This document shows positions 1 through 58,666 of a stretch of 58,666 nucleotides of DNA, one piece after another; the stretch's first letter is position 1, and every line of letters starts with the position of its first letter. Below the pieces are notes generated by a model that searched no databases, was not told the DNA's origin, and saw only the letters and a list, made by a program, of their open reading frames with translations. Position numbers and translations under genes: made by a program. The stretch lies in UHGV virus genome UHGV-1373577. One strand, given 5' to 3'. This DNA comes from a virus.

Positions 1-60
1 GGACGGCCCCCGACCATGACGACGACGAACGAGGACGGCCCCCGACCATGACGACCTACG
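1..60. repeat. Tandem imperfect ~32-bp repeats (ggacggcccccgaccatgacgacgacgaacga, then ggacggcccccgaccatgacgacc...) that include the start codon of gene 48..2030. Same unit recurs at the window end.
   Basis: Direct reading: nt 1-32 and 33-56 are near-identical. Nt 58635-58666 is a third copy. Confidence 0.6.
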
Positions 61-2030
61 ACGTGTACTCGAAGAGGGGCGCCGACAACCGCTTCGCGCC
101 CAAGGCGAGTGTCGACGCCCTCACCAATGCCCAGGTCGCCCAGGGGGCCGAGATAGGGACCCTCAAGGAGCAGGTGCGGGCCCAGCTGCTCCTGTCGAAC
201 ATGCTGCCCCGTCAGGGGGGCCCGGGCACCCCCAGCGCCCTCGTCGTCGGGTTCATCGGCGATTCCTGGAGCACCCCCGGCGCCGGAGGCCAGGGGGGCG
301 CCCCCGAGGAGGCGACCATGGTGTCCGTCGCCGCTAAGAGGCTCGGTGTCGGGGCCGCGGTCAGCGGGCAGGGGTCCACGGGCTGGGCCCATGTCCCCTC
401 CCCGCAGGGCAGCACCGGGTTCTTCAGCGCCCCTGAGCGTGTCGACGCCGTCCTCGACGCCCACCCGTCCCTGCTCGTCGTCGTCGGCTCCGTGAACGAC
501 AACTGGGCGATCGACCAGCCCCCGACCCCGGCCGACCCCGCCTCCGGCCCCAGAGCCATCAGCCAGTCCGTCAAGGCCCTTGTCGATCGCGTCAGAGACC
601 GGGCCCCCGCCCTGCCGATCATCGTCGTCGGGCCCCAGCCCACCTCCGAGTACCGCACCTACGCGGGCTCCAGCCACAAGAGCGCCGCCGCGGTCAAGGC
701 GGGTGTCGAAGCCGCCGGGGGCCTCACGAATGGGATCTGGTTCAGTGACTGGCTCGGTGTCGCGACCAGCCCGGCCACCAGGTGGGACCCGGCCTCATCG
801 CCCAACCGGCACTGGGGGCGGGGCGAGATCATCTGCTACGACGGGGTGAACTACGAGGTGACGGCCGACGCCTGGGTCCCGGGCGCGAACCCCGACGCCG
901 CCGACCCCTACCTGGCGTCGTTCCTGCCGTCGGCGCCGGTGTCGAGGAGGACGGCGGTCCTGTCGGGGCGGGGGGCCGTCGGCAAGACCCCCGCCAGCGG
1001 GACCCGGGCGCTGTGGCTCATGAACGACGAGACGCACGTGAACGTGGGCGGGGCGCAGGCGTTCGGCGTCGAGCTGGCGGACCGGGTCATCGAAGGAACT
1101 CAAGCCCTCCGGGACTGGATCATCGGGCAGGGCCCCGTGGTCGTCCGCCCGGCGCCCCCGCCCGCCCCTCCGCCGCCGGGGCCCAACCCCCCTCCGCCGC
1201 CCGCCCGGCCCACGGGGGCGCTGGCCGACGTGCGCGACGCGCGCTGGGGCGTGAAGTGGGGGGCGCTGTCGGCCACTGCGCTTCAGGGGGCGCTGTCGCA
1301 GCTGCCGGAGGGCGCGGCCGTGAGGGGGTCCGCAGCCCTGCCCGTGCGCATGAGCAAGGACGAGGGCGCGGACAGGTTCGTGACGTCCACGGTGTCGTCC
1401 ATCACCCCGAAGGGCGGCGGTGCGGCCGTGCGCATCAACCAGTCCACCATCGCCCAGCTCAAGGCCGTCGAGGACGTCAACGGGGTGGTGGCGACCCTGG
1501 GCGAGGCGCTCGACATCCTGGACGCCGCACCCGCGCGCACCCCGATCATCGTGGAGTGCATGGACACGTCGAACGACATCATCGCGGACTACTGGGTGTA
1601 CGACCAGAAGATGATGCAGTACCTGCTGGGGCGCTACGGGGCCCGGGCCGCCGAGCGGGTCATCGTCGCCACCAACGGGACGCTGAACGCGGCCAGGAGC
1701 AAGGCGAAGGCGGATGCGGCGCTGAAAGTGCTGCCCCGCCTGGCGTACAAGCCGTCCGGGCCGTGGACCGCCGAGGACGTGGGCGCCCTGAAGGCCGTGG
1801 ACATGATCGCCTGCCGGTCGAACGACACCTCCAAGCCGGAGGTGCTGGCGGCCATCAAGAACCACCCGGAGAAGCCGGGGCTGTGGTGGGCGGGCATGAC
1901 GACGGCGGCGCACGTCGACGCCGCCAAGGCGGCGTCGAAGGCGGCGGGGCTGGCGATCGAGGGCTGGATCATGGAGGCGAAGGAGGCCGCTCCGGGGGCC
2001 CTGTCGACGGCGCTGCCCGTCAGGCCGTAG
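48..2030 (+). CDS. SGNH/GDSL-hydrolase-like esterase (candidate LysB-like lipolytic lysis protein or virion enzyme). Has a Pro-rich linker and a C-terminal domain of unknown function.
   Basis: 660-aa ORF. VVGFIGDSWST (GDS block I) and VVVGSVNDN (GxND block III) motifs. PAPPPAPPPPGPNPPPPPARP linker. Sits immediately upstream of the endolysin. Confidence 0.5.
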   Translation: MTTYDVYSKRGADNRFAPKASVDALTNAQVAQGAEIGTLKEQVRAQLLLSNMLPRQGGPGTPSALVVGFIGDSWSTPGAGGQGGAPEEATMVSVAAKRLGVGAAVSGQGSTGWAHVPSPQGSTGFFSAPERVDAVLDAHPSLLVVVGSVNDNWAIDQPPTPADPASGPRAISQSVKALVDRVRDRAPALPIIVVGPQPTSEYRTYAGSSHKSAAAVKAGVEAAGGLTNGIWFSDWLGVATSPATRWDPASSPNRHWGRGEIICYDGVNYEVTADAWVPGANPDAADPYLASFLPSAPVSRRTAVLSGRGAVGKTPASGTRALWLMNDETHVNVGGAQAFGVELADRVIEGTQALRDWIIGQGPVVVRPAPPPAPPPPGPNPPPPPARPTGALADVRDARWGVKWGALSATALQGALSQLPEGAAVRGSAALPVRMSKDEGADRFVTSTVSSITPKGGGAAVRINQSTIAQLKAVEDVNGVVATLGEALDILDAAPARTPIIVECMDTSNDIIADYWVYDQKMMQYLLGRYGARAAERVIVATNGTLNAARSKAKADAALKVLPRLAYKPSGPWTAEDVGALKAVDMIACRSNDTSKPEVLAAIKNHPEKPGLWWAGMTTAAHVDAAKAASKAAGLAIEGWIMEAKEAAPGALSTALPVRP

Positions 2031-2060
2031 CGTGAACCAACGAACGAGAAGGAGGACGAC

Positions 2061-3800
2061 ATGAGCGTTGTCGGGAATGAGGCCGCGGCGAGGATGGCGT
2101 ACTGGTGCGCCACCGATGAGAAGGGGGGTGTCGGCTACGACCAGGGGACCCGGGAGGAGATCCGGGACCTGTCTTATGTCAGTACGCCTCGGCTGACCGG
2201 GGCCGTGGACTCCGACTGTTCGGCCATGGTGGCGGCGGCCTGCAACCTGGGTCTGCGGGCGGCCGGTGTCGTGCCCGCGGACGCGGGGGACGGCGACCCC
2301 CGCCTGCTGCCCGCGTCCACGTGGACGGGGTCGATGCGCTCCGAGCTGGAGGCGAGGGGCTGGCGGGAGGTCCACTGGGACGACGCCGCCATGACGCCCG
2401 ACGGCGGCTTCCGGAAGGGCGACGTGGTCCTGTCGTCGAAGGACGAGGGGGGTGTCGGGCACGTGGCCATGGTCGTGGACGACAACCCCTCTGATCCGGT
2501 CCTGGCCGAGGCGTGGATCGACGAGCGCGGGGAGATCACCGGCGGGGCCGTCGGCGACCAGACCGGAGGGGAGACCCGGCTCGTGTCCTACTCGGCGCAT
2601 ATTTATACACAGCGTGGTGCGTGGACGTCCTGCCACCGGTACGCGGGGGCGGAAGCGACCCCCGCCCCGCCCTCCGCCTCCTCCTCGTCCGCCCCCGCCC
2701 CTTCCAACGGAGGCAAGCCGGGGCCGCTGCTCGGTGTCGACATCTCCAAGTGGCAGGCGGGCATCAACATCGGCGCGGTCAACCCCGACTTCGTCATCGT
2801 GAAGGTGACGCAGGACGCCGGGGCCTACGCCACCACCAACCCGAACCACGTCGAGCAGCTGGGCGCCGCTCTGTCCCTGGGGCGGCCCACCGGTGTGTAC
2901 CACTACGTCGGGGGCGGGGACAACGGGAACGCCGACGACGCCCTCGCGGAGGCGAACAGGTTCCTGGACGCCGTCAGGGCGACCGGTCACCAGGACGACG
3001 TCTTCTACGCCATCGACTGGGAGTCGATCGAGAACTCGGCCTGGGGGAACCTGGCGTACCTGTCGATCATCGTCGGCAAGGTGCAGTCGGCCACGGGCAA
3101 GCCCGTGCTCCTGTACGCCTCCTCGGGGAGCTACCCGTGGAAGGTCGCCCAGGACTACGGGTGCGTGCCGTGGGTGGCGCAGTACGCCGACGAGGAGCCC
3201 ACCGGTTGGGACGCCTCGCCCTGGACGGACGGCTCCTGGGGCACCGAAGGGCGCATGCACCAGTACACGGGAACGGGGCGGGTGCCCGGCTACGGGGGCG
3301 ACCTGGATCTGGACGTGTGGCACGCCTCCGAGGCGGCCCTGCGAGCGCTGGCCCCCTCCGGCGGCCCTGTCGTTTCGGCCCCTCCGGCCCCCGCGCCCCG
3401 CGAGACGGCCCTCGACGGCCAGGAGCTGCTGGAGGTCGACGGCGAGTGGGGCTCACGGACCGTCGCTCGCTTCCAGCAGGTCATGGGCACCCCCATCGAC
3501 GGCGTGCTCGACGACGACGGATCCGCCTGCATCGAGGCGTTCCAGCGGTTCCTCAACGGGGCTGTCGGCCCCGCTCACCTGTCCAATCTGATCGGCGCCC
3601 CGGCCCTTGAGGTTGACGGCATCGACGGCGAGCGGACGTGGAAGGCGTTCCAGTTCCTCGTGTGGGCCTGGCACAGGGAGTACGTGCCCGACGGCTGGGA
3701 CTTCGGCGACTGGATCGACGGCGTCGACGGCCCCGCCACCGTCAAGGCCCTCCAGCGGGCGCTGAACGTGTCGACGGCGGGCACCGGTAGACTGTGGTGA
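2061..3800 (+). CDS. Endolysin: N-terminal NlpC/P60-type peptidase, central GH25 muramidase, three C-terminal peptidoglycan-binding repeats.
   Basis: DCSAMV...GDVVL...GHVAMVV (NlpC/P60 Cys/His motifs). GVDISKWQAGI...DFVIVKVTQ...VYHYV...YAIDWE (GH25). Three DGxxGxxTxxAFQ repeats. RBS gaaggagga before the ATG. Confidence 0.8.
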   Translation: MSVVGNEAAARMAYWCATDEKGGVGYDQGTREEIRDLSYVSTPRLTGAVDSDCSAMVAAACNLGLRAAGVVPADAGDGDPRLLPASTWTGSMRSELEARGWREVHWDDAAMTPDGGFRKGDVVLSSKDEGGVGHVAMVVDDNPSDPVLAEAWIDERGEITGGAVGDQTGGETRLVSYSAHIYTQRGAWTSCHRYAGAEATPAPPSASSSSAPAPSNGGKPGPLLGVDISKWQAGINIGAVNPDFVIVKVTQDAGAYATTNPNHVEQLGAALSLGRPTGVYHYVGGGDNGNADDALAEANRFLDAVRATGHQDDVFYAIDWESIENSAWGNLAYLSIIVGKVQSATGKPVLLYASSGSYPWKVAQDYGCVPWVAQYADEEPTGWDASPWTDGSWGTEGRMHQYTGTGRVPGYGGDLDLDVWHASEAALRALAPSGGPVVSAPPAPAPRETALDGQELLEVDGEWGSRTVARFQQVMGTPIDGVLDDDGSACIEAFQRFLNGAVGPAHLSNLIGAPALEVDGIDGERTWKAFQFLVWAWHREYVPDGWDFGDWIDGVDGPATVKALQRALNVSTAGTGRLW

Positions 3801-3847
3801 TGTCGGCCCCGGGCCGACACAGGTTGGACCGCGAGGAAGGAGGCGCC

Positions 3848-4066
3848 GTGGGCGCCTACAGCAAGAAGACATTCTGGATGGGGGTCGCCGAGCGGGCGAC
3901 CAAGACGTTCGCCCAGGCGGCCGTGGCGGCGATCGGCACGGCGGCGCTTCTGAGCGAGGTGAACTGGGTGGCGGTGGGTTCGACGGCGGCGCTGGCGGCG
4001 CTGCTGTCGGTGCTCACCGCACTGGGTGATCCCAAGGCGACCGACATCGCCGTCGCGCAGGGCTGA
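3848..4066 (+). CDS. Holin, phage_r1t-like (two transmembrane segments).
   Basis: GTG start after RBS ggaaggagg. MGAYSKKTFWMGVAERATKTFAQA matches the r1t-holin N-terminal signature. Hydrophobic stretches follow. Directly downstream of the endolysin. Confidence 0.6.
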   Translation: MGAYSKKTFWMGVAERATKTFAQAAVAAIGTAALLSEVNWVAVGSTAALAALLSVLTALGDPKATDIAVAQG

Positions 4067-4133
4067 TCCCCGCACCGCGAACCGCGCCCCCGGCACCTCA
4101 CAAGGGTGCCGGGGGTTCTTCGTGTCCGCCACT

Positions 4134-4454
4134 TTTCCACAGGGTTTTCCACAGGTGGTGTCAACCTTGGTTGCTGAGGGGTGTCTCATGCCACACCAAT
4201 GTGGTCGGGGTCATAGGGGCTCGGGCTTTCGTTGGAAAACCGCCAAAACGCCCTGTGCACGAAGTTGGGGATAACTTGTGGATAAGTGGCCTCCTGACGG
4301 GGGGCAACTGACCATTAGAACTACCGTTCTAATCGGCCCTCCACAGAACCCCTAATTTTGTCCACTTCTGCGCCCACAAGCTAAACCGTTTTAGTACACA
4401 CGGCCATCCACAGGCAAAGCCGCGTCATACCAACGAAAAGTGGGGTTATCCACA
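4134..4454. promoter_or_regulatory. Cluster of six DnaA-box-like 9-mers in an AT-richer non-coding island.
   Basis: TTTTCCACA x2 (4134-4153), TGTGGATAA (4277-4285), TTGTCCACT (4368-4376), CCATCCACA (4404-4412), TTATCCACA (4446-4454). Confidence 0.4.
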
Positions 4455-4605
4455 GGAAAACCCGCTTACTACTACTACTTCTACCTCTTACATACCGCGG
4501 AGAAGAAAAAAGAAGAGCCGTCGTACAGGGGCTCCACCCCCGGCCACCACGGTCGCTTGCGAGCGGGTAGGATGTGTGCTAAGGCAGCACAGACGAAAGG
4601 GCGCC

Positions 4606-6234
4606 ATGACCACCTTCAGCGTGTACTCCCGTGACGGAGCGAACAGGCGGTTCGCCCTCCGCACCGAGACCGACGCCATCCGCAGCCTCCTGCCCGCCCT
4701 CACCGGGACCGGCACCGTCATCACCCTGCGTACCGGCGAACACGCCCCCGCTGGTACTAGGTCCGGCACCCTCGTCCTGCGCGAGAAGGCGGCCCTCGAA
4801 GGGGGCGTCGTCGTGCGCTCCTCGGCCGTCGGGCGGGCCCAGGCCGGTGTCGGCGACCCCCTCACCGCCACCAGCCAGCCCGGCGATTTGGCCGTGCTCA
4901 TCATGGCCGCCCAGCTCCAGGCCGACCCGACGCCCTCGCCCATTCCCGAGGGCTGGACGGGGACGTGGCAGCCGCAGATCGGGGGCACCAACCGCTCCGG
5001 CTACGTGGCCACGCGGAAGGTGACGGGGGCCACCGACACCCGCGGCGTGGAATGGTGGGTGAAGACCAAGGCGTGGACCGCCAGGCAGAGGGCCGTGCTC
5101 GTCATCCTGGCCGGTGTCGACGTCGATCGGGCGGCCGCCGGGCAGTGGAGCGCGACTCTGGGCGCGGCCCCGGCGGGCGCAACGGCCCGACTGCTCGTCT
5201 CGGCGGCCCACGGCACCAAGGACAACAAGATGGCGGCCTGGACCCTTGAGGGCGGGGCCGTCGTCGCCGACGGGCTGGCGGACGTGTCGACCACGGAGTC
5301 CTGGTCGGCGGTGCGCGCGGTGCTGGGCGGGGCCGACAAGCCCCCGGACGGGGCCGGAGCGAATCCCCCGGCCGCCTGGGCGCAGGTGGGCCTGGTGGCG
5401 AAGGCCGCCGGTGGGGGCGAGGATCTCGACGGGACGACGGTGCCCCTGCGGTTCGGGGGCGAGGCCACCCGGGCGGGGGTGTCGATCATGCCCTACGGGG
5501 CCCGGTCCGTCTCTGCGCTGAAGGAGGCGGGCGCAGGGCGCAAGAATCTTGTTATCGGGCACCGGGGCATGAGCGGGGCCGGGGATGTCGTGGAGCACAC
5601 CATGGCCGCGTACACCCGGGCGGTGGAGTGCGGTGTCGACGCCCTGGAGATCTCCTGCCACCGGACCTCCGACGGGGTGTGGCTCGCGTCGCACGACTCC
5701 ACTCTGGCGCGTCTGGGAGGCCCCTCCACGCCCATTCGGGACATGACCTGGGCCCAGGTGCAGGCGGCGTTCGCCGCTCGGCCCGAGGCCGTGCCGGTGA
5801 CGCTGAAGGACTACCTGGCGACCTACGGCGCAACGCACGTGACGATCTTCGACCCCAAGACGGAGATGGCCCGTTCCGACGAGTACCTGGCCCTGCTGAA
5901 GGACTACAAGGACCGTGTCGTCGTCAAGGCGTTCGCCGACGCCTGGTGGCTGTTCGCCAAGGTCAAGCAGGCCGGGTGGGCGACCTGGGGGTACGCCTAC
6001 GCCCGCAACCGCGGCCAGAACTGGTACCCGGACTTCGTCCAGGGCACGAACCTGGACTTCCTGTCGATGGAGTGGGATGCGTCGGATGACGTGTGGGCGC
6101 CGCTGGTGGCCACCGGCAAGCCGGTCATCGCCCACATCCCCGCCTCGGTCGCCCAGGCTGCGGAGGGCGCCCGCAAGGGGGCCGCGGGGTGCATCACGTC
6201 GCGCGCCGACCTCGTGGCCGGGCTGAAGGTGTAG
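4606..6234 (+). CDS. Glycerophosphodiester phosphodiesterase (GDPD) domain protein. N-terminal tag is shared with gene 48..2030.
   Basis: C-terminal VIGHRGMSGAG...VEHTMAAY...ALEISCHRTSDGVWLASHDSTL matches GDPD catalytic motifs (HRG, E..D..T.DG....HD). N-terminus MTTFSVYSRDGANRRFA parallels MTTYDVYSKRGADNRFA of gene 48. Confidence 0.65.
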   Translation: MTTFSVYSRDGANRRFALRTETDAIRSLLPALTGTGTVITLRTGEHAPAGTRSGTLVLREKAALEGGVVVRSSAVGRAQAGVGDPLTATSQPGDLAVLIMAAQLQADPTPSPIPEGWTGTWQPQIGGTNRSGYVATRKVTGATDTRGVEWWVKTKAWTARQRAVLVILAGVDVDRAAAGQWSATLGAAPAGATARLLVSAAHGTKDNKMAAWTLEGGAVVADGLADVSTTESWSAVRAVLGGADKPPDGAGANPPAAWAQVGLVAKAAGGGEDLDGTTVPLRFGGEATRAGVSIMPYGARSVSALKEAGAGRKNLVIGHRGMSGAGDVVEHTMAAYTRAVECGVDALEISCHRTSDGVWLASHDSTLARLGGPSTPIRDMTWAQVQAAFAARPEAVPVTLKDYLATYGATHVTIFDPKTEMARSDEYLALLKDYKDRVVVKAFADAWWLFAKVKQAGWATWGYAYARNRGQNWYPDFVQGTNLDFLSMEWDASDDVWAPLVATGKPVIAHIPASVAQAAEGARKGAAGCITSRADLVAGLKV

Positions 6235-6393
6235 TACGCTTGCCCGGCGGGCTTCTCATCTCTCTTCCCCCGCACGCCCCCGGTGTCGACCGTCTACGGC
6301 ACCGGGGGCATCCGCTTGCAGGAAACAGATGTGTACTGTATACTGAAACCACGGCCCGGGACGGAACGGGCCCGGAAGAGAGGAAGACGAAGC

Positions 6394-6972
6394 ATGAGCA
6401 GAATCAACGAGAGACGAGCTGAGATCCTCGCCAAGGCCAGGGCGCGCAAGGCGGAGATCGCCCACACGGCGCCATCCGAGAACACGCTACGGCGACGGGA
6501 CCAGGTCAAGCGGGTCAAGGGGCTCCTGCGCGAGTTCATCCTCGACCACGGCGTCGAGATCAAGGACGCGGGCAGGGTCACGGGGTACGAGTCCACCGCT
6601 CGGCTGCCCCGCCACCTCAGCCGCGGCATGATCGACCTTGAGGACCTCCTGGCCCTGACCGAGTACTTCGAGGACCTCGACATCACCACCATCCTGCGCG
6701 ACGTCATCCTCGGTGTCGATCTGCGCCCCGACGAGGCGCAGGCCCGCCGGGAGGGGACGATCACCCCCGACGGCGAACGGGTTGCGGCCCCCGAGGAGCC
6801 GGAAGAGGAGAAGGAGCTCAGCGCACCCTCCGTCCCCTCGCCGCAGGAGGACGAGGAGATCGTGGTCATCCAGCCCGACGCCATCGCCCCGCCGCAGGAG
6901 GACGACGAACCCTCGCTCGACACCGACGAGGGCCTGAGGGCCTGGGCCAACAGGTTCGGGTTCGCGATGTGA
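6394..6972 (+). CDS. Hypothetical protein with acidic C-terminus.
   Basis: ORF with RBS gaagaggaagacg. Coding-like composition. No motif recognised. Confidence 0.4.
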   Translation: MSRINERRAEILAKARARKAEIAHTAPSENTLRRRDQVKRVKGLLREFILDHGVEIKDAGRVTGYESTARLPRHLSRGMIDLEDLLALTEYFEDLDITTILRDVILGVDLRPDEAQARREGTITPDGERVAAPEEPEEEKELSAPSVPSPQEDEEIVVIQPDAIAPPQEDDEPSLDTDEGLRAWANRFGFAM

Positions 6973-7075
6973 CGGCTTGACAGACGCCCGACGGGGTGGG
7001 AGCATCTTCCCGGGAGACGGCATCCCGGCCCCCGGCACCAGCGGACGGTGCCGGGGGCTGCCCTATACTCGGGGC

Positions 7076-7252
7076 ATGGAATGGGACGCCAGCAAGGTAC
7101 GGGCCGACACGCTGCTACCGGACGACCCCCGGCTTCACATCGGCACCATCACAGCCGACAAGGTCAGCGCGGGAAGTTTCGATCCGGGCGCGTATCTCAC
7201 CGAGGAGCAACTCGCGTACATTCGCCGCGCCGTCATGAAGGGCTCCTCCTGA
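7076..7252 (+). CDS. Small hypothetical protein.
   Basis: 58-aa ORF. Stop overlaps the next start (TGATG). Confidence 0.3.
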   Translation: MEWDASKVRADTLLPDDPRLHIGTITADKVSAGSFDPGAYLTEEQLAYIRRAVMKGSS

Positions 7253-7440
7253 TGCTCGCCGCCGTCGCGATCATAGCGCTGCTCACAGGACTCACCCTCG
7301 GTCTCATCGCCGGGGTTCACTGGAAGGGGAAGGTGGACGATGAAAGGCTTAGTGGATTCCTCACCGAGCTCGAAGCCACGGCGGACCGGGTCGCAGTCCA
7401 GGCCCGCGAAGACGCCATCGAACGGGCGGGGCGCTATTAA
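7252..7440 (+). CDS. Small membrane-anchored protein.
   Basis: MLAAVAIIALLTGLTLGLIAGV N-terminal TM helix. Translationally coupled to the upstream ORF. Confidence 0.35.
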   Translation: MLAAVAIIALLTGLTLGLIAGVHWKGKVDDERLSGFLTELEATADRVAVQAREDAIERAGRY

Positions 7441-7492
7441 GCGCGTTGTCGACGCACCGCCCCCCACCGAGGGCGTCATCGCCCGGACGGGG

Positions 7493-8038
7493 GTGACCGA
7501 CGGGCAGGTCGACGAGGCCAAGCGGAACCTCGTCATCAACGCCCTCGTCAAGGGTGGCACCCGCGGCGACGTCGCCCACCAGGCGGGCCTCAGCGAGGCC
7601 CAGGTCTTCCGCATCGAGGAGGAGTACTACACGGGGCAGGCCATGCTGAGCGAGCACGCCCGCCTCATGAAGCAGATGGCCCGTCTCGACCGGGTGCTGG
7701 GCATGCTCGACGCCCGCGTGCAGTCCGCCCTCCTGGCCAACCCGGAGGGAGACCCCAAGTACTTCGACTCGATCCTCAAGGCCATCGACCAGACCAGCGA
7801 GCTCATGGGCCTGAAGAAGACCCGGATCCAGACCGAGGTGCGGGTCATCGAGACGAAGCAGGTGGAGGTCATCGTGTCGTTCACCCGCTCCGTCGTCGAG
7901 GCCATGGAGGCCAGGCTTCGGCCCATGCTAACGATCGCGGGGCGCGAGGAGCTGGAGGCCAAGCGGGAGGAGTGGCTGGCGCAGGCCACGCAGGCCAGCG
8001 CGGAGATCCTTGAGGCCACCGCGCCGATGGAGCTGTGA
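7493..8038 (+). CDS. Terminase small subunit candidate (HTH-containing). Start is uncertain.
   Basis: Helix-turn-helix-like GGTRGDVAHQAGLSEAQVFRI. Directly upstream of, and overlapping, the large terminase. Confidence 0.4.
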   Translation: MTDGQVDEAKRNLVINALVKGGTRGDVAHQAGLSEAQVFRIEEEYYTGQAMLSEHARLMKQMARLDRVLGMLDARVQSALLANPEGDPKYFDSILKAIDQTSELMGLKKTRIQTEVRVIETKQVEVIVSFTRSVVEAMEARLRPMLTIAGREELEAKREEWLAQATQASAEILEATAPMEL

Positions 8039-8042
8039 GCGC

Positions 8043-9608
8043 ATGACACCGGTTCTAGATTTTCGGGCCGTGGCCGCCTCGTTCGGCGAGGGGGCCAGGG
8101 CGGAGCGCCTGTCGAGGGACCCGGTGGCCTGGGTGGAGGAGCGCCTGGGCGAGCACGTGTGGTCCAAGCAGCGCGAGGCATTGGAATCCGTTATAAGCAA
8201 CAAGCGAACGATGGTCGCCTCTTGTCACGGTTCAGGGAAAACGTGGCTTGCGTCACGTTTGATCGGGTGGTGGCTCGACACTAAGGATACAGCACCCACC
8301 GAAACCCGCATCATCACCACCGCCCCCTCCTGGAACCAGGTCGCCAACGTCATGTGGGGCTACGTCGACGAAGTTCGCCAGAAGGCCGGCATGCCCGGCA
8401 ACATCACCGCCAAGGCGTCATGGACCTTCCCCGGCTACAAGACCCCCACCGCCTTCGGGCGCAAGCCCTCCGACTACGACGAATCCACCTTCCAGGGCAT
8501 CCACGCAACCAACGTCCTCGTCGTCGTTGACGAGGCCGGGGGCGTGCCCGAGTCGATCTTCACCTCCGTCGAAGCCATCACCACCAACGCCAACGCCCGC
8601 ATCCTCGCCATCGCCAACCCCGACGACCCCGGCTCCTACATGGCCAAGGTCTGGCGCGAGGAATCCAAGAAGGCCCCCGAAGACCGGCGCTGGAACCTCA
8701 TCACCATCTCCGCCTTCGACACCCCCAACTTCACCGGGGAGGACGTGCCCGAGAGGGCCCGCACCAACCTCCTCCAGAAGGAGTGGGTCGAGGACGCCCG
8801 CGTGCGCTGGGGCGAAACCGACCCCCGCTGGCAGGCCAAGGTTCTGGCCCGGTTCCCCGACGTCGGCGAGGACGGCCTGTTCAACCTCGGACGAGTGCTC
8901 GTGTCGATGAACGGGTACAACGACTTCGAGGAGCACGATGACCGGAAGGTGCTCGGCGTCGACGTCGGCCTGTCCATCACCGGCGACTACTCCGTCATCG
9001 CCCTCAACCGGGGCGGGCGCGTGTCGATCCTCGACAAGGTCAAGGGCTACGACGGAAACAAGCTCGCCAGGCTCATCGGGCAGCGGGTCAAGGAACTGGG
9101 CGGTGTCGACGAGATCCGCATCGACGCCGTCGGCGTGGGCCGGGGCGTGCAGGCCGTCCTCGACAACCACCTGCCCGAAGGCACCCTGGTGCGCTGGATC
9201 GTCGGCAATGCTGCGTCGCCCAACAAGCTCAAGTGGTACAACTTCCGGGCCGCCATGTACGACTCCGTCTCCGAGCTCATCAACGAGGGCGCCCTGGCCA
9301 TCCCCCCGGAGGACACCTCCGACGAGCGCACGCGGGGCCTGTACGACGAGTTCCGCACCATCAAGTACGAGTACCGCGGAACCGCCCTGCTCATCGAATC
9401 CAAGGACTCGCTCAAGAGACGGGGCGAGTCCTCGCCCGACACCATCGACGCCATCTGCTACGCCTCCATGCCCGCCGAGGTCATCGACGGCGGCGGCAAG
9501 GACCCGATCCTCGAACTCACCCTGGACACCGCCGCAGGGCCCCGTGTCGACGAGAGCCTGATCATCGACGAGTGGGGCAACGAGGCCTGGTCCTTCGCCC
9601 CGGCGTGA
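8043..9608 (+). CDS. Terminase large subunit.
   Basis: Walker-A-like SCHGSGKTWLAS. VVVDEAGGVPE (Walker B). C-terminal nuclease-like region. Position before the portal. Confidence 0.75.
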   Translation: MTPVLDFRAVAASFGEGARAERLSRDPVAWVEERLGEHVWSKQREALESVISNKRTMVASCHGSGKTWLASRLIGWWLDTKDTAPTETRIITTAPSWNQVANVMWGYVDEVRQKAGMPGNITAKASWTFPGYKTPTAFGRKPSDYDESTFQGIHATNVLVVVDEAGGVPESIFTSVEAITTNANARILAIANPDDPGSYMAKVWREESKKAPEDRRWNLITISAFDTPNFTGEDVPERARTNLLQKEWVEDARVRWGETDPRWQAKVLARFPDVGEDGLFNLGRVLVSMNGYNDFEEHDDRKVLGVDVGLSITGDYSVIALNRGGRVSILDKVKGYDGNKLARLIGQRVKELGGVDEIRIDAVGVGRGVQAVLDNHLPEGTLVRWIVGNAASPNKLKWYNFRAAMYDSVSELINEGALAIPPEDTSDERTRGLYDEFRTIKYEYRGTALLIESKDSLKRRGESSPDTIDAICYASMPAEVIDGGGKDPILELTLDTAAGPRVDESLIIDEWGNEAWSFAPA

Positions 9609-9661
9609 CGGGATAGTATATCCGCGTAACAAACAAGTGGGGCGGAGAAAGAGGAGGGGCC

Positions 9662-11089
9662 GTGGGCGTCATCCGGTGGCTGGAGCGGTTCGGGACCGAT
9701 GGGCGTGTCGAAGCGGCCATGGAATCCGCCGCCCGGGCGTTCTCCGACACGGCTGACGCCCTGACCCGGGCGTCCTTCATGAAGGAGGACGTCGGCTGGT
9801 ACGACCCCTCCGGACGCGCATCCGACCTCGTGCCCCTGAGTGTCATCAAGGAGCACTCCATCCGCTCACGGCGCCTGGCCACCTACAACACCATCGTCAA
9901 GCGCGGCATCAACATCCGCAACGCCTACATGTGGACGGACGTGCCCGAACCCCGCAAGATCGCCAAGCGGGCCAAGGAGAGGCTTGAGGCGACTCTCCTG
10001 GGCCGCGAGGCCAGGGTGCGCGACGAAGCCGCCTTCAACACCGACGGCATGGTCATCTACCGGGTGTCGCCCGGAGGGAACGTGGCGCCCGTGCCCATCA
10101 CCCGCGTGCAGGGCATCGCCCGGGCTGAGGACGCCCTCGAAGAGGCCGACATCCACGCCCTGCTCATCACCCCCGTACCCCTGGAGGACCCCTCGCGGGC
10201 CACCCTCCCCGACCCCGAGTGGGTCATCCTCGACGGCAAGCCTCGCGTCGACGTCGTCGACCAGGGCGGCTACAAGACCAACAAGACCGACGTGCTCGTT
10301 GTGGCTTGCGTCAACCGTCTCGCCGGGGAGCAGTGGGGCAAGCCCGACCTCATGGGCGCCGTCTACTGGGCGCAGGCCTACAAGGAGTACCTGGAGGCCG
10401 GCCACGTCCTGGCCAAGGCGCTCGCCCGCGTCGCCTTCAAGGTCAAGTCCACCACCACCGCCCAGCAGCAGGCGGTCATCGACAAGATGTCCACCCTCCA
10501 GGGCACCGGGGCCACCGCCTCGCTCGGCGCCGACCAGGACCTCCTGGCCGTGTCGAAGGCCGGGGCCGGGATCGAGTTCTCCGCCGGAACGCCCCTGGCC
10601 GCCATGGTCGCCGCCGCCCTCGACGTGCCCCTGTCCGTCCTGCTCACCGACGGATCCGCCGGCGGACGCCAGGGCGCCGAGACCGCCCTGGAGGAGCCCA
10701 CGTTCAAGGCCCTGGAGCTTCGGCGTCAGGTGCACAAGGACCTCGTTCGGAGGGTGCTGCGGGCCGCCGGGTTCAAGACCGAGGTGGACCTGGCACCCCT
10801 GTCGAATGACCTCATCCAGCGCTGGGGCCAGGTCGTCACGCTCGGCCTTCAGAACGGCATCCTGCACCGCGTCGAGGCCCGCGAGCTGTTCCTGCGCCGC
10901 TTCGCCCCCGTGAACGCCAAGCCGGTGTCGGCCCTACCCGACTGGGAGGACCTGTCCGCCCCGCAGCCGCAGCTCGGCTCGGGAGAGGAAGAGGACCAGG
11001 GCAAAGAGGACGGCAACACAGGGGTCGGGCCCCTTTCCGACGGGACGAACTCCTCTCGCGACGGCGAGGGCAAGACGACCAACGCCTGA
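9662..11089 (+). CDS. Portal protein.
   Basis: 475-aa ORF after terminase. GTG start with RBS agaggagggg. Acidic C-terminus typical of portals. Confidence 0.65.
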   Translation: MGVIRWLERFGTDGRVEAAMESAARAFSDTADALTRASFMKEDVGWYDPSGRASDLVPLSVIKEHSIRSRRLATYNTIVKRGINIRNAYMWTDVPEPRKIAKRAKERLEATLLGREARVRDEAAFNTDGMVIYRVSPGGNVAPVPITRVQGIARAEDALEEADIHALLITPVPLEDPSRATLPDPEWVILDGKPRVDVVDQGGYKTNKTDVLVVACVNRLAGEQWGKPDLMGAVYWAQAYKEYLEAGHVLAKALARVAFKVKSTTTAQQQAVIDKMSTLQGTGATASLGADQDLLAVSKAGAGIEFSAGTPLAAMVAAALDVPLSVLLTDGSAGGRQGAETALEEPTFKALELRRQVHKDLVRRVLRAAGFKTEVDLAPLSNDLIQRWGQVVTLGLQNGILHRVEARELFLRRFAPVNAKPVSALPDWEDLSAPQPQLGSGEEEDQGKEDGNTGVGPLSDGTNSSRDGEGKTTNA

Positions 11090-11127
11090 TGCAAGGCGCT
11101 GTATATTAGTTCACCGGGAGGACAAAC

Positions 11128-12066
11128 ATGACGCGAACCTACTTCCGCCTCAACCAGGGCAGCGCCCTGCTGGAGGCCAAGAAGCCGGGCGAGAAGGACG
11201 ACGGCGCCGGACGGTACCGCATCCGCATCATCGCGCCCGGACGCGGATCCACCGGCATGTACACCGCCCCCAACCTCGCCGAATCCGCGCCCCTGTTCAC
11301 GCCCGGCACCCACATGTTCTTCGACCACCAGACGATGACCGAGGACTGGGAGCGCCCCGAACGCAGCGTCCGCGACCTCGCCGGAGTCTTCGAATCCGGG
11401 GCCGAGATCATGCCCGACGGGTCACTGGAGGCCGACATCAAGGTCTACCCCTCCGTCAACGGAATCATCCGTGAACGGTGGGCCGACATCGGCGTGTCGA
11501 TCAACGGCTGGTCCGTTGAGGAAATAGGGCCCGACGGCGTCGTACCCGTCCTCGCCGGGATCCAGTCCGTCGACTTCGTCACCAGGGCCGGGGCCAAGGG
11601 CGCCGTCCTGGAGGTCCTGGAGTCCGACGGCCGCTGGCGCGTCAAGAACCCCCCTACCCCTTCCAACCCCACCAACACCAATGTTCAGGAGGAACAGGCC
11701 GTGAAGCCGGAGGATATCTGCAAGGCGGTGTCGGAGGCTATGGCGGCCGCCATGCCCGCTGCCATCAAGGAGGCCGCGGCCCTGCTCGCTGCGGACCAGG
11801 AGAAGAAGGTCGCCGAGGCCAAGAAGAATGAGGCGCCCGCCGTCGACCCCTACGAGGCCGCCGCCAAGGTCGCCGAGGCCAACGACCTGCCCAAGGAGGC
11901 CCGGGCCCGCGTCATGGAGGCAGTCAAGAGGGGCGCCGGTGTCGACGACGCCATCGAGGCCGAGCGCGCCTACATCAAGGCCATCGCCCCCGCGCCCGTC
12001 GTCCGCGAGGACGCCGCGGCCAAGACCGGCGGCGACGACGTCCAGGTCACCTCCTGGGCCAAGTGA
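11128..12066 (+). CDS. Capsid maturation protease / scaffold-like fusion.
   Basis: Position between portal and capsid. C-terminal Ala/Glu/Lys-rich helical region (AAKVAEANDLPKEARARVMEAVKRGAGVDDAIEAERAYIKAI). Confidence 0.5.
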   Translation: MTRTYFRLNQGSALLEAKKPGEKDDGAGRYRIRIIAPGRGSTGMYTAPNLAESAPLFTPGTHMFFDHQTMTEDWERPERSVRDLAGVFESGAEIMPDGSLEADIKVYPSVNGIIRERWADIGVSINGWSVEEIGPDGVVPVLAGIQSVDFVTRAGAKGAVLEVLESDGRWRVKNPPTPSNPTNTNVQEEQAVKPEDICKAVSEAMAAAMPAAIKEAAALLAADQEKKVAEAKKNEAPAVDPYEAAAKVAEANDLPKEARARVMEAVKRGAGVDDAIEAERAYIKAIAPAPVVREDAAAKTGGDDVQVTSWAK

Positions 12067-12086
12067 GCGAAGGAGGACGCGAATCA

Positions 12087-12583
12087 TGATCGGCATCAAC
12101 GAGTTCGGCGCCAAGAAGATCTCCGACATCCAGGTCTTCGAGTACACCGACACCCTCTCCCTGCCCGTCAGCAAGACCGACTACGGCCACAGCCACATCG
12201 GCGACATCGTCAAGGTCGGCAGCATCGTCGGCCTCCTCGTCACCGAGATCGCCGCCACCCCCGAGGAGATCAAGAAGGCCGTCAAGGCCGTCGAGGACGC
12301 GGGCGGCACCTACATCCCCGCCACCAAGCCCACCGGCGGCTTCAACGCCCCCGGCTACGCCTCCGTGCGCATCAAGGGCGGCGTGTTCAAGATGAGCGTC
12401 AAGCACTCCGGCGCCGTCAAGGTCGGCTCCCCCGTCTACGCCGACAAGCTCACCGACGGGCGCCACGCCATCACCACGACCAAGGCGGCCGACGGCTTCC
12501 AGGTCGGATACCTGTACAACGCCCTGCCCGCGCAGGGGGCGGAGCACGTCGTGCCCGTCATCTTCGACCCGACCGCCCGCTGA
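12087..12583 (+). CDS. Head protein (scaffold or decoration candidate).
   Basis: 165-aa ORF with RBS gaaggagga, between protease and major capsid. Confidence 0.4.
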
Positions 12584-12608
12584 CCGCGGACCGGGAAAGG
12601 AGTAACCC

Positions 12609-13826
12609 ATGATTCAGGGCAGGATCTGCGAGAACCGCAACGAGTTCGCCCACCACCTCGACCTCGCCCTCAAGGGCGTGCCCTCCTCGCAGGGCGTCGT
12701 CAAGGAGACCGTCATGATGACCCTCGGCCTGGCGCCCAGGGTCACCGAGGCCGTCACCTCCGACATGGTCGCAGGCTGGTTCACCTCCGTCGCCCAGGGC
12801 GCATTCGAGAGCCAGTACGCCGAGCAGACCACCACGTGGGAGAAGTTCGCCTCCACCGAGGCGCTGCCCTCCTTCCGCCCCACCCAGCTCTACGAGCTCG
12901 ACCACGACATCGACGCCACGCTCCTGCGCGACAACGGCGGCGAGGTCGTCGTCCCCCAGACGATGCCGCGCATCCCCGAGCTCACCCCCTACCCGACGTT
13001 CGGGTACCGGGCCTCGGGGCGCTGGGTGGAGGTGCACAAGGAGGGTGTGCGCCTCCAGATGTCCTGGGAGGCGTTCATCAACGACAACTGGAACATCATC
13101 GGCCGCTTCCCCAAGGACGCCGCGTTCCTGGCCTCCCGGACTGTCGACGCCGCCGTCTACGGCGCTCTGTTCTCCCTGGACGCCGCCGCGCCCGGCTTCA
13201 ACACGAACATCATCGCCGAGTCCAACGCCACGGTCCTCCAGGCCCGCACCGCCGACGGCGCCTACGTCCTGCGCGACGTGCCGAAGAACTCGCCGCTGAC
13301 CTTCGAGGCCCTGTGCGCCGCCATCTGGCAGGTGCGCCACACCAAGGTCAACGGCCGGTACATCCAGGTGCCCAAGTTCGTCCTGCTCGTGCCCCCGACT
13401 CTCAAGCCGATGGCCGACATGGTCACCTCCATGACGTCCATCGAGCACAAGGAGAAGGACGCGGCCGGGGCGACGTCGAACAAGACGATCCTGTCGACCA
13501 CGCCGACAGCGGGCGTGGAGGTCGTCGAGTCCGACATGGTCGGCCTGCTCGGCGGGCCCACCCAGGGCGACACCAACTGGATCCTGGCCCCGGCCGGTGG
13601 CCGCACTGCTTCGCGGCGCACCATCCTGCGCACCACGCTGATGGGCATGGAGGGCGTCGAGCTGCGGGCGGCGGCCAACCAGGGCACTTCTCTGGGCGGT
13701 GGGGCGCTTAGTGCCACCGCAGGCTCGTTCGACAACGACGACATCCAGTTCCGCGCCCGCATGGTCACCGGCGGCGCCGTCCTGCACACGGACGGCATCG
13801 TCGCCTCGACCGGCCAGGGCCACTGA
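12609..13826 (+). CDS. Major capsid protein (HK97-like).
   Basis: 405-aa ORF with RBS gaaaggag. Position and size. Followed by head-tail connector genes. Confidence 0.7.
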   Translation: MIQGRICENRNEFAHHLDLALKGVPSSQGVVKETVMMTLGLAPRVTEAVTSDMVAGWFTSVAQGAFESQYAEQTTTWEKFASTEALPSFRPTQLYELDHDIDATLLRDNGGEVVVPQTMPRIPELTPYPTFGYRASGRWVEVHKEGVRLQMSWEAFINDNWNIIGRFPKDAAFLASRTVDAAVYGALFSLDAAAPGFNTNIIAESNATVLQARTADGAYVLRDVPKNSPLTFEALCAAIWQVRHTKVNGRYIQVPKFVLLVPPTLKPMADMVTSMTSIEHKEKDAAGATSNKTILSTTPTAGVEVVESDMVGLLGGPTQGDTNWILAPAGGRTASRRTILRTTLMGMEGVELRAAANQGTSLGGGALSATAGSFDNDDIQFRARMVTGGAVLHTDGIVASTGQGH

Positions 13827-13884
13827 TAGACGCCCCGCCCCCGGGTTGCAGGCAGAGGCCCGGGGGCGGGGTTCTCCATAGGGG

Positions 13885-14280
13885 TTGAAGGAGGAAAAGA
13901 TGCCTGTGGCGTTCAACACAAATGTGGGTAGGGTAAGGCTCCTTATCCCCGACATCGAAGAGCGCTCCGACCCCCGCGACCTGCGCCAGCCCCCCACACT
14001 CCTGTTCACCGACGAACAGATCCAGGCCTTCCTCGACATCAACAACGGCAACATCAAGCGCGCCGCCGCCGACGCCGTCCGCGTCATCGCCACCACGCAG
14101 TCCCTCCTGCTCAAGGTTCTGTCCACCGACGACAAGTCCACCGACGGGGCCAAGCTCGGCGCCGAACTGCGCGCCCAGTCCAAGCGCCTCATGGACGAGG
14201 CCGACTCCGACGACAAGCGCGACATCGGCTTCGACATCGCCGAATGGACCCCCCAGCCCCGGGACTACGCATGGCACTGA
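13885..14280 (+). CDS. Head-tail connector protein.
   Basis: 131-aa ORF with RBS gaaggagga in the structural operon. Confidence 0.5.
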   Translation: MKEEKMPVAFNTNVGRVRLLIPDIEERSDPRDLRQPPTLLFTDEQIQAFLDINNGNIKRAAADAVRVIATTQSLLLKVLSTDDKSTDGAKLGAELRAQSKRLMDEADSDDKRDIGFDIAEWTPQPRDYAWH

Positions 14281-14780
14281 GCTCACTCGCCTTCAAGGAC
14301 CCCCACTTCGACTCCGCCGCCTACGACTTCCTGTCGCTGCTGTGCAACAGCCTCGTCGCCATCTACCCCCCGGCCGTCGGCAACGGCGAAGGCGAGGAGG
14401 ACACCTGGGTGCCCGGAACCGGTGTCGTCAAGAAGAAGGTCGACCCCATCTGGCGCGGCTGGGCCGCCATCACACCCAACAAGGACTGGCGCGCCCGCAA
14501 CAGGAGGCAGTCCTACGAGGACACCGCCACCCACGCCTACCGCGTCCAGCTGTGGCACATCGACAAGAACCTCCTCGTTCCTGCGGAATCGTGGGGGGAC
14601 CGGACCAAGCGGATCCGACTCGACTTCAACCAGCGCCTGCGTGTCGAGAGGCACGACACCGACCCCCAGCTGGAGGGGATGGCCATGGTCATCCGCAACC
14701 CCGTCACCGACTCCGACTGGTGGCAGCCCACCCTCCTGTGCGACGTGTCCGTCAACGACCTGCGGGGTGAGGGCTGGTGA
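14268..14780 (+). CDS. Head-tail joining protein.
   Basis: ATG overlaps the upstream stop. Structural operon position. Confidence 0.4.
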   Translation, partial: RMALSSLAFKDPHFDSAAYDFLSLLCNSLVAIYPPAVGNGEGEEDTWVPGTGVVKKKVDPIWRGWAAITPNKDWRARNRRQSYEDTATHAYRVQLWHIDKNLLVPAESWGDRTKRIRLDFNQRLRVERHDTDPQLEGMAMVIRNPVTDSDWWQPTLLCDVSVNDLRGEGW

Positions 14781-15226
14781 GCAGCACCAACGAGGGCAAC
14801 CTCGTCACCATCAGGCAGACCGGCGTCAAGGACATCCGCCGGGCCCTGCGCGGCCTGGAGGAGCGCGCCCTGGAGCGGGCCCTGGCCGAGGTCCGCCGGG
14901 CCGTCGACCAGGCCGCCGCCCAGGGCGTCAAGACCATCCAGTACGTCATCGACACCTCCGGCGCCGGAATGCCCTACAAGCACGACAAGAGCACCGACGC
15001 CCGCGTGCACACCGGCGCCATGCGCGAATCCGTCGGCGTGCGCTGGGAGCGCGACGACAGCAACGGCGTCACCGTGTTCATCGGCTTCATCAACACCCCC
15101 TCCTACACCGTCTTCCAGGAGGAGGGCACCCGCAAGCTGCGCGCCATGCAGGCCCTCGCCAAGGCGCGCGCCATGGCTGAGGACGACCTCGACAGCATTG
15201 CACTCACCCACGGGGTGCTGAAGTGA
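14777..15226 (+). CDS. Head-tail connector / tail completion protein.
   Basis: Overlapping start and stop (GGTGA). Structural operon position. Confidence 0.45.
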   Translation: MSSTNEGNLVTIRQTGVKDIRRALRGLEERALERALAEVRRAVDQAAAQGVKTIQYVIDTSGAGMPYKHDKSTDARVHTGAMRESVGVRWERDDSNGVTVFIGFINTPSYTVFQEEGTRKLRAMQALAKARAMAEDDLDSIALTHGVLK

Positions 15227-15630
15227 ACGTCTACGAAGTCGACCAGGCGCTCATGGCGCACCTGAAGGGGATCCCCGGCCTGGAGGTCGTCGAGGACGCC
15301 GTGCCCGGCGGGGCGAAGAGCCGTGACGTCTACGCCGTCTTCTTCGGCGGCGACCTCACCCCCCGCGCCAAGGCGGTGTCGATGGCTTCGCCGAGGTACT
15401 CGGCCATGATGCACACCTTCGCCGTCCTCGTCGCAGCCCGCACCGCCTCCGTCCGCAACTCCGTGCGCGAGGAGGTCCGCAACCGGCTTGTCGGCTGGAG
15501 CGCCCCCGGTGTCGGACAGGTCCGCGAGACCGGCCAGCTCAATTCCTACGGCGACACCGACGCCACCATCCAGCCGCTCAAATATGCTTGCTACATGACG
15601 TTCCAGACCATGATCAGCGAGGCCGTCTGA
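15223..15630 (+). CDS. Tail completion protein.
   Basis: 135-aa ORF translationally coupled on both sides. Confidence 0.45.
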   Translation: MNVYEVDQALMAHLKGIPGLEVVEDAVPGGAKSRDVYAVFFGGDLTPRAKAVSMASPRYSAMMHTFAVLVAARTASVRNSVREEVRNRLVGWSAPGVGQVRETGQLNSYGDTDATIQPLKYACYMTFQTMISEAV

Positions 15631-15839
15631 TGCCCCGCTACCAGACCCCCGAGGGGATCGTCGTGGAACTGGACGAAGGCTACGCGCAGACGCTGCCCTC
15701 TCTGTTCGAGCCTGTTCCACCGGACACCCCCGTCTCGCCGCGAGAGTGCTGCGGGGGAACCGGGTGGATCGTGAACGGCCGGGTGGTCCATCCCGGCGAC
15801 CCTGTCGACTCCAAGGAGGAGAACAACCATGGCAGCTAG
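15630..15839 (+). CDS. Small structural-operon protein with CCGG motif.
   Basis: ATGA overlap with the upstream stop. 69 aa. Confidence 0.3.
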   Translation: MPRYQTPEGIVVELDEGYAQTLPSLFEPVPPDTPVSPRECCGGTGWIVNGRVVHPGDPVDSKEENNHGS

Positions 15840-16374
15840 CGCCGGAACCAAGATGATGCCCGGCAACATCACCGTCTGGTGGGTGCCCATCGAGAAGGCC
15901 TCCAGCCCGACCGAGGTCCTCAAGGCCGCCACCCTCAAGGACCCCGCCGTCATCAACCTCTCGTGCGCCATCGTCACCGGCTTCACCCTCAACGCCACCG
16001 ACTCCGAGACGGACTCCACGGCGTCGATCTGCGACACCGCGGGCGTGTCGACCCCGACCCGCGACGCCTACGAGGCCAACCTGACCTTCTTCCGCCAGGA
16101 CCTGGCCGCCGCCGACGCCGCGAGCTCCGTTTTCACCAAGGCGTACGAGGCGTTCAAGAAGGGCGGCGCCAAGGCCAACAAGCGGGGATGGCTCGTCAAG
16201 CGGGTCGGCTACCCGGTCGACACCGAGCCCGCCAAGGACCAGGAGGTCTCCATCTTCCTGGTCATGCCCGACAACCCGCAGGACGTGTCCTCGGACGCCA
16301 CCACCCCCATCCAGTTCACTGTGCCCTTCCTGCCGCAGGGCACCATGATCCTCAACGAGAAGCTCACCGAGTGA
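15829..16374 (+). CDS. Major tail protein.
   Basis: 181-aa ORF immediately upstream of the chaperone pair and tape measure. RBS aggagaacaacc. Confidence 0.55.
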   Translation: MAASAGTKMMPGNITVWWVPIEKASSPTEVLKAATLKDPAVINLSCAIVTGFTLNATDSETDSTASICDTAGVSTPTRDAYEANLTFFRQDLAAADAASSVFTKAYEAFKKGGAKANKRGWLVKRVGYPVDTEPAKDQEVSIFLVMPDNPQDVSSDATTPIQFTVPFLPQGTMILNEKLTE

Positions 16375-16449
16375 TCGTCTGACGGATACACTTGACCCGG
16401 GTTCGAAAGAGCCCGGGTTTTGTGTTGAGACGAGAAGGAGCCCGCTGCC

Positions 16450-17076
16450 ATGGCCGAAGAGAAGAAGAACGAGGACGAGGGCTTCGACCTCGAAGCCGCC
16501 CTCGACGGGGTGCGCCAGGCCACCAAGACCGTCAAGATCTACCTCGACGCCACCGCCGCCGACGAGGCCTTCCGGCTCAACGGCGCCCTCCTGGAGGCCC
16601 GCGCCGACGCCAAGGACGGTGTCGAGCAGGTCCTGTCGATCGCCGAGGAGGCCCCCACCGTCCGCCTGGAGCGCGAGCTCAAGGAGGCCATCGCCGCCCT
16701 CGATGAGCATGCCATGACCTTCCACCTGCGGGCGCTGGCGTCCAAGGAGATGGACGTCATCCGCAATGTCGTCGTCAACAAGGTCAAGGCCCCCCGCAAC
16801 CAGAACGAGGAGGCCGCGGGCGAGTTCCGCCGGGAGCGGCAGGGCGTGCTCAACGAGTACTTCCTGTCGCACTCCGTCACCGCCGTCGAGTACCGCGGCA
16901 AGAAGCGCAAGGGGCTCAGCCTCGACGACGCTCGGAAGCTGCACGAGACCCTGCCCGCCACAGAGTGGGACCGCCTCACCGAAACCTTCCTGGAGGCCCA
17001 GGCCGCCCTCGACGCCATGCGGCAGGTGATGGCCGACCCCACGTTTCGTTGGGCCGTGTCTGACGACGCCGAGTAA
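16450..17076 (+). CDS. Tail assembly chaperone (G-like).
   Basis: Acidic helical 208-aa protein directly upstream of the tape measure. Confidence 0.55.
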   Translation: MAEEKKNEDEGFDLEAALDGVRQATKTVKIYLDATAADEAFRLNGALLEARADAKDGVEQVLSIAEEAPTVRLERELKEAIAALDEHAMTFHLRALASKEMDVIRNVVVNKVKAPRNQNEEAAGEFRRERQGVLNEYFLSHSVTAVEYRGKKRKGLSLDDARKLHETLPATEWDRLTETFLEAQAALDAMRQVMADPTFRWAVSDDAE

Positions 17077-17527
17077 TCAGCAGTTCCTGCTGGCGATCTC
17101 CACCGCCGTCGACAACCACCTGCCCCCCACCCTGTACCTCGGCGGTTGGGGCGCGTACGGGCGCACCGTGCCCCGGTGGGATGAGATAGCCGGTGGCTTC
17201 GTGCCCGAGTATCTGCCCCAGGATTACCGCACTCCGCTCGATATCGCCCTGGAGCTCGGCTACGCCTTCTACAAGCAGTCGGTCTGCTCCAAGTGCGGGG
17301 TGCCCGCCTGGTACGGTCGTTCCACCGACGGGCGCATCGACTTCGAAACCGAGGACATGGTCTGCTACGCCTGCCAGCACCTGGAGCAGGAGGAGAACCA
17401 GGAAGGCAAGAAGGGCGGCCGTAAGCCCGGCGTCACCAAGATCGTGCGCCCAGTGGGGCTGAAGTACGAGGCGATCGGACGCCAGGACCCCCTGCCGCCG
17501 CCGTGGGAGGCGATGCGGGGCTTGTAG
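17030..17527 (+). CDS. Frameshift extension of the tail assembly chaperone (G-T-like). Reached by a +1/-2 shift; contains a Cys4 zinc-ribbon-like motif.
   Basis: The +1 frame is open from 17030 (after a TGA at 17027-17029) to 17527. It overlaps the last 47 nt of the chaperone. The -1 frame hits a stop at 17061. CSKCG...CYACQ motif. Confidence 0.35.
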   Translation, partial: WPTPRFVGPCLTTPSNQQFLLAISTAVDNHLPPTLYLGGWGAYGRTVPRWDEIAGGFVPEYLPQDYRTPLDIALELGYAFYKQSVCSKCGVPAWYGRSTDGRIDFETEDMVCYACQHLEQEENQEGKKGGRKPGVTKIVRPVGLKYEAIGRQDPLPPPWEAMRGL

Positions 17528-17566
17528 AATGTTTCGCGGGTGAACGAACTGATCTAAGGAGCAGCC

Positions 17567-20500
17567 ATGGCCGGTGTCGACGACCTCGGATTCAAGATCA
17601 GCGTCGACGCCTCCGGCGCCACCAAGGGCGCCAACGAGTTCACGGCCGCCGCCGGGCGCATCGCCGAAGCCACCCGCGCCATGGCCCGGGCCACCCAGGG
17701 CGCCAAGGCCGCCGTCCTCCAGAACGCCGTCTCCGGGCGCGGTGGTGCGGAGTACCGCACCATGATGAAGCAGATCGAGGCCTACAAGGGCCTCATCAAG
17801 GTTACCCGCGAACTGGCCGCCGCCCGCAAGGAGCTCGACGGCGTCGACTTCTCCAAGACTGCCCAGAACATCTCCGAGGCCGTCAAGGCCATGGCCAAGG
17901 CCACCAGGACCACCGACTACATCGGCAGCCCCCAGCTGGACAAGGTCAAGTCGCAGATCGACTTGTACGCGCGCCTGGCCAACGTGTCCCGGGACCTCGC
18001 CCGTGCCAACAAGGAGCTCCAGTCCTCCCTGATCAAGACCAACCAGGCCGTGGCGGCGCAGCCCAAGCAGAAGACGGAACTCGACGAGGCCGCCAAGAGG
18101 GAGGCCCTCAGCGCGTTCCGGGGGAAGATGTACCGGGCCCGCGTCAGACAGGCCGACCCCACCGCCTCCGGGGCCGAAGTAGCCGAAGGAGTGCGAGCCG
18201 AGACCCAGGCCTACAAGGAGCTCGTCGACGCCATCGGCAAGGCCGAAGCCGCCGAGGAGAAGCGCGCCACCGTCGCGGGCATCAACCAGGACCTCGCCCG
18301 CGCCCGCCGCCAGGAGGCCGACGAAACCCGGCGCCTGGCCGAGGCCGAACGGGAGGCCGCCGAGATCTCCGGGCGCTCCTCCGTCTTCCGGGCCACCCAG
18401 ATCGCCGACATCAACTCCGCCATCGACGCCAACAACAGGTACATCGGCGCCCTGGAATCCACCCGCTTCGCCGCCCAGGACCTGCGCAACTACCTGACGC
18501 TGCTCGCCGCCGGGTTCACCTCCCTGTCCGTCGCCTTCGTGGCCGCCGCGGCCTCGCAGGAGCGCGCGTTCGCCGACGTCGCCCGCACCACCCAGCTGTC
18601 CGCGCAGTCCGCCGAGATGCGGGCCCTGTCGAACACCTACCGGGACCTGTCCACGCAGATCTCCACCACCTACGAGGATCTGTCGCAGATCGGCTCGCTG
18701 GGCGCCCAGATGGGCATCAGCGCCGACAAGCTCGGCGACTTCACCCACGCCGTCGCCGGGTTCACCACCATCACCGGCACCAACATCGACAGCGCCACCG
18801 AAGCCTTCGGCCGGTTCTTCGAGATGGTGGACAACGCCGGTGTCGAAGCCGACCACAGCGGCCAGAGGTACATGAACTTCGCCTCGCAGGTCGCCGAGCT
18901 CGGGGCCAAGTCCGTGGCCACCGAGTCCGAGATCCTCACCATGGCCAACTCGATCGCCGCCTCCGCCGCGAGCGCGGGGATCGGCCAGGACGCCATCCTC
19001 GCCTACGCCACCGCCCTGTCCAGCCTCGGCATCAAGCAGGAGTGGGCTCGCGGCTCCCTCCAGCGCATCTTCGGGTCCATCAACGACGCCGTCGCCGAAG
19101 CCGGTGAGGGCATGAACAAGTTCGCCACCGTCCTCGGAATGACCACCGAGGAGGCGGAGAACCTGTGGCGCACCGACCCCTCCACGTTCTTCAACAACCT
19201 GCTCACCTCCCTCAACAACGTCACCGACAGTGTTGAGCGCTGGACCATCATCAAGAACCTGGGCTTCAAGAACACCCGCGACATCCAGCTGCTCCAGCGC
19301 TTGTCGTTGAACATCGACCTCGTCAACGAGTCGTTCAAGAACTCCGCCGACGCCGCCCGCAACACCGAGTTCCTCGACAGCAGCCTGGAGACCCTCAACG
19401 CCACCCTCACCGAAACCATCGCCCGGTGGAAGAACTCCCTGGCCAACCTGGGCGCCTCGCTCGGCGGCCCCTTCCTCGGCGTCGTCAAGAAGATCCTCGA
19501 CGGCCTCATCGTCATCCAGGACGCCCTGTCGCACATAGGCGACAACGCCTTCGGCCGCGTCTTCCTGGCCGCCTCCTCCGGCCTGGTCGTCTTCGGCTCG
19601 CTCGTCGCCATCTCCAAGGTCCTCCAGGCCCTCGTCCTCAACGTCGCCGCCTCCTACGTGTCGATGAGGACGAACATGATGCAGGCGGGACTGTCGGGGC
19701 AGATGACCTGGTCGAACATCTACAAGCTCATCAAGCAGGCCAACATGGCCCTGTACGAGAACATCGGCCTGATGAAGACGCGCACCGCCCTGGAGCGCTC
19801 CGACCAGGCCGCCACCTCGCTCGGGGGCCTGGCCGCCGCGGGCGCGGCTGCGAAGAAGAACGCCGACGCCGCCAAGGATGCCGCTAAGGGCATCGCGGAA
19901 GTCGGGACGGCCGCCGCCTCCAGCGCCGCGCAGACCGGCCTGCTCGCCAAGGCCATGGGCGGTCTCAAGGGCGTCATGAGCGGGATCGCCTCCATCGGCC
20001 CCATGGGGTGGATCGGCATCGCCGCCACCGCCATCCCCGTCGTCATCCAGCTCTACGACGAGTGGGCCAACTCCGCCAAGCGCGCCGCCGAAGCCGCCCA
20101 GCAGGCCCGTGTCGAGAACCTCCAGGCCCTGGGCGGGGGAGAGGCCCTCACCAAGGCGCTCATCCAGGACGCCAAGGAGGCCGCCGACGGAACCCAGCAG
20201 ACCTTCGGCGCCCTCGAACTGGCCGTCGACGGGTCCGCCACCTCCACCAAGGACAGCGCCGACGCCCTCTACTACTGGATCGACGCCTCCGGCAATCTCG
20301 TCCAGGCCACCAAGGACCAGGCCGCCGCCATGGGCTACTCCACCCTGGCGATCGGCGACCACACCGCCGCGCTCATCAAGGACGCCATCGCCTCCTCCGA
20401 CGCCTTCAAGTCCCTGTCGGCCAACGACTTCAAGACGCTCACCGACCAGGGCTTCGACTGGAAGGAGTGGTCGCGCCAGTACGCCACCGGCGGGCAGGAC

Positions 20501-22963
20501 GCCGCCAACTCGTACATCGACGGGTTCATCCAGCAGCTCAAGGACCGGAAGGATGAGATCTACAAGGCCAACACGTACGAGGCGCGCACCTACTCCGGCC
20601 CCTACGACTACACCGGCACACCCATCCGCAAGTACTACAGCACCCAGGCCGGGCAGCAGGCCGAGCAGGACGTCCAGAATCTCAACAACCAGATCGAGGC
20701 CCTGGAGAACCTGCGCACGAAGCTCGGCGACGTGTCCGGGGCCGCCTCCGACGCCGTGTCGTCCCAGTCCGCCCTCGGCCAGATCGTCCAGGGGCTCACC
20801 GGCGACACCCAGGACGCCGCCGACGCCACGGGGAGCCTCGCAGACGCCACCGCCGACGCCGCCGAGGACGCCAAGACCGCCGGGCAGGCGTGGGACGAGT
20901 ACCTCCAGTCCCTCGACGCCATCGTCGACGCCGCCTTCCAGTTCACCAACGCCGAGGCGGGCATGTACTCCGCCCTCGACGAACTCAACCAGTCCTTGTA
21001 CGACAACGGCAACTCGTTCGACACGTTCACGGAGGCCGGGCGGTCCAACCTGGAGGCCCTCCAGAACTACCTGAAGGCCACCGCCCAGTACGCCGGTCGC
21101 ATGGCCGAGGAGATGGGCATGAGCGGCGTCGAGGCACAGGAGTACATCGCCTCCTATGTTCAGGCCGCCATCGACGACCTCAAGGCCCAGGGCATCGACA
21201 CCACGTGGGTGGAGGCCCAGATGTCGAACGTCGTCTCCTCCCTCGACCAGACCATCTCCGGGCCCACCGTCGACATGAGCGCCCTGAACGCGGGCCTCCA
21301 GGACGCGGTCACCAACGCCAACAACGCCGCCGCCCTCATCCAGCAGATCCTCGCGGGTGTCGGCATCCGCACCTCGTCGCGGCCCGGGGGCGGGCTGAAC
21401 ACCGGTGGGAAGCGGCTCAACAAGAACGTTCTCGGGTCGAAGGGCGGCCTGACCACTAAGCAGATCACCGCGGGGATGAGCATCGGGGCGATGGGGTTCA
21501 CCGGGGGCGGCGGCTCGGCCCGCGGCCTGGCGAACACCATGTTCCAGGGCAACAAGCAGCGCTACCAGTTCACCCCTAAGACCTCCTCCTCGGGCCACGG
21601 GGGCGGCGGAGGTGGCGGCCACCGCGGCGGTGGCGGTGGCGGCGGAGGGGGCCACGACCACACACCCCGGTCCTCCTCGTCGCGCACCAGGAAGGAGAAG
21701 ACCCCGGAGGAGATCTTCGAGGACTTCCTCTCCCGCCTCGACAAGGCCATGAACCAGGCTTTGAACAAGTTCTGGCAGAACCAGGACGCCCAGGACAAGT
21801 ACCACGCCCAGCTCAACTCGATGCGCAAGACCATCGAGGACGCCAACAAGTCAATCAAGGACCTCACCGACGACATCTGGGACCTGAACAACACCCTGTC
21901 GGAGAAGGAGAACGACCTGGCGAACCAGCGCTACTTCCAGTCCGTCGCCAAGAAGTACGGGGACACCAGCAGGCAGCGCGACATTCAGGTCGACATCGAC
22001 AAGACCACGAAGGAGATCTCCGACACGAAGAACTCCATCGCCGACAAGGAGAAGGAGATCGCCAAGACGAAGGAGGGCATGTACGCCCTCCAGGGGTACA
22101 CGGAGGCGGCCATCAACAACCGGGCCGCCCTCAAGGCCCTCCAGTCCACCATGATCGACATGATCAACGCCTACGCGGCCTCCGGGGCGTCCACGGAGCA
22201 GCTCACCGCCTACGCCGCCCAGCTGAAGCAGGAGTTCATCGCCCAGGCCACGCAGATGGGCTTCAACCAGGGCGAAGTGACCACCCTGTCCGGGGCGTTC
22301 GACAACCTCACCCGGACGATCCAGGCGGTGCCCCGCGTCGTCGACGTCGACGTGTCCGACAACGGCACCTCCGACCGCACCGGCGCCGGGATCCGCTCCA
22401 TGGCCTCCAACGGCGGGGCCGGCTACTCGGCCCCCGTCACCGCCGAGGCCGACACCTACAGGGCTGGGAAGCAGCTGAGCGATTTCACCAGGGACCGGTA
22501 CATGACGGTCTACGTTCAGGCGGTGCGCACCGGAGCGGCTCTGGGGGCCCTGGGAGCGATGGGCGGTTTCCGCTACGCCCACGGCGGCCGCGTGCCCGGC
22601 AGGGCCGGGGGCGGCGGCATGCTCGGAGGGCGCAGGCGCACCGGCAACTGGGACGCCGACGACCTGCTCGGCATCACCCCGGTCGGCGGCGTCATCGGCG
22701 TCCAGTCCGGCGAGTACGTCATGCCCCGCTCCAGCGTCGACAAGTACGGGCCCGGAATGATGGAGGCCATCCGTGCCGGGCAGTACCGCCCTGAGGTCAA
22801 GGTCAACAACAGCCCCGGCCTGTCGGGCCCCATTACGATCAACCCCAACCAGATCCACCAGCTCGCCCGGGCCGTGTCGACCGTCCTCAACCTGGACGGA
22901 CGCCAGGTCGGGGCCGCCGTCAACAACGTCAACGCCCGAAGCGGACGAAGGGGGACCTACTGA
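17567..22963 (+). CDS. Tape measure protein.
   Basis: 1798-aa mostly helical protein with an internal Gly/His-rich stretch. Follows the chaperones. RBS ggagcagcc. Confidence 0.85.
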   Translation: MAGVDDLGFKISVDASGATKGANEFTAAAGRIAEATRAMARATQGAKAAVLQNAVSGRGGAEYRTMMKQIEAYKGLIKVTRELAAARKELDGVDFSKTAQNISEAVKAMAKATRTTDYIGSPQLDKVKSQIDLYARLANVSRDLARANKELQSSLIKTNQAVAAQPKQKTELDEAAKREALSAFRGKMYRARVRQADPTASGAEVAEGVRAETQAYKELVDAIGKAEAAEEKRATVAGINQDLARARRQEADETRRLAEAEREAAEISGRSSVFRATQIADINSAIDANNRYIGALESTRFAAQDLRNYLTLLAAGFTSLSVAFVAAAASQERAFADVARTTQLSAQSAEMRALSNTYRDLSTQISTTYEDLSQIGSLGAQMGISADKLGDFTHAVAGFTTITGTNIDSATEAFGRFFEMVDNAGVEADHSGQRYMNFASQVAELGAKSVATESEILTMANSIAASAASAGIGQDAILAYATALSSLGIKQEWARGSLQRIFGSINDAVAEAGEGMNKFATVLGMTTEEAENLWRTDPSTFFNNLLTSLNNVTDSVERWTIIKNLGFKNTRDIQLLQRLSLNIDLVNESFKNSADAARNTEFLDSSLETLNATLTETIARWKNSLANLGASLGGPFLGVVKKILDGLIVIQDALSHIGDNAFGRVFLAASSGLVVFGSLVAISKVLQALVLNVAASYVSMRTNMMQAGLSGQMTWSNIYKLIKQANMALYENIGLMKTRTALERSDQAATSLGGLAAAGAAAKKNADAAKDAAKGIAEVGTAAASSAAQTGLLAKAMGGLKGVMSGIASIGPMGWIGIAATAIPVVIQLYDEWANSAKRAAEAAQQARVENLQALGGGEALTKALIQDAKEAADGTQQTFGALELAVDGSATSTKDSADALYYWIDASGNLVQATKDQAAAMGYSTLAIGDHTAALIKDAIASSDAFKSLSANDFKTLTDQGFDWKEWSRQYATGGQDAANSYIDGFIQQLKDRKDEIYKANTYEARTYSGPYDYTGTPIRKYYSTQAGQQAEQDVQNLNNQIEALENLRTKLGDVSGAASDAVSSQSALGQIVQGLTGDTQDAADATGSLADATADAAEDAKTAGQAWDEYLQSLDAIVDAAFQFTNAEAGMYSALDELNQSLYDNGNSFDTFTEAGRSNLEALQNYLKATAQYAGRMAEEMGMSGVEAQEYIASYVQAAIDDLKAQGIDTTWVEAQMSNVVSSLDQTISGPTVDMSALNAGLQDAVTNANNAAALIQQILAGVGIRTSSRPGGGLNTGGKRLNKNVLGSKGGLTTKQITAGMSIGAMGFTGGGGSARGLANTMFQGNKQRYQFTPKTSSSGHGGGGGGGHRGGGGGGGGGHDHTPRSSSSRTRKEKTPEEIFEDFLSRLDKAMNQALNKFWQNQDAQDKYHAQLNSMRKTIEDANKSIKDLTDDIWDLNNTLSEKENDLANQRYFQSVAKKYGDTSRQRDIQVDIDKTTKEISDTKNSIADKEKEIAKTKEGMYALQGYTEAAINNRAALKALQSTMIDMINAYAASGASTEQLTAYAAQLKQEFIAQATQMGFNQGEVTTLSGAFDNLTRTIQAVPRVVDVDVSDNGTSDRTGAGIRSMASNGGAGYSAPVTAEADTYRAGKQLSDFTRDRYMTVYVQAVRTGAALGALGAMGGFRYAHGGRVPGRAGGGGMLGGRRRTGNWDADDLLGITPVGGVIGVQSGEYVMPRSSVDKYGPGMMEAIRAGQYRPEVKVNNSPGLSGPITINPNQIHQLARAVSTVLNLDGRQVGAAVNNVNARSGRRGTY

Positions 22964-23799
22964 TGTCAGCGCACCACGGTGTCGCGGCCCTGTGGACGGG
23001 GCGGCGGTTCGCCTGGATCCCGGCCCCCGACGCCCCCGCCTCGCACACCCTGGTCTCCTGGGGGTCCGCCGACCAACTGATCGGGGGCGGGGCCGTCGTG
23101 TCCGCCTCCAGATATGCGGCCCGCACCATCGAACTGTCGTGGTCCAACCTGACCCGCTCCGAGCTGCTGCTCATCCAGGACATGCTCACCTGGGCGGGCG
23201 AGGATGAGATCATCTACCGGGACGACATGAACTCCGGCGGCAACATCCTCTCCCCCTTCCTGGGGCGCCCCCACCTGCACGCCGACTCGCTGACGCCCCT
23301 CGCCTACGACGACAAGGGCACCGTCCTGGGGCGCACCGTCGACGTCAACAACGGGCCCCTCAAGGCCCTGGAGTTCACCGGGGCGCAGGCCGCCGACGGC
23401 AAGCCGCACGTGTACCGGGAGCACGTGCTCATCCCCCCGGGCGCCGACATGCACATCGTCGCCTCCGGCGCCCTCACCGCACCCGGCCTCATCCAGGTCA
23501 CCGGCGGCGTCAACATCTCGTCGGCCGCCATCACCCGCATCCCCGGCCTCGACGACGCCCCCAGGATCGTCGACGTGACCGTCACCGCCCCCGCCGTCCC
23601 CGACCAGGTCCTCACCTGGGTTCGGGCCGCGTTCACCGCCCGCGGCGGGGCCGCCCCCGACCTGTGGCCGTACGCCACCCCGGAGGGCTTCGGCTCCATG
23701 CGCGTCGAGCCCGGCTCCCTGGCCGTCACCGGCGTCAACCCCGCCTACGGGCTGTTCTCCGCCACCGTCACATTGAGGGAGGTGTGGCCGTGGCTGTGA
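22963..23799 (+). CDS. Distal tail protein (Dit-like) candidate.
   Basis: Starts at the ATGA overlap with the tape measure stop. 278 aa. Confidence 0.45.
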   Translation: MSAHHGVAALWTGRRFAWIPAPDAPASHTLVSWGSADQLIGGGAVVSASRYAARTIELSWSNLTRSELLLIQDMLTWAGEDEIIYRDDMNSGGNILSPFLGRPHLHADSLTPLAYDDKGTVLGRTVDVNNGPLKALEFTGAQAADGKPHVYREHVLIPPGADMHIVASGALTAPGLIQVTGGVNISSAAITRIPGLDDAPRIVDVTVTAPAVPDQVLTWVRAAFTARGGAAPDLWPYATPEGFGSMRVEPGSLAVTGVNPAYGLFSATVTLREVWPWL

Positions 23800-25265
23800 G
23801 GTTCTTCGGCGCCCCCACCGGCATCGGCTCCTGGTCCTACGACGAGGACGCCGTGTCCCTCGACCGGGACGAATCCCCCTCGGGAACCGCCACCGTCACC
23901 GTCGGCGGCCCCGGCCGGTTCACCCCCGCCGACCTGACCCCCCTGCTCGGCAGGACCCTGATCGTCCAGTCCACCGGCCGCGGCCGGTCCGACATGATGA
24001 TCACCGATATCAGCATCGACGAGGACTCCTGGTCCATCACGGGGGGTTCGGGGCTGTCGGCCCTCAACCAGGTGGGCACGCTCAACCCCGTGCACCGCAC
24101 CGACCTGGAGTCGATCATCAGCCGGTGCTTCTTCGCCGTCAACTGGCCCATGCCGCCCGTCAACGTCGACACAGCCCTGAAGGACGAGCGCTACAACCTG
24201 CCCGGCGGGCGCGACAACGTGTGGTCCATGCTGCGTCGCTTCCTGTCCGCGAACATGCTCGACCTGTCGTGGCGGGAGGGCACCATCGCCATCACCCCCA
24301 GGCCCGGGCGCGACATCTACCTCCAGGACCGCCCCACGTCCTCCACCGTCAGCCTGGAGGACGGCGCCCGATCCAAGGAGATCCGGGTCAACGTCTACCA
24401 CCGCACCCGCATCGGGACGGGCGTGGGCGCGGGCGCCGACCGGGGCCTCATCTACCCCGTGGCCCCCTCCAAGTACCCGGGGGCCGACGTCCAGTACGGG
24501 GACCCCAGCGACACGGGCGCGATGAGCGTCAACGCCGGTGAGCGCACGGAGACCACCATCCGCTTCGGCGCCGAAGTCTCCTACGTCAACCAGCCCACCA
24601 TGGTCCGCTCCATCCCCTTCAAGGACGGCTCGCCGGACCTGACGCACATGCGCAACGGCCTGTACGTCGTCGTCGGCAAGGACAACAAGCCGATCACGCC
24701 CGCCCAGTGGGCCGACATGGGCGGCGGGCTCACCGTAAAGCTCAACGACGACCGGCGCTCTGCCACCGTCATCCTGTCCGGCATGAACTACGAGCACCTG
24801 TCCCCCTACCGGGTCTGCGAGTCCGACGGCAAAGTGGACCACCCGGCCCTGTACCTGATCGGCGGCCTGGGCTCCTACGTCGACGTGGAGACCCTCAGCC
24901 TGGCGACCGGGGCGAAGGGCACCGACGACGTCACCACGATCGACAACCCGTCCATCGACACCACGACCAAGGGCTGGGCTGCGGCGCAGGCGGCAGCGGA
25001 CGCCCGCGTCGGCTCCACGCTCACCCTGCAATGGAAGGGCGCCCCGCCCTCCGGACCGGTCCTGGGGGCCCTGCCGGGGGCCCGGTTCCGCTACCGAGGG
25101 CACTGGTGGCGGGTCGACTCGGCCACGATCGAGGAGGGGGCGGTGTCACTCCAGGCCACCAGCCACCCGCTCCTGTCCGACTACAACCGCAAATACCCGC
25201 GCGTGTCGAATCTTCCGCTTAGCGGAAGAACCCTGCGCGACCTGTCCACGATCGGAGTCCTGTGA
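23796..25265 (+). CDS. Tail-associated / baseplate hub-like minor tail protein.
   Basis: GTGA overlap with the upstream stop. 490 aa downstream of the Dit-like gene. Confidence 0.45.
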   Translation: MRFFGAPTGIGSWSYDEDAVSLDRDESPSGTATVTVGGPGRFTPADLTPLLGRTLIVQSTGRGRSDMMITDISIDEDSWSITGGSGLSALNQVGTLNPVHRTDLESIISRCFFAVNWPMPPVNVDTALKDERYNLPGGRDNVWSMLRRFLSANMLDLSWREGTIAITPRPGRDIYLQDRPTSSTVSLEDGARSKEIRVNVYHRTRIGTGVGAGADRGLIYPVAPSKYPGADVQYGDPSDTGAMSVNAGERTETTIRFGAEVSYVNQPTMVRSIPFKDGSPDLTHMRNGLYVVVGKDNKPITPAQWADMGGGLTVKLNDDRRSATVILSGMNYEHLSPYRVCESDGKVDHPALYLIGGLGSYVDVETLSLATGAKGTDDVTTIDNPSIDTTTKGWAAAQAAADARVGSTLTLQWKGAPPSGPVLGALPGARFRYRGHWWRVDSATIEEGAVSLQATSHPLLSDYNRKYPRVSNLPLSGRTLRDLSTIGVL

Positions 25266-27289
25266 TGGCGTACACCGCATCCGTGTTCCCCGCCTCCAAC
25301 CTCTCACCCCAGTCGCAGCAGTGGCGCGGCGCCGTCGAGAAGCGCGTGTCGATCCTGGAGGAGGGCGACACCTCCGCCCACGCCCGGCGCCTCATGAGCC
25401 GGTGGACGGCGACCATGGGGTCCATCGGCAGCCTGGAGGACCGCCTCGACGACGCCCAGTCGCTCGCGCAGATCGCCGGGGCCATGGCCGACGACGCCGT
25501 CTCCTGGCACGACGCGCCCCCCGTGTCCCCCGGGCCCGGCGTCGACAACCCGGACATCCCCGTCAACCAGAACGCCACCTGGTACGTGTGCGAACTGTCC
25601 AAGCAGGGCGGTGTCGACAAGGACCGCGTCAAGCAGGTGTGGCAGTGGTCGCCCCCGGGCGTGGACGGCGACGCGGACGGCAAGTGGGTGCAGCAGCACT
25701 GGGGCACCGACACCCTCGGTGAGGGGGCCGTCGACTACAAGCACCTGGCCGCCGCCGCCAAGGGGGACCTCCAGGCCGCTAAGGCCCTGTCGGGGCGCTT
25801 CGACACGCTGGCCGCCTCGTACGAGCAGACGAGGGCGGACCTGGAGCAGGCGAAGAAGGACGTCGCCAAGGCGGTGGCCGGTGCCAAGGCCGTCATCATC
25901 TCCGACAGGGAGCCCACCGGCGCGGACCGCAAGCAGGGGAACCTGTGGGTGTCGACCGCTGGAGGCACGACGAGGCTCTACGTGTTCGACGAGGCGAAGA
26001 ACGCCTGGGTCCTCGTCGAGGGGGACGACGCCGCCCAGGCCGCGGCCGCCGCCGCCGAGGCGCAGAAGAAGGCGAAGGAGGCCCTGGACAAGGCGCAGGC
26101 CGTGGAGGACATGGCCACGGCCGCCAAGCTCGCCGCCGAGCGCGCCCAGAAGAGCGCCGACGGGAAGAACACGATCTTCTACCAGGCCAACAAGCCCTCG
26201 CTCAACGGGCGCAATGACGGGGACCTGTGGTACGACACGGATGACAACTACAGGATGTACCGCTTCCGGGCCGGTGTCGAGGACTTCATCGAGGCGGGGG
26301 TGGCCGCCGCGGACCTCACGGGCACCATGTCGAACAGCATGGTCGAGGGGGTGTGGAAGCAGGCGCAGTCCTCCGGGGCCGTGGCCAGGAACCCGGTCGA
26401 GGGGTCGATGATCGCCAATGGGGCTATCACCACCACTCATGTGCAGGGCCTTGACGCCGGTGTGATCACCTCCGGATTCCTCGGCTCCGACCGCATCGCC
26501 GCCAGGTCCCTCACCGCCGCCGTGCTGGCCGCCGGGACCATCACCGTCGAAAGCGGGGTCATCGGCAGCCTGAACGCCAACGACATCAAGTTCGGCACCC
26601 TGTCGGGCGACCGCGTCGACGCCAACACACTGCGCGGAAAGCTCATCGAGGGCGGAACCATCAAGGGCGGACTGATCGCCGGGGGCAGGGTTCTGGGCGC
26701 AACCCTGGCCACCACGACGAACGGGGACGGTGACCGCGTGGAGATCGACGCCAATCACGGTCTGACCGTGTGGCGGGGGAACAAGGTGTACGCCCAACTG
26801 CATCCGTCCCTGGCCAACGGCCTGGCGTTGAACAACCCGCACAGCGGCAATCTGGTTCAAGGCCCGTACGCCGACCTGACGGACGTGTCGTCCATTATTT
26901 TCGGGGCGCAGTTCCAGTTCCGTCGCAACCCCACGACGGTCAACGCCGCCTCCGACGGATGCGTCGCCTACTCGTGGTCCTTCAACGCCCCCTCCTCGGG
27001 GCGGGCCATCATCATCGCGTCGATCAACTGCGTGTCGGGGGCGCAGAACCCCAACCAGCGGGCCTTCTTCATCCTGCGCAACAGGGACTCGGGTTCGTGG
27101 GTGGAGACGGGTTACGTGTACAACGGCTACGGATGGCAGTCCGACGTCCCCATGTTCATGGGCATGGCCACGAAGCTGCCCACCTCGGGCAAGTGCACGA
27201 TCTGGACGAAGATGGGCATGCGCAACAACGGGGCCAACTACATCGGCTGGGGCTCGGACTTCGCCTCCACCATGCTCATCCCCTGTTGA
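25262..27289 (+). CDS. Minor tail / fibre protein with a central coiled coil.
   Basis: 675 aa. AAQAAAAAAEAQKKAKEALDKAQAVEDMATAAKLAAERAQ coiled-coil segment. C-terminal beta-rich region. Confidence 0.5.
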   Translation: MMAYTASVFPASNLSPQSQQWRGAVEKRVSILEEGDTSAHARRLMSRWTATMGSIGSLEDRLDDAQSLAQIAGAMADDAVSWHDAPPVSPGPGVDNPDIPVNQNATWYVCELSKQGGVDKDRVKQVWQWSPPGVDGDADGKWVQQHWGTDTLGEGAVDYKHLAAAAKGDLQAAKALSGRFDTLAASYEQTRADLEQAKKDVAKAVAGAKAVIISDREPTGADRKQGNLWVSTAGGTTRLYVFDEAKNAWVLVEGDDAAQAAAAAAEAQKKAKEALDKAQAVEDMATAAKLAAERAQKSADGKNTIFYQANKPSLNGRNDGDLWYDTDDNYRMYRFRAGVEDFIEAGVAAADLTGTMSNSMVEGVWKQAQSSGAVARNPVEGSMIANGAITTTHVQGLDAGVITSGFLGSDRIAARSLTAAVLAAGTITVESGVIGSLNANDIKFGTLSGDRVDANTLRGKLIEGGTIKGGLIAGGRVLGATLATTTNGDGDRVEIDANHGLTVWRGNKVYAQLHPSLANGLALNNPHSGNLVQGPYADLTDVSSIIFGAQFQFRRNPTTVNAASDGCVAYSWSFNAPSSGRAIIIASINCVSGAQNPNQRAFFILRNRDSGSWVETGYVYNGYGWQSDVPMFMGMATKLPTSGKCTIWTKMGMRNNGANYIGWGSDFASTMLIPC

Positions 27290-27306
27290 GAAGGGACAAT
27301 AGGACC

Positions 27307-27978
27307 ATGACGGGAACCGACCGCAACGGAATCTACACGTACTCCGGCGACGACACCGCCGCCGACTGGCCCACGCTACTCAACCTCGGCGTCTCCTCCG
27401 TGTCGAACGTGATCTCCAAGCTGCGCCAGTCGTCCATCTACAAAGCGGCCAACGCCGCCGCCGCCAACACCCTGCGCGACACCCTCGTCGCCGCCGGGAT
27501 CACCCCCACCGCCACCGACCCCATCCTCGTATACCTCACCTCCAACGGGCGCATCATCGCCTGGGACGGGGCCACCTGGAAGTCCGACGGCTCCAACATC
27601 ACCTCCTGGATGATCACCGGCTCGGAGGTGGCCACCCCCGCCACCCCCATCACCAACGCCATCCTCGTCGGCAGCCGCGGGGAGGCCAGCAGGTTCCGGG
27701 AGGAAGCGGGCTCAACCGTCATCCGGGTGCCCACCCCCCTGGACTCCAAGTTCACCGGGTTCATCAGCCTGGCCCGCAAGTACACGGGCATCGCCACGGC
27801 CCTGATCACCAACGGCGACGTGTGGTCCTTCGGGGGGAACATCGGGGGAGCCGGTTACGGGTGGGACAAGGTCAAGAACAACGAGGGCGTCATCGTCCGC
27901 GTCCCCTACGTGGCCCGGGGCGCCGCACCCGGCAGCCTCATCCGCATCAACTACGCCATCAAGGGCTGGGAGGCGTGA
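27307..27978 (+). CDS. Minor tail protein.
   Basis: 224-aa ORF with RBS gaagggacaatagg. Last tail-module gene. Confidence 0.45.
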   Translation: MTGTDRNGIYTYSGDDTAADWPTLLNLGVSSVSNVISKLRQSSIYKAANAAAANTLRDTLVAAGITPTATDPILVYLTSNGRIIAWDGATWKSDGSNITSWMITGSEVATPATPITNAILVGSRGEASRFREEAGSTVIRVPTPLDSKFTGFISLARKYTGIATALITNGDVWSFGGNIGGAGYGWDKVKNNEGVIVRVPYVARGAAPGSLIRINYAIKGWEA

Positions 27979-27984
27979 GCCTCA

Positions 27985-28409
27985 TGTACATACCGCACCC
28001 GCCCTGGGCCAACACCCTCGACCGGGGGCTGCGCGCCGTCGGCTACGTGGCCCTGTCGCTGTTCTCCATTCGCGAGGCCGGGCTCATGCCCTACACGCCC
28101 GACGCCGCCATCTGGTACAACCTCGCCGTCCACATCGCCCTGTCGGTCATGGCGGGCGGCTGCGCGCTCGCCTGCCTGACCGGGCGCTCGCAGGCGGAGA
28201 TGGTCATCCTGCCCCTCGTCCTGGGGTGCGCGTCGGCCTCCTGGATCCTCGTCGTATCCGCCCATGGTTTCGGGGCCCGATCCGCCCTGCTCCTGTCCGT
28301 CGTGTTCCTGCTGTCGGCTAGAATGAACTGGCTGCGGTGGCTCAGACACCGCGCCATAATCCTCACCGCACTGCGTGACCGCGGCGGCCCGAACACCGAC
28401 AGGGGGTGA
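27985..28409 (+). CDS. Integral membrane protein (about 4 TM).
   Basis: Four hydrophobic segments (VGYVALSLFSI, LAVHIALSVMAGGCALACL, MVILPLVLGCASASWILVV, ALLLSVVFLLS). Confidence 0.45.
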
Positions 28410-28413
28410 TCGC

Positions 28414-28695
28414 TTGACGCCCCTGCTCACCACAGTGGGGTCCGTCATCGCCCTCATCACCTCCGCCCTGGCGGCCTGGGGCTCCTGGGTGAAAGTCAGC
28501 GCTGACCGCAAGCGGGGCGTCGGAGAGGCGGAGATGGCCCGCTCCAGGTTCGGCTTGGAGAGCCTCCAGGCGGCCCTGAACACGAAGGACACGATCATTG
28601 CCCAGTACCAGGAGGAGAACAGCCGCCTGCGCATCGAGGTCCACGACCTGCGTGTCGAGGTTGAGCGCTTGCAGCGGCGCCGTAAGAACGGCTGA
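28414..28695 (+). CDS. Single-pass membrane protein with C-terminal coiled coil. Start is uncertain (TTG or GTG).
   Basis: PLLTTVGSVIALITSALAAWGSW TM segment, then heptad-like LESLQAALNTKDTIIAQYQEENSRLRIEVHDLRVEVERLQ. Confidence 0.35.
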   Translation: MTPLLTTVGSVIALITSALAAWGSWVKVSADRKRGVGEAEMARSRFGLESLQAALNTKDTIIAQYQEENSRLRIEVHDLRVEVERLQRRRKNG

Positions 28696-28706
28696 GCCAG
28701 AATACG

Positions 28707-28745
28707 AAAAAGCCCGCCCCCTCCCCGAAGGAAGAGGGCGGGCCT
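28707..28745. terminator. Factor-independent terminator at the convergence point of the + and - gene blocks. A U-tract follows the hairpin for leftward transcripts.
   Basis: aaaaa-gcccgccc...gggcgggc 8-bp GC stem. Read on the - strand, TTTTT follows the hairpin. Lies between the stop at 28695 (+) and the stop at 28754 (-). Confidence 0.5.
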
Positions 28746-28753
28746 CTCGTCAA

Positions 28754-29221
28754 CTACCTCGACATGCGCTCCAGCAGACCCTTCAGGCGAAGCGTCATGG
28801 CGCAGTAGTGGTAGAGGTGGCGTGCGGCGTCGCGCACGTCGTCGGCGTCCGGCTGGTCAACCGACTTGCCGGTCGGCCAGAACCCGAGCGCCTTCAGCGT
28901 GGCGTCGCGAACCAGGGTCTTGGCCTGCGTCGGCGTCTGGTAGACGATCGGGCGCTTGTCGTAGATGTAGTCCATGATCGCGTTGACCTTCACCGGGGTG
29001 AGGTCTGCGAGGAACTGGTTGTGCGGGCGCAGGTCGAAGCGCTCGCCGACGACGACGTCCGGCTTGTAGCACCAGATGGCGCCTTTGAGCGTGAACGCCG
29101 TGTCGGTGTGGCTCGGGGCGGTGAACTGGTCGTACTCGATGATCTCGACGTCGTCGCCGTTGACATCCCCCAGGACCCACCCGGTCGACACCCCCGGGTC
29201 GTAGGCGAAGATCCGGGTCAC
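28754..29221 (-). CDS. RuvC-like Holliday junction resolvase.
   Basis: N-terminal IFAYDPGVSTGWVL matches the RuvC/YqgF motif I (IxGIDPG..G.A). 155 aa. Confidence 0.55.
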   Translation of the reverse strand: MTRIFAYDPGVSTGWVLGDVNGDDVEIIEYDQFTAPSHTDTAFTLKGAIWCYKPDVVVGERFDLRPHNQFLADLTPVKVNAIMDYIYDKRPIVYQTPTQAKTLVRDATLKALGFWPTGKSVDQPDADDVRDAARHLYHYCAMTLRLKGLLERMSR

Positions 29222-29223
29222 AG

Positions 29224-29373
29224 CGTGCTCACCACCAACCAGACAGTGAGGGCGGCGGCCGGGACGGCCAGCACCTTGATCATGACTCTGACGGGCCCCT
29301 CGAACGCTTCGGCGATCTCATTCAGCGAGAACGAGAGCATGAACGCCGCGATGAATGCGAGTGCGTACTTCAT
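29224..29373 (-). CDS. Tiny membrane protein (about 50 aa).
   Basis: MKYALAFIAAFMLSFSL... Hydrophobic. ATGA and GTGA overlaps couple it to its neighbours. Confidence 0.3.
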
Positions 29374-29537
29374 CGATCTCCTCCGTAGAAGTAGTACGAG
29401 GCGAGCACGACCAGCGCCGCGATCGGCACCTCGAAGAAGTTGAAGACTCGGCTAACCGTATCCTCCCTGTCCCTTGAGGTGATGTCGAAGAGGAGGGCGA
29501 GAACGACCGTGCCCGCCAGGGCGATGATGACGTCCTT
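29370..29537 (-). CDS. Tiny membrane protein (about 55 aa).
   Basis: VKDVIIALAGTVVLALLF...IAALVVLASYYF. Two hydrophobic segments. Overlapping start and stop codons. Confidence 0.3.
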   Translation of the reverse strand, partial: KDVIIALAGTVVLALLFDITSRDREDTVSRVFNFFEVPIAALVVLASYYFYGGDR

Positions 29538-29722
29538 CACCAGCCCATCACCGCCCCGATGACGCCGAAGCACACCAGTGCGATCGACAGGCAGCACAGG
29601 GCCCGGAACCACCACTTGGAAAAGCCCTCCTCGTGGCCGTCCACGGTGAACATGTACGCGGTGCAGAAGCCGAGCAGGGGCACGGTGAAGAACCAATAGG
29701 CGAACCAACTTCCGACGTTCAC
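29537..29722 (-). CDS. Small membrane protein (61 aa).
   Basis: WFAYWFFTVPLLGFCTAYMF and LCCLSIALVCFGVIGAVMGW hydrophobic helices. Confidence 0.4.
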   Translation of the reverse strand: MNVGSWFAYWFFTVPLLGFCTAYMFTVDGHEEGFSKWWFRALCCLSIALVCFGVIGAVMGW

Positions 29723-30111
29723 GCCTCGATCACCACCGCGTCCTCGCCGCGAAGGTCGCCCGGCTCAGCCTTGCGCCAGCGCCCGGAGCCCTTGGCGTGC
29801 GAGGCGACAGCCCGGCACGCCACCGCCCGGGCGGGGTCGCAACCCTCCTTGCCGCGGTGCCACGCCAGGACGGGGATATCGCCCTTGTCGAACCACACCC
29901 GGGTCAGGACCCGCAGCATGGCGGCCACGCCGCAGGCCCGGGAGCGCCGGACCCGCTCGGGCTGGGCGCGGGGGTCGAAGGGGGCGGGCGACCAGATGAT
30001 GTCGAACTCGTTGACTCCGCCCCACAGGGCCTGCCCGCCGACGTTGTCGATGATGTGCACGCCGTTGGGGTGCATCTCGATGCGGATCGCAACCTTGCTG
30101 CCGCGGCTCAC
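29719..30111 (-). CDS. Hypothetical protein.
   Basis: GTG start overlaps the MazG stop (GTGA) after RBS GAGGAGGAA. 130 aa. Confidence 0.4.
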   Translation of the reverse strand: MSRGSKVAIRIEMHPNGVHIIDNVGGQALWGGVNEFDIIWSPAPFDPRAQPERVRRSRACGVAAMLRVLTRVWFDKGDIPVLAWHRGKEGCDPARAVACRAVASHAKGSGRWRKAEPGDLRGEDAVVIEA

Positions 30112-30629
30112 GGGTTGTTCCTCCTCTCGGTGTCGACGATGATGCGGGCGCACCAGGCCAGGGCCATGGCCGCCACCTGGATGAGCTCGTCGCGCAGCGG
30201 GGCCGCGTGGCCGACGGGGGTGTCGGCGTCGGGGGTCAGGGCGCGGGCCACCTCGCCGACCTCCTCGGCCAGGATCACGAACTTCATCTGCTCGGCCACC
30301 TCCGGGTTGAAGGGGGTGCGGCCGTGGTGCTTGTCGTAGGCGCGCTGGTACTCGGCGACGACCTCGTTCTCCAGGACGCGACGCGCCCGTCCCCGGCGGC
30401 GTCGCAGGCCGTGCAGGGACGTGCCGTCGGTCTTCTCATCGAGGTAGGCGACCCACAGGGCGGCGCGGGCGGCGATGGCGGACAGGGAGAATCGCTTGGC
30501 CCCGCTGCTCCAGGCGGCCGAGGTCAGGAACATGATCTCGGCCAGGTAGTTGTAGGGGTTGACGGTGTTGCAGCCCACGTAGTCGATCTCGTCGACGGCA
30601 CGGGCGACAGCGGGGTCGATGTCACTCAT
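30108..30629 (-). CDS. MazG-like nucleotide pyrophosphohydrolase.
   Basis: KHHGRTPFNPEVAEQMKFVILAEEVGEVARAL...RDELIQVAAMALAW resembles the MazG EExxE helices. Confidence 0.45.
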   Translation of the reverse strand: MSDIDPAVARAVDEIDYVGCNTVNPYNYLAEIMFLTSAAWSSGAKRFSLSAIAARAALWVAYLDEKTDGTSLHGLRRRRGRARRVLENEVVAEYQRAYDKHHGRTPFNPEVAEQMKFVILAEEVGEVARALTPDADTPVGHAAPLRDELIQVAAMALAWCARIIVDTERRNNP

Positions 30630-31203
30630 CGGTGCTCTCCTTCTTGTTGTTCCCGGCCTCGACCTGTGCGGCCAGGCGGCGGATGGTGTCGGCGAGCTCG
30701 GCTCGCTCCTCGTCGAGGTACTTCAGGTCGCGCTGAGCGCGCAGGAGCCGCAGCTCGGTATCGCTGGGCCAGGGGACGGAGGCCTCCACGTATCCGTGGC
30801 TGCCGACGTTCTCCGGGTCGACGCAGGTGTTGTAGTACAGGCGCCCGCCCCGGGTGAACAGCATGCCCGCCAGGGCGGTCACGTTCGTGGTGTCGACACC
30901 GGCGGCCTTCAGGACGATCTTCGCGTCGCGGATGAAGGCGTACGGGGCGCAGTCGGAGTGCCGGATGTTGTCGTGGATTCCGTCGTAGAGGCGGATCTTG
31001 CGCTCCAGGTACCACAGCGCCTTGTACAGGTCGGCCAGGGGGTCGGCGCCCCTCTTGCGCCCCTCGCGGCAGATGTACTTGACGACGTTGCCGGACAGGA
31101 AGTCCAGGTGCTCGGTGATCTCGATGACCTCGCGGTCGCCGAGCTTGTAGTGGGGTGGGTGGTTGATCATGTCGTCGGACACGCTCTCTTCCTCTCTTGT
31201 CAT
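30622..31203 (-). CDS. DUF3310-like phage protein (HPxHY motif).
   Basis: MINHPPHYKLGDREVIEI...GNVVKYICR matches the DUF3310 signature as remembered. ATGA overlap with the polymerase stop. Confidence 0.5.
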   Translation of the reverse strand: MTREEESVSDDMINHPPHYKLGDREVIEITEHLDFLSGNVVKYICREGRKRGADPLADLYKALWYLERKIRLYDGIHDNIRHSDCAPYAFIRDAKIVLKAAGVDTTNVTALAGMLFTRGGRLYYNTCVDPENVGSHGYVEASVPWPSDTELRLLRAQRDLKYLDEERAELADTIRRLAAQVEAGNNKKESTDE

Positions 31204-33437
31204 TCCTTGTGGTACCGCTGGCAGGTGTAACCGGCGGCCTTGATCACGAGATCGTCGTCGGCCCAGGCGGGCGGACGGCACATGATCTCGGACACTTCGG
31301 TAATAAGCTCGGTCTCTTCGAGACCTCGCCTATTCTCAGGGATTTCGCAGACGACTTCGTCGTGGATGTGGGTGACGACGGGCCACCCGGCCTCTTCCAA
31401 AGCGCGAAGCGCTTGGACGAGGATGTCGCGTGCGACGGCCTGCACGATGTTCTCGGTGATGATGCCCCCGTGCAGGGGCTTGTAGGGGACCCGGGCCCTG
31501 TCGCCCCCCGTGTTGAGGACGTGGGGTACGAGGCGGGCCGGACCCAGCGGGGTGCCGTCGACGTCGAGGGGCTGCCTCCAGCGGCGGGTGAGGCCCCGGT
31601 AGACGATGGGCCTCTTGGAGGGCAGCCACACGTAGCGGTCCTGCCCCTTGACCTCGATGCTGACCAGGCCGGTTTCGACACCCCCACCGGTGTAGAGGAT
31701 GCGCTCCAGCTGCGACCAGAAGCGCCGGACGGCGGGGGACTTGTCGCGCCAATTGTTAATGATGGCCTGCAATTCCTTGCGGAGAATATTCTCCGGGGTG
31801 CCTTTCGGCATGATTTTCCGACCGCCCATTTTGAGCGCCGCACCAACGCCCCCGCGATAGCCACAGCTGAGTACCATAACCTTGCCGTGCTGCCGATCGA
31901 AGCCTCTTTCCGGCCCTCCAAGTTTATCAGCAGTGGCGACATAAATGTCCTCGCCGTTGTGGAACGCGTCGAGCATCCACTGCTCACCGGCCAGCCACGC
32001 CAGCACCCGGGGCTCGATCGACGAGTAGTCGCACACGACAAACGGACCCATCAGCAACGGTCGGATCAGCTTCTTCAGCTCAGGCGAGGGGACCGAGCCC
32101 CCCGACAGCAGCCTGTCGACGGCCAGCCCCTCAGCCTGCGTGTCGTAGCCACCGTCCGGCCCCGGTTTCTTGAAGCCATCGCGGGCCAGGTTCTGGAACT
32201 GGATGAGCCGACCGGCGAACCGGCCCGTCGACGCACCGAAGTACTGCATAGTGCCCCGCAGGCGGCCGTCACCGCTCGTGGCCCGGATGGCGGCGGTGAA
32301 CTTCGCCGCGGCCGACACCGCACACTCCTGGCGCAGCACGAGCACCCGGCGGACGTCGTCGGGGATCTCGTCCTCCAGCAGGTCCTTCACCGTGTCCTTG
32401 CGCAGGTCCTCCGTGTCGACACCCCGGCTCTTCAGCCACGCCCTCAGCTGGACCACCGAGTTGCCGTTGTCGACACCGGCGATTTCCTCGATCTCCTTCA
32501 GCGCCTCGGCCCGGTTGTCCTTGAAGCAGCGCTCGGCGGCTCTCGCCAGCTCGACGTCGACACGAACGCCCCGATCGTTGATTCGCTGGTCGACCTCGTA
32601 GACGGCGCGCTCGTCGCGGGGGAAGTCGCGTGCGAGCCTCTTGGCGGCGTCGCGCATGGTCTCCACGTCCTGGTCGCAGTAGGCGCCGAACGCCGCCCAG
32701 TCGTCGGGCCGCTCAGCGGGGTTCACTCGTTCACCCCGCCGATTCGGCTTGGAGAACAGGTTGATGAGCCGGGCTCCGGCCTCGTCCTTCTCCTCAGCGC
32801 CCATGGCCAGGGCGAAGTCCTTCAGGGAGGCGGGCAGCCCCCACGCCCGTGCAAGGGCGGCGGTGTCGAAGAACTGCTCGGGTGGCAGAAATCCCCGCCT
32901 CTTGAGCCTCGACAGGTTGACGCGCTCGAAGGAGGCGTTGTGAGCGATCTTGAGGACCTTCTTGTCGAACAGGCCGGGGATCTTGAGGATCGCCTCGTGC
33001 CCTTCGGCCCGATGCACCTCGCCGTCGTTCAGAGCCCAGGAGCACATGAGGATCCGCCAATCCGGGTGCTCTGTATACTTATACACTCCGGCTTTTGCCA
33101 GGTCGACGGGCGAGTACGTCTCGATGTCGATCCACAGGACGTCCTGCGTCATCCACGGCGCCCCGCCCTTCTCCGAGGCGCTCACCGTCCAACGGCCCTG
33201 GAGGACAAGCGGCCAGATCTCGTCAAAGCCGCCGTCGGCGGGGGCCGTCCACGGACCCTCGACACCGAACAGGCCGATGGCCGGGCAGCGGGGGTCCAGA
33301 GGCCAGTCGGGCCCGGCCAGGTCGATGGACTTACCGATAGCCGACTTGATGTCGCACAGCACCCCGATCTGCTCTTCCGTCAGGTCACGGGGGTCGGGCA
33401 CCAGGAACACGGGCTTGGCGGCCCAGAAGTCACTCAC
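31200..33437 (-). CDS. Family A DNA polymerase with 3'-5' exonuclease domain.
   Basis: DIETYSPVD (Exo I). DYSSIEPRVLAWLAGE (motif A). KVMVLSCGYRGGVGAL (motif B). HDEVVCE (motif C). Confidence 0.85.
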   Translation of the reverse strand: MSDFWAAKPVFLVPDPRDLTEEQIGVLCDIKSAIGKSIDLAGPDWPLDPRCPAIGLFGVEGPWTAPADGGFDEIWPLVLQGRWTVSASEKGGAPWMTQDVLWIDIETYSPVDLAKAGVYKYTEHPDWRILMCSWALNDGEVHRAEGHEAILKIPGLFDKKVLKIAHNASFERVNLSRLKRRGFLPPEQFFDTAALARAWGLPASLKDFALAMGAEEKDEAGARLINLFSKPNRRGERVNPAERPDDWAAFGAYCDQDVETMRDAAKRLARDFPRDERAVYEVDQRINDRGVRVDVELARAAERCFKDNRAEALKEIEEIAGVDNGNSVVQLRAWLKSRGVDTEDLRKDTVKDLLEDEIPDDVRRVLVLRQECAVSAAAKFTAAIRATSGDGRLRGTMQYFGASTGRFAGRLIQFQNLARDGFKKPGPDGGYDTQAEGLAVDRLLSGGSVPSPELKKLIRPLLMGPFVVCDYSSIEPRVLAWLAGEQWMLDAFHNGEDIYVATADKLGGPERGFDRQHGKVMVLSCGYRGGVGAALKMGGRKIMPKGTPENILRKELQAIINNWRDKSPAVRRFWSQLERILYTGGGVETGLVSIEVKGQDRYVWLPSKRPIVYRGLTRRWRQPLDVDGTPLGPARLVPHVLNTGGDRARVPYKPLHGGIITENIVQAVARDILVQALRALEEAGWPVVTHIHDEVVCEIPENRRGLEETELITEVSEIMCRPPAWADDDLVIKAAGYTCQRYHKE

Positions 33438-34005
33438 CGTCGGCCTCCTGTTCCTGCTCCTGCGCCTTGATACGGCGGCGCTCCTCGCCCTTGACCCGCC
33501 ACGGAACCTCGCCGACCTTCTGGCGCACCTCGAACTTGGGGCGGAAGTCGATGTTGTCCGGCCCCCACGGCAGGCTGCTGTCGGGACGCATGAACGACCA
33601 GCCGTCCATGTCGTCGAACGGGGGGAGGTTGAAGTTGGACAGGACCCAGTTGACGGCCTCCGTGCCGTTGGCCCACGTCATGCCCCCGGGGCTCTTGCGC
33701 CAGTTGTCGGCCCGCTTGAGCAGGGACTTGCGCAGGCGCAGGTCGCTCGCGGCCCGCTGGCGCCCCTTGGCCTTGATGCCCGCCTTGCAGCCGCACAGCG
33801 GCCCTTCGAGCAGCCCCGACGCGGACGCCTGGCTGTGCCGTCCGCAGAAGACGCACTTGATGTCGAACACGGCGCCGCGGGTGGACGTCCACCCCGCCGG
33901 GTCGAGGGACGTGATGCGCCAGTCGCCGAAGCGGTGGTCGAGCAGCGCCCCCAGGAGTGGGTGGGGTGAGTAGATGGTCTTGGCCGGCTCTCGGTGGGTG
34001 ATCAT
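33430..34005 (-). CDS. HNH-like / zinc-finger protein.
   Basis: CVFCG...CGC Cys cluster. Basic. 191 aa between polymerase and primase. Confidence 0.35.
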   Translation of the reverse strand: MITHREPAKTIYSPHPLLGALLDHRFGDWRITSLDPAGWTSTRGAVFDIKCVFCGRHSQASASGLLEGPLCGCKAGIKAKGRQRAASDLRLRKSLLKRADNWRKSPGGMTWANGTEAVNWVLSNFNLPPFDDMDGWSFMRPDSSLPWGPDNIDFRPKFEVRQKVGEVPWRVKGEERRRIKAQEQEQEADGE

Positions 34006-34037
34006 GGTTCTCTCTCTCTTCTTGTTGTGCTGGTTTG

Positions 34038-36476
34038 CTATGCGTCGGTTACGGTCCGGGCGGTGTAGACGACCTCGCGGTCACCCGGGCGTTCGGGGTT
34101 TGGCAGAATGTCTCGCAGGGTTCCCTTCTTCTGACAGTGCATGAGGACTCGGGTGAGCGCCTCGGGCCCGTCGAACTTGTTCTGGAACTTGGTGACCAAG
34201 GCCGCGTACGACACCCGGTGACCGGGCTGGGAGGCGACCCACTGCTCGACGTCAGACACCATGCGGGAGAACCCGTTGGAGTCGACCTGGTTGACCAGGG
34301 CCTCGGCGCACCTGGCCCACGTCCCGGCCAGGTCGATCGCCTTGACGACGTGGCGCAGCTCGATGGTGTCCTTCATCTCCGTCATGGCCAGCAGGGCCGC
34401 CACCCGCAGGGCGGAGAACGACAGCCGTTCGCAGGTGGGGAACAGGGCCACGGCGTTGAGCGGGTGGTTGGCGGCCAGGAACGTGACGTCGTAGGCGAAG
34501 CACTTCCACCGCTCCAGGGCGTCCTCATTGCACTTGAGGGGCACGCGCAGGTCGTCGAACGGACCCGACACCGGGACGGCGGCCTGGAATCCCTTGTCCC
34601 AGTGCTTGACCACGGAGGTCAGGTGGTGGATGAGCATGTCGCGCACCTGGTCGACACGGGCCCGCTCGCCGGTGCGCCACGCGACGTCGTTGGCACCGGG
34701 GTCGAAGCCCTCGCGGGAGTCGACGACGACCAGGCACCGGGGCACGAAGCCGGAGATGATGCGCTCCATGGTCAGGTAGCGGGCGGTGAGGTCGAAGATG
34801 CCGGTGCCGTAGAACGACATCTGGTGGTCGACACCGCCCTTTCTGGCCAGGCCCCCGGTCTTGCGCAGGATGGCGGGCACGCGCCCGTCGTAGATCTTGG
34901 TGAGCATGGGGATGAAGGAGGCCATGTAGGAGCCCTTGCGGGAGGCGGCTGCGAAGGTGTCCTGGACTTCGTCGACGCTGAGCAGCGTGGACAGGCGGGG
35001 CAGGTCGCCCAGCCATTCCTGGAGGGCCTCGGCGGTGGCGTCCTCGGGGGCCTCGTAGCCGCTGCTGTCGACACCCACCTCCTCAGCCACGTCGTTCAGG
35101 ACGCCGCGGGCCAGGCGCAGGGCGGTGCTCTTGCGGGACTGCGTGGTGCGGCCCAGGACCAACCAGTAGAGGTTGAGGCCCATGTCGGTGAAGGTGAGCG
35201 GCAGTTTGGCGTAGCGCGACAGGAGGGCGGAGAGCATGGCCAGGCCGCCCGCCACGGAGAACTCCCATGGGGCCTGCGGGGACTTGTGCCCCACCCATGA
35301 GGTGAAGGCGTCGATGAACGTGTCGTTGATGGGCTGCTCCTCGGGGTGGAGGAACTGCACGCGCGTCCAGTACAGGCCGTTGGCGTCGGCGTCGAGCACG
35401 GAGGGCAGGCGGTCGACAAGCGCTTCTGGCGAAGATTCGTCGCCGAACTGGTTGACTCCCTCCAAGGGCGTAAGCCCGAGGACCCGGAGGATGTCGGCGT
35501 CGTCGTCCATGATGAAGTCCTCGCCGTCGTGGTACTGCCTCCACCTTGCGGCGTCGCGCTGAACCTGCACCCACAAGTCGATGTCGGGGCGGTTGTCGCG
35601 CCGGTACTTGTTGCAGGCGGCCTCGTGCAGGACGAGGTAGCAGGAGCGGGCGTCGAACCCGGCCTCCATGAGGATGCATTGGAGGTGGTACATGCGGGCG
35701 GACCAGTCGTCGCCGATCTCGGGGCGGATCATGAACAGGTCGTTGGCGACGGAGTTGTTGACCAGGGCGAGCAGGCGGTAGATCTCGTTGGGGTCCTGCT
35801 CCTGGGGGACCTTGGAGTCGAGCTCCTCCTGGGACAGCGGTTCGGCCGGGGGGTAGTGGGCGGCGAACTCGGCGACGGTGACGGCCTCGCCCTCGCGCTG
35901 GATTTCGACCAGGTCGACACCGCCCGCCCCTCTTCTCCTGACGGTCTCCTCGGAGTACTGGGTGACGCGAAACGGCGCACCGTACTCGGGCTTGGTGTTG
36001 TAGGACCAGGGGACGCGCAGCATCTTGGCCAGGGGCCAGCCGCGGTCCATGCCGTCGGCGGCATGAGCGTTGTACAGTCCGTGAGACAGGTCCTCCAGGT
36101 CGTTGTTCGACAGGTTCTCGGCGTCCAGGAACCGCCAGTAGCCGTGCCAGTGGCCGGGGGACGTGCGCACGAACGTGGTGGGGAGGATGGCGAGCTTGGA
36201 GGGGTCCATGTCGTCGCCGTCGCAGTAGACGACGTCGCAGCGCAGCACGTTGGCCTTGGTGGCGTGGCGGGGGTCGGTCAGGGAGGGGGGCTGGGTGAAC
36301 GTCATGGGCTTGAAGTAGACGTCGCCTGCGCCGTGAGCCTCGACGTAGCGCCCCATGGCGGCCTTCTCGTCGGGCCAGGAGAACCACTTGAAGACGGTGA
36401 GGCGCCCGAAGGGGTCCTTGGTGATGATGGGCACCCAGCCGGGCGCGTCTGGCAGTACCTCCTCGAAGAAGGCCAT
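34038..36476 (-). CDS. DNA primase-polymerase / helicase-like replication protein.
   Basis: 812 aa. N-terminal prim-pol-like region (DVYF...HWHGYWRF). Central P-loop-like LVLGRTTQSRKSTAL. Size and position next to the polymerase. Confidence 0.55.
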   Translation of the reverse strand: MAFFEEVLPDAPGWVPIITKDPFGRLTVFKWFSWPDEKAAMGRYVEAHGAGDVYFKPMTFTQPPSLTDPRHATKANVLRCDVVYCDGDDMDPSKLAILPTTFVRTSPGHWHGYWRFLDAENLSNNDLEDLSHGLYNAHAADGMDRGWPLAKMLRVPWSYNTKPEYGAPFRVTQYSEETVRRRGAGGVDLVEIQREGEAVTVAEFAAHYPPAEPLSQEELDSKVPQEQDPNEIYRLLALVNNSVANDLFMIRPEIGDDWSARMYHLQCILMEAGFDARSCYLVLHEAACNKYRRDNRPDIDLWVQVQRDAARWRQYHDGEDFIMDDDADILRVLGLTPLEGVNQFGDESSPEALVDRLPSVLDADANGLYWTRVQFLHPEEQPINDTFIDAFTSWVGHKSPQAPWEFSVAGGLAMLSALLSRYAKLPLTFTDMGLNLYWLVLGRTTQSRKSTALRLARGVLNDVAEEVGVDSSGYEAPEDATAEALQEWLGDLPRLSTLLSVDEVQDTFAAASRKGSYMASFIPMLTKIYDGRVPAILRKTGGLARKGGVDHQMSFYGTGIFDLTARYLTMERIISGFVPRCLVVVDSREGFDPGANDVAWRTGERARVDQVRDMLIHHLTSVVKHWDKGFQAAVPVSGPFDDLRVPLKCNEDALERWKCFAYDVTFLAANHPLNAVALFPTCERLSFSALRVAALLAMTEMKDTIELRHVVKAIDLAGTWARCAEALVNQVDSNGFSRMVSDVEQWVASQPGHRVSYAALVTKFQNKFDGPEALTRVLMHCQKKGTLRDILPNPERPGDREVVYTARTVTDA

Positions 36477-36568
36477 GGTTCTCTTTCTTTTCCTTCTTTG
36501 TTTCCGTCTCTTCCGCGGGGACGACGGGGCCCCGACGCCGTCAGTTTAGCGACGCCGGGGCCCGGCCG

Positions 36569-36838
36569 TCAGTCGAAGGTCTTGTCAGTGGCGCTCACCA
36601 GGTGAACGACGTGGACGGGGTCGGTGCCCTGAGCGTGGGCCCAGAGGGCGCTCTCGTCGTAGCGTCCGTCCCACCACTTCTCGTGGCCTCCTCGGGCGCG
36701 GCTGTCGTAGACGTCGAGGGTGTCGACGTCGTCGACGCGGTCGTAGCCGCTCTCGTAGCCTCGGACGACGATGATGGTGTCGCCTCCCTCCTTGTCGCGC
36801 ATCTGCGTCAGCTTCTCGATGAGTTCGTCGAGGGTCAT
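36569..36838 (-). CDS. Hypothetical protein.
   Basis: 89-aa ORF with RBS. Confidence 0.35.
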   Translation of the reverse strand: MTLDELIEKLTQMRDKEGGDTIIVVRGYESGYDRVDDVDTLDVYDSRARGGHEKWWDGRYDESALWAHAQGTDPVHVVHLVSATDKTFD

Positions 36839-36859
36839 CGGTTACTCCTCTTCTTCTTA

Positions 36860-37159
36860 TTACGATGTGAGCTCGTCCAGGACCCACAGCAGAAGTCTGC
36901 GACCGGAGGGCTTGAGGGATCGCGAAGCGAACACGATGAGCCCGATGTCCGAGATGATCGCGCTCCTCTGTCGTCCGCCCTCGGTCTCCAGCTCCGGGTA
37001 CGCCTTGTCCCCGTCGGCCACCGAGCGGGCGATGGCGTACCCGTCACGGAACCCCAGGGCCCTGGCGAGGTCCGAGGCGGCGAACCAGAGGTGGCGGCCG
37101 TCGTGGTAGGTGCGGATGACATGCCCCTCGTAGTGCATGTTCTGTGTTCTGTCCATCAC
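36860..37159 (-). CDS. Bro-N domain protein (paralog 1).
   Basis: HVIRTYHDGRHLWFAASDLARALGF matches the Bro-N core (VR....WF.A.DVA..LG). Confidence 0.5.
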   Translation of the reverse strand: MMDRTQNMHYEGHVIRTYHDGRHLWFAASDLARALGFRDGYAIARSVADGDKAYPELETEGGRQRSAIISDIGLIVFASRSLKPSGRRLLLWVLDELTS

Positions 37160-37926
37160 TTCTTCTCCTTGTTCTTCTTGGCTTCCCTCTTCTCCGGGAA
37201 GCCCTTGGCGTAGCTCTCGCTCCAGGCGCAGTCGAAGATCGGGCGGTCGGCCTCGGTGTAGACGCAGACCTCGTGGACCTGACCGGAAGGGGTCTCGTCG
37301 AAGCGCTTGCCAGGTTCGACACCCCGCTCGGCCTTGTAGGCCTTCTTGACGTACTTGCCGAAGGTGGGGGCGTAGCTCTTGATGTTGTCGCTCGACACCC
37401 CCTGCTCGCGCATGTAGTCCTGGATGTAGAGGGGTCGCGCGCTCGCTTCGATCTCGGGCGTGTCGCCCATGGCCCGGGCCAGGACGATCTTGGCCTTGGC
37501 CTCCAGGTAGTCCCTGGCGATGACGTTCTTCAGGGTGTCGAGGACACGGGCCTGGATCTCGAAGCCGGTTGTTGCGGTCGGCGCCGCCCCGGGCCGACTG
37601 TAGGACCCGGTCCGTCGGATCGACGGCAGGACCTCGTGGGTGACCCAGCGTCGGAACGGCGTGGCCGCCTCGACACGAGCCCGCATGAGCACCGTAACCA
37701 GTCCAGCCTCGGAGATGGTGCTGAGTGTCTGCTCTCCTCCAGGGGTACTAACAATGGTAGTACCCCTCTCGTCCTCGTCGACGCCCTTGATGGTGTTTGC
37801 GGCATCACGGTGTCCGAGGATGCGGGCGACGTCGGCGGCGATGAACCAGGCCATGCCCTTCTCGTCCTCGTAGGCTCGGAGCCTCTCGTCCCCGTAGTGG
37901 AACGGGGTCAGTGCAGTGTCCGTCAC
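37156..37926 (-). CDS. Bro-N domain antirepressor-like protein (paralog 2, with C-terminal extension).
   Basis: GMAWFIAADVARILGHRD Bro-N core. 256 aa. Confidence 0.5.
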   Translation of the reverse strand: MTDTALTPFHYGDERLRAYEDEKGMAWFIAADVARILGHRDAANTIKGVDEDERGTTIVSTPGGEQTLSTISEAGLVTVLMRARVEAATPFRRWVTHEVLPSIRRTGSYSRPGAAPTATTGFEIQARVLDTLKNVIARDYLEAKAKIVLARAMGDTPEIEASARPLYIQDYMREQGVSSDNIKSYAPTFGKYVKKAYKAERGVEPGKRFDETPSGQVHEVCVYTEADRPIFDCAWSESYAKGFPEKREAKKNKEKK

Positions 37927-37983
37927 AGTTTTCCTCTCTTTCTTGGCGACTGGTCGAGACCTCTCGGTCGGCCCCGATGGTGA

Positions 37984-38217
37984 CTACCCTACCCTACTAC
38001 CGCGGGGGCCCGCAAGACGTGGACCGATGGTGGCCAGCCACATGGTGAACGTGCGCCGGTCGATGAAAACCATCTCGCGGACCTTGCCATCCGCGGCAAC
38101 CGAGGTCATCATGACCTCAACTGCCCAGGACTGACGCTGGAGCCGGTGACGCTGCGAGTGCACGTCCAGACCGAGCGCCTCGCAGACAGGGCGCAGGGCG
38201 ACGTGAGCCCAACTCAT
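37984..38217 (-). CDS. P22 antirepressor N-terminal (AR_N)-like domain protein.
   Basis: CEALGLDVHSQRHRLQRQSW...REMVFIDRRTFTMWLATI resembles the P22_AR_N profile as remembered. Confidence 0.4.
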   Translation of the reverse strand: MSWAHVALRPVCEALGLDVHSQRHRLQRQSWAVEVMMTSVAADGKVREMVFIDRRTFTMWLATIGPRLAGPRGSRVG

Positions 38218-38555
38218 ACCATCCCCCGTCCCTCCTCTCTCGCCCGCTCCCTGGCGTCCTTGCGCAGCTCGACATCCAGGACCTCATCCAGCAGCCAGCG
38301 GTAGAAGCCCTCGGACCGCTCGGACCGGGACCGGAACGCCAGGCCGATCAGCGCCCGGGCCGACACCGCCCTGGCATCATGTACCCCCCGGCGCCCAGAC
38401 ACCTTGAACCAGCGGACCTCGTTCTTGCTGAACCTGCGCAGCATGTTGGGCGAGTCCCGGTACCCCAGGGCCACGGCCACGTCCGCGGCGACGAACCAGG
38501 CGCCGTCGTCATCGACGAACGCCCGCAGTTCATTCTTCTCGTAGTAGAACAAAAG
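38214..38555 (-). CDS. Bro-N domain protein (paralog 3).
   Basis: ELRAFVDDDGAWFVAADVAVALGYRD Bro-N core. Start taken at MLLFYYEK. Confidence 0.5.
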   Translation of the reverse strand, partial: LLFYYEKNELRAFVDDDGAWFVAADVAVALGYRDSPNMLRRFSKNEVRWFKVSGRRGVHDARAVSARALIGLAFRSRSERSEGFYRWLLDEVLDVELRKDARERAREEGRGMV

Positions 38556-38625
38556 CATGGCTTCTCCTTCCCCGACACGGCCGGGGCCCCGCCATGCAGC
38601 AGGACCCCGGCCGGTCATCATGGGA

Positions 38626-39237
38626 TCAGAACGGAGTGGTCGAGCTGTCGACCGGCTCGTACTCCACCTCGTCGACCTGCCCCCGCGGGCTGCCCATCAG
38701 CGGGGTGCCGTCGGGGTTGAACATCGGCTGCCCGGTCTCGCGGTCCACGCGCTGACGCGGCGGGGCCACCGACGTCTTGATCGTGCACTTGCGGCGCAGC
38801 ATCAGAGCGAACAGGCGGTCGACAGTCGTCTTCAGCCCAGCCGCGTTGAGCATGGGCGCCCGCTCACGCGGGTCCTCGCGCCACAGGTCCACAGCCTCCA
38901 GCATCCGCCGGAAACCGGGGTTGAGGACCCGCGTGGTCCGCCCCTGCTCCGTGCGCTTGAAGTAGAGGACCGTGTACCCCAGCACGACGACACCGTGGTC
39001 GGGGTCGTTGGTGTCGTCGATGGCGTACGTGAGGACGGCCATCGGCAGGCCCTTGGACGACAGCCGGCACTCCGTCTTGGTGACGACGGCGTTGTGGTAC
39101 CCGGGCTCGGGGGCACGGAACGAGAACTCCTCCGCGACCTCCACCTGGGACAGGTCGAGGCCGTCCAGGGCGGTGAGGTCCGCGCCGGACGTACCGGCGG
39201 GGGCGAACGAGGCGAAGGGGTCGTTGTTGGTGGTCAT
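38626..39237 (-). CDS. SSB-like / DUF669-like protein partnered with the RecA-like ATPase.
   Basis: 203 aa immediately downstream of the Sak4-like gene, overlapping its stop (ATGA). Assignment is by context only. Confidence 0.3.
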   Translation of the reverse strand: MTTNNDPFASFAPAGTSGADLTALDGLDLSQVEVAEEFSFRAPEPGYHNAVVTKTECRLSSKGLPMAVLTYAIDDTNDPDHGVVVLGYTVLYFKRTEQGRTTRVLNPGFRRMLEAVDLWREDPRERAPMLNAAGLKTTVDRLFALMLRRKCTIKTSVAPPRQRVDRETGQPMFNPDGTPLMGSPRGQVDEVEYEPVDSSTTPF

Positions 39238-40025
39238 GCGTTCTCCTTATTGGTTGTGGTGGTGTTGGTAGTGGCTTCGGTGTTGTGAGCGAGCATCCAG
39301 ACCCGGCCCATGGTGGGGTTCTCCAAGAAGTCGGGGAAGTCCTTGACCCGACGCTTGGTGATGGCCCCCGGCAGAGCGAAGTCCGCTCGGACGGCGAACT
39401 TCCCGCTCTCCAACCTGCCCGACCTCATGTAGGCGACGAAGTCGAAGTTGGAGGGCATGTGCTTGTCGGACTGCTGACCCCGGAAGGCCGGTCCGATCTC
39501 GGTCTCCCCGGTCACCGAGTTGGTGACCCGGGCGACGTGGGTGAGAGCCAGGAGGTTGACGCCATCGCATCGCATGAAGGCGTTGATCAGCGTCATGACA
39601 TTGTCGTAGGCGTCGGTCCACGGCTTGTAGTTGTTGCCGGGATTGGCCGTACGGGACTCGCCCACGATGAGCTCCTGGAGCTTGTCGATGGTGTCGAAGA
39701 CGACGGTGCGGTAGGGGAAGGACCTACTGTTCATCGTGGGCCGGACGACCTGGGCGATGAACCGGTGGGTGTCGGCCCAGGAGTCCAGGTGGATGATGGT
39801 GATCCTGTCCAGGTCGCCCCAGTCACGCAGGGGCAGAGTGCCCCGCTCGAAGTCGAGGTAGAGCACCGGGGCCATCTCCTCGACCTTGGAGGCGGTGGCG
39901 GACAGAGAACTCTTGCCGCTGCCCGCCCCTCCGTAAAGGAGTACCGAGATATCCTTGAGCTCCTGCGGATCCTCCGCCGTGAAACCGGCTGCGGCGAGCA
40001 TCTTATCAAAAGCCGATGTCGACAT
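39234..40025 (-). CDS. RecA-like recombination ATPase (AAA_24 / Sak4-like).
   Basis: Walker A LLYGGAGSGKSS. Walker B VVFDTID. RecA-like core length (263 aa). Confidence 0.55.
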   Translation of the reverse strand: MSTSAFDKMLAAAGFTAEDPQELKDISVLLYGGAGSGKSSLSATASKVEEMAPVLYLDFERGTLPLRDWGDLDRITIIHLDSWADTHRFIAQVVRPTMNSRSFPYRTVVFDTIDKLQELIVGESRTANPGNNYKPWTDAYDNVMTLINAFMRCDGVNLLALTHVARVTNSVTGETEIGPAFRGQQSDKHMPSNFDFVAYMRSGRLESGKFAVRADFALPGAITKRRVKDFPDFLENPTMGRVWMLAHNTEATTNTTTTNKENA

Positions 40026-40438
40026 CAGGCCGCCTCCCCGCCGTTGTTTCCCGGACCCTCATCGAGCGGGAACAGCGCCAGCTGCTTCCAGCCCGGCAGG
40101 AGCAGGGTGTCGACGAGCTCGGCGCCCTCCACGCCGCGCAGGCGCCACAGGGCCAGCAGACGCTCCAGGTCCTCCCCGGTGCGCAGGTCGACGACCTCAC
40201 CCCGACTGGACAGGGTGCACTCGATGCGGTCGCTCCTGTGCATGACGGCGGGGCGGGTCAACGTGAGGACGAGCGGCTCGGTGTCGACGTTGAGCTCATT
40301 GGTGATGGTCCACATCGTGGTGCTGTCTCCGCACAGGAGCCGAACCTCCTCGCCGCCGTCGACCACGAGGCCGGGCATGCGCTCGGCTCGCTTCAGCACC
40401 CGGTCGATGCTCCTGGTGCGGATGGAGGAGCCCCTCAT
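40025..40438 (-). CDS. Hypothetical protein.
   Basis: 137-aa ORF coupled by ATGA to the upstream gene. Confidence 0.35.
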   Translation of the reverse strand: MRGSSIRTRSIDRVLKRAERMPGLVVDGGEEVRLLCGDSTTMWTITNELNVDTEPLVLTLTRPAVMHRSDRIECTLSSRGEVVDLRTGEDLERLLALWRLRGVEGAELVDTLLLPGWKQLALFPLDEGPGNNGGEAA

Positions 40439-40686
40439 CGCGCCTCCCTCTCGACCCAGCGCAGAACGTCATCCGAGGCGCCCATGAAAGATCGCGTCCA
40501 GCCCAGGGACGTGCTCCACTCGTAGACGGCCACGGCCCCGTCGTACCAGGCGATCAGGGCGAGCTGACGCCCGTCCTTGGTGTAGACAGCCCTGTAGCGG
40601 CCCAGGTTGTTGCGGGGCCGGTCGAGCGCCCACCCCGCCTTCCTCAGCGTCTCTTCGATCATGCCGGTCACGGCATACCTCCCCAT
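40435..40686 (-). CDS. Hypothetical protein.
   Basis: 83-aa ORF. Overlapping start and stop codons. Confidence 0.3.
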   Translation of the reverse strand: MGRYAVTGMIEETLRKAGWALDRPRNNLGRYRAVYTKDGRQLALIAWYDGAVAVYEWSTSLGWTRSFMGASDDVLRWVEREAR

Positions 40687-41447
40687 GCGGCCATGTCGGC
40701 CTCCTCCTTCTTCAGTCGCTTGCAGCGGTAGCAGCCGGGCGAGGACTCGTACTCCCCGCTCGACGCTCCTGCCTCTTCACTACGAACCCGGGCCACGAGC
40801 TCGCTGAAACGGCCCAGGACGGCCTCGGCGACGGCCCGACGGTACTGGAACACCAGCACCCTCGCGCAGCCCGGCAGAACGTCCGTGGACGCATCACGGG
40901 GGATCATGAGCAGGCTCGCCCGCTCCACCTCGTAGCCGTCGCGCTCCAGGGCGTAGCCGTAGAGCATCATCTGCGCGTAGTACTTCCACGCGGTCTCCCA
41001 GATGATCCTGTCCCGGTCCATCAGGACCGACCCGTCCAGGCGGGTGTGCACCACGGAGGAGAGCCCCGCAATGCGGGCCTTCGACAGGACCTTCCAGTCG
41101 ATGACCTCCCTGCGCTCGATGTCGAACAGGTCGACAGTGCCCCTGATCGGCCCGTAGCCGTCAATCTGGGCGACGTCGACCCGCTTCTCCACGAGGATCA
41201 GTCCGGCCCGTCCCTCGGGGGAGTTCGACAAGCGCTGCTGGGCGAGCAGGTGGAAGGCGGTGCCCAGCAGCGGGGCGAGCGGGGTGCCCGCCCTCTTGTC
41301 CTCGTAGGTGCCGCGGATCTTGTCGGCCAGGCAGCGCTCGCAGACCTCTCCGAGCTCGGAGGGCCCGACGTGGCGCTGCCGGTCCCGGTCGGTGGGGGCG
41401 CCGACGATCTCCAGGGCTCGGCCGGTGGCCTCAGAGCCCCACATCAC
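40668..41447 (-). CDS. Cas4-like PD-(D/E)xK exonuclease with Cys cluster.
   Basis: EVCERC near the N-terminus and PGCYRC at the C-terminus (Fe-S-type Cys arrangement). DWK and YYAQMMLYGYAL (QhxxY) nuclease motifs. Confidence 0.5.
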   Translation of the reverse strand: MMWGSEATGRALEIVGAPTDRDRQRHVGPSELGEVCERCLADKIRGTYEDKRAGTPLAPLLGTAFHLLAQQRLSNSPEGRAGLILVEKRVDVAQIDGYGPIRGTVDLFDIERREVIDWKVLSKARIAGLSSVVHTRLDGSVLMDRDRIIWETAWKYYAQMMLYGYALERDGYEVERASLLMIPRDASTDVLPGCARVLVFQYRRAVAEAVLGRFSELVARVRSEEAGASSGEYESSPGCYRCKRLKKEEADMAAWGGMP

Positions 41448-41911
41448 AGGCCCTCGTCTTCGCCGTCGCTCCGAACCCGCTGCACGAGGTAGGGTTCGCC
41501 GGGCTCGCAGGCCTGCGCGTAGATGTCGGGGAACCGCTCCTTCAGGGCCCCGGGGTCGATGACCTCCTTGTACACGCCCATCCGTTCGTCCGTCGACACG
41601 AGCCTCTCGTCGAGCAGGGCGGCGGCGACGAAGGGGCGGAAGTGCGACCGTCGGGTGAGCACGGCGCCGTCGTAGCGGTCGAGTCCCCTCCGGGTCATCT
41701 CGGCGGTGATCGCCTGGTTGAGGCCGGTCAGCTGCCTGTTGACGGCGGAGCGGGCCTCGATGAGCCCGGCCCGTCGTTCGATCAGTTCGGACAGTGCGTC
41801 ATCGTTCACGTACTGTTCCTCTCTTCCTTCTAGATGAGCCCTGATTCCGTCAGGGCGCGGTGCCTTTCGGCGAGTCTTCCGACGACAGTGTCGTCGATGG
41901 TCCCGGGGCAC
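41444..41911 (-). CDS. Hypothetical protein.
   Basis: 155-aa ORF. Confidence 0.35.
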   Translation of the reverse strand: MPRDHRRHCRRKTRRKAPRPDGIRAHLEGREEQYVNDDALSELIERRAGLIEARSAVNRQLTGLNQAITAEMTRRGLDRYDGAVLTRRSHFRPFVAAALLDERLVSTDERMGVYKEVIDPGALKERFPDIYAQACEPGEPYLVQRVRSDGEDEGL

Positions 41912-43272
41912 TGCACCAGGTAGCGCACGACACCCCGCTTCTGGCCGGAGCGGTGAAGGCGCCCCTGGGCCTGCTCGTTGATGACCAGGGAGGAGTCCCT
42001 CGACAGCCAGATCTCGGTATGGCAGTCCGTCTGGAGTCCGTCGACGCCCTCGGCGATGGCGGACACGACGGCCAGGAGGATCTGCACCTCGTGGTCATCG
42101 CGGAACGTGCGCCAGCCCTCGTGGTCGTCCCCGCTGACCTGCTCCACCCGGTAGCCCGCCTTCTCCAGCCGCCACCGCAGGGGAATAAGGAACTTGCGGG
42201 AGTGCGTGAAGACGATGACCCGCTCGTCGCCGAGGTCCTGGAGGATGTCGAGCAGGGCGTCGATCTTGCCGCTCTTGGCGTCCTTGTCGAAGGTGACGAC
42301 CTCTCTCGTCCCGCCGGTTGAGGTGGCGTAGTCCAGGACGACGGGTTGGGCGAGGGTGGCCTGCTGGAGGCGGGTGTCGAGGACGACGGGGAGGTTTACG
42401 GCCACGGGGTGGTCGTCGAGCCAGGCGATAGCCTTGTCCCGCCACGCACGATAGATGCGCGTCTGTTCCCGGGTCATGGTGGCGGCCACGCGGCGGATGT
42501 CGACGTCGGCCAGTTCGGGCAGCGCCTCCTGGCGGGTGACCGACACCCAGCACGGCGTCGTGGCCCGAACTCTTCCGGGCCACTTCTCCTCGCCGTAGAG
42601 CTTTCCGTACCCGGATTCGGAGTAGTAGTTGGGCGCGGACTCGAAGAAGAAGTCGGCGAAGCGGGTGAAGGAGGTGTATCGCACGGGCCACAGGAAGTGC
42701 AGAGCGCCGAAGATGTTGACGGGCAAGTTGCCTGCCGGCGTGGCCGACAGGGCCAGTCGCCGCTTCGCGCGGATCCGGCATAGGACCTTGGAGTTGAGGG
42801 ACTTGTAGTTGCAGGCCCGGTGCACCTCGTCGGCGATGACGACGTCGAAGAGTGTGCCTCCGAAGGCGTGCGTGTCGGGCGCTGAGACCATCTTCCCGGT
42901 CCGGTTGTCCTTCTTCTTGTGCTTGTTGCGGGCGGTCATGAGGGACCAGCCGATGAAGAAGACCCCCTTCTCGTTCCTGTCCCACAGGGCTTCGAGGTTC
43001 GCCTTCCTGTTCGCTCCCTTGGCCGCACACTCGCGCAGCTCCATGCCCCAGACTTCACGAACGTGTCGTCGCCAGCCGTCGATGGTGTGCAGGGGCGCGA
43101 CGATGAGGACGCGGGCGTCCTTAGGCTCCTTGGCGTCGTACTTGAGCGTCCTCTCAGTGCTGGCCAGGGACACCAGGGTCTTCCCGGAGCCTAAGCAGCA
43201 GGCCAGCAGGCCCGTGCCCCCGGCGGCGGCGACCTGTTCGACCGCCGCCGCCTGGTAGTCACGAAGCTCCAT
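41830..43272 (-). CDS. SF2 helicase (SNF2/DEXH-like).
   Basis: LGSGKT (motif I). VIADEVH (DEXH motif II). LSATP (motif III). 480 aa. Confidence 0.65.
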   Translation of the reverse strand: MELRDYQAAAVEQVAAAGGTGLLACCLGSGKTLVSLASTERTLKYDAKEPKDARVLIVAPLHTIDGWRRHVREVWGMELRECAAKGANRKANLEALWDRNEKGVFFIGWSLMTARNKHKKKDNRTGKMVSAPDTHAFGGTLFDVVIADEVHRACNYKSLNSKVLCRIRAKRRLALSATPAGNLPVNIFGALHFLWPVRYTSFTRFADFFFESAPNYYSESGYGKLYGEEKWPGRVRATTPCWVSVTRQEALPELADVDIRRVAATMTREQTRIYRAWRDKAIAWLDDHPVAVNLPVVLDTRLQQATLAQPVVLDYATSTGGTREVVTFDKDAKSGKIDALLDILQDLGDERVIVFTHSRKFLIPLRWRLEKAGYRVEQVSGDDHEGWRTFRDDHEVQILLAVVSAIAEGVDGLQTDCHTEIWLSRDSSLVINEQAQGRLHRSGQKRGVVRYLVQCPGTIDDTVVGRLAERHRALTESGLI

Positions 43273-43657
43273 CGCCGTGCTTCTTCAGCGTGTTGCGGGC
43301 CAGGTCCTCGACGTCGGCGGTCAGGTCGCGCAGGATGTCGTCCACGTTGTCGCCACGATAGTAGACGACGTCGCCGCAGCGCTGGTAGCCCATGTGCTCG
43401 CCGTCGGTGAGCAGATCGGGCTCGTTGATGTGGAAGGCGATCTCCGGGGCCATGATGCCGTGGTCTCGCAGGTAGTAGTACGGGCCCCTCAGGATGCCCA
43501 GCACGTGCCACAGCCAAGGCTGCCGGATGCAGATGCTCACGTCCGCGCCGCCCTCGTCGTCCCACTTGTCGTTCTCCAGGAAGGCGGCCGACACCCGCAC
43601 CAGCGGGAAGTCGCTGGGCAGGTGCGCCTTGAGCCGGTCTTCGATGTAGTTGTGCAT
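43259..43657 (-). CDS. Hypothetical protein.
   Basis: 132-aa ORF. Confidence 0.35.
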   Translation of the reverse strand: MHNYIEDRLKAHLPSDFPLVRVSAAFLENDKWDDEGGADVSICIRQPWLWHVLGILRGPYYYLRDHGIMAPEIAFHINEPDLLTDGEHMGYQRCGDVVYYRGDNVDDILRDLTADVEDLARNTLKKHGDGAS

Positions 43658-43675
43658 CCCTCTTCCTTCCTGTTG

Positions 43676-43999
43676 TTACTTGACGGGGATGTCGATGAAC
43701 AGGAGCGAAGGCAGGATCCGATCCACGATCAGGTCCGGCTTGTCGAGCCGGGCAACGTCGAGGTTGATCTCGATGAGCTCCCCGGCCCGACCGGTGCGCC
43801 GCATCAGGGTGAGCACGTCCCAGGCGGTGATGGCCGCCGTCCACTCCTGGCCGCCCATGATCCACACGATCATGCACAGGCCCTCGGCCCCCTTGCTTTC
43901 GTCGATGGGCAGGGGCCGGTACCCCTTGCGGATCATGGCCACGCGCAGACCCAACATGGCCAGGGCCAATTCGTTGGTCCTCTTGTCCTCAGCGCTCAT
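43676..43999 (-). CDS. Hypothetical protein.
   Basis: Inner Met start MSAEDKRTNEL. About 107 aa. Confidence 0.3.
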   Translation of the reverse strand: MSAEDKRTNELALAMLGLRVAMIRKGYRPLPIDESKGAEGLCMIVWIMGGQEWTAAITAWDVLTLMRRTGRAGELIEINLDVARLDKPDLIVDRILPSLLFIDIPVK

Positions 44000-44330
44000 T
44001 CTTGTTCTTCTCCTCCTTCTCATTCTTCCGGGCCTCTTGTGGGGTCCAGTTGGCCATGTACTGGAGCGCCACTCCCACGAAGAAGTCGGGGTCACGACAG
44101 ATATAAGGGCCGAACATCACATTGAAATGCCACACCTCATTGGTGTCGGGCAGGTCAACACGGCGCCGAACCAGAACTTCCTGGCCCATCGGGCCGGGGC
44201 CCACATCCCAGGCCCCGAACTCATCCTCCCAGAATAAGCACTCGCCGTGGCGTTCGACATGGCGCCCGGCGGCTACGACAGCCTCGTACAGCCGGTCGAA
44301 GTACTGGGCCTCAAGAAACCGCGGCATCGT
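43989..44330 (-). CDS. Hypothetical protein with Lys/Glu-rich C-terminus.
   Basis: Inner start MPRFLEAQYFDRLYEAVV. About 113 aa. Confidence 0.3.
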   Translation of the reverse strand, partial: TMPRFLEAQYFDRLYEAVVAAGRHVERHGECLFWEDEFGAWDVGPGPMGQEVLVRRRVDLPDTNEVWHFNVMFGPYICRDPDFFVGVALQYMANWTPQEARKNEKEEKNKNER

Positions 44331-44676
44331 CCCCCTCCTTCCTCGCCACGTCGGTTCCGGCCGGGGCCTCGTAGGGATTGATTCGCAGCATCCACTGCGT
44401 GCCATCGGGGGCGTCGTCGAGGCGAGCGAAGCCCACGGGGCGGTGGACCAGGGCGCGCTGGGCGGTGGACGCCAGGACCACGGAGTGCGCCCAGGACTTC
44501 CACGCCTCGCGCTCCTTCTCGCCGCCCCAGGCCCCGCCCATCTCCAGGATCCTGCTGAGCAGATCGTCCAGGTCATCCCAGCGCACTCGCCGAGCCTCCC
44601 TCGTGTCCCCGCACCACAGCTCGATGCGGTCGTCGGTGTAGGGTCGTCCGGGCTTGTTGAAGTACTCGAAGTTCAC
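44311..44676 (-). CDS. Hypothetical protein.
   Basis: 121-aa ORF MNFEYFNKPGRPYTDDRIELWCGD. Confidence 0.35.
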   Translation of the reverse strand: MNFEYFNKPGRPYTDDRIELWCGDTREARRVRWDDLDDLLSRILEMGGAWGGEKEREAWKSWAHSVVLASTAQRALVHRPVGFARLDDAPDGTQWMLRINPYEAPAGTDVARKEGDDAAVS

Positions 44677-44924
44677 CGCCGCCCCCGCTCCGGAGTGAAC
44701 ACGACGGACCAGTTCTGGCCGTCGGGGGCGTCGTCAATGATGCTGACGGCCTCCTCAGCCCCACCCAGGGAGTCCATGGCGTCGCGCTGGGCGACAACCC
44801 GGTCGGCGAACACCGACCACTCCATCCCCTCGATCTCAGAGGTCTTGGAGACCCGGCGGACGACACCGCGCAGTTTGGCGACGGTGACCCCCCGGCCGTT
44901 ACGCAGAATCTTCGTGTTGAGCAT
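44673..44924 (-). CDS. Hypothetical protein.
   Basis: 83-aa ORF. Overlapping start and stop codons. Confidence 0.3.
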   Translation of the reverse strand: MLNTKILRNGRGVTVAKLRGVVRRVSKTSEIEGMEWSVFADRVVAQRDAMDSLGGAEEAVSIIDDAPDGQNWSVVFTPERGRR

Positions 44925-44936
44925 GTTGCTGTCCTT

Positions 44937-45572
44937 TCACTCGGTGGGGTTGTTAAGGTCCCAGATAACGTAGCGGGGCAGGGCGCCCCCGGGTGCGATG
45001 CGCTCGACACCGTGCTGCCGGGGAGTGTCGACCACGACCTGCACGGACCCGTACCCGTTTGTGCTTTTGGGATTCATGCACACGGTCCCCTGCGTTGTCG
45101 TAATGATCGTGGAGCCGTCGCCCGTGCGCTCGATGATGTGCGGCCCCAGCCGTTTGGCCGCGTCGGCGGCGATCAGGCGGATCGTCTGGTCCGCCAGGGC
45201 CCTGATCCCTGCCTCTACGGCGTCGTTGTAGTAGTCGTGCGCCCGCAGGTCCAGGAAGGGCCCCATACCGGAGTCCCTGAGGCGCACGGTCCCCTTGCGG
45301 ACGTTGAACTTGTAGATTCCGTCGAGTGCCCGGTCCAGGCTGGGCAGGATGTCGTCGGTGAACGCCCGTTCGGTGAGGTACATGGCGGCGGCGACGTCGG
45401 TGATGTCCTGCTCGTGCCCGCCCGACCAGATGGTCATGCAGCCGAAGGTGTCCTCGTAACGCCAGGCGGTCCTGTCGTCCCAGTCGCAGGTGACCTGGCC
45501 GTCCTGGAAATAGACGGCGCTGCGCATAGCCTTGGGCAGGTGGCCCTTGATCCTCTCCTCCGCGCCTCTCAC
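44937..45572 (-). CDS. Hypothetical protein.
   Basis: 211-aa ORF. Confidence 0.4.
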   Translation of the reverse strand: MRGAEERIKGHLPKAMRSAVYFQDGQVTCDWDDRTAWRYEDTFGCMTIWSGGHEQDITDVAAAMYLTERAFTDDILPSLDRALDGIYKFNVRKGTVRLRDSGMGPFLDLRAHDYYNDAVEAGIRALADQTIRLIAADAAKRLGPHIIERTGDGSTIITTTQGTVCMNPKSTNGYGSVQVVVDTPRQHGVERIAPGGALPRYVIWDLNNPTE

Positions 45573-45781
45573 AGCAGGGCCCCCTCGCAGTCGACACGGA
45601 CCTCGAAGGGCAGGTCCATCAGCGTGTCGTTGAAGCGGGGGTGGTGGGCGAGCTCGTCCACCGCCTGCCAGTAGTCCCTGTCGTCCTCACCCGCGTTCGG
45701 GTGCCCGAACGGGTAGCGGGGCAGCCCGTCCAGGTTCATGTTGACGATGTCGACAACCATGTGTTCGATGTCAGTTGCCAT
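45569..45781 (-). CDS. Hypothetical protein.
   Basis: 70-aa ORF. Confidence 0.3.
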   Translation of the reverse strand: MATDIEHMVVDIVNMNLDGLPRYPFGHPNAGEDDRDYWQAVDELAHHPRFNDTLMDLPFEVRVDCEGALL

Positions 45782-45808
45782 CTCTCTTCCTTCTTCCTCT
45801 CTCGCTCT

Positions 45809-46170
45809 TCACTTGAAGGCCCTCAAGGCCTCATCGTAGCGAAGCACCCTGTCATTCGACAGGACGATCTCGTTCTCCTTCAGGGCCACGATCCACTGGG
45901 CCCGTTCGAGGCTGACGTTCACTGCCGTCCAGTAGGCGTCGAGGCGCTTGTCGGCCTCGACGAGTAGGTCCTCGACGTCCGACGCCGACAGGTGCTTCAA
46001 GCTCCGAGTGACGCGGATCTGCCTGTGCTTGACGACGAGGCCGCGAACGGGGGCCCCGAACAGGGCCAGAATGTAGGACCCGTCCCGGGTGCGAACCCCG
46101 CGGGCGTGGTCCAGATGCTCGATGTCGTCCAGCGACACGCCCGTATGCTTGGCCAGCGCCCGGGCCATGA
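45809..46170 (-). CDS. Hypothetical protein.
   Basis: Inner start MARALAKHTGVSLDD. About 120 aa. Confidence 0.3.
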
Positions 46171-46191
46171 TGTCCTTATAGGGTCTGCGGG

Positions 46192-47016
46192 TCACTCCTC
46201 CCCCTCCTCGGCGTCCTCGTCGATCAGCCAGTCGACGGCTGCGTGCATCTCCGAGGAGTCCTCGGGACTCATCATCGCCTCCGACGCCCGCTTGATGAAG
46301 AACGTGTCGCTGTTCTTCGCCGAGATGCGGGCGACCATGCACCGTGAGCCGCCGTCCTCCGGGTAGCGCAGGTCGACATCCAGGCTCAGCGCCCGCCCGG
46401 AGCGCTCGTTGACGAAGATCCAGTCCGACGAAGGGTCCTGCCTCACGTCGGCGAAACCCTCCCCGGGCTGGAGGTCGATGTTGTCCACGATGGTCTCGCG
46501 GATGAACGACCTCACGTCCATGGCGCCCTTGTCGTAGGCGTCGGCGAGCACCGCCCTCAGGTCATCGTCGACCTCGACGCTGCCCTCGTCGTTGTAGTAG
46601 ATCTTCCCGTCCTCGCGCTCGCCTCCGGCCAGGTGGTGGATCATGTCGAGCGCGGTGCCGATGACGTCCCCGGCCAGTTCGCTCATGGCCTCGTCCATAT
46701 CCTGCGGGCTATCGGTATCCCCGACACCAGAGCGGGACCAGTCCCGAGTCCACCACTGAAGGTCGGGGTCGTGCTCGTCCGCGCCCTCGTCGCGACCCCA
46801 CTGGAGGTGGATGGTCTCCTCGCTGTGGGCCGTGTCGGCGTCGCCCAGGTCGATGACCAGGCGGGCCTCTCCACCTTCGCCGGGGATGAGTCTCAGGTCG
46901 TGGTCCTCGTCCTCTTCCTTGCCGGGGAAGTGGGCTTCGACGCCGTCGGGCAGGGCCTTCGACAGGGCCTCAGCCAACTCGTCCCAGTCATCCCGGGTCT
47001 TGGTGTTGATGTTCAC
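46192..47016 (-). CDS. Highly acidic hypothetical protein.
   Basis: 274 aa, Asp/Glu-rich throughout. GTG start after RBS aagagagaaaggaa. Confidence 0.45.
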   Translation of the reverse strand: MNINTKTRDDWDELAEALSKALPDGVEAHFPGKEEDEDHDLRLIPGEGGEARLVIDLGDADTAHSEETIHLQWGRDEGADEHDPDLQWWTRDWSRSGVGDTDSPQDMDEAMSELAGDVIGTALDMIHHLAGGEREDGKIYYNDEGSVEVDDDLRAVLADAYDKGAMDVRSFIRETIVDNIDLQPGEGFADVRQDPSSDWIFVNERSGRALSLDVDLRYPEDGGSRCMVARISAKNSDTFFIKRASEAMMSPEDSSEMHAAVDWLIDEDAEEGEE

Positions 47017-47049
47017 GACAATTCCTTTCTCTCTTCAGTTCTGTGAACA

Positions 47050-47122
47050 GGCCCCCGGGGAGGACTCGAACCTCCCTTTATTCCTCCGCAATAAAGCACG
47101 GTAACTTCATTATGGCGGGGGC
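47050..47122 (-). ncRNA. tRNA-like element A (73 nt). 7-bp acceptor-like stem GCCCCCG/CGGGGGC, T-arm GGAGG-TTCGAGT-CCTCC, and an AU-rich 7-bp hairpin in place of canonical D and anticodon arms.
   Basis: Read on the - strand in the intergenic gap between the stop at 47128 and the start at 47016. No U8 and no U33-type anticodon loop, so it is not a canonical tRNA. Confidence 0.45.
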
Positions 47123-47127
47123 TCCCG

Positions 47128-47526
47128 TCAGCGCTCCAGGAGCCTGCGGGCGGTGGCCCCGGAGGCCGTCAAACCAAGGGAGCCGTAGTGGACCCCGTTC
47201 CGCCGGATGTTGCGGCCGGGGGTGAGGATGTCGTCGCGTTCGGGGAACAGGTCCTCCGTGGTCTGCTGCACCATGCGCGACACGACCAGGAACGTGTCCT
47301 CCCGGTAGGGCGGGAGGAAGGCGTGCGTGGCCCGCCCCTTGCACGACACGGGGATGCGGGTGATGCCCCTCCAGCCGGGGACGGTGGCGTCAACCTCGGT
47401 CATGCCCTCGTCCCGGTGCCGAACAGTGGGCGAGTTGCCGTCAGGCTGGAGCACCATGATGGTGGTCTCCCTGTCGGCGGGGTCGATGATGCGAAGCGGC
47501 CGCCCCGTCATGTTCAGGATGCGGGC
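47128..47526 (-). CDS. Hypothetical protein.
   Basis: MARILNMTGRPL start overlaps the upstream stop (TGATG). 133 aa. The longer listed ORF was rejected. Confidence 0.35.
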   Translation of the reverse strand, partial: ARILNMTGRPLRIIDPADRETTIMVLQPDGNSPTVRHRDEGMTEVDATVPGWRGITRIPVSCKGRATHAFLPPYREDTFLVVSRMVQQTTEDLFPERDDILTPGRNIRRNGVHYGSLGLTASGATARRLLER

Positions 47527-47528
47527 CA

Positions 47529-48308
47529 TCAGTACCGCCCCCCGAGCCGGTCCAGTGCGGTGCGGACGGCGTCGACGACATCGACATAGCCCTCGCCCAG
47601 GCCGTTGGGGGCGGTCCCGACGCGGAAGTGCAGGTAGTTCATCGCCCCGTCGTCGAGGAGGCGGACCCGGGCGCTTCCGTCCGAGTTGGCCGTCAGGTAG
47701 AGCATGAACCGGGTGGCCCCGTTGTCGTCCTCGACGAGGTCGAGCGTGGCCTCGGACTCGTAGCCCAGACTGTTGAGCCACAGGTCGTCGGTTCCCCGAC
47801 GAACCTGCTCCTTGATCCAGTTCTCAAGGGTCTTGCGCAGGTCGGCGAGGGCGTGCCCGATGGCGAGCACCGACAGGCCCCGTCGTGCCTCCTTGACGGC
47901 CTGGTCGAAGGTCAGGGCCTTGTCGAGGTCGGCGAGTACGCGTCCCCAGGAGTCGTCCGGGCCGGGCCCGAACCAGCACAGCGAGTACGCCCCGTACAGG
48001 GGCCCGGGGGCGAGGCACTTGTCGGCCTGCTCGGGGTCGAGCCCCGACTGGTCCTTCAGCAGATCGAAGGCGTCGGCGATGATGTGCTCGGCGATCTCCT
48101 CCTGGTACTCCCCCGTCAGCGGCAGGCCGAACCCCCTGCCTGAGATGTCCTCGACCCGGTAGCCGTCCCCGGTGTTCGACACCCGGTACCTGGCGTAGTC
48201 GTCGAGGTAGATGGTTCCGTCCGGGTGGAACCACAGGGACTCGGGTGTGGTCAGGGCGTGGGGCAGGGTGCGCTGCACCTTCCTCCAGGCCTCGTGCATG
48301 TCGGTCAT
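47529..48308 (-). CDS. Hypothetical protein.
   Basis: 259-aa ORF. Confidence 0.45.
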   Translation of the reverse strand: MTDMHEAWRKVQRTLPHALTTPESLWFHPDGTIYLDDYARYRVSNTGDGYRVEDISGRGFGLPLTGEYQEEIAEHIIADAFDLLKDQSGLDPEQADKCLAPGPLYGAYSLCWFGPGPDDSWGRVLADLDKALTFDQAVKEARRGLSVLAIGHALADLRKTLENWIKEQVRRGTDDLWLNSLGYESEATLDLVEDDNGATRFMLYLTANSDGSARVRLLDDGAMNYLHFRVGTAPNGLGEGYVDVVDAVRTALDRLGGRY

Positions 48309-48326
48309 GTGTTCCTCTCTTTCTCT

Positions 48327-48653
48327 TCACGGGTTGTGGCGGTACCGCACCCGCTTGGCGGTCATTCTCAGGGCCTCCAGGTCACCGGGGCTCACTCGTC
48401 CCGAGTCGTCGGGGTGAACATCGAACTCGATGTCGTCGGGGCGCAGGCCGTCCAGTTCTTCCGGCGTGCGGGGGTCGTCGCTCTTGATGGTGACGACGTC
48501 GCCGTAGGCGCAGATGCTCACCTGGCTGCGGGCTGCGTGAAGGTGCACGATCGCGTTGCGCCGGTACTCGACCTTCACGAACCACTCCCCGGCTTCGCGC
48601 ATGGCCAGGAGCATGTAGGCCCCGAGAGCGGCTACGACATCGTCGTTCTTCAC
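48327..48653 (-). CDS. Hypothetical protein.
   Basis: 108-aa ORF. Confidence 0.4.
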   Translation of the reverse strand: MKNDDVVAALGAYMLLAMREAGEWFVKVEYRRNAIVHLHAARSQVSICAYGDVVTIKSDDPRTPEELDGLRPDDIEFDVHPDDSGRVSPGDLEALRMTAKRVRYRHNP

Positions 48654-49378
48654 TTCTCGCTCCTATTGTTGGCTTCCAGACTCTCCCTCACCCGGTTCAG
48701 CAGAGCCTTGATGACGTCCTCGCTCTCGCTCGACAGGCCCGTGGGTCGCTCACCGGGGCAGAACTCGACGGCGTCGGGGTTCCCGTCGGGGGCGGGACGG
48801 ACGTCGACGCGCCCGAAGGCGTAGACGGTGACGATCTTGACCGGCAGGTAGCACTCCCTGTCCCAGATCCGGAACTCCGTGCTATCGTCGCGCTTCTCCG
48901 TCGACGTGATGGTGATCCGCCAACTGCGCGGATCCCAGGAGTTGAGCACGTTGCTCACCCACCGTCTCGCCTTCTCATAGGCGATGAGCCGCACAGCACT
49001 GCCCAGCCGGGTCTGCACCGAGCGCCAGCACCCCTCCTCCCACACGTCGACGAGGAACGTCGCCTCCTCGGGGTTCACGTTGGGGTTGAACCAGAAGACC
49101 CGCCCTGCGTCGATGACCAGGTGGTTGTAGAAGCCGGTCTCGTTCTCCAGCCACGCCCGCAGGACCTTGTCGACGATCCAGCCGACGGTGCAGTCTTCCC
49201 CGATCTCGCGCTCCTCGCCCGACTCGTGCTCCACGATCAGGTCGAACTCGGGCGCGACCTCGAAGTCCAGCCCCGAGAAGCCCACGGGGGTGATCCTGTT
49301 CTCCTGTCCTTCGGACGCCAGCGCCCCGTCCAGGCCCGGGGGCAGCGTCGACTTGATGTCGTCCCATGCGGCGCTCAT
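48650..49378 (-). CDS. Hypothetical protein.
   Basis: Inner start MSAAWDDIKS. About 243 aa. The upstream listed extension looks like GC-frame readthrough. Confidence 0.4.
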   Translation of the reverse strand: MSAAWDDIKSTLPPGLDGALASEGQENRITPVGFSGLDFEVAPEFDLIVEHESGEEREIGEDCTVGWIVDKVLRAWLENETGFYNHLVIDAGRVFWFNPNVNPEEATFLVDVWEEGCWRSVQTRLGSAVRLIAYEKARRWVSNVLNSWDPRSWRITITSTEKRDDSTEFRIWDRECYLPVKIVTVYAFGRVDVRPAPDGNPDAVEFCPGERPTGLSSESEDVIKALLNRVRESLEANNRSEK

Positions 49379-49974
49379 CGGTTCTCCTTCGCAGCGTAGA
49401 GCAGGTCGTTCATAGCGGTGAATGAGTACGTGATCCCGTGCCCGCCGGTGAGGTACCGGATCATGTTCGGCGTGGACTCCTTGGTCACCTGGAGGGGGAG
49501 GTCGTCGTCCAGGTCCATGGCGAAGTCGCCGACCCAGCACCACGCCGCGAACCGGCGGACCGCGTCCCGGTACTCGCGCAGGTCCGTGGTGTTCACGTCC
49601 AGGCTCTCCGTCATGCTGTCCGTCGACCAGCACAGGCCGTCCATGTCGTCCCAGACCAGCGGCAGGTCCCCGACGAGGACGTTCAGGGCCGAGTGGTACA
49701 CGGCCAGGGCGATGCTGCGGGCGTATCCCGTCTCGTAGGGAATAGGCCTGACGGGGCGGCCCTTGAGCGGGGTGAAGACCTCCTCCCCCGCGTCCTCACC
49801 GATGACGCCGAGCACCCGGTCGCAGCCCACACCGCGCAGGGTGACGACGCCGGTGTTCAGGTCGAGGCGCAGCATGCGCACGATCGCCTCCGTCGGAATG
49901 TTCGCCAGGACCTGCATCCAGATCCGGGTGCGCTCGTCGAACGTGTCCCAAGTGATCTCCTCAAGCGCCATCAC
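49375..49974 (-). CDS. Hypothetical protein.
   Basis: 199-aa ORF. ATGA overlap with the upstream gene. Confidence 0.4.
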   Translation of the reverse strand: MMALEEITWDTFDERTRIWMQVLANIPTEAIVRMLRLDLNTGVVTLRGVGCDRVLGVIGEDAGEEVFTPLKGRPVRPIPYETGYARSIALAVYHSALNVLVGDLPLVWDDMDGLCWSTDSMTESLDVNTTDLREYRDAVRRFAAWCWVGDFAMDLDDDLPLQVTKESTPNMIRYLTGGHGITYSFTAMNDLLYAAKENR

Positions 49975-50279
49975 TTCTCCTCCTTCTCCTCCCGGTCGCG
50001 GACGGCCTCGTGCAGGACCAGGAAGTTGGCGAGGGCGACGATCATCTGGTCCTCCCGTCGGCTGCCGCGCTGGAAGGTGATCCTGCCGCCGTTGTCGTCA
50101 TTGTGGTCATGGTGCATCGTGGCGATGCTGTTCTCCCCGGCCGGGGCCAGGTGGATGATCGCGTGCGCTCCACCGGACCCGGGGATCTCGATACGGGCAT
50201 AGGAGCGGACGCCTCCCATGACTCGTGCCGAGGGCGCGTCCCTGGTGATCCCGGCGATGATCTGCTGAAGTGTTCTCAA
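49971..50279 (-). CDS. Hypothetical protein (TTG start).
   Basis: 102-aa ORF. RBS GGAGGAAGAGGAATGAG precedes the TTG. Confidence 0.35.
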   Translation of the reverse strand: MRTLQQIIAGITRDAPSARVMGGVRSYARIEIPGSGGAHAIIHLAPAGENSIATMHHDHNDDNGGRITFQRGSRREDQMIVALANFLVLHEAVRDREEKEEK

Positions 50280-50330
50280 GGCTCTCTTCTCATTCCTCTT
50301 CCTCCGGTTCGCAGCTCTTCCGCGAACCCG

Positions 50331-50372
50331 TGCCGGACGGGGGAGTCGAACCCCCGCTTCGACCGTCCCGGC
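50331..50372 (-). ncRNA. tRNA-like minihelix B (42 nt). Acceptor-like stem GCCGG(G)AC/GTCCGGC with one bulge, 9-nt joiner, T-arm GGGGG-TTCGACT-CCCCC.
   Basis: Read on the - strand between the stop at 50385 and the start at 50279. Confidence 0.4.
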
Positions 50373-50384
50373 TAATGTGGGCTC

Positions 50385-50828
50385 TCACCACACGTAGATG
50401 GTTACCTTGTCCGTGGCGCCGTCGACGGTGCGGTGGCAGTCGACGCAGACGGCTCCCACCCAGGACGGGTCCGGTACGGTCCCGACCTTGCGCGCCTCGT
50501 ACTTGTGCTGTGCCTCATGCCGGGGGCACAGCGGACCGTATCGGCGGTTCCCGTCGTCGGTCCAGTTCTGGGGCAGGACGACAAAGCCCTCTGCGTTCAG
50601 GGCGGCCGTCAGGAAGTCCCGGGTCACGGGTTCGGCCAGCGGGTTCCTCCCGTCGTACGGCTTGCGACCCAGGAGGTCGTTGGCGAGGCGTCGCAGGCCC
50701 TCCCAGGTGAGCACGTGGTCGGCCCACGACGGGGCCGGGTTCCACTCGGGGCTCGTGTCCACGTTCAGCGCCTCGACGATCCGCTCGATGAGCGCGTCGG
50801 AGCCGGTCCTGGCCTCGTTCTCGTTCAT
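50385..50828 (-). CDS. Hypothetical Cys/His-rich protein (possible zinc binding).
   Basis: CPRHEAQHKY...CVDCH cluster. 147 aa. Confidence 0.4.
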   Translation of the reverse strand: MNENEARTGSDALIERIVEALNVDTSPEWNPAPSWADHVLTWEGLRRLANDLLGRKPYDGRNPLAEPVTRDFLTAALNAEGFVVLPQNWTDDGNRRYGPLCPRHEAQHKYEARKVGTVPDPSWVGAVCVDCHRTVDGATDKVTIYVW

Positions 50829-50839
50829 TGCTCTCTCTT

Positions 50840-51148
50840 TCAGTGGCGTTCCGCGTACAGGGCGCCATAAAGGGACGCCCGGATCTCCCGGTCCAGACGG
50901 TAGGTGCGCTCCTCATGCACGAAGACCCTGTCCGACTGCCGGATGAATGCGCTCCGAACACCGGTGATCTCATCGTCGTCCAGCGGGAACAGCGCCAGGC
51001 GGATGATGAGATCCGGTCGGATCCCCTCGGGAGCACCCCCGTCCTCGAAGATGAACCGGAGGGCGTCCCTCGCCTCGTTCAGGTTTCCCGCGAGCAGCGC
51101 GTCCCGGACAAGCCGGGCCTGCTCGTGCAGCCAGGTGGTCAGGTTCAT
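50840..51148 (-). CDS. Hypothetical protein.
   Basis: 102-aa ORF with RBS GAGAGGAAGTATC. Confidence 0.35.
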   Translation of the reverse strand: MNLTTWLHEQARLVRDALLAGNLNEARDALRFIFEDGGAPEGIRPDLIIRLALFPLDDDEITGVRSAFIRQSDRVFVHEERTYRLDREIRASLYGALYAERH

Positions 51149-51183
51149 GATGATACTTCCTCTCTTATCGGTTGAGTTGGTCG

Positions 51184-51237
51184 TGCTCCCGGCGGGGCTC
51201 GAACCCGCTTCGCGGCCTTGACGTTCACGACGGGAGC
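51184..51237 (-). ncRNA. tRNA-like minihelix C (54 nt). Acceptor GCTCCCG/CGGGAGC, 22-nt joiner, T-arm GCGGG-TTCGAGC-CCCGC.
   Basis: Perfect 7-bp and 5-bp helices, read on the - strand. Followed by an A discriminator. Confidence 0.45.
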
Positions 51238-51246
51238 TACCGGGGC

Positions 51247-51285
51247 GGGCGAGTATGGAAATCTCGTCCCGCCCCGGCTCGGTTT
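51247..51285. terminator. Strong hairpin (14 bp with a 1-nt bulge) followed by TTTTT on the + strand. Abuts the stop of - gene 51287..52003.
   Basis: ccggggcgggcgag-tatggaaat-ctcgtcccgccccgg then ctcggttttt. The 20-mer gagtatggaaatctcgtccc recurs at 56289-56308. Confidence 0.45.
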
Positions 51286-51286
51286 T

Positions 51287-52003
51287 TCAGGCGTCGGCGT
51301 AGACCCGCAGGGCCGGGGCCAGATCGACCTCAGTGGGCACGGGGATGACGGCACCGTCCTCGTACTCCTCCCGAACCCCGCCGCGCGGGGTTCCGTCCGC
51401 GGCCCACAGGAAGACAACGACATAGCCGTCCCGCTTCGGCGTGAAGCGGGCCAGGACTCCCCCGTCGAGGGAGTTACGTGAGAAGTCCGTGCGAATGGTC
51501 TCGGGCACGACATTCCCCAGCCGCCAGCCGACATACCCATCGGCGGGCGACGCACCGGCCTCAAGGGCTCGGTCGACATCGGCCAGGACCGCGTTCAGGT
51601 TCTCCCACGGCATGTCGTTGCCCTTACGCCGGGCGAACACGACATGGGCAGGGATCACGCCCCACGGCGTCTCAAGGGAACCCGGCTCATCGCCGAGGAA
51701 GAACCTCCCGGCGTCGCCGCGGTCCTGGACGAGCCAGGACGAGACGAGCAGGGATGCGATCCGCTCCCGGACTTGGGCCACGGTGGGGCGGGCGTCGCCG
51801 TCCCAGTACACGGCGTCCTGACCTTCCTGGCCGTCCCAGCCCGGCTGGAAAGCAAGGACGCCCTCGTCCGCGTAGAACCCGGGCGGGGCGTAGTAAGGCA
51901 TCCGTTTGAGCTCCTCGTAGGGGCGCAGAATCCCGCCCCCGAGAAGCGGTCCGACTTCGTCCCACTGGGACGGGTCGACAATGCGGTTCTCAACCGTGTT
52001 CAT
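51287..52003 (-). CDS. Hypothetical protein.
   Basis: 238-aa ORF with RBS GAAGAGAGGAAGACAC. Confidence 0.45.
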   Translation of the reverse strand: MNTVENRIVDPSQWDEVGPLLGGGILRPYEELKRMPYYAPPGFYADEGVLAFQPGWDGQEGQDAVYWDGDARPTVAQVRERIASLLVSSWLVQDRGDAGRFFLGDEPGSLETPWGVIPAHVVFARRKGNDMPWENLNAVLADVDRALEAGASPADGYVGWRLGNVVPETIRTDFSRNSLDGGVLARFTPKRDGYVVVFLWAADGTPRGGVREEYEDGAVIPVPTEVDLAPALRVYADA

Positions 52004-52023
52004 TGTGTCTTCCTCTCTTCCTT

Positions 52024-52320
52024 TCAGTACCCGAAGAGGACCTGTTCAAGCGCGTCGGTCAGCTCCCGACGCAGGCCGTCCTCCGTGGGGCCGAAAACCT
52101 CATCGCCGTGCAGACGCACAGCCACGAGCGCGGCGTTGGCTTCCTGCGGGGCCAGGTCATGCACGGCAAGCCGGGCCACAACGCCCGCCGGGATCGTGGG
52201 GAAGGCCGTCAGATGGGTGATGGCCCGGCGCAGATCGCGGTAGTCCCCGGTGCGCAGGGACAGGTAGGCCATGCGGGCCTGTTCGACAACGGCCTGCGTT
52301 GTGGCGGCATTCGTGCTCAT
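52024..52320 (-). CDS. Hypothetical protein.
   Basis: 98-aa ORF. Confidence 0.35.
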   Translation of the reverse strand: MSTNAATTQAVVEQARMAYLSLRTGDYRDLRRAITHLTAFPTIPAGVVARLAVHDLAPQEANAALVAVRLHGDEVFGPTEDGLRRELTDALEQVLFGY

Positions 52321-52358
52321 TGTTTTCCTCCCGGTTTTCGTGGGTGTGTGAGTGTTGC

Positions 52359-52643
52359 TCAGCGGGCGGCCCGACGGGCACGGTGGTCCCGGATGGCCTT
52401 GTACTCGTTCAGGAACGCCCGGGACCAGTACCGCAGACTGGGCAGAGGATCCCAGTCCCCAGTCTTGCGTCCCTTGCGGGCGGCCTGAAACAGGACGTCT
52501 CCCGCCGCCTTGAAGTCCTCATCATTCTTCAGGCGGTACAGCCAAAGGCCGTACTCGCCGATGCCCCTGCGTCCAAACTTAATGGTTTCGTGCAGGTAGT
52601 CATTCGTTACCTGTACGATCCACTCCCGGGTTTGGGCGTCCAT
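52359..52643 (-). CDS. Hypothetical protein.
   Basis: 94-aa ORF with RBS GAAAGGAAGAGAC. Confidence 0.4.
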   Translation of the reverse strand: MDAQTREWIVQVTNDYLHETIKFGRRGIGEYGLWLYRLKNDEDFKAAGDVLFQAARKGRKTGDWDPLPSLRYWSRAFLNEYKAIRDHRARRAAR

Positions 52644-52689
52644 TGTCTCTTCCTTTCAGTTGTGTGCCGTACGGATTGCACGACATTCG

Positions 52690-52734
52690 TGCCCCGGGCC
52701 CGCGACGAACGGGCGATGGTTCTCCCTCCGGGGC
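52690..52734 (-). ncRNA. tRNA-like minihelix F (45 nt). Acceptor GCCCCGG/CCGGGGC, 13-nt joiner, T-arm GCCCG-TTCGTCG-CGGGC.
   Basis: Perfect helices, read on the - strand. A discriminator. Preceded by the GNRA-type hairpin GCGGGAC-GAAA-GTCCGC. Confidence 0.4.
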
Positions 52735-52740
52735 TGCCGT

Positions 52741-52780
52741 AGCGGACTTTCGTCCCGCGCCGGCTCGATTTTTGGGGCTC
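52741..52780. terminator. Hairpin gcggac-tttc-gtcccgc followed by gccggctcgattttt on the + strand. Parallels the 51247 element.
   Basis: Direct reading. T-tract on the + strand only. Confidence 0.35.
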
Positions 52781-53138
52781 AGCCCCGGTTCTGGCGCCAG
52801 ATGACGTAGCTAGTGCCCGTGCGGTTCCCGCGATCCTGGGCGTCCCAGTAACAACCGTCATAGGACGCGGGGATAGCCTCGTCCCCCGCCTCATCGGTGA
52901 GGCAGGCGGCGACCGGCACCCAAGCACAGTCCTCGGCTCCCGCGGTAGAAGTCTCGAAGCACCGGGGCGCCAAGTGGGTGGGTTCAGTCCCGGCCGGGGC
53001 GGCCGTCGTGACGACGGCGGGAGCCGGCTGGGTGGTCGGGGCGGGCTCCCCCGACGCGATAAGGGCGACGACGCCGGCGGCCATTCCGCCTGCGAGGACG
53101 AGCGCCGCCGCCACTGGGGCGGCGTCACGGATGTTCAT
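52779..53138 (-). CDS. Secreted / membrane-anchored Cys-containing protein.
   Basis: N-terminal hydrophobic AAPVAAALVLAGGMAAGVVALIA. Four Cys in the mature part. Confidence 0.4.
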   Translation of the reverse strand: MNIRDAAPVAAALVLAGGMAAGVVALIASGEPAPTTQPAPAVVTTAAPAGTEPTHLAPRCFETSTAGAEDCAWVPVAACLTDEAGDEAIPASYDGCYWDAQDRGNRTGTSYVIWRQNRG

Positions 53139-53175
53139 TTGGGTTCTCTCTCTTCGATTGGTGGGTGGGTGCTTA

Positions 53176-53526
53176 TCAGGCGCGACGGGTCAGCCCGTCG
53201 CAGCCGATGACGGTTCCGTCCTCGTCCCGGAGCAGGCGCCCCGGGCTCATAAGGTCCCCGCGGCTCGCCGGGGCGGCGTCACTAACCGCCTTGGCGACGA
53301 TGAGGATCACGTCCTCCTCGGGCTCGGGGAGACCAACGATCTCCCGCGGGCTCCCGGCCACGCTAATCTGGACTTCGTGTCCGGCGATATTGGTCTGCTC
53401 GGGCGGGAGCCGGTCATACACGACGCGCGCGGCGCCCCGCTCATCCGGCGGGATGACGACGGTGGCCCCGTCCAGCGCCTTGATGCTCAGCGCGTGGGGC
53501 GTGAGGTTACGGTAGATCGTGGTCAT
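53176..53526 (-). CDS. Hypothetical protein.
   Basis: 116-aa ORF with RBS GAAGAGAGAAGAACC. Confidence 0.4.
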   Translation of the reverse strand: MTTIYRNLTPHALSIKALDGATVVIPPDERGAARVVYDRLPPEQTNIAGHEVQISVAGSPREIVGLPEPEEDVILIVAKAVSDAAPASRGDLMSPGRLLRDEDGTVIGCDGLTRRA

Positions 53527-53888
53527 GGTTCTCTTCTCTCTTCGGTTGTGGGCCGCATTGTTGCGGAGCGCCGATCTTTCAGGCGCATCCCCGCTTGCGC
53601 GGGGTTAAAGGTGGGTTGGGTTCAGGCGCTGGCGGCCGCGCGCTCGAAGAATCGGGCGATGGCGTCCCGGTCCTCGATCGGGGCGCTGTGGCCGCGACGG
53701 TCGGTAATGCCGTCTCCGAGGATCGTGAAGGCGCCGATCACGCGGCCCCGGTAGAGCGCATTCCCGTTGCCGGTCACACCGGCTTCGGGGATGATGCTCC
53801 GGAGGTAGTCCCCGCGCCGCGCTGGGTGGGGACAGTGGCCCTGGTATTCATTTTCGGTTCCTCTCTTCGAAGGTGCTGCGTTTCAGCG

Positions 53889-53942
53889 CGCCCGGGCGCG
53901 GGATCGAACCGCACTGCGTCCTCCGCCGTGGGGCGGCCGGGC
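53889..53942 (-). ncRNA. tRNA-like minihelix D (54 nt). Acceptor GCCCGGC/CCCGGGC (6 of 7 bp), joiner with a CGCC-CCAC-GGCG hairpin, T-arm TGCGG-TTCGATC-CCGCG.
   Basis: Read on the - strand between the stop at 53951 and the tiny ORF start at 53870. Confidence 0.35.
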
Positions 53943-53950
53943 CGATAGGG

Positions 53951-54676
53951 TCAGAGATAGTAGTCGTGTTCACGCAGGTAGGCGTCCGCGGCCTCGATCA
54001 CGGGCCGCACGATATCGTCCATATCCCGCCAGTCGACGGGCTCAGTGCGCCCGGGGCGCATCATGTGGGCGCCGCCGTCGGGCCCGGTGAGGGTGACGCT
54101 GCCGTCATCCTTCCAGTCGACGGAGATGATGACGACGCCGCAGTCCCCGTAGCTCTTCCCGTTCCTGCGCACCACAGAGGCGCCCTTGGTGGCCGCCTCG
54201 ATCGCGTGCTCAATGGTCCTGGCCGCCGCGCACGCCGCGGCCCGGCGCAGCCGACGCCGAATCTGCGCCACAGTGCGCAGACGATCGTCGCCCAGACCCA
54301 GGATCACGCCTCCGGCGCCGATGGGCGCCGTGATCACTCGGCCGCCCTGGCGGTCGGTCCCGCACGTGCGCAGTCCGCCGCCCGCTTCGGCGGCCAGATA
54401 GCGGGCTGCGAGTGCGGCGATCGCCCACGGGGCGTCGTCGTCGGCCAGACGGATGGCGTCCCCGCCGTCCGCGGGATAGAGGACGGCGTCATCCTTGGCG
54501 CCGCTGAGATACCCGAGGATGGGCCGTTTCGGCGTCCCGAGCCGGATCACGGCGTCGGCGCCGTCGGCGGAGAGATTGTGAACAAGGCCGCCCCGGATTG
54601 CGAGTGCCGGGGCGATATCCGCGATCCGCAGCCGCAGGTCGGCCACAGCGGTACGGTAGCAGGTCTTGAGGTTCAT
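53951..54676 (-). CDS. Hypothetical protein.
   Basis: Start MNLKTCYRTAV after RBS GAAAGGAACCGAAAA. About 241 aa. Confidence 0.4.
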   Translation of the reverse strand: MNLKTCYRTAVADLRLRIADIAPALAIRGGLVHNLSADGADAVIRLGTPKRPILGYLSGAKDDAVLYPADGGDAIRLADDDAPWAIAALAARYLAAEAGGGLRTCGTDRQGGRVITAPIGAGGVILGLGDDRLRTVAQIRRRLRRAAACAAARTIEHAIEAATKGASVVRRNGKSYGDCGVVIISVDWKDDGSVTLTGPDGGAHMMRPGRTEPVDWRDMDDIVRPVIEAADAYLREHDYYL

Positions 54677-55250
54677 TTTTCGGTTCCTTTCGGAATTGGG
54701 TGGGGATGATAATGGGTGCCCGGTCCTCTTCTGACAGAGTCCTCTCGTCACCATGCGGGTGACCGGGGCGGTTCTGAGCCGTCCGCTCGGTGTTACCGGG
54801 CCGCGTATTTCGTCTTAAATCCGTTCATCTCACGCCCCAGGACCGTTCTGGGCGTCCCACGACATATGATGATACGGGCTCCCGGTCCCCTTGGGGACCG
54901 GTCCTGCGCATCGTCGTGGGCGTCCGCACGGCCCTATGGGCACGGATCGCGTCTGGCTCGCCAGCCGCTCGCGGTAATTTTTAACCGTCTATTGCATTAC
55001 CGCGAATATGTAGTTCTCAATCTTCCCGGGGTAAGGATGAGACCGGAGGACTTCGTCCTCGCTCTCTTCCTCCCCTTTGTGATGACTCCAGTCTAGCGCG
55101 CCTGTTGGGGTTTGTCTATGCTTGATTCTGTGTTCTACGTCTCTTTGAGGTTTGAGGTTCAAACTCGGGAGTTCGTCCGCCGGATGGCGGGGCCGACAAA
55201 TGCTCGTCCTGTTCGCGCGCTATGCAGTTGTGCTGAGTCGCGCCCGCCGG

Positions 55251-55303
55251 AGGAATCGAACCCCCGGGCCCGCCGTCATGGGCGACGGCGGGCGACCATC
55301 CGG
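55251..55303 (-). ncRNA. tRNA-like minihelix E (53 nt). Acceptor GCCCGCC/GGCGGGC, joiner with a CGCC-CATGAC-GGCG hairpin, T-arm GGGGG-TTCGATT-CCTCC (one G-U pair).
   Basis: Read on the - strand, 14 nt after the stop of gene 55317..55655. Confidence 0.4.
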
Positions 55304-55316
55304 GCTGTAGCGGGGC

Positions 55317-55655
55317 TCAGTCCTCGGCCGGGGCGAAGAGCATGCGCACGATCTCCCGGCGCGCCCGGTCACTCGGAGCGATGCCCGTCAGCCGGACGAT
55401 GGCGCGGGCCGGGAGCTCCGAGACCAGGGAGACCACCTGGGGCAGCGTGAGGTTCTGGGTAATGGCGCGGTAGCCGCCCTCATCCATGGCGTCCTGCCAC
55501 TGGGCGGCGATATCGCCGTCGGGATCGGTGAGGATCGCGAAGGCGTCCTCATAGAGGCGCCCGATGAGGGGAGTCATGCCGTCCTGGCGGATGGTCCAGT
55601 GGGCGAGTGGGAAGCCGTACATCTGGGCCGGCTGGGTGATGCTCCCGGGGTTCAT
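55317..55655 (-). CDS. Hypothetical protein (first gene of the leftward block).
   Basis: 112-aa ORF with RBS GAAGGGAACACCGAG. Confidence 0.4.
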   Translation of the reverse strand: MNPGSITQPAQMYGFPLAHWTIRQDGMTPLIGRLYEDAFAILTDPDGDIAAQWQDAMDEGGYRAITQNLTLPQVVSLVSELPARAIVRLTGIAPSDRARREIVRMLFAPAED

Positions 55656-56389
55656 CTCGGTGTTCCCTTCGATCGGTGCTCCTTGCTGACGGGTATAAAT
55701 GTACTCGCCCCGTGAGGGCTGGTCAAGGGGTGAGGGCGGTTGTGGAGCGTGTTCTGCGTCTCATTTTGAGTTGGGGGCGGGGATGAGGGCACGACTCACT
55801 TCGTGATCTCGACAATCCCCGGGGCGCACGGATGATGCTCGTCAGTTTCACGTGAAACATATGAGTAGGGAATGGCGGGGTATGGGGCGGGGAGTCGACA
55901 TGCGCTTGGCTGCCTTGCGTGCTCCTGCGTCGCACGCGCGTCTCGCCAGCGCGTGACCTAGAGCACATAGAAGCGGGGATGCACAAGGATGGGGGTAAGG
56001 CAAGGGACAAAAGTCCCGAAGAGAGGATTGGGTTGGTTGGGGGTAGGGCGAAAGTTTCGGGTAGCCGAAACATGGTATGTGTGACGTAGGTATGTGCGGC
56101 GTGGTATTACGTCTGGCGTATCATCCTCGGGGAGGAGAAGTGTGATGGAGAAGACATACATTTGGGGGTAGACAGAATGACTTGGGTATGCTATGGAGAA
56201 TGAGATGGGGATCACAGGGGATGAGGGTTGAAGATAACGTTGTTATGTGTATGTGTGAGTAGCAATCTCGCGTGAGGGTGGGTTGGGAGTATGGAAATCT
56301 CGTCCCAAAAATAGTGAAGTTCGGGTAAATGTGACTTGGACCATATGCATAAAGATACGGTTGAGTGCATATTGCGTTATCTTCGTAAT

Positions 56390-56465
56390 AGATGATGATG
56401 ATGATGATGATGATAGATGATGATTGATGATATATGATAGATGATAATAGATGATAGACGATGAC
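56390..56465. repeat. (GATGAT)n microsatellite degenerating into GATAGATGA variants.
   Basis: gatgatgatgatgatgatgatgatagatgatgattgatgatatatgatagatgataatagatgatagacgatgac. Confidence 0.8.
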
Positions 56466-56525
56466 TATATTTGGTAAACGATAGTCTTTAATCCTGCGTT
56501 TACTATTTCCTGTTCAACGCTAAAT

Positions 56526-56620
56526 GTGACCTAAGTTACGTTATCTATTTTTGACTTTGTGACCTGGGTTACGTTAACTATTCTTGATTGTGGCCTGGCT
56601 CACGTTTATCTATATTTGAC
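56526..56620. repeat. Three tandem iteron-like repeats of about 32 bp (GTGACCTRRGTTACGTTAWCTATTYTTGA).
   Basis: gtgacctaagttacgttatctatttttgac / gtgacctgggttacgttaactattcttgat / gtggcctggctcacgtttatctatatttgac. Confidence 0.7.
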
Positions 56621-57768
56621 GGCCTTTTACGCATACGTCGGCCTCGGATTGGTACTCATTAGACAAGCGTCGAATTAGCCTTTCACGCTGGGTTGAAACG
56701 ATTCGAAGCCGAATCGTCGCTGTACGGGGCCTAGAACGGCCCATACCCCTACCCCCAGGCAGTTACACCGACCGGGGTGAGTTAGGCCGCCAGCGTGGCT
56801 TACAGCGCGTCGGAGACCCATATGGGCCTGCCTCAGTACACACCCATGCACACGCACGCGCGCGTGATAGCACCATAGGGAGGAAAGTGCAAGGGTGAGT
56901 TTGTGTGCGGTGAGTCATGTGTCTTGACACAGTGTGTGTGAGCAAGGCAACAAATTAGTGGGAGTGCCCCATCGTTTCGATTTGGGGTAGGAGCTGCGTT
57001 CCGCCCACGGGGACCTTTCGTTGGCACCGTAGGGAAAGGTGCCGATAAGTACCGTTATGACAATTTACTTAGCAGACTATCTACATACCGGGGAGTTTTT
57101 GAGCGGGGCATTTTAGTGCGTGCGTGGGAGAAAATCAATGTGACGTCGCTCGCAGCCGGGCGAAGGCGAAATCGGATGCTCTCGACGACGGGGCGTGGCA
57201 CGCGGGTGTGAGGTCGCTCATCTTTCCCCGCACCCTACCCACCTAAACCCCCAACTTCCCTACTCGCCTAGCAGAGTGTCGACTGATCCGTCAAAACGGC
57301 CCTCCTCGCCTCCCGAGACCCAATATAAGTTTATGCACTCTTTTTATCCATGGCTGCATAAACGTGTTCCACGTCACGAGTACTAAACCAGCCCCTTCAG
57401 CCACACAAACCCCGCCCGTACCATAGGACTTCGGACCCATCACCCCGACCTACTCCAGCCATCTCAACGAAAAGTCCCCCTTAGGCCACCCTAAGAAAAT
57501 CCTGCATATTTCCTATGCACACCCATGCATAAAACCCTAATATTTCGGCCTTGTCCGCAATCTGAGATTTTCGCCGAATATGTCTACTGCGTCACACTTT
57601 TTTATCCACTCAACCCCCTCCTCTCCTCAGTACCTATCTGTTACTGGTGTGACTCCACATCATCAAACACACCCCATCAGCACCAAACATCTTGATTCCT
57701 CGAAGACAGTTACCCGTGCGGCCTGTGTGACTAAGCCCGACCGCAAAACCCCTCTCCACCATCATCAA

Positions 57769-58050
57769 GGGGGTGTCGATGCCTCCTAGGCCCCGAAACC
57801 CCGATACAACTTCTCTGTTTACTATGCGAACCCCTTCCTCCTCTTCTTTCGCCCCCTCCTCCTGAGCCCCGCCAGTCACAGCCCGGCCCTCAGCCCTTCC
57901 GCGCCCCGCCGACCCGGCCGTCCGCTTCAACGCCCTCTCCTCAAGGGCGGGGGTGTCGACAAACCCCCTTGACAGTCCGCCAACACCGGTTATAATCGCG
58001 CGCCCGCGCACGCGCGGTAATAAGAAGGAGAAGCCGGAGGGGGTGTCGAA
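57769..58050. promoter_or_regulatory. Three spaced copies of AAGGG(CG)GGGGTGTCGA upstream of gene 58089..58631. Candidate operator, pac or ori protein-binding sites.
   Basis: caagggggtgtcgat (57769), agggcgggggtgtcgac (57948), ggagggggtgtcgaa (58038). Confidence 0.35.
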
Positions 58051-58088
58051 CCCCGAAACGGGCAGGAACCTCGTGATATCCTCAAGTC

Positions 58089-58631
58089 ATGCGGATCGAG
58101 ATCAAGCCGCCCTCCGGCGCCACCCCGCCCCTTCGGCCCGGGGCGCTCGTGACCCTCCGTGTCGAGGCCGCCGACCCGGCCCCGCGAATCGACGGCCCGG
58201 TGTCGATCGCCTACGAGGGCCGCTACGCCCCCGCCAACAACCCCCCGGCCTTCCTGTTCCCGGAGAAGGACCCCGCCCCGGGGGTGTCGACCGCCACCAG
58301 CGCGGCATCCGATTTCCGCACCCCCGCCGCCACCCCCTCATCGCCCCATGTCGACATTCCCGCCCACGAGGGCGACACGATCACGGCGACCCTCATCACC
58401 GCACCCCCGAACGCCAAGACCTACAGCGCGGCCCTCAGGGCCCCGGCCCCCGGAAACAACCCCCACCAGCCCGTCGAGATGACCCTCGTAGAAGGCGGCG
58501 CTGCACCGCCCACTCCGCCGACGCCGGGGCCGGCGCCCGGGCTGACCATCACCCCCGACGACCCCGACGACCCCGACGTGCTCACCCTCGACCCCGCCCC
58601 CGGCAACGACAACATCGTCGTCGTGGGCTGA
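58089..58631 (+). CDS. Pro/Ala-rich hypothetical protein. Adjacent to the esterase-like gene if the genome is circular.
   Basis: 180-aa ORF. Contains sense-oriented GGTGTCGA copies, like other + genes. Weak RBS. Confidence 0.4.
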   Translation: MRIEIKPPSGATPPLRPGALVTLRVEAADPAPRIDGPVSIAYEGRYAPANNPPAFLFPEKDPAPGVSTATSAASDFRTPAATPSSPHVDIPAHEGDTITATLITAPPNAKTYSAALRAPAPGNNPHQPVEMTLVEGGAAPPTPPTPGPAPGLTITPDDPDDPDVLTLDPAPGNDNIVVVG

Positions 58632-58666
58632 GAAGGACCCCCGACGACCATGACGACGACGAACGA
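58632..58666. repeat. Third copy of the ~32-bp terminal/tandem repeat, matching nt 1-32.
   Basis: gaaggacccccgacgaccatgacgacgacgaacga versus ggacggcccccgaccatgacgacgacgaacga at nt 1-32. Confidence 0.6.

What the first reader, a model, noticed from the sequence alone, without database searches (positions are those of the whole stretch)
1..58666. Octamer SGTGTCGA: about 20-fold over-represented and co-oriented with transcription in both gene blocks
Hand counts of GTGTCGA on the + strand:
- + gene block (1-28700): about 34 copies, versus about 7 of its reverse complement TCGACAC.
- - gene block (28754-55655): the bias reverses, with about 16 TCGACAC versus about 6 GTGTCGA on the + strand.

So the motif lies on the sense strand about 5:1 in both blocks. 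For this base composition I estimate one to two copies expected per 28 kb.

The motif occurs in at least two reading frames (GGT-GTC-GAC as G-V-D, and G-GTG-TCG-A as V-S), and in non-coding DNA (57769, 57948, 58038, 58200, 58285). It is therefore a DNA-level or RNA-level signal, not a peptide motif. GGT is also a disfavoured Gly codon at this GC content.

Possible roles: a Chi-like recombination hotspot for the host RecBCD/AdnAB, a replication or packaging polarity signal, or an RNA-level element. The three GGGGGTGTCGA sites upstream of 58089 may be high-affinity versions of the same motif.
Basis: seen in the sequence. Interest (0 to 1): 0.8.

Follow-up and report, generated by a model that had tools for sequence, protein, structure and literature searches.

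The report
Sense-strand heptamer GTGTCGA saturating phage genes

Summary
There are 61 copies of GTGTCGA co-oriented with transcription and 21 opposed (2.9:1, not 5:1).

- **Enrichment.** It is 17-fold over base composition. It is about 7-fold over order-2 Markov models and over synonymous-codon shuffles (56 in genes against 8.4±2.7, z 17.6). The opposed copies are explained by codon usage.
- **Saturation.** 46-67% of all tripeptides able to spell the word do so, using rare GGT and CGT codons. Those tripeptides are themselves about 1.9-fold enriched.
- **Non-coding copies.** Four copies are conserved islands in variable DNA around a perfect sigma-70 promoter.
- **Family-wide.** The signal (core TGTCG) is present in every relative found in IMG/VR. 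Individual sites are conserved in close relatives but not in distant ones.
- **Lineage-specific.** It is absent from two unrelated phages that carry the same endolysin type.

Not supported: a peptide or codon-pair artefact, a bipartite promoter, a packaging signal and one-strand nick sites. A host Chi site is disfavoured, but only by proxy phages.

My best guess (about 0.3) is a polar protein-binding site acting on transcription, like mycobacteriophage stoperators but not a member of that family. A primase or replication-polar site is nearly as likely.

The parts
1..28695 (+). Rightward (+) arm: lysis-like, packaging, head and tail genes. It carries 36 co-oriented GTGTCGA copies, starting at 109, 439, 703, 939, 2734, 3768, 5114, 5284, 5479, 5633, 6283, 6713, 8901, 9021, 9103, 9544, 9705, 10550, 11494, 11939, 14641, 15376, 16045, 16619, 17574, 18840, 19658, 20109, 22874, 25203, 25346, 25611, 25949, 26274, 27400 and 28652.
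   Evidence: Positions; frames and genes. In the genes of this arm there are 35 copies against 3.8 expected from synonymous shuffles. 51% of the possible sites are realised.
28754..48308 (-). Leftward (-) arm, distal and middle part (RuvC-like, nucleotide kinase, PolA, primase, Bro-N, Sak4, exonuclease, SNF2 helicase). It carries 18 co-oriented copies, read as TCGACAC on the + strand, starting at 29185, 30893, 31675, 32416, 32470, 32557, 33259, 34651, 34828, 35068, 35914, 37316, 37392, 37670, 41593, 45004, 45591 and 48176.
   Evidence: Genes 28.7-38.6 kb have 14 copies against 2.2 expected, with 61% of possible sites realised. Genes 38.6-48.3 kb have 4 against 1.6, with 24% realised. Gene functions.
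48327..55655 (-). Promoter-proximal part of the - arm (small genes of unknown function) with no copy of the heptamer.
   Evidence: 0 of 6 possible sites are realised. 0 copies against 0.3 expected. The core TGTCG is still 10 against 4.5, so on its own the absence is only weakly significant.
55656..58088 (.). 2.4-kb non-coding control region between the divergent arms. It holds AT-rich repeat arrays (56380-56620) and four + oriented heptamers in its right part.
   Evidence: In 56700-58088 GTGTCGA occurs 4 times against 0.065 expected (P 7e-7) and TCGACAC 0 times.
57276..57282 (+). Non-coding copy (TAGCAGA-GTGTCGA-C).
   Evidence: Intact in 8 of 9 relatives that cover it. Identity is 0.95 in the heptamer and 0.88 in the flanks.
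57773..57779 (+). Non-coding copy (AGGGGG-TGTCGA).
   Evidence: Identity is 0.99 in the heptamer and 0.68 in the ±15-nt flanks across relatives.
57953..57959 (+). Non-coding copy 9 nt upstream of the -35 hexamer of the consensus promoter.
   Evidence: Identity is 0.94 in the heptamer and 0.72 in the flanks. The arrangement TGTCG-N6-14-TTGACA-N15-18-TATAAT is present in 8 of the 10 relatives that carry the promoter.
57969..57996 (+). Perfect sigma-70-type promoter, TTGACA-16 nt-TATAAT, pointing into the + arm.
   Evidence: 12 of 12 matches. It is invariant in the alignment and occurs exactly once in each of 10 relatives.
58043..58049 (+). Copy in the leader about 45 nt downstream of the promoter (GGAGGGGG-TGTCGA).
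   Evidence: Present in most relatives, but at shifted positions relative to the promoter and the start codon. Identity is 0.93 in the heptamer and 0.66 in the flanks.
58089..58631 (+). First gene of the + arm. It carries three copies (58159, 58200, 58284). Together with the four non-coding copies this makes 7 copies within 1 kb.
   Evidence: 3 of 3 possible sites are realised. Conservation.
6917..45031 (.). 21 copies opposed to transcription, all in the frame xTC-GAC-ACx. In the + arm: 6917, 8275, 8716, 14949, 16217, 21018, 21195, 24166, 24955, 25800. In the - arm: 30130, 30890, 32413, 32863, 36720, 37535, 39691, 40107, 40281, 42374, 45025.
   Evidence: 21 observed against 15.9 expected. 21 of 23 [FLIV]-D-T tripeptides spell it simply through preferred codons, and the tripeptide itself is not significantly enriched (1.3-fold, z 1.2).

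Best explanation
GTGTCGA is a positively selected, strand-specific cis-acting signal. Its extended form is G-N-N-S-GTGTCGA, and the core shared by the whole family is TGTCG. Synonymous-codon choice, and partly amino-acid choice, have embedded it in the sense (non-template) strand of the middle and late genes of this Amigo-like siphovirus. It also occurs around the main rightward promoter. It is read at the DNA or RNA level by a factor particular to this phage lineage.

The mechanism I think most likely is an asymmetric binding site for a phage-encoded protein whose effect on transcribing RNA polymerase depends on orientation. This would be a polar roadblock or silencer, working like the stoperators of cluster A mycobacteriophages. 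In this model, copies beside and just downstream of the consensus promoter control entry into the + arm. Copies scattered through both arms act on elongation. The heptamer-free, promoter-proximal part of the - arm would stay expressed.

**Shown:** the enrichment, the strand specificity, purifying selection, lineage specificity and the promoter-proximal cluster.

For: - **Selection on the word itself.**
  - Sense copies: 56 against 8.4±2.7 under synonymous shuffles.
  - 22 of 37 G-V-[DE], 11 of 24 R-V-[DE] and 22 of 33 V-S-(Axx) tripeptides spell it.
  - The enabling tripeptides are 1.8-1.9-fold enriched (z 5.9 and 4.0). Five of six control tripeptides are not enriched; LS[IMTNKSR] is 1.5-fold (z 2.6).
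- **Purifying selection.**
  - GGT inside the motif is conserved 79% against 38% elsewhere, and CGT 76% against 40%.
  - There is no positional conservation below 75% identity, yet the density is kept.
- **It follows transcription.**
  - The orientation flips with the arms.
  - In the 61% GC clade, a clade-specific gene lying reversed inside the + arm carries TGTCG on its own sense strand: 8 against about 2.2 expected.
- **Regulatory-looking placement.**
  - 7 copies lie within 1 kb at the start of the + arm.
  - One lies 9 nt upstream of the -35 of an invariant perfect promoter, and one lies in its leader. These are conserved islands (0.93-0.99 identity) in flanks of 0.66-0.72 identity.
  - Three of the four non-coding copies lie upstream of that promoter, which argues for DNA rather than RNA.
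- **No preference for even spacing.** Spacing is Poisson-like (CV about 1) and includes an 8.2-kb gap.
- **Lineage-specific.** The motif is absent from L101 and L105, which have the same endolysin type.
- **The L5 control shows the same global pattern.** Its stoperators are co-oriented with transcription in both arms and clustered near the early promoter.
Against: - No repressor or other DNA-binding reader was identified. There is no homologue of L5 gp71, and the early genes have no Pfam or PHROG hits.
- No integrase was found, and the syntenic cluster AQ phages are not reported as temperate.
- A 7-bp site is short for a specific repressor, and 56 of the 61 copies lie inside genes, unlike stoperators.
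- The evidence from the reversed gene rests on one gene in one shallow clade. The motif copies could have been inherited along with the gene.
- The absence from 48.3-55.7 kb is only weakly significant (0 against about 2-3 expected if the enrichment applied there).
- In Amigo and Molivia a similar GTGT-type word is enriched on both strands with regular spacing. That points to a DNA-level function independent of transcription, if the two motifs are related.
Confidence: 0.3

Rival explanations
1. Replication-polar single-strand signal. The motif would be the recognition or initiation site of the phage's own primase (812 aa, PHROG 'DNA primase', DUF3987) on the lagging-strand template, or less likely a Chi-like site for a phage-specific nuclease. 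Forks would leave the AT-rich repeat region near 56.4-56.6 kb in both directions, co-directionally with transcription, so the lagging-strand template would be the sense strand in both arms.
For: [quoted passage not shown]
- The density is about 1 per kb.
- Individual sites turn over while the density is maintained.
- The signal is lineage-specific.
- The syntenic Amigo and Molivia, whose primase is 32% identical, have SGTGTGC. It shares the GTGT start, is 3-4.5-fold enriched on each strand, and is spaced more regularly than random (CV 0.52-0.71, P at most 0.011).
- T7 control: two of its three known primase pentamers are mildly enriched on the sense strand. TGGTC is 76 against 51.6, and GTGTC is 38 against 20.5 while its complement is not enriched.
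- The non-coding copies lie next to the putative origin.
Against: - The reversed gene in the 61% GC clade keeps the motif on its own sense strand.
- Spacing in this window is Poisson-like, with an 8.2-kb gap to the left of the putative origin and no - strand copies there.
- Known primases read 3-5 nt. No 7-11-nt primase site with 7-fold enrichment is known to me, and T7 shows only 1.5-1.9-fold.
- The sense strand is C-rich, not G-rich. That is not what a leading strand usually looks like.
- The origin is not established.
- For host Chi specifically: the proxy phages of the presumed host lack the motif.
Confidence: 0.25
2. RNA-level element. GUGUCGA in the messenger RNAs, or the same word in the non-template strand of the transcription bubble, would be bound by a phage-specific factor. 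That factor would promote elongation or anti-termination, or would stabilise or process middle and late transcripts.
For: - Selection is strictly for the sense strand.
- The reversed gene follows its own transcription direction.
- One conserved copy lies in the leader about 45 nt after the promoter, and three more lie in the first 300 nt of the first gene.
- Some non-coding copies sit between G-runs and C-runs that could form a hairpin loop.
- The heptamer is absent from the earliest genes.
Against: - Three conserved copies (57276, 57773, 57953) lie upstream of the only strong rightward promoter, and no upstream promoter was found.
- The coding copies are not presented in loops. Their unpaired probability is 0.33, against 0.38-0.40 for controls.
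- There is no Rfam match in the region above chance.
- Known anti-termination signals (nut, put, ops) occur once or twice per operon, not about 60 times.
- There are no promoter-proximal copies in the - arm.
Confidence: 0.15
3. Recognition sites of a phage nicking enzyme that puts single-strand interruptions into packaged DNA, as in T5, phiKMV-like phages and phage tf. Here the sites would be confined to the non-template strand so that transcription of incoming DNA is not blocked.
For: - The site is short, asymmetric and lineage-specific, with strict strand choice.
- The related cluster AQ phages have long direct terminal repeats, like T5 (PMC5513430).
- Phage tf, which also has two convergent arms, has 14 nick sites, TACT/RTGMC (PMC3517423).
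Against: - In tf, T5 and phiKMV-like phages all the sites lie on one DNA strand of the whole genome (PMC3517423). Here the strand switches between the arms.
- 61 nicks per genome would be far more than the 4-14 described.
- No nickase was recognised.
Confidence: 0.05
4. No dedicated function: a by-product of host codon-pair bias, of a repeated peptide, or of a context-dependent mutation bias.
For: - The sub-words are common in high-GC coding DNA. TCGACAC is fully explained by preferred codons.
- Every control phage has some top word with z 7-11.
Against: - Two frames are used, and non-coding copies are conserved within variable flanks.
- z is 17 against 7-11 for the top 7-mers of the controls.
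- Rare codons are used at 46-67% of the possible sites.
- The enabling tripeptides are enriched, while five of six control tripeptides are not.
- The motif is absent from two phages presumed to share the host, one of them a prophage.
- There is no flanking peptide or nucleotide conservation beyond -4 and -1.
Confidence: 0.03

Closest known systems
Stoperators of cluster A mycobacteriophages (L5 gp71 repressor, site GGTGGMTGTCAAG)
   Same: - Dozens of copies of an asymmetric site are spread over both arms.
- Nearly all copies have one orientation relative to transcription. In L5 I found 14 exact copies on the + strand of the leftward arm and 4 on the - strand of the rightward arm.
- There is a cluster near a strong early promoter.
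- The site is specific to the phage lineage.
   Different: - The site is 7 nt (9 informative positions), not 13.
- 56 of the 61 copies lie inside genes, not between them.
- The TGTC core lies on the sense strand here and on the antisense strand in L5.
- There is no gp71 homologue, and no integrase or recognised repressor.
- About twice as many copies.
- Binding and roadblock activity are untested.
Chi sites and other polar chromosomal oligomers (Chi, KOPS)
   Same: - A short asymmetric word, several-fold over-represented.
- Its polarity switches at two points of a circular map.
- Individual sites turn over while the density is maintained.
- It is partly accommodated through codon choice.
   Different: - Chi is a property of the host nuclease and is shared by host and phages. 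Here the word is absent from two phages with the same endolysin type, and the analogous word in Arthrobacter phages is lineage-specific.
- A reversed gene follows transcription, not arm direction.
- Whether the polarity relates to replication is unknown.
Primase recognition sites (for example T7 gp4: GGGTC, TGGTC, GTGTC)
   Same: - A strand-specific word on the strand that would be the lagging-strand template if forks run with transcription.
- The phage has its own primase.
- T7 shows a mild sense-strand excess of two of its sites.
- The heptamer contains GTGTC.
   Different: - 7-11 nt and 7-fold enrichment, against 3-5 nt and at most 1.9-fold.
- The primase here has no detectable TOPRIM or zinc-finger match; the only hit is DUF3987, and there is no relative in the PDB.
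- Spacing is irregular, with an 8-kb gap.
Localised nick sites of T5, phiKMV-like phages and phage tf
   Same: A short asymmetric consensus repeated along the genome with strict strand choice, in phages with terminal repeats and (for tf) convergent arms (PMC3517423).
   Different: Those sites lie on one strand genome-wide and number 4-14. Here the strand flips between the arms and there are 61 copies.

Membership tests
Cluster A stoperator / immunity-repressor system | Asymmetric site of 12-14 bp | tested here: not met
   Only the heptamer plus G at -4 and S at -1 carry information within ±70 nt.
Cluster A stoperator / immunity-repressor system | Tens of copies in both arms, co-oriented with transcription | tested here: met
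   61 co-oriented copies against 21 opposed. The opposed copies are explained by codon usage. The same pattern was reproduced for L5.
Cluster A stoperator / immunity-repressor system | A copy acting as operator at the early lytic promoter | tested here: inconclusive
   One conserved copy lies 9 nt upstream of the -35 and another about 45 nt downstream of a perfect promoter. Neither overlaps the hexamers.
Cluster A stoperator / immunity-repressor system | A gp71-family repressor is encoded | tested here: not met
   tblastn and phmmer of L5 gp71 against the window and all called proteins gave a best E-value of 0.8. No HTH domain was found in the early genes.
Cluster A stoperator / immunity-repressor system | Sites lie mainly between genes | tested here: not met
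   56 of the 61 co-oriented copies are inside coding sequence.
Cluster A stoperator / immunity-repressor system | Bound repressor blocks elongation in an orientation-dependent way | not testable with these tools
   This needs binding and reporter assays.
Chi (hotspot for the host RecBCD, AddAB or AdnAB) | The same word is over-represented in the host and in other phages of that host | tested here: not met
   Tested by proxy only. L101 (a prophage-like temperate phage) has TGTCG 12 against 8.9, and L105 has 12 against 11.8; both have the same ELLD+GH25 endolysin type. The host genome could not be obtained.
Chi (hotspot for the host RecBCD, AddAB or AdnAB) | Polarity follows replication (leading strand) | tested here: inconclusive
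   The polarity fits only if the origin lies in the 56.4-56.6 kb repeat region. A reversed gene follows transcription instead.
Primase recognition site | The phage encodes a primase | tested here: met
   Gene 34038-36476 matches PHROG 10514 'DNA primase' (E 1e-77) and DUF3987.
Primase recognition site | Sites lie on the lagging-strand template, whatever the gene direction | tested here: inconclusive
   The arms fit. The reversed gene of the 61% GC clade does not fit, but it is a single gene.
Primase recognition site | Primers start at the site | not testable with these tools
   This needs primase assays or mapping of Okazaki 5' ends.
Localised nick sites (T5, phiKMV-like, tf) | All sites lie on one DNA strand of the genome | tested here: not met
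   The strand switches at 28.7 kb and in the control region. The defining feature is taken from PMC3517423.
Bipartite or T4-late-type promoter | A second element at fixed distance, or placement upstream of genes | tested here: not met
   There is no second conserved position within ±70 nt. There is no preference for gene ends or starts.
Repeated peptide or codon-pair artefact | One frame and one peptide, absent from non-coding DNA | tested here: not met
   Two frames (34 and 22 copies), several peptides (G/R-V-D/E; V-S-x) and four conserved non-coding copies.

The most novel reading that the evidence does not exclude
The heptamer is a new kind of genome-wide polar signal: a word embedded in codons that a conserved enzyme of this phage lineage must meet about once per kilobase on one strand. 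That enzyme would most plausibly be an unusually sequence-specific primase, or an elongation-coupled factor. Selection for the word would be strong enough to dictate rare codons at most of the possible sites and to shift the amino-acid sequences of the proteins. Its specificity would drift between clades: GTGTCGA, then CCTGTCG, and possibly GTGTGC in Arthrobacter cluster AQ phages.
Probability: 0.35. Interest if true: 0.85.

Novelty: new variant of a known kind. Interest (0 to 1): 0.72.

Why it matters
If a phage needs a specific 7-mer on the sense strand of nearly every gene, that requirement constrains codon usage and even protein sequence. This effect is usually put down to translation or host mimicry.

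It would also give a simple sequence handle for three things:
- recognising this abundant family of phages in human-associated metagenomes;
- nominating the reader protein by following how the motif co-varies with gene content across clades;
- testing a regulatory or replicative mechanism (roadblock, primase specificity or elongation control) that has only one well-studied precedent in phages, the stoperators.

It is also a practical warning. Synonymous recoding or synthetic rebuilding of such phages may remove a functional signal.

Tried and rejected
**Searches that found nothing useful**
- Near-identical phage in GenBank: none.
- L5 gp71 homologue: none.
- Primase relatives in the PDB by sequence: none useful.
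- Pfam and PHROG scans of about 50 proteins to find a regulator: only Bro-N/Ant-like, Sak4, exonuclease, helicase, PolA and primase were recognised.
- Literature on cluster AQ: no repeat or motif is described there.

**Explanations rejected**
- *A longer motif hidden behind the heptamer.* There is no flank conservation beyond -4 and -1.
- *A promoter or start-associated signal.* There is no second element and no positional preference within genes.
- *An RNA hairpin loop presenting the motif.* Not supported for the coding copies, and there is no Rfam family.
- *Regular, Okazaki-like spacing in this window.* Rejected, CV about 1. It was found instead in Amigo and Molivia.
- *A packaging signal.* Rejected because the orientation flips between the arms.
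- *Avoidance of an alternative spelling as the driver.* Rejected, because GGC-GTC-GAx is at its expected level and no single synonym accounts for the deficit.

**Attempt that failed**
- Host identification. The host genome was therefore never tested directly.

**Claim I had to soften**
- The 'motif-free early region' is only weakly significant once its low expectation is taken into account.

Full report
**What the window is**

The window has 58,666 bp at 67% GC. It is a circularly closed assembly: a tandem repeat of about 32 bp spans its end and its start. There is no near-identical phage in GenBank.

My gene calls give 72 genes, arranged as follows:
- A rightward arm. It starts at a 180-codon gene at 58089, runs through the junction and ends at 28,695. 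It holds lysis-like, terminase, portal, head and tail genes.
- A leftward arm, 55,655 down to 28,754. It holds small unknown genes first, then SNF2 helicase, exonuclease, Sak4, Bro-N proteins, primase, PolA, nucleotide kinase and a RuvC-like gene.
- A 2.4-kb non-coding region between the two arms.

The layout is syntenic with Arthrobacter phage Amigo (cluster AQ), whose large terminase is 38% identical. Dozens of relatives at 70-94% nucleotide identity exist in IMG/VR; the sample numbers suggest human-microbiome samples, which I did not verify.

**Check of the observation**

- Exact counts: 54 GTGTCGA and 28 TCGACAC on the + strand. That is 61 copies co-oriented with transcription and 21 opposed.
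Its - block ratio was too generous: the true counts are 18 against 11.
- Expected copies of GTGTCGA on the + strand: 3.1 from base composition and 8.1 from an order-2 Markov model. A high-order model absorbs the excess because the sub-words are themselves enriched.
- It is the most over-represented 7-mer of the window, and GGTGTCGA the most over-represented 8-mer.

**Is it more than coding constraint?**

I shuffled synonymous codons within each gene, which keeps the proteins and the codon usage.
- Sense copies: 56 against 8.4±2.7.
- Antisense copies: 21 against 15.9±2.0.
- An unbiased scan of all k-mers against the same null puts TGTCG (175 against 54), TGTCGA, GTGTCG and GTGTCGA at the top. 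The best 7-mers in the control phages T7, L5, Laroye, Bennie and Amigo reach only z 7-11, against 17 here.
- 22 of 37 G-V-[D/E], 11 of 24 R-V-[D/E] and 22 of 33 V-S-(A..) tripeptides are spelled so as to give the word, although GGT and CGT are 9% and 6% codons.
- The enabling tripeptides are themselves 1.8-1.9-fold more frequent than in residue-shuffled proteins. Five of six control tripeptides are not enriched; LS[IMTNKSR] is 1.5-fold (z 2.6).
- The opposed orientation is saturated by preferred codons (21 of 23 [FLIV]-D-T) and is not significantly enriched at the protein level.
- Outside the heptamer only G at -4 (43 of 61) and S at -1 are preferred. Nothing else within ±70 nt stands out.

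**Comparative evidence**

- Every relative shows the sense-strand excess. This includes a 65% GC clade and a 61% GC clade, where the core is TGTCG preceded by CC or CG.
- Rare third-position T inside the motif is conserved 83% against 40% elsewhere in relatives of at least 90% identity, and 73% against 32% at 84-90% identity. It is not conserved below 75% identity.
- With codon-matched controls, GGT is conserved 79% against 38% and CGT 76% against 40%.
- So individual sites are under purifying selection but turn over, while the density is maintained.

**The non-coding copies**

- In 56,700-58,088 there are four copies, all rightward, against 0.065 expected.
- They are conserved islands: 0.93-0.99 identity, with flanks at 0.66-0.72 for three of the four.
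- One lies 9 nt upstream of the -35 hexamer of a perfect TTGACA-16 nt-TATAAT promoter. That promoter is invariant and unique in ten relatives.
- Another lies in the leader, and its position shifts between relatives.
- With three more copies in the first gene, this makes seven within 1 kb.

**Host or lineage?**

- As proxies I used two unrelated phages that share the ELLD+GH25 endolysin type, one of them temperate. Neither shows any excess.
- In the Arthrobacter system, Amigo has its own word, SGTGTGC. Laroye and Bennie infect the same strain and lack it.
- The signal therefore belongs to the phage lineage.

**Transcription or replication?**

In this genome the two cannot be told apart, because both arms could be replicated outward from the AT-rich repeats at 56.4-56.6 kb.

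Three observations lean towards transcription:
- A clade-specific gene lies reversed inside the + arm of the 61% GC clade and carries TGTCG on its own sense strand (8 against about 2.2 expected).
- Spacing is Poisson-like and includes an 8-kb gap.
- The copies cluster around the strongest promoter.

Two observations lean the other way:
- Amigo and Molivia have a GTGT-type word on both strands, spaced more regularly than chance.
- T7 shows a mild sense-strand excess of two of its known primase sites.

The apparent absence from the earliest genes of the - arm (0 of 6 possible sites) is only weakly significant once the low expectation there is considered.

**Explanations tested and not supported**

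- A peptide or codon-pair artefact: two frames are used and non-coding copies are conserved.
- A promoter: there is no second element and no positional preference.
- Presentation in an RNA hairpin loop: not seen for the coding copies.
- A packaging signal: the orientation flips between the arms.
- One-strand nick sites as in tf and T5.
- Membership of the stoperator family: no gp71 homologue, a 7-nt site, and mostly intragenic copies.

**Verdict**

This is a real, strongly selected, lineage-specific, strand-polar heptamer. I rank the explanations as follows:
- a stoperator-like polar protein-binding site acting on transcription: about 0.3;
- a primase or replication-polar site: about 0.25;
- an RNA or non-template-strand element: about 0.15;
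- nick sites: about 0.05;
- no dedicated function: about 0.03.

The remainder is for something not yet considered.

Noticed in passing
window 55845-55858: An exact copy of the bacterial chromosomal parS consensus, GTTTCACGTGAAAC, sits in the non-coding control region. It is the only copy in the window, even allowing up to 2 mismatches. No ParA or ParB was recognised among the phage proteins. It might recruit host ParB or point to a plasmid-like carrier state.
   Followed up: partly
window, all coding sequence: Restriction-type palindromes are strongly avoided relative to synonymous shuffles: CTGCAG 0 against 20.5, CTCGAG 0 against 29.9, GCCGGC 11 against 70.9. CGCG and runs of G or C are also depleted.
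   Followed up: no
window 56380-56620: An AT-rich island carries (GATGAT)n / ATAGATGATGAT repeats and three repeats of about 33 bp (TGTGACC..GTTACGTTATCTATTTTTGAC). TGTGAC-like words recur through the non-coding region. This is a candidate origin with iterons.
   Followed up: no
window 58620-58666 joined to 1-50: Three tandem copies of a unit of about 32 bp (GGACGGCCCCCGACCATGACGACGACGAACGA) span the end and the start of the window, each holding an ATG. This indicates a circular assembly or terminal redundancy. It lies just upstream of the 660-codon gene at 48.
   Followed up: no
L073 (Amigo, NC_041949) and L108 (Molivia, NC_042001): SGTGTGC is 3-4.5-fold over-represented on both strands in both arms: 51/41 and 63/46 copies per 50 kb, against about 14 expected per strand. 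Its spacing is more even than random (CV 0.52-0.71, P at most 0.011). It is absent from Laroye and Bennie, which infect the same host strain. The cluster AQ paper I read does not mention it.
   Followed up: partly
L075 (Bennie) and L074 (Laroye): Other Arthrobacter phages have their own top sense-strand words: GGTGGCG 35 against 6.8 in Bennie and CCTGAA 64 against 22 in Laroye. Lineage-specific sense-strand words may be common in actinophages.
   Followed up: no
L110 (T7): Under the same synonymous-shuffle test, two of the three known T7 primase recognition pentamers are mildly enriched on the sense strand: TGGTC 76 against 51.6 and GTGTC 38 against 20.5. The complement GACAC is not enriched.
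   Followed up: partly
window 36860-38558: Three adjacent genes encode Bro-N / Ant-like domain proteins that share the motif WF.A.D.A..LG.RD. They are possible DNA-binding candidates for reading the motif.
   Followed up: no
window 57997-58030 and relatives: A GC-rich inverted repeat (CGCGCGCCCGCG...CGCGCGCGG) follows directly after the consensus promoter. After it comes a conserved TAATAAGAAGGAG that lies far (about 55 nt) from the ATG at 58089, which has no obvious ribosome-binding site of its own.
   Followed up: no
L026 5470-6399, L037 4184-5188, L082 15472-16425: The 61% GC clade carries a gene of about 310 codons (MARKVRPVHCWG...) inserted in reverse orientation in the rightward arm. It has no homologue in the window or in the other clades.
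   Followed up: partly
window, whole + strand: CTCTCTT and TCTCTT are strongly skewed between the strands (17 against 2, and 25 against 4) and are over-represented under low-order Markov models.
   Followed up: no

What the first reader, a model, noticed from the sequence alone, without database searches (positions are those of the whole stretch)
48..6234. Two enzymatic proteins (SGNH-esterase-like and GDPD) share an N-terminal tag and bracket the endolysin-holin pair
Gene 48..2030 carries GDS(W) and GxND SGNH blocks, a long poly-Pro linker and an unknown C-terminal domain. Gene 4606..6234 carries a clear glycerophosphodiester phosphodiesterase catalytic core (HRG...E..D.hlT.DG....HD).

Both begin with the same about 20-aa module (MTT[YF].VYS[KR].GA..RFA). 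The encoding DNA is also similar (ATGACGACCTACGACGTGTACTCG versus ATGACCACCTTCAGCGTGTACTCC).

They flank the lysin and holin. An esterase here is reminiscent of LysB-type mycolyl-arabinogalactan esterases. A GDPD in a lysis cassette is unusual; it could attack glycerol-phosphate teichoic or lipoteichoic acids or phospholipid head groups.

The shared N-terminal tag may be a virion-docking or export signal shared by the two enzymes.
Basis: partly seen in the sequence, partly recalled or inferred. Interest (0 to 1): 0.6.

Follow-up and report, generated by a model that had tools for sequence, protein, structure and literature searches.

The report
Two tagged wall-degrading phage enzymes
A phage that probably infects mouth Actinomyces encodes an esterase and a phosphodiesterase beside its cell-bursting genes, and both start with the same short peptide, which looks like the attachment end of a small tail fibre rather than an export signal.

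Summary
Gene A (48..2030) is an SGNH/GDSL esterase with an intact Ser-Gly-Asn-Asp/His set. Gene D (4606..6234) carries a GDPD phosphodiesterase domain. They flank a GH25 endolysin and an r1t-type holin. Their first 25 residues match (13/25, E 2e-5), a match found nowhere else in the window and kept in both proteins in 16 related genomes.

New findings:
- A's "unknown" C-terminal domain is probably a catalytically dead GDPD-like domain.
- D residues 1-60 equal a separate 58-91-residue protein in Actinomyces-type phages. That protein has a tag, a collagen-like stalk, and a C-terminal "VPAGTPxGTLVVR" motif. It sits directly upstream of the enzyme.
- Most D homologues start at D residue ~68 and lack the tag.
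- Distant A homologues carry collagen-like or YATK fibre repeats right after the tag.
- Some sister lineages of A have lost the catalytic residues.
- The A and D tags change partly in concert between lineages.
- The SGNH + GDPD + endolysin linkage recurs in more than 40 loci.

Best reading (about 0.55): these are fibre-mounted, probably virion-associated enzymes that attack a teichoic-acid-like wall polymer. The main rival is non-virion lysis helpers. The LysB analogy and the export-signal idea are not supported. Both structure predictions failed.

The parts
57969..57996 (+). Perfect sigma-70 consensus promoter (TTGACA-16-TATAAT) about 95 bp upstream of gene X. Copies of GGGGGTGTCGA flank it.
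   Evidence: 12/12 match; exact motif copies at 57769, 57949, 58039, 58280.
58089..58631 (+). Gene X, 180 aa, proline-rich, no family match. It lies directly upstream of A once the circular map is closed. It is a candidate partner of the tag by position only.
   Evidence: no Pfam or PHROG family; contiguous with A in relatives; no detectable similarity to the small proteins upstream of tagged proteins in L097, Dulem virus 38 or D_HF2_7.
16..51 (+). 11-codon mini-ORF (MTTTNEDGPRP*) whose stop overlaps the start of A (ATGA). It arose by duplication of A's start region, is kept in many relatives and is absent in others.
48..2030 (+). Gene A, 660 aa: tag, helical segment, SGNH esterase with a CBM5/12-like insert, proline linker, and a degenerate GDPD-like C-terminal domain.
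48..122 (+). A tag, aa 1-25: MTTYDVYSKRGADNRFAPKASVDAL.
240..1082 (+). A SGNH/GDSL domain (about aa 65-345) with S73, G112, N150, D327 and H330. A CBM5/12-like hairpin lies at about aa 252-278.
   Evidence: (CBM_5_12 E 1.5e-4 in the Dulem virus 38 homologue, below Pfam's cut-off).
1143..1214 (+). A proline-rich linker (about aa 366-389).
   Evidence: sequence.
1215..2027 (+). A C-terminal domain (aa 390-660): probably GDPD-like, with the catalytic His/Arg/Glu/Asp/His positions not conserved.
   Evidence: family profile hits the L050 homologue, E 1.7e-8; that homologue's domain hits Pfam GDPD, E 4.4e-5, 24.1 bits against a 23.6 cut-off; weak PDB hits, mostly GDPDs; direct hhalign to D's GDPD only P 0.05.
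2061..3800 (+). Endolysin: ELLD/CHAP-like + GH25 muramidase + PG_binding_1.
3794..4066 (+). Holin (Phage_r1t_holin).
4086..4124 (+). Terminator-like hairpin with a 13-bp GC stem followed by UUCUUCGU, directly after the holin.
   Evidence: -36 kcal/mol, z -3.8. The simple terminator scan did not list it.
4133..4454 (.). Cluster of four DnaA-box-consensus sites (TTWTNCACA) in the lower-GC spacer between the holin and D.
   Evidence: 5 in the window against 0.27 expected; 4 of them here; the same insert in L027; absent in L016, L017, L030, L032 and L036.
4606..6234 (+). Gene D, 542 aa: tag, adaptor C-terminal motif, beta-rich N-domain, GDPD domain.
4606..4680 (+). D tag, aa 1-25: MTTFSVYSRDGANRRFALRTETDAI.
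4705..4785 (+). D aa 34-60 (GTGTVITLRTGEHAPAGTRSGTLVLRE). This segment is homologous to the C-terminal end of separate proteins encoded just upstream of D-type enzymes in other phages.
   Evidence: motif HMM E 4.8e-8; next window hit 0.25.
4807..5520 (+). D N-domain (aa about 68-305), predicted all-beta, with no Pfam or PDB match. It recurs together with the GDPD domain.
5539..6231 (+). D GDPD domain (aa about 312-542): H319, R320, E330, E348, H363, D364, D416 and K418 conserved. S350 replaces the usual second metal-binding Asp (E-x-S rather than E-x-D).

Best explanation
A and D are two enzymes aimed at a cell-wall polymer, each mounted on the same kind of short fibre 'handle'.

A is an active-looking SGNH esterase. 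It is followed by a catalytically dead GDPD-like domain that would serve as a binding module. D is a beta-rich domain followed by a GDPD phosphodiesterase.

The shared N-terminal 16-25 residues are the attachment end of a small trimeric fibre module (tag, then stalk, then a 'VPAGTPxGTLVVR' end-piece). In related phages this module is a separate small protein. In D it has been fused to the enzyme. In A the tag heads a coiled-coil segment.

Through this common tag both enzymes would dock to one partner. That partner is most likely a tail or baseplate component, possibly the product of the gene just upstream of A. Both enzymes would then ride on the virion.

At adsorption the esterase would remove ester substituents (O-acetyl or D-alanyl) from a glycerol-phosphate-containing wall polymer, and the GDPD would cut its phosphodiester backbone. 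This would clear the way to the cell surface.

The genes travel together with the endolysin and holin because all of them are matched to the host envelope.

Shown: the domain assignments, the reality, conservation and modularity of the tag, the fusion in D, the fibre-type sequences in homologues, and the synteny. Inferred: presence in the virion, the docking partner, the substrate, and the order of the two reactions.
For: **The tag is real and a modular unit**
- It is real and specific.
- It is conserved on both proteins in 16 genomes, with many synonymous differences.
- Most homologues of D's enzyme unit begin at D residue ~68 and have no tag.

**D residues 1-60 are a fused adaptor**
- An HMM built from the C-termini of upstream proteins hits D aa 34-59 at E 4.8e-8.
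- In L059-L061 a 61-aa protein, 'MAVTVYTKAGADAAIAAAV...VPAGTKAGTLVVRVIA*', overlaps the enzyme start by ATGA.
- In the Actinomyces succiniciruminis prophage (L098) and in L097 the same small protein holds collagen-like Gly-X-Y repeats between tag and motif.

**Fibre-type sequence follows the tag in A homologues**
- Dulem virus 38 has about 14 Gly-X-Y triplets (Pfam Collagen E 1e-4).
- Caudovirus D_HF2_7 has repeated '..YATK..L' units.

**A structural role persists without catalysis**
- A orthologues at 44-53% identity and full length have lost Ser, Asn and His in two sister lineages.

**Partial concerted change of the two tags**
- In L030, L032 and L036 both read MT[ST]VEIYSRAGA..AFA. In L027 both read MTTI.
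- A permutation test gives p 0.005 over 16 genomes and 0.076 over 7 lineage representatives.

**Neighbouring genes**
- A homologous small protein with a weak 'tail fiber protein' match (PHROG 14726, E 3.7e-4) lies directly upstream of the tag-bearing protein in L097, Dulem virus 38 and D_HF2_7.

**Precedents**
- D's best PDB sequence matches are phage GP-PDE proteins.
- The GDPD 'petal' of the phage 812 central spike is proposed to cut teichoic acid (PMC13433997).
- PHROG 16641 'tail fiber protein' matches D's GDPD.
- Three D-family members carry beta-helix domains typical of tailspikes.
- Arthrobacter phage Amigo (terminase 38% identical, similar layout) has a collagen + SGNH 'tail protein' upstream of its terminase (PMC5513430).

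**The SGNH + GDPD pairing recurs**
- In L097 an SGNH protein ends with the motif and precedes the GDPD enzyme. In L050 a D-like gene, an A-like gene and a lysin lie in a row.
Against: - No direct evidence places either protein in a virion.
- A and D are 17-23 kb away from the baseplate genes (22963..28695) and stay with the endolysin wherever that block sits. The block is found upstream of the terminase here, between the major tail protein and the tape measure in L048 and L064, and after the tail genes in prophages. This linkage fits a lysis role as well.
- The 'tail protein' labels of Amigo gp18/19 are predictions, not measurements.
- The tag has no significant match in 50,697 annotated phage genomes.
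- Both AlphaFold models failed (pLDDT 36 and 44), so no fold evidence exists for the tag, for D's N-domain or for A's C-domain.
- The co-variation signal is weak once lineages are collapsed (p 0.076).
- The GDPD domain has Ser in place of a canonical metal-binding Asp, so activity is unproven.
- Whether the hosts have glycerol-phosphate polymers was not examined.
Confidence: 0.55

Rival explanations
1. A and D are lysis-accessory enzymes and are not part of the virion. They are made late and released through holin lesions together with the endolysin. They strip and cut wall polymers to speed up cell-wall breakdown, or to destroy receptors on debris. The tag and end-piece motifs then only assemble the enzymes into oligomers or a joint complex.
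For: - A D-type GDPD lies within 1-2 kb of an endolysin in every full-length locus examined, in several gene orders and genome positions.
- A, the endolysin and the holin share one promoter-to-hairpin unit in the window.
- A and D lie far from the baseplate genes.
Against: - Collagen-like and fibre-repeat stalks with an N-terminal anchor are the hallmark of tail fibres and have no obvious use for a soluble lysis enzyme.
- The catalytic residues of A are lost in sister lineages while the protein is kept.
- The known phage GDPD structures are baseplate parts.
- Endolysin and receptor-binding genes often move together because both are host-specific (my own knowledge).
Confidence: 0.22
2. The shared N-terminus is only common ancestry. 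It is the cap or trimerisation nucleus of a mobile mini-fibre module that was recombined onto both enzymes, and there is no common docking partner.
For: - The module exists as an independent gene and has been fused or shuffled repeatedly.
- The tag is the most variable stretch of D among close relatives.
- There is no within-genome co-variation among the close relatives.
Against: - The extreme N-terminal position is kept in every case.
- The core (V/A-Y-S/T-K/R-x-G-A/T-D) is kept from the window phage to Actinomyces prophages, while the stalk behind it is replaced by a coiled coil, collagen repeats or YATK repeats.
- The A and D tags share derived changes in the L030-type and L027-type lineages.
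Confidence: 0.13
3. The similarity reflects a shared nucleic-acid element, such as a translation-initiation region or regulatory RNA at the 5' ends of both genes, rather than a protein module.
For: - The two 5' ends are 60% identical at the DNA level (36/60).
- A duplicated start region and mini-ORF lie upstream of A.
Against: - Only 5 of 11 conserved residues use the same codon in the window.
- Across genomes the amino acids are kept while codons differ.
- The upstream ribosome-binding regions differ.
- The same peptide is found on separate small proteins in distant phages with unrelated DNA.
Confidence: 0.03

Closest known systems
E. coli phage G7C tailspike gp63.1 (SGNH esterase) attached through gp66, and related branched multi-tailspike systems (K1-5, CBA120, Klebsiella phage PhiK64-1). 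This comparison rests on my own knowledge, not on a test here.
   Same: - Surface-polymer-modifying enzymes are carried on the tail.
- An SGNH esterase acts as a tail enzyme.
- Short conserved N-terminal segments attach different enzymatic spikes to a common anchor or adaptor.
   Different: - Those phages infect Gram-negative hosts and are podo- or myoviruses, and their attachment is experimentally shown.
- Here the host is probably a high-GC Gram-positive.
- The tag is only about 20 residues, with no sequence similarity to those anchors.
- The genes sit with the lysis cassette.
- Virion attachment is only inferred.
[quoted passage not shown] The PDB phage GP-PDE chains 9f49, 9eul and 9euf may be related, but I did not confirm their source.
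   Same: - A GDPD-fold domain with both conserved histidines sits in a phage protein.
- Teichoic acid is the proposed substrate.
- The phage GP-PDE chains are D's best sequence matches among solved structures.
   Different: - Identity is low and only the first half of the domain aligns.
- D has E-x-S instead of E-x-D.
- D has a different accompanying domain and a fibre-type N-terminus, not a central-spike architecture.
Bacillus subtilis GlpQ and Staphylococcus aureus GlpQ (PDB 5t9b, 2oog)
   Same: - They share the GDPD catalytic core.
- GlpQ trims glycerol-phosphate teichoic acid.
- They are the top Foldseek hits of the (poor) D model.
   Different: - They are cellular, secreted, single-domain enzymes.
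- The structural match rests on a low-confidence model (TM about 0.4, rmsd about 11 A).
Arthrobacter phage Amigo gp18 (cluster AQ), annotated 'tail protein'
   Same: - It has collagen-like repeats followed by an SGNH domain.
- It is encoded upstream of a DNA-binding protein and the terminase, in a ~59-kb genome with a related terminase.
   Different: - There is no detectable sequence similarity to A or D.
- It has no shared tag and no GDPD partner.
- Its lysis genes lie elsewhere.
- Its tail role is itself only a prediction.
Mycobacteriophage LysB
   Same: An esterase encoded next to the endolysin and holin.
   Different: - LysB has a cutinase-like alpha/beta-hydrolase fold and acts on mycolyl-arabinogalactan.
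- A has an SGNH fold and fibre-type N-terminal features.
- A's probable hosts have no mycolic acids.

Membership tests
SGNH/GDSL hydrolase (gene A) | Profile match above the curated threshold | tested here: met
   Pfam Lipase_GDSL_2, 38.8 bits against a 32.9 cut-off, E 1.7e-9.
SGNH/GDSL hydrolase (gene A) | Blocks I (GDS, Ser nucleophile), II (Gly), III (GxND, Asn) and V (DxxH) | tested here: met
   GDSW (S73), G112, GSVND (N150) and DETH (D327/H330) are present in the window. They are conserved in close relatives, Dulem virus 38, D_HF2_7 and L050, and lost in the L027/L035 and L030/L032/L036 lineages.
SGNH/GDSL hydrolase (gene A) | Esterase activity and substrate | not testable with these tools
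   This needs enzyme assays.
GDPD, glycerophosphodiester phosphodiesterase (gene D) | Profile match above the curated threshold | tested here: met
   Pfam GDPD, 58.3 bits against a 23.6 cut-off; PHROG 17803, E 4.9e-42; PDB GDPDs.
GDPD, glycerophosphodiester phosphodiesterase (gene D) | Catalytic His-Arg (HRG) and second His (HD) | tested here: met
   H319, R320 and H363-D364 are invariant or nearly invariant across the family.
GDPD, glycerophosphodiester phosphodiesterase (gene D) | Metal-binding Glu-x-Asp plus a third acidic ligand | tested here: not met
   The family has E348-I-S350 (Ser invariant) where canonical GDPDs have E-x-D. The third ligand position is Asp (D416) instead of Glu. The metal site is altered and the effect on activity is unknown.
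GDPD, glycerophosphodiester phosphodiesterase (gene D) | TIM-barrel fold | tested here: inconclusive
   The AlphaFold model has pLDDT 44. Foldseek's top hits are GlpQ, but with TM about 0.4 and rmsd about 11 A.
GDPD-like domain (C-terminal domain of gene A) | Detectable homology to GDPD | tested here: inconclusive
   The evidence is transitive. The A C-domain profile hits the L050 homologue at E 1.7e-8. That domain hits Pfam GDPD at E 4.4e-5, 24.1 bits against a 23.6 cut-off. The window domain itself has no Pfam hit, and hhalign to D's GDPD gives P 0.05.
GDPD-like domain (C-terminal domain of gene A) | Catalytic residues | tested here: not met
   The aligned positions read ARWG / ALPV / TS in the window and YNG / TFW / SE in L050, instead of HRG / E-x-D / HD.
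LysB-type mycolyl-arabinogalactan esterase | Cutinase-like alpha/beta-hydrolase domain with a G-x-S-x-G nucleophile | tested here: not met
   Lipase_GDSL_2 is the only Pfam hit of A, and the nucleophile motif is GDSW.
LysB-type mycolyl-arabinogalactan esterase | Host with a mycolic-acid outer layer | tested here: inconclusive
   The host was not identified directly. Full-length D relatives lie in Actinomyces and Arachnia genomes, and A relatives come from saliva viromes. That these genera lack mycolic acids is my own knowledge.
Phage tail fibre / virion-associated depolymerase | Fibrous trimerising segment (collagen-like, coiled coil or fibre repeats) behind an N-terminal anchor | tested here: met
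   Collagen-like repeats occur in the Dulem virus 38 homologue and in the L097/L098 mini-fibres, and YATK repeats in D_HF2_7. In the window itself there is only a predicted helix after the tag, from low-confidence models.
Phage tail fibre / virion-associated depolymerase | Physical presence in the virion | not testable with these tools
   This needs virion proteomics or cryo-EM.
Phage tail fibre / virion-associated depolymerase | Gene within or adjoining the tail/baseplate module | tested here: not met
   In the window A and D are 17-23 kb from Dit, Tal and the 675-aa tail protein. In Dulem virus 38, D_HF2_7, L097 and L098 the homologues follow the tail and lysis genes.
Sec/Tat export signal (for the tag) | Hydrophobic core after a basic N-region, or a twin-arginine motif plus hydrophobic core | tested here: not met
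   By inspection, MTTYDVYSKRGADNRFAPKAS and MTTFSVYSRDGANRRFALRTE are hydrophilic with no hydrophobic run. No signal-peptide predictor was available.

The most novel reading that the evidence does not exclude
Phages of Actinomyces-type hosts carry a portable kit for degrading a wall polymer: an SGNH esterase, a GDPD, and sometimes a dead GDPD used as a binder. The parts are wired together by two short peptide connectors, the N-terminal tag and the C-terminal 'VPAGTPxGTLVVR' end-piece. The wiring is either in series (mini-fibre, then SGNH, then GDPD, as in L097) or in parallel (each enzyme with its own tag, as in this window). This would be a cohesin/dockerin-like assembly principle for phage enzymes. 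It is genetically coupled to the lysis cassette and may serve both entry and release.
Probability: 0.25. Interest if true: 0.7.

Novelty: new variant of a known kind. Interest (0 to 1): 0.5.

Why it matters
If the model is right, it gives a simple sequence rule for finding enzyme-bearing tail fibres in uncultivated phages of oral actinobacteria. The rule is an N-terminal V/A-Y-S/T-K/R-x-G-A/T-D tag plus a 'PAGTPxGTLVVR' end-piece.

It would also show how the same enzymes are attached by fusion, by a separate adaptor, or by daisy-chaining.

It points to an esterase + phosphodiesterase pair as a two-step route through a teichoic-acid-like layer.

The short connectors could be used to mount foreign enzymes on phages. 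The enzymes themselves are candidates for agents against Actinomyces-rich biofilms.

If instead the proteins are lysis helpers, they would be a new class of lysis accessory for Gram-positive hosts that lack mycolic acids.

Tried and rejected
- **Structure prediction.** A was folded without an alignment (pLDDT 36). D was folded with a shallow alignment of 85-93%-identical relatives (pLDDT 44). Neither model can be used for the tag, D's N-domain or A's C-domain.
- **Fold search.** Foldseek on the D model only re-found GDPDs, with poor geometry.
- **Tag search in the 5.8-billion-protein index.** The 43-aa profile collected only 6 candidates and returned two fragments, which was uninformative.
- **Tag search in annotated phages.** tblastn of A's first 51 residues against 50,697 phage genomes gave one non-significant hit (E 0.8), a Halorubrum virus 'putative tail fiber protein'.
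- **DNA search.** Megablast of 1..6500 against the phage collection found no match, so there is no cultured close relative.
- **Amigo proteins.** Amigo gp18 and gp19 have no detectable similarity to D or A. Only their architecture and position are analogous.
- **Gene X.** It shows no significant similarity to the small proteins upstream of tagged proteins in L097, Dulem virus 38 or D_HF2_7. The C-terminal-motif HMM does not hit it. Its role as the tag's partner rests on position alone.
- **Within-genome tag co-variation among close relatives.** None was found (13.8 against 13.8 identities). A signal appears only when more divergent lineages are included.
- **A's C-domain against D's GDPD.** Direct hhalign gave P 0.05, which is insufficient on its own.
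- **Promoter scan.** The sigma-70 scan found no promoter in 1..8200, so how D is transcribed is unresolved.
- **Genome scan.** A 4-sequence alignment worked.
- **Chance similarity.** Rejected.

Full report
**Setting**

The window is a 58.7-kb, 68% GC tailed-phage genome. Its right-hand end joins its left-hand end. In contiguous relatives the gene at 58089..58631 (gene X) lies directly upstream of gene A.

The map reads as follows:
- a perfect consensus promoter at 57969-57996;
- gene X, an 11-codon mini-ORF, gene A (48..2030), the endolysin (2061..3800) and the holin (3794..4066);
- a strong hairpin and a 539-bp spacer;
- gene D (4606..6234), two small genes, the large terminase (8010..9608), then head and tail genes up to about 28.7 kb;
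- leftward early genes and a 2.4-kb low-GC non-coding stretch.

No cultured phage is close at the DNA level. More than a hundred 85-100%-identical D proteins exist in metagenomes, on contigs of 58-61 kb.

**Check of the observation**

- A matches Pfam Lipase_GDSL_2 above threshold. It has all four SGNH blocks: GDSW, G112, GSVND and DETH.
- D matches Pfam GDPD (E 1.6e-15), a PHROG 'phosphodiesterase' family (E 4.9e-42) and solved GDPD structures.
- The genes in between are a multi-domain GH25 endolysin and an r1t-type holin.
- The two N-termini share 13 of 25 residues (E 2e-5). Among all six-frame ORFs of the window each is the other's only hit.
- Conserved residues often use different codons, only 5 of 11 being identical. 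The constraint is therefore on the peptide.
- In every related genome that holds both genes (16 examined), both proteins begin with the tag.

**What D is**

A search of 1.84 billion representative proteins with D residues 1-310 found 28 relatives.
- Residues ~68-305, a predicted all-beta domain without a Pfam or PDB match, recur together with the GDPD domain as one unit.
- 21 of the 23 aligned family members (D included) have a GDPD domain, and three also carry beta-helix domains.
- Most homologues are 450-480 residues long and start exactly where D residue ~68 aligns. Residues 1-67 are therefore an add-on.

In more distant loci the gene immediately upstream always ends with a conserved peptide, '...L.L..G..VPAGTPSGTLIVRVA*'. 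Its stop overlaps the enzyme's start codon.
- An HMM of these C-termini finds D residues 34-59 (GTGTVITLRTGEHAPAGTRSGTLVLRE) as the only significant hit in the window (E 4.8e-8; the next is 0.25).
- In L059-L061 the upstream gene is a 61-residue protein that begins 'MAVTVYTKAGADAAIAAAV', a recognisable relative of the tag.
- In the Actinomyces succiniciruminis prophage (L098) and the Actinomyces MAG contig (L097), the same small protein has collagen-like Gly-X-Y repeats between that N-terminus and the end-piece.
- D residues 1-60 are therefore a fused copy of a stand-alone mini-fibre: tag, stalk, end-piece.

The GDPD domain keeps H319, R320, E330, E348, H363-D364, D416 and K418. An invariant Ser (S350) stands where canonical enzymes have the second metal-binding Asp. 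It is probably active, but with an altered metal site.

**What A is**

Two annotated saliva viruses encode A homologues at 33-36% identity.
- In Dulem virus 38 the protein starts 'MADLTWYSREGADGKFATKAELEAV'. About 14 collagen-like triplets follow, then the SGNH domain, a proline linker and the same C-terminal domain (Pfam Collagen E 1e-4).
- In Caudovirus D_HF2_7 the tag is followed by about 100 residues of repeated '..YATK..L' units. The second half of the tag (GAD..FA.KA..) is itself one such unit.
- In the window the corresponding stretch is predicted to be helical, though the model is of low confidence.

The SGNH domain carries a CBM5/12-like hairpin. The match is sub-threshold (E 1.5e-4 to 6e-3 in homologues).

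The C-terminal domain has no Pfam match of its own. The evidence that it is GDPD-like is indirect.
- A profile of the domain finds the A-like protein of locus L050 (E 1.7e-8 among 11,549 ORF segments).
- That protein's C-terminal domain matches Pfam GDPD just above threshold (E 4.4e-5, 24.1 bits against 23.6).
- Five of its six weak PDB hits are GDPD-family proteins.
- The positions of the catalytic His-Arg, Glu-x-Asp and His-Asp are not conserved.
- I therefore read it as a degenerate GDPD-like domain, possibly a binding module. Confidence is moderate, because direct profile-profile comparison with D gave only P 0.05.

In two sister lineages the full-length A protein (44-53% identical) has lost the Ser nucleophile, the Asn and the His. 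These are L027/L035 (GDTW, GSYED, NETA) and L030/L032/L036 (TDGF, GSFED, DEKS/NEKA). The protein is thus kept for something other than catalysis.

**Behaviour of the tag**

- Across all loci fetched (97 at that point; 11,549 ORF segments), the tag HMM hits only the N-termini of A-type and D-type proteins, apart from borderline hits to the mini-fibres of L059-L061.
- Among close relatives the two tags do not co-vary within genomes.
- Across more divergent lineages they share derived states. Both read 'MT[ST]VEIYSRAGA..AFA' in L030, L032 and L036, and both read 'MTTI.VYSK' in L027.
- A permutation test gives p 0.005 for 16 genomes and 0.076 for 7 lineage representatives. This is suggestive, not decisive.

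**Context elsewhere**

- A D-type enzyme lies within 1-2 kb of an endolysin in every locus with a full-length homologue, in several orders.
- In L048 and L064 the block (adaptor, GDPD, endolysin) sits between the major tail protein and the tape measure.
- In L097 the order is endolysin, holin, two membrane proteins, a 149-residue protein with a weak 'tail fiber protein' match, the mini-fibre, a 487-residue SGNH esterase that itself ends in the end-piece motif (Pfam E 1.6e-17), and the GDPD enzyme. All are tightly coupled.
- In L050 a D-like gene, an A-like SGNH gene and a lysin follow each other.
- The esterase + GDPD pairing and its linkage to the lysis genes are therefore conserved, while the way the parts are joined varies. 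They may be daisy-chained by end-pieces (L097), joined by a small adaptor (L048, L059, L098), or each carry its own tag (this window).
- Homologues of the 149-residue protein directly precede the tagged A homologues in Dulem virus 38 and D_HF2_7. Gene X holds that position in the window but shows no detectable similarity.

**Host**

- Full-length D relatives in genome assemblies come from an Actinomyces sp. MAG, Actinomyces succiniciruminis and an Arachnia MAG. GDPD-only relatives are chromosomal genes of Leifsonia and Microbacterium.
- Together with the 68% GC content and the saliva-derived relatives, an oral Actinomyces-type host is likely. This is an inference.

**Interpretation**

The tag is best explained as the attachment end of a small trimeric fibre module that carries enzymes.
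- Fibrous stalks behind a conserved extreme N-terminus are what tail fibres look like.
- GDPD domains are already known in Staphylococcus phage baseplates, where they are proposed to cut teichoic acid (PMC13433997).
- SGNH esterase tailspikes are known in coliphage G7C (my own knowledge).
- A phage with a related terminase and layout, Amigo, has a collagen + SGNH 'tail protein' upstream of its terminase, although that is only predicted.

I therefore favour virion-mounted enzymes at about 0.55. The esterase would remove ester substituents and the GDPD would cut a glycerol-phosphate backbone. The order of these steps and the substrate are inferred from what is known of GlpQ-type enzymes, not tested here.

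The strongest rival, at about 0.22, is that they are lysis helpers. The genes never leave the endolysin and lie far from the baseplate genes. Only virion proteomics or genetics can settle this.

The LysB analogy, an export signal, a DNA- or RNA-level element and chance are not supported.

**Limits**

- Both structure predictions failed.
- The tag search in the large protein index was uninformative.
- The GDPD-like nature of A's C-domain rests on a transitive argument.
- The host and substrate are inferred.

**Verdict**

This is a real, non-random feature. It is a new variant of a known kind: enzyme-bearing phage fibres with a conserved N-terminal anchor. Its modular wiring is unusual and its coupling to the lysis cassette is unusually tight. 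Interest is 0.5.

Noticed in passing
window 4133-4454: Four DnaA-box-consensus sites (TTWTNCACA, two of them perfect TTATCCACA) cluster in the lower-GC spacer between the holin and gene D. The whole window has 5 against 0.27 expected. The same ~540-bp insert, with 6 boxes, is present in relative L027. It is absent from others, where D follows the holin by 70-110 bp. It may be a replication origin or a host-DnaA-titrating or regulatory element.
   Followed up: partly
window 55700-58080: This is a 2.4-kb, 52% GC, apparently non-coding region between the leftward early genes and gene X. It holds 8 promoter-like sites (1.6 expected), a (GAT)n / GATGATAGAT array at 56391-56464 and three 33-bp repeats at 56525-56620.
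   Followed up: partly
window 57769, 57949, 58039, 58280 and genome-wide: The motif GGGGGTGTCGA occurs 33 times with at most one mismatch (4.2 expected). Four of the exact copies bracket the perfect consensus promoter at 57969-57996 or lie in the 5' part of gene X. It is a candidate operator or regulator site.
   Followed up: partly
window 16-51 (also 58650-58666): An 11-codon mini-ORF (MTTTNEDGPRP*) is created by a ~32-bp duplication of A's ribosome-binding and start region. Its stop overlaps A's ATG. It is conserved in L003, L004, L007, L008, L011, L012 and L013, and absent in L005, L032, L035 and L036. The window appears to carry an extra copy at its start, probably an assembly overlap at the circular junction.
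   Followed up: partly
L027:144-2000, L035:4025-5887, L030:449-2371, L032, L036: Orthologues of A in sister lineages have lost the SGNH catalytic Ser, Asn and His, yet remain full-length and 44-53% identical. They look like pseudo-enzymes retained for a non-catalytic role.
   Followed up: yes
L048:7113-11070 and L064:4822-9823: In a different group of 34-44-kb phages, the block (adaptor, GDPD enzyme, endolysin) is inserted between the major tail protein and the tape-measure gene, where tail chaperone genes normally lie. The same phages have a ~590-residue gene where separate protease and capsid genes would be expected.
   Followed up: partly
L100-L113, L117, L118 (Leifsonia chromosomes); L110, L112, L115, L116: GDPD-only relatives of D's catalytic domain (31-39% identical) are chromosomal genes in many Leifsonia genomes and in some Microbacterium, Quadrisphaera and Acidipropionibacterium genomes. 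They may be cellular wall-polymer hydrolases. Their context was not examined.
   Followed up: no
window 58089-58631, C-terminus: Gene X ends '...VLTLDPAPGNDNIVVVG*' ('VRLDTAPGADNLIVL...' in L032). By eye this loosely resembles the 'L.L..G..VPAGTPxGTLIVR*' end-piece of the adaptor proteins, and it precedes A the way those precede their enzymes. The motif HMM does not detect it.
   Followed up: partly
window 2061-3800 versus L017:896-2488: Close relatives carry endolysins with a different C-terminal (wall-binding) part while A and D stay about 85-92% identical. This indicates module swapping inside the lysis block.
   Followed up: no

Follow-up and report, generated by a model that had tools for sequence, protein, structure and literature searches.

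A candidate oriC-type module of DnaA boxes and DnaA-trios in an optional non-coding island of a phage genome

Results

A non-coding island between the lysis cassette and the GDPD gene

The window, that is, the whole stretch of 58,666 nucleotides analysed here, is a 58.7-kb phage genome that carries portal, capsid and tape-measure genes and, among cultured phages, is closest to those of Arthrobacter and Microbacterium (~30% amino-acid identity). Genes for a GDSL hydrolase, a GH25 endolysin and an r1t-type holin are followed by a GDPD-domain gene (4606-6234, plus strand), recognised with Pfam and PHROG, which heads the packaging and structural gene block. The gap that separates the holin stop from the GDPD start codon at 4606 (4067-4605) is non-coding and has a GC content of 57%, against 67.1% for the genome. 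Within this gap, an accessory non-coding island of 459 bp (4122..4580, no strand assigned) with 54.7% GC was delimited by matching the flanks of a relative in which it is present (L025) to those of one in which it is absent (L019). A sequence-only reading of the same DNA had described an AT-richer non-coding island with DnaA boxes between a lysis cassette and a GDPD gene, and both the composition and the flanking genes agree with that description.

The left flank of the island is a GC-rich hairpin, CCCCCGGCACC / GGTGCCGGGGG, followed by TTCTTCGTG (4087..4115, plus strand), which resembles a terminator at the end of the lysis cassette. Its 11-nt arms are 100% complementary and are kept in relatives with and without the island. 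At the right end, a -10-like TAGGAT (4567-4572), 35 bp ahead of the GDPD ATG, and a ribosome-binding site GAAAGGG (4595-4601) lead into the ATG (4567..4608, plus strand); these were assigned by conservation, the block GCTTGC..GGTAG(G/C)AT..GTGCTAA being conserved across variants. Island-less relatives hold a -10-like GTAGAAT or TGAATAT at the matching position. Consensus scans of 3700-4900 for sigma-70 promoters and for terminators returned nothing, the hairpin being missed by the simple terminator scan because of its weak T-run, which leaves conservation and the hairpin as the basis for assigning a promoter and a terminator. As for chromosomal oriC neighbours, neither dnaA nor dnaN adjoins the island, which is bordered by the holin and the GDPD/terminase block. 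A transposon or MITE was rejected, as there are no terminal inverted repeats or target duplication at 4122 and 4580. In the GC-skew analysis proposed in the sequence-only reading, the skew follows the direction of transcription and is uninformative on an origin.

As a conserved non-coding block upstream of a gene, the island might encode a small RNA, a riboswitch-like leader or a small protein, which we consider extremely improbable. An Rfam scan of the island gave nothing that reached the gathering threshold and, at E<1, just two hits of chance level, and the alignment fold had a covariation term of -0.96 kcal/mol, with predicted helices that mostly pair inverted box cores. None of the open reading frames in the gap passes the GC3 test, and one variant (L002) has lost 11 bp, which breaks any reading frame. 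Both a non-coding RNA and a small ORF were rejected on these grounds.

A cluster of DnaA boxes

DnaA boxes were searched as 9-mers with no more than one mismatch to TTATCCACA or to the actinobacterial form TTGTCCACA, a consensus that may not be the host's own. The genome holds 19 such sites, which overall is not above chance (12.7 +/- 3.9). Six of the 19 fall in the 322 bp of 4133-4454, where 0.16-0.21 (~0.2) are expected; this expectation comes from 5000 simulations with the island's own composition, which yielded at most 3-4 sites. The exact pattern TT[AGT]TCCACA occurs four times in the 58.7-kb genome, each time inside the island. Six boxes with at most one mismatch had also been counted in the sequence-only reading; the number stands and the membership changes, since CCATCCACA (4404-4412) has two mismatches and TTATCCCCA had been missed.

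The array begins with a tandem pair on the plus strand, TTTTCCACA ggg TTTTCCACA (4133..4153), whose members at 4133-4141 and 4145-4153 are 3 bp apart. The short direct repeats reported earlier are present, TTTTCCACAGG occurring twice with a 3-bp spacer, unchanged in 10/10 island variants. A minus-strand group follows (4254..4285), in which a degenerate TCGTGCACA (4254-4262) lies beside TTATCCCCA (4266-4274) and a perfect TTATCCACA (4277-4285), the last two being separated by 2 bp. Weaker plus-strand boxes with a common CCAC(A) core occupy 4337..4412, namely CCCTCCACA (4337), TTGTCCACT (4358-4366, within one mismatch), GCGCCCACA (4370) and CCATCCACA (4404), and a perfect plus-strand TTATCCACA (4446-4454) completes the array. 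The boxes number 6-7 per island here, and 12-13 in a second island subtype. Between the facing pairs lies a block without boxes (4156..4253, no strand assigned) that contains GGTGTCAAC (4157) and a small palindrome CCACAccaaTGTGG (4191-4204); 73% of the columns at 4156-4225 are invariant in a ten-variant alignment. The plus pair (4128-4150) and the minus pair (4268-4290) mirror each other as a 78% inverted repeat with 117 bp in between. Another palindrome, ATTAGAAC tacc GTTCTAAT (4304..4323, no strand assigned), was read from the sequence and the alignment; its right half is kept in all variants, and in subtype 2 its left half becomes two extra minus-strand boxes. A search of the island for iterons found none besides the DnaA boxes themselves.

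The tandem 23-mer was also found by a genome scan in >120 bacterial genomes of many phyla. Among 120 such bacterial loci that were fetched, 36 also hold a canonical BUS, the box-and-trio unit described below, and are thus oriC regions; their recovery served as the positive control of our BUS scanner. The extended tandem site TTNTCCACAGG has the form found in oriC regions across many bacterial phyla, and this suggests DnaA itself, rather than a phage-specific protein, as the probable binder. No Bac_DnaA_C or similar domain, nor any other obvious box-binding domain, was found in the ~50 phage ORFs scanned, and no gene was found to co-vary with the island over ~0-43 kb and the 58.1-kb gene, the range covered in the relatives.

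The symmetry of the array could suit some other DNA transaction, such as a T5-like injection stop, membrane anchoring via DnaA, an ssDNA initiation hairpin (primosome), sites for a phage protein or a packaging signal. The inverted repeat around the conserved 117-bp block would fit such a role, as would the lambda-like position between lysis genes and terminase and the distance of the island from a contig start common to several independent assemblies (7-8%), which recalls the paired DnaA boxes of hypothesised function at ~8% of the genome in T5-like phages. Set beside the T5-type arrangement, the island shows one plus pair with a 3-bp spacer and one minus pair with a 2-bp spacer, and not all relatives possess it. 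At the shared contig start there is a short repeat on which assemblies could break, and this start need not be a physical end; an optional element can be no essential cos/pac or injection signal. Together with the oriC form of the tandem site, which points to DnaA, and the lack of a co-varying phage gene in the range given above, this makes the whole group of explanations highly unlikely.

A box, spacer and trio unit next to unstable DNA

A BUS comprises one or more DnaA boxes, a GC-rich spacer, DnaA-trios and AT-rich DNA; it was defined in B. subtilis incC and is predicted in 85% of 2070 bacterial oriCs (PMC6669920, PMC8287927). The published rules require a box with <=2 mismatches, a spacer of <=16 bp (peak 10-13) and >=3 NAN trios, with 3'-GAT-5' preferred, and a tandem second box, the commonest form (57% of predicted chromosomal BUSs), is optional (PMC6669920, PMC8287927).

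In the island, the box at 4446-4454 has 0 mismatches to TTATCCACA and is followed by the 11-bp spacer GGAAAACCCGC (4455..4465, no strand assigned), whose length is kept and whose sequence is variable, with 14 bp from the box to the first CTA. Six consecutive trios with a central A, against a minimum of three, occupy 4466..4483 on the minus strand (top strand TTA CTA CTA CTA CTT CTA). Read on the minus strand they are 3'-AAT GAT GAT GAT GAA GAT-5', and five of the six fit the consensus 3'-G/AAT-5'. The box stands upstream as 5'-TTATCCACA-3', on the strand opposite the trios. There is no second tandem box by the trios, as the 9 nt after the box, GGAAAACCC, have seven mismatches to the consensus; the unit is therefore of the single-box form, like those of contigs L469, L230 and L237. 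The genome has no other box with a CTA-type trio run, and none appeared in any of 100 simulated genomes.

A low-stability A-rich stretch resembling a DNA-unwinding element, CCTCTTACATACCGCGGAGAAGAAAAAAGAAGAG (4484..4517, no strand assigned), was identified beside the trios by a stability scan and the alignment. The putative unwinding stretch is AT-richer merely relative to a 67%-GC genome. The segment 4465-4494 is the least stable 30-mer outside a second non-coding region (region B, described below), at -34.1 kcal/mol where the genome averages -48.2 (sd 3.3), which places the trio segment ~4 sd off the mean, and 4435-4494 is likewise the least stable 60-mer outside region B. With a perfect box, an 11-bp spacer, six correctly oriented trios and an unstable duplex, the earlier label of an oriC-like cluster is supported more strongly than by the boxes alone.

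Because the island lies directly upstream of the presumed promoter, a regulatory role is conceivable. Under this alternative the island would be the upstream control region of a late promoter for the GDPD, terminase and structural genes, and bound DnaA, or opening of the DNA 80-100 bp upstream, would activate or time the operon and couple late expression to DnaA or to phage copy number. DnaA is an established transcription factor, the island sits exactly between the lysis-cassette terminator and the conserved TAGGAT, and BUS-like elements in two other contigs (L469 and L441) also lie 45-80 bp upstream of a co-oriented ORF. However, island-less relatives hold a -10-like element and the same downstream genes without boxes, the nearest box is >110 bp from the -10, and the promoter itself is putative, the sigma-70 consensus scan having found none. 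To our knowledge, trios have no role in transcription. We regard control of the late promoter as quite unlikely.

An optional module that is conserved where present

The island is present in six of 25 IMG/VR relatives. At the remaining 19 loci there is a stretch of 86-114 bp or a different short junction, and the distance from holin to GDPD gene is 538-546 bp where the island is present and 86-114 bp where it is absent. The junctions that lack the island are of at least three kinds, and since they differ from each other, deletions fit better than a single insertion. On the reading that we prefer, the module is optional, and close relatives have gained or lost it several times. Conservation of the boxes in related phages, on which the sequence-only reading had made its proposal depend, is accordingly divided: the array is missing from about three quarters of the relatives and is kept among the carriers.

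Ten unique variants of the island were collected, all in the same phage context, and they form two subtypes that are ~80% identical. Across these ten variants, the tandem box block is invariant at 23 of 23 positions, the trios at 17 of 18 and the box at 4446-4454 at eight of nine, the last being TTATCCACA or TTTTCCACA in every variant. The spacer (4455-4465) is invariant at five of its 11 positions and measures 11 bp in nine of ten variants, and 81% of the positions at 4484-4515 are invariant. Box cores are invariant at 87% of positions, compared with 57% in the rest of the island, in a small and related sample of ten variants; in a first comparison of six sequences, whole 9-mer boxes did not differ from non-box columns (71% vs 72%). 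These statistics are weak, as the variants are few and closely related. Variation in the boxes falls on the tolerated position 3 (A/G/T). Subtype 2 has TTGTCCACA, TTGTCCACA and TTTTCCACA plus two further boxes at the minus-strand box positions, and CTGTCCACA, TTATCCACA, CCTCCACAG and CCGTCCACA plus an additional TTACCCACA at the weaker plus-strand positions, a turnover towards more and better boxes in this richer subtype. We thus count the boxes as probably kept by selection where the island exists.

Homology searches bear on the origin of the module. The island with its flanks had no match among GenBank phages in near and distant search modes, the island had none among PLSDB plasmids, and the first 12 kb of phage Amigo contain no box cluster. 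Against the 120 fetched bacterial loci there was no extended similarity, the match being limited to the 23-mer. An exact-pattern scan of metagenome contigs for the island BUS returned only phage contigs of this context and three unrelated microsatellites. The island might nevertheless be passenger DNA, that is, a bacterial dnaA-dnaN intergenic (oriC) fragment captured by illegitimate recombination, without function and not yet lost. Its 459 bp and its layout (boxes, BUS, AT-richer stretch, promoter, gene) mirror a chromosomal oriC-dnaN region, and the several island-less junctions suggest repeated deletion. Against such a relic stand the absence of extended similarity to the 120 fetched bacterial loci, plasmids and GenBank phages and the finding of the island BUS solely in a phage context, never a host-like one. 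Moreover, subtypes ~20% diverged keep the boxes, the trios and the spacer length, one of them has gained boxes, and the design recurs in an unrelated phage (see below). An inert passenger is therefore very unlikely, although the module may once have been captured from the oriC of its host.

Replication genes of the phage and region B

The phage has genes for PolA, a primase(-helicase), an exonuclease and an SNF2 helicase, and relatives that lack the island retain the same replication genes. A non-coding region of 2.4 kb between divergent gene arms (region B, 55656..58088, no strand assigned) was recognised from the GC profile and repeats; it contains ATAGATGATGAT repeats (56388-56465), three ~33-bp iterons (56525-56620) and a GC dip to ~30%. 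Its GC profile is kept in all eight relatives examined, with or without the island, and across the circular join its iterons are 6.7 kb from the island. The primary origin and control region of the phage is probably region B. An array missing from about three quarters of relatives cannot be an essential origin, for which region B is the better candidate, and the phage's own PolA and primase together with this conserved iteron-bearing, AT-rich region mark the island as accessory. An essential origin or a cos/pac site at the island was rejected, as 19 of 25 relatives do without it.

A phage with its own replication genes has no obvious need of DnaA, and the boxes might instead act as a decoy. 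The island would then be a datA-type sink or an oriC mimic that soaks up DnaA-ATP, perhaps with helicase and loader, as phage DNA amplifies, so that new host initiation is blocked or DnaA-controlled genes are perturbed; the benefit would lie in host manipulation, not in phage replication. The 7-13 boxes per genome copy, some of them in close pairs that favour cooperative binding, fit this idea, and so does a dispensable module of patchy distribution, as expected of an accessory host-takeover function. Yet a pure sink needs no oriented and spaced trios or unstable segment, and the island has both, as its best conserved parts; no IHF-type site or hydrolysis-promoting arrangement is recognisable in it. 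The trios and the local instability favour unwinding over pure titration, and the sequence separates the origin, titration and transcription roles no further. We consider a decoy unlikely.

Similar designs in other viruses

An unrelated phage contig of 66% GC (L469) has ten boxes followed by a box, 14 nt and CTACTACTACTA, upstream of a portal block. In its layout, this design is the same as that of the island. Human-associated Microviridae of the gut and mouth (~5.5 kb) carry TTTTCCACA-gccc-CTACTACTACTACTA in an intergenic region. A literature search for DnaA-trios or oriC-like elements in phages found nothing relevant, and the arrangement of box and trios does not seem to have been described in phages before.

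Discussion

The island resembles a small chromosome origin, with boxes followed by an opening motif, and the phage therefore probably recruits the host initiator. The explanation that we prefer, at about even confidence, is that the island is a phage-borne oriC-type module which recruits host DnaA for host-driven unwinding or as an auxiliary origin. Host DnaA-ATP would fill the boxes, and a DnaA protomer on the box at 4446-4454 would nucleate a filament onto the trio strand, which would open the duplex at ~4466-4517. A replicative helicase, either host DnaB or the phage primase-helicase, could then be loaded on the opened DNA. The module would thereby provide an auxiliary, host-driven start of replication beside the phage's own polymerase, primase and iteron-type origin region.

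A bolder proposal, which we offer tentatively and with clearly less confidence, is that viruses carry working systems of DnaA boxes and trios, and that the island is a natural minichromosome origin which runs on host proteins only and recurs across unrelated viruses. The genome would then be opened, possibly fully replicated or kept as a carrier-state episome, by the host machinery. If this were true, hijacking of the BUS would be a general and so far undescribed viral strategy.

The box-plus-trio unit is seen as the core element of chromosome origins in bacteria. If the module is functional, the host initiator would be exploited even by lytic phages that have a replisome of their own, and its compact 459 bp would constitute a portable origin for high-GC Actinobacteria that could be useful in vectors. 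Relatives with and without the island would offer a natural phage pair for gauging what DnaA recruitment buys a virus, and the signatures in an unrelated phage and in Microviridae would turn an oddity into a testable general class.

Among known systems, chromosomal BUSs are the closest in layout. The strands of box and trios in the island are as in B. subtilis, S. coelicolor and Arcanobacterium, with further boxes upstream in both orientations. The B. subtilis BUS, reconstructed from the table and text of the paper, reads TTATCCACA AATCCACA GGCC CTACTATTACTTCTACTA, and the predicted BUS of Arcanobacterium haemolyticum (Actinomycetaceae), TTATCCACA GTTTCCACA GAGC CTATTACTACTACTA, shares the trio string TTACTACTACTA with the island. 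Unlike these, the island lies in a phage between lysis and packaging genes rather than beside dnaA/dnaN, is optional and has a single box in its BUS.

T5-like phages have eight DnaA boxes, with pairs 3 bp apart in inverted repeats, in a non-coding region at ~8% of the genome (bioRxiv 10.1101/866236, citing 1987 work). The T5 iss region shares with the island its setting in a lytic tailed phage, a repeat-rich non-coding region, paired boxes 3 bp apart and inverted repeats, and its function is experimentally unestablished. No trios or unwinding element have been reported for the T5 array, which is part of the terminal repeat and is conserved in all T5-like phages, whereas the array here is optional, includes a BUS and resides in an unrelated 59-kb high-GC siphovirus-type genome.

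Box clusters outside oriC, namely datA and DARS1/2 of E. coli and the clusters of B. subtilis, bind many DnaA molecules and alter the availability of the initiator. The island shares with them several boxes outside oriC. In contrast to it, these clusters are without a trio/DUE unit, do not open DNA and are host-encoded regulators of the host cycle.

Mobile replicons such as RK2 oriV, pSC101, F and P1 oriR borrow host DnaA via R-type boxes; in plasmid origins DnaA assists an element-encoded Rep, by which the iterons are bound and the DUE is opened, and according to a 2024 review no interaction of DnaA with plasmid DUE ssDNA has been demonstrated (PMC10797057). The island differs from plasmid and phage-plasmid origins in its chromosomal box-trio layout and its lack of iterons, the nearest such repeats being those of region B, 6.7 kb away. 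In oriC minichromosomes, a cloned oriC fragment of a few hundred bp, with boxes, unwinding unit and adjacent promoter, replicates on host proteins only. Minichromosomes are laboratory constructs of host DNA, and the island would be their natural viral equivalent.

A DnaA-box cluster with a predicted basal unwinding system in the holin-GDPD gap

The non-coding gap between the holin and GDPD genes spans 4067-4605 and holds a 459-bp module (the island, 4122-4580) with a GC content of 54.7%, against 67.1% for the genome. A sequence-only reading had placed six DnaA boxes here, and their positions were confirmed: of 19 sites across the genome that match with no more than one mismatch, six fall in 4133-4454. 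One of the sites it listed, CCATCCACA, has two mismatches, and its list lacked the one-mismatch box TTATCCCCA. The genome-wide number is at chance level (12.7 ± 3.9 expected); locally, the six boxes compare with 0.16-0.21 expected and a simulated maximum of 3-4 (5000 simulations, island composition). All four exact TT[A/G/T]TCCACA sites of the genome lie within 4133-4454, and the island has five of the eight TCCACAG heptamers, each of them plus-strand.

From left to right, a hairpin with perfect 11-bp arms after the holin gene (4087-4115) is followed by a tandem box pair on the plus strand, TTTTCCACAgggTTTTCCACA (4133-4153). A box-free conserved block of ~100 bp separates this pair from three minus-strand DnaA boxes (4254-4285), two of which, flanks included, mirror the plus-strand pair as an inverted repeat (78%). 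Next come a 20-bp palindrome (4304-4323), four weaker plus-strand boxes with a common CCAC(A) core (4337-4412) and a perfect plus-strand box, TTATCCACA (4446-4454). The latter is followed by a spacer, GGAAAACCCGC, and, in top-strand reading, by the trios TTA CTA CTA CTA CTT CTA (4466-4483), an A-rich stretch ending in GAGAAGAAAAAAGAAGAG (4500-4517), a GC-rich variable segment, and a conserved GCTTGC..GGTAGGAT..GTGCTAA block before the RBS and the GDPD ATG (4606). In addition, ATCCACAGGCAAAGCCGCGTCATAC (4406-4430) and ATCCACAGGAAAACCCGCTTACTAC (4448-4472) form a 25-nt direct repeat with 80% identity and an offset of 42 bp; the box-plus-spacer unit appears to be duplicated, with trios after the second copy only.

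In the island, the repeat CTACTACTAC complements 3'-GAT-5' DnaA-trios, which belong to the basal unwinding system (BUS) of bacterial chromosome origins. A bacterial BUS comprises a DnaA box with no more than two mismatches, a spacer of up to 16 bp (peak 10-13 bp) and at least three NAN trios, with 3'-GAT-5' preferred (PMC8287927). In the published orientation, the island conforms to every one of these sequence rules: its box is perfect, its spacer measures 11 bp, and of its six trios five agree with the G/AAT consensus. Its box-spacer-trio orientation is identical to that of the BUS in B. subtilis (top strand, TTATCCACA AATCCACA GGCC CTACTATTACTTCTACTA) and to that of the predicted BUS in Arcanobacterium haemolyticum of the Actinomycetaceae (TTATCCACA GTTTCCACA GAGC CTATTACTACTACTA; table in PMC8287927). 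A scanner purpose-written to the published box, spacer and trio rules was validated on 120 bacterial loci retrieved for a different purpose, 36 of which yielded canonical BUS elements. Applied to the phage genome, it identified the island as the sole site combining a box with CTA-type trios, one further match at 43983 being intragenic and without CTA, and found no such site in 100 simulated genomes. In a nearest-neighbour analysis, no 30-mer outside the large non-coding region at 55656-58088 was less stable than 4465-4494 (-34.1 kcal/mol versus a genome mean of -48.2, sd 3.3).

Distribution, conservation and putative role of the island

Of 25 IMG/VR relatives whose sequence includes the GDPD gene start, six had the island and 19 lacked it. 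Its limits were set by a matched pair of relatives with identical flanks, one with the island (L025) and one without (L019). At least three distinct island-less junctions were found, one with a -10-like GTAGAAT, one without it and one after a different upstream gene, and island presence did not follow holin or GDPD type. This pattern fits a mosaic module that was repeatedly lost or exchanged. DnaA-dependent control of the adjacent late promoter would agree with a conserved -10-like element directly downstream of the island, but relatives cope without the island, and we regard such a role as unlikely.

A metagenome scan brought more copies, resulting in 10 unique variants, all in the same phage context, that form two subtypes ~80% identical. 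Across these variants, 23 of 23 positions were invariant in the tandem pair, 17 of 18 in the trios, 8 of 9 in the BUS box (sole change A/T at position 3) and 5 of 11 in the spacer, whose length was retained, and box cores were 87% invariant versus 57% in the remainder of the island; coming from a small sample of related sequences, these figures are indicative and do not represent formal tests. Subtype 2 contains 12 boxes, two of them perfect TTGTCCACA; two subtype-2 boxes occupy the place of half a palindrome in subtype 1, the form found in this genome. That the island holds an RNA or peptide gene is scarcely credible.

The tandem extended form TTNTCCACAGG, with 12-bp spacing, is not unique to this phage. 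Its degenerate pattern matched more than 120 viral contigs with GC contents from 27% to 72%, the variable base being A, T or G at every site but one, and the exact 23-mer spanning the tandem pair matched over 120 genomes of bacteria in many phyla, where it often shares an 8-kb locus with a canonical BUS. This universality points to putative DnaA sites rather than sites of a phage-specific protein. Neither a DnaA-like domain nor an integrase, repressor or partition gene was detected among the phage ORFs scanned, and in the part of the genome compared across relatives (~0-43 kb plus the 58.1-kb gene) no gene co-varied with the island.

The chances are about even, in our estimate, that the island is an auxiliary, host-driven unwinding/origin module. 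The data establish the sequence architecture, its statistical significance, the conservation pattern and the optional distribution; the events that we infer are that host DnaA-ATP would fill the island boxes and that, from the protomer at 4446-4454, a filament would grow along the trios of the minus strand. The duplex would then open at ~4466-4517, and a helicase would be loaded on the opened segment. Sequestration of DnaA by the island as a decoy is a clearly lesser possibility, as that role needs neither conserved trios nor an unstable segment.

The large non-coding region and the phage genome

The 58,666-bp sequence is the complete or nearly complete genome of a tailed phage with 67% GC. 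The plus-strand gene arm runs from 58089 across the sequence join to ~28.7 kb, encoding in order an unknown 180-aa protein, a 660-aa GDSL hydrolase, a GH25/CHAP endolysin and an r1t-type holin, and, after the gap, a 542-aa GDPD-domain protein, three small genes, large terminase, portal, capsid and a 1798-aa tape measure. The minus-strand early-gene arm (28.7-55.7 kb) encodes, among others, a family-A DNA polymerase, a primase (DUF3987), an exonuclease, an AAA_24 protein, an SNF2 helicase and three clustered Bro-N proteins (36860-37159, 37156-37926 and 38214-38621), of which the 256-aa one was found in just 3 of 13 relatives. A tRNA-Met (CAT) gene lies at its distal end (55240-55315, minus strand), adjoining the large non-coding region.

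This 2.4-kb region (55656-58088) divides the divergent arms and contains ATAGATGATGAT repeats (56388-56465) and three ~33-bp TGTGACCTAAGTTACGTTATCTATTTTTGAC-like iterons (56525-56620). Its GC falls to ~30% with the lowest duplex stability of the genome, and the GC skew flips from +0.27 to -0.29. All eight relatives examined keep this profile, whether they have the island or not. The region probably serves the phage as its own origin and for early/late control, and its retention irrespective of the island makes the latter accessory. Two weak DnaA-like boxes, TTGTCCGCA (57551) and TTATCCACT (57602), occur there at similar offsets in most relatives.

The 8-mer GGTGTCGA was present in 50 copies genome-wide (5.9 ± 2.5 expected), on both strands and also within genes, for example at 57772, 57952, 58042, 58199 and 58283, with a variant, GGTGTCAA, in the island at 4157. 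Copies in coding DNA lack an extended consensus; in the non-coding DNA upstream of 58089 the 8-mer takes the form GGGGGTGTCGA. About two-thirds of the copies are co-oriented with transcription and about half contain GTCGAC; regulator sites, codon-driven bias or a methylation/restriction link through GTCGAC are candidate explanations.

No GenBank phage gave a nucleotide match. The nearest cultured relatives are Arthrobacter and Microbacterium phages (~30% protein identity), and IMG/VR contains many close relatives, several from HMP-numbered samples; a high-GC actinobacterium associated with humans is the probable host. The N-termini of the GDSL hydrolase (48-2030; MTTYDVYSKRGADNRF..) and the GDPD protein (4606-6234; MTTFSVYSRDGANRRF..) are alike, and in Arthrobacter phage Amigo 541-aa and 378-aa 'minor tail proteins' occupy the slot upstream of terminase, so that both enzymes may be virion-associated, cell-surface-degrading proteins with a common anchor domain and not lysis proteins. 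PolA matches in some relatives (L360-L366) measure ~3170 nt versus 2238, and one TerL match (L051) 1968 nt versus 1590; the corresponding ~930-bp and ~380-bp insertions lack a counterpart here and could be an intein, intron or homing endonuclease. A 32-bp near-tandem duplication (GGACGGCCCCCGACCATGACGACGACGAACGA) opens the sequence (1-64), and its end (58634-58666), CCATGACGACGACGAACGA, is identical to 14-32, as a circular assembly join would give. Six independent contigs (L007, L008, L009, L012, L013 and L027) all start within a few hundred bp of one point, representing either true genome ends or an assembly-breaking repeat.

Recurrence in other phages and comparison with known systems

Scanning IMG/VR with the pattern TCCACA-N3-14-CTACTACTACTA yielded 105 loci, ~80% with a proper box, a set that may include misclassified host DNA. 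L469 (IMGVR_UViG_3300044511_000244), a phage contig unrelated to this genome (GC 66%, P22-type portal), carries at 5817-6024 a run of ten TCCACAG[G/C] boxes on one strand, followed by TTTTCCACA, 14 nt and CTACTACTACTA, the distance from box to first CTA being equal to the island's. The element lies 80 bp upstream of the next gene, and the array has the portal block on one side and, on the other, a 921-aa ORF containing a LAGLIDADG intein together with two small ORFs. Judged by its sequence, this contig is an independent example of the island's design. Such recurrence, together with conservation across both subtypes, renders a non-functional captured oriC improbable.

A canonical tandem BUS adjoins an HTH_36 gene in another locus (L441). 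Circular Microviridae of ~5.5 kb contain a BUS-like element within an intergenic region, as at 124-148 and 5559-5583 in L423 (IMGVR_UViG_3300045988_003214); ~30 such human-associated contigs of 4.3-5.9 kb, encoding F capsid, Chlamydia-phage scaffold protein and Rep, occur among L392-L496. Their canonical-looking BUS, TTTTCAAC TTTTCCACA gccc CTACTACTACTACTA, is followed by AT-rich DNA and may be a DnaA-dependent origin or complementary-strand priming signal in these ssDNA phages. A phage family of 55-58% GC from the same sample set (L161 and its sister contigs L090, L097, L098, L106, L128, L133, L136, L146, L169 and L174) has seven DnaA boxes in tandem pairs (2940-3070 in L161) at the edge of a large non-coding region of its own, rich in GATCATC repeats; matches in this family often lie <300 bp from contig ends.

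Plasmids and P1 also carry DnaA boxes, which there aid a Rep protein, and according to a 2024 review an interaction of DnaA with ssDNA is yet to be demonstrated at plasmid DUEs (PMC10797057). T5-like phages possess eight DnaA boxes, in pairs 3 bp apart, in the injection-stop region, with a hypothetical function (bioRxiv 10.1101/866236); in contrast to the island, trios have not been reported in their array. It is very improbable that the island is a T5-like injection/anchoring or single-strand initiation signal, or that its sites serve an unknown protein. As a search of the available papers for DnaA-trio or oriC-like elements in phages turned up nothing relevant, what seems new here is a predicted BUS of the chromosomal kind in a viral, optional setting.
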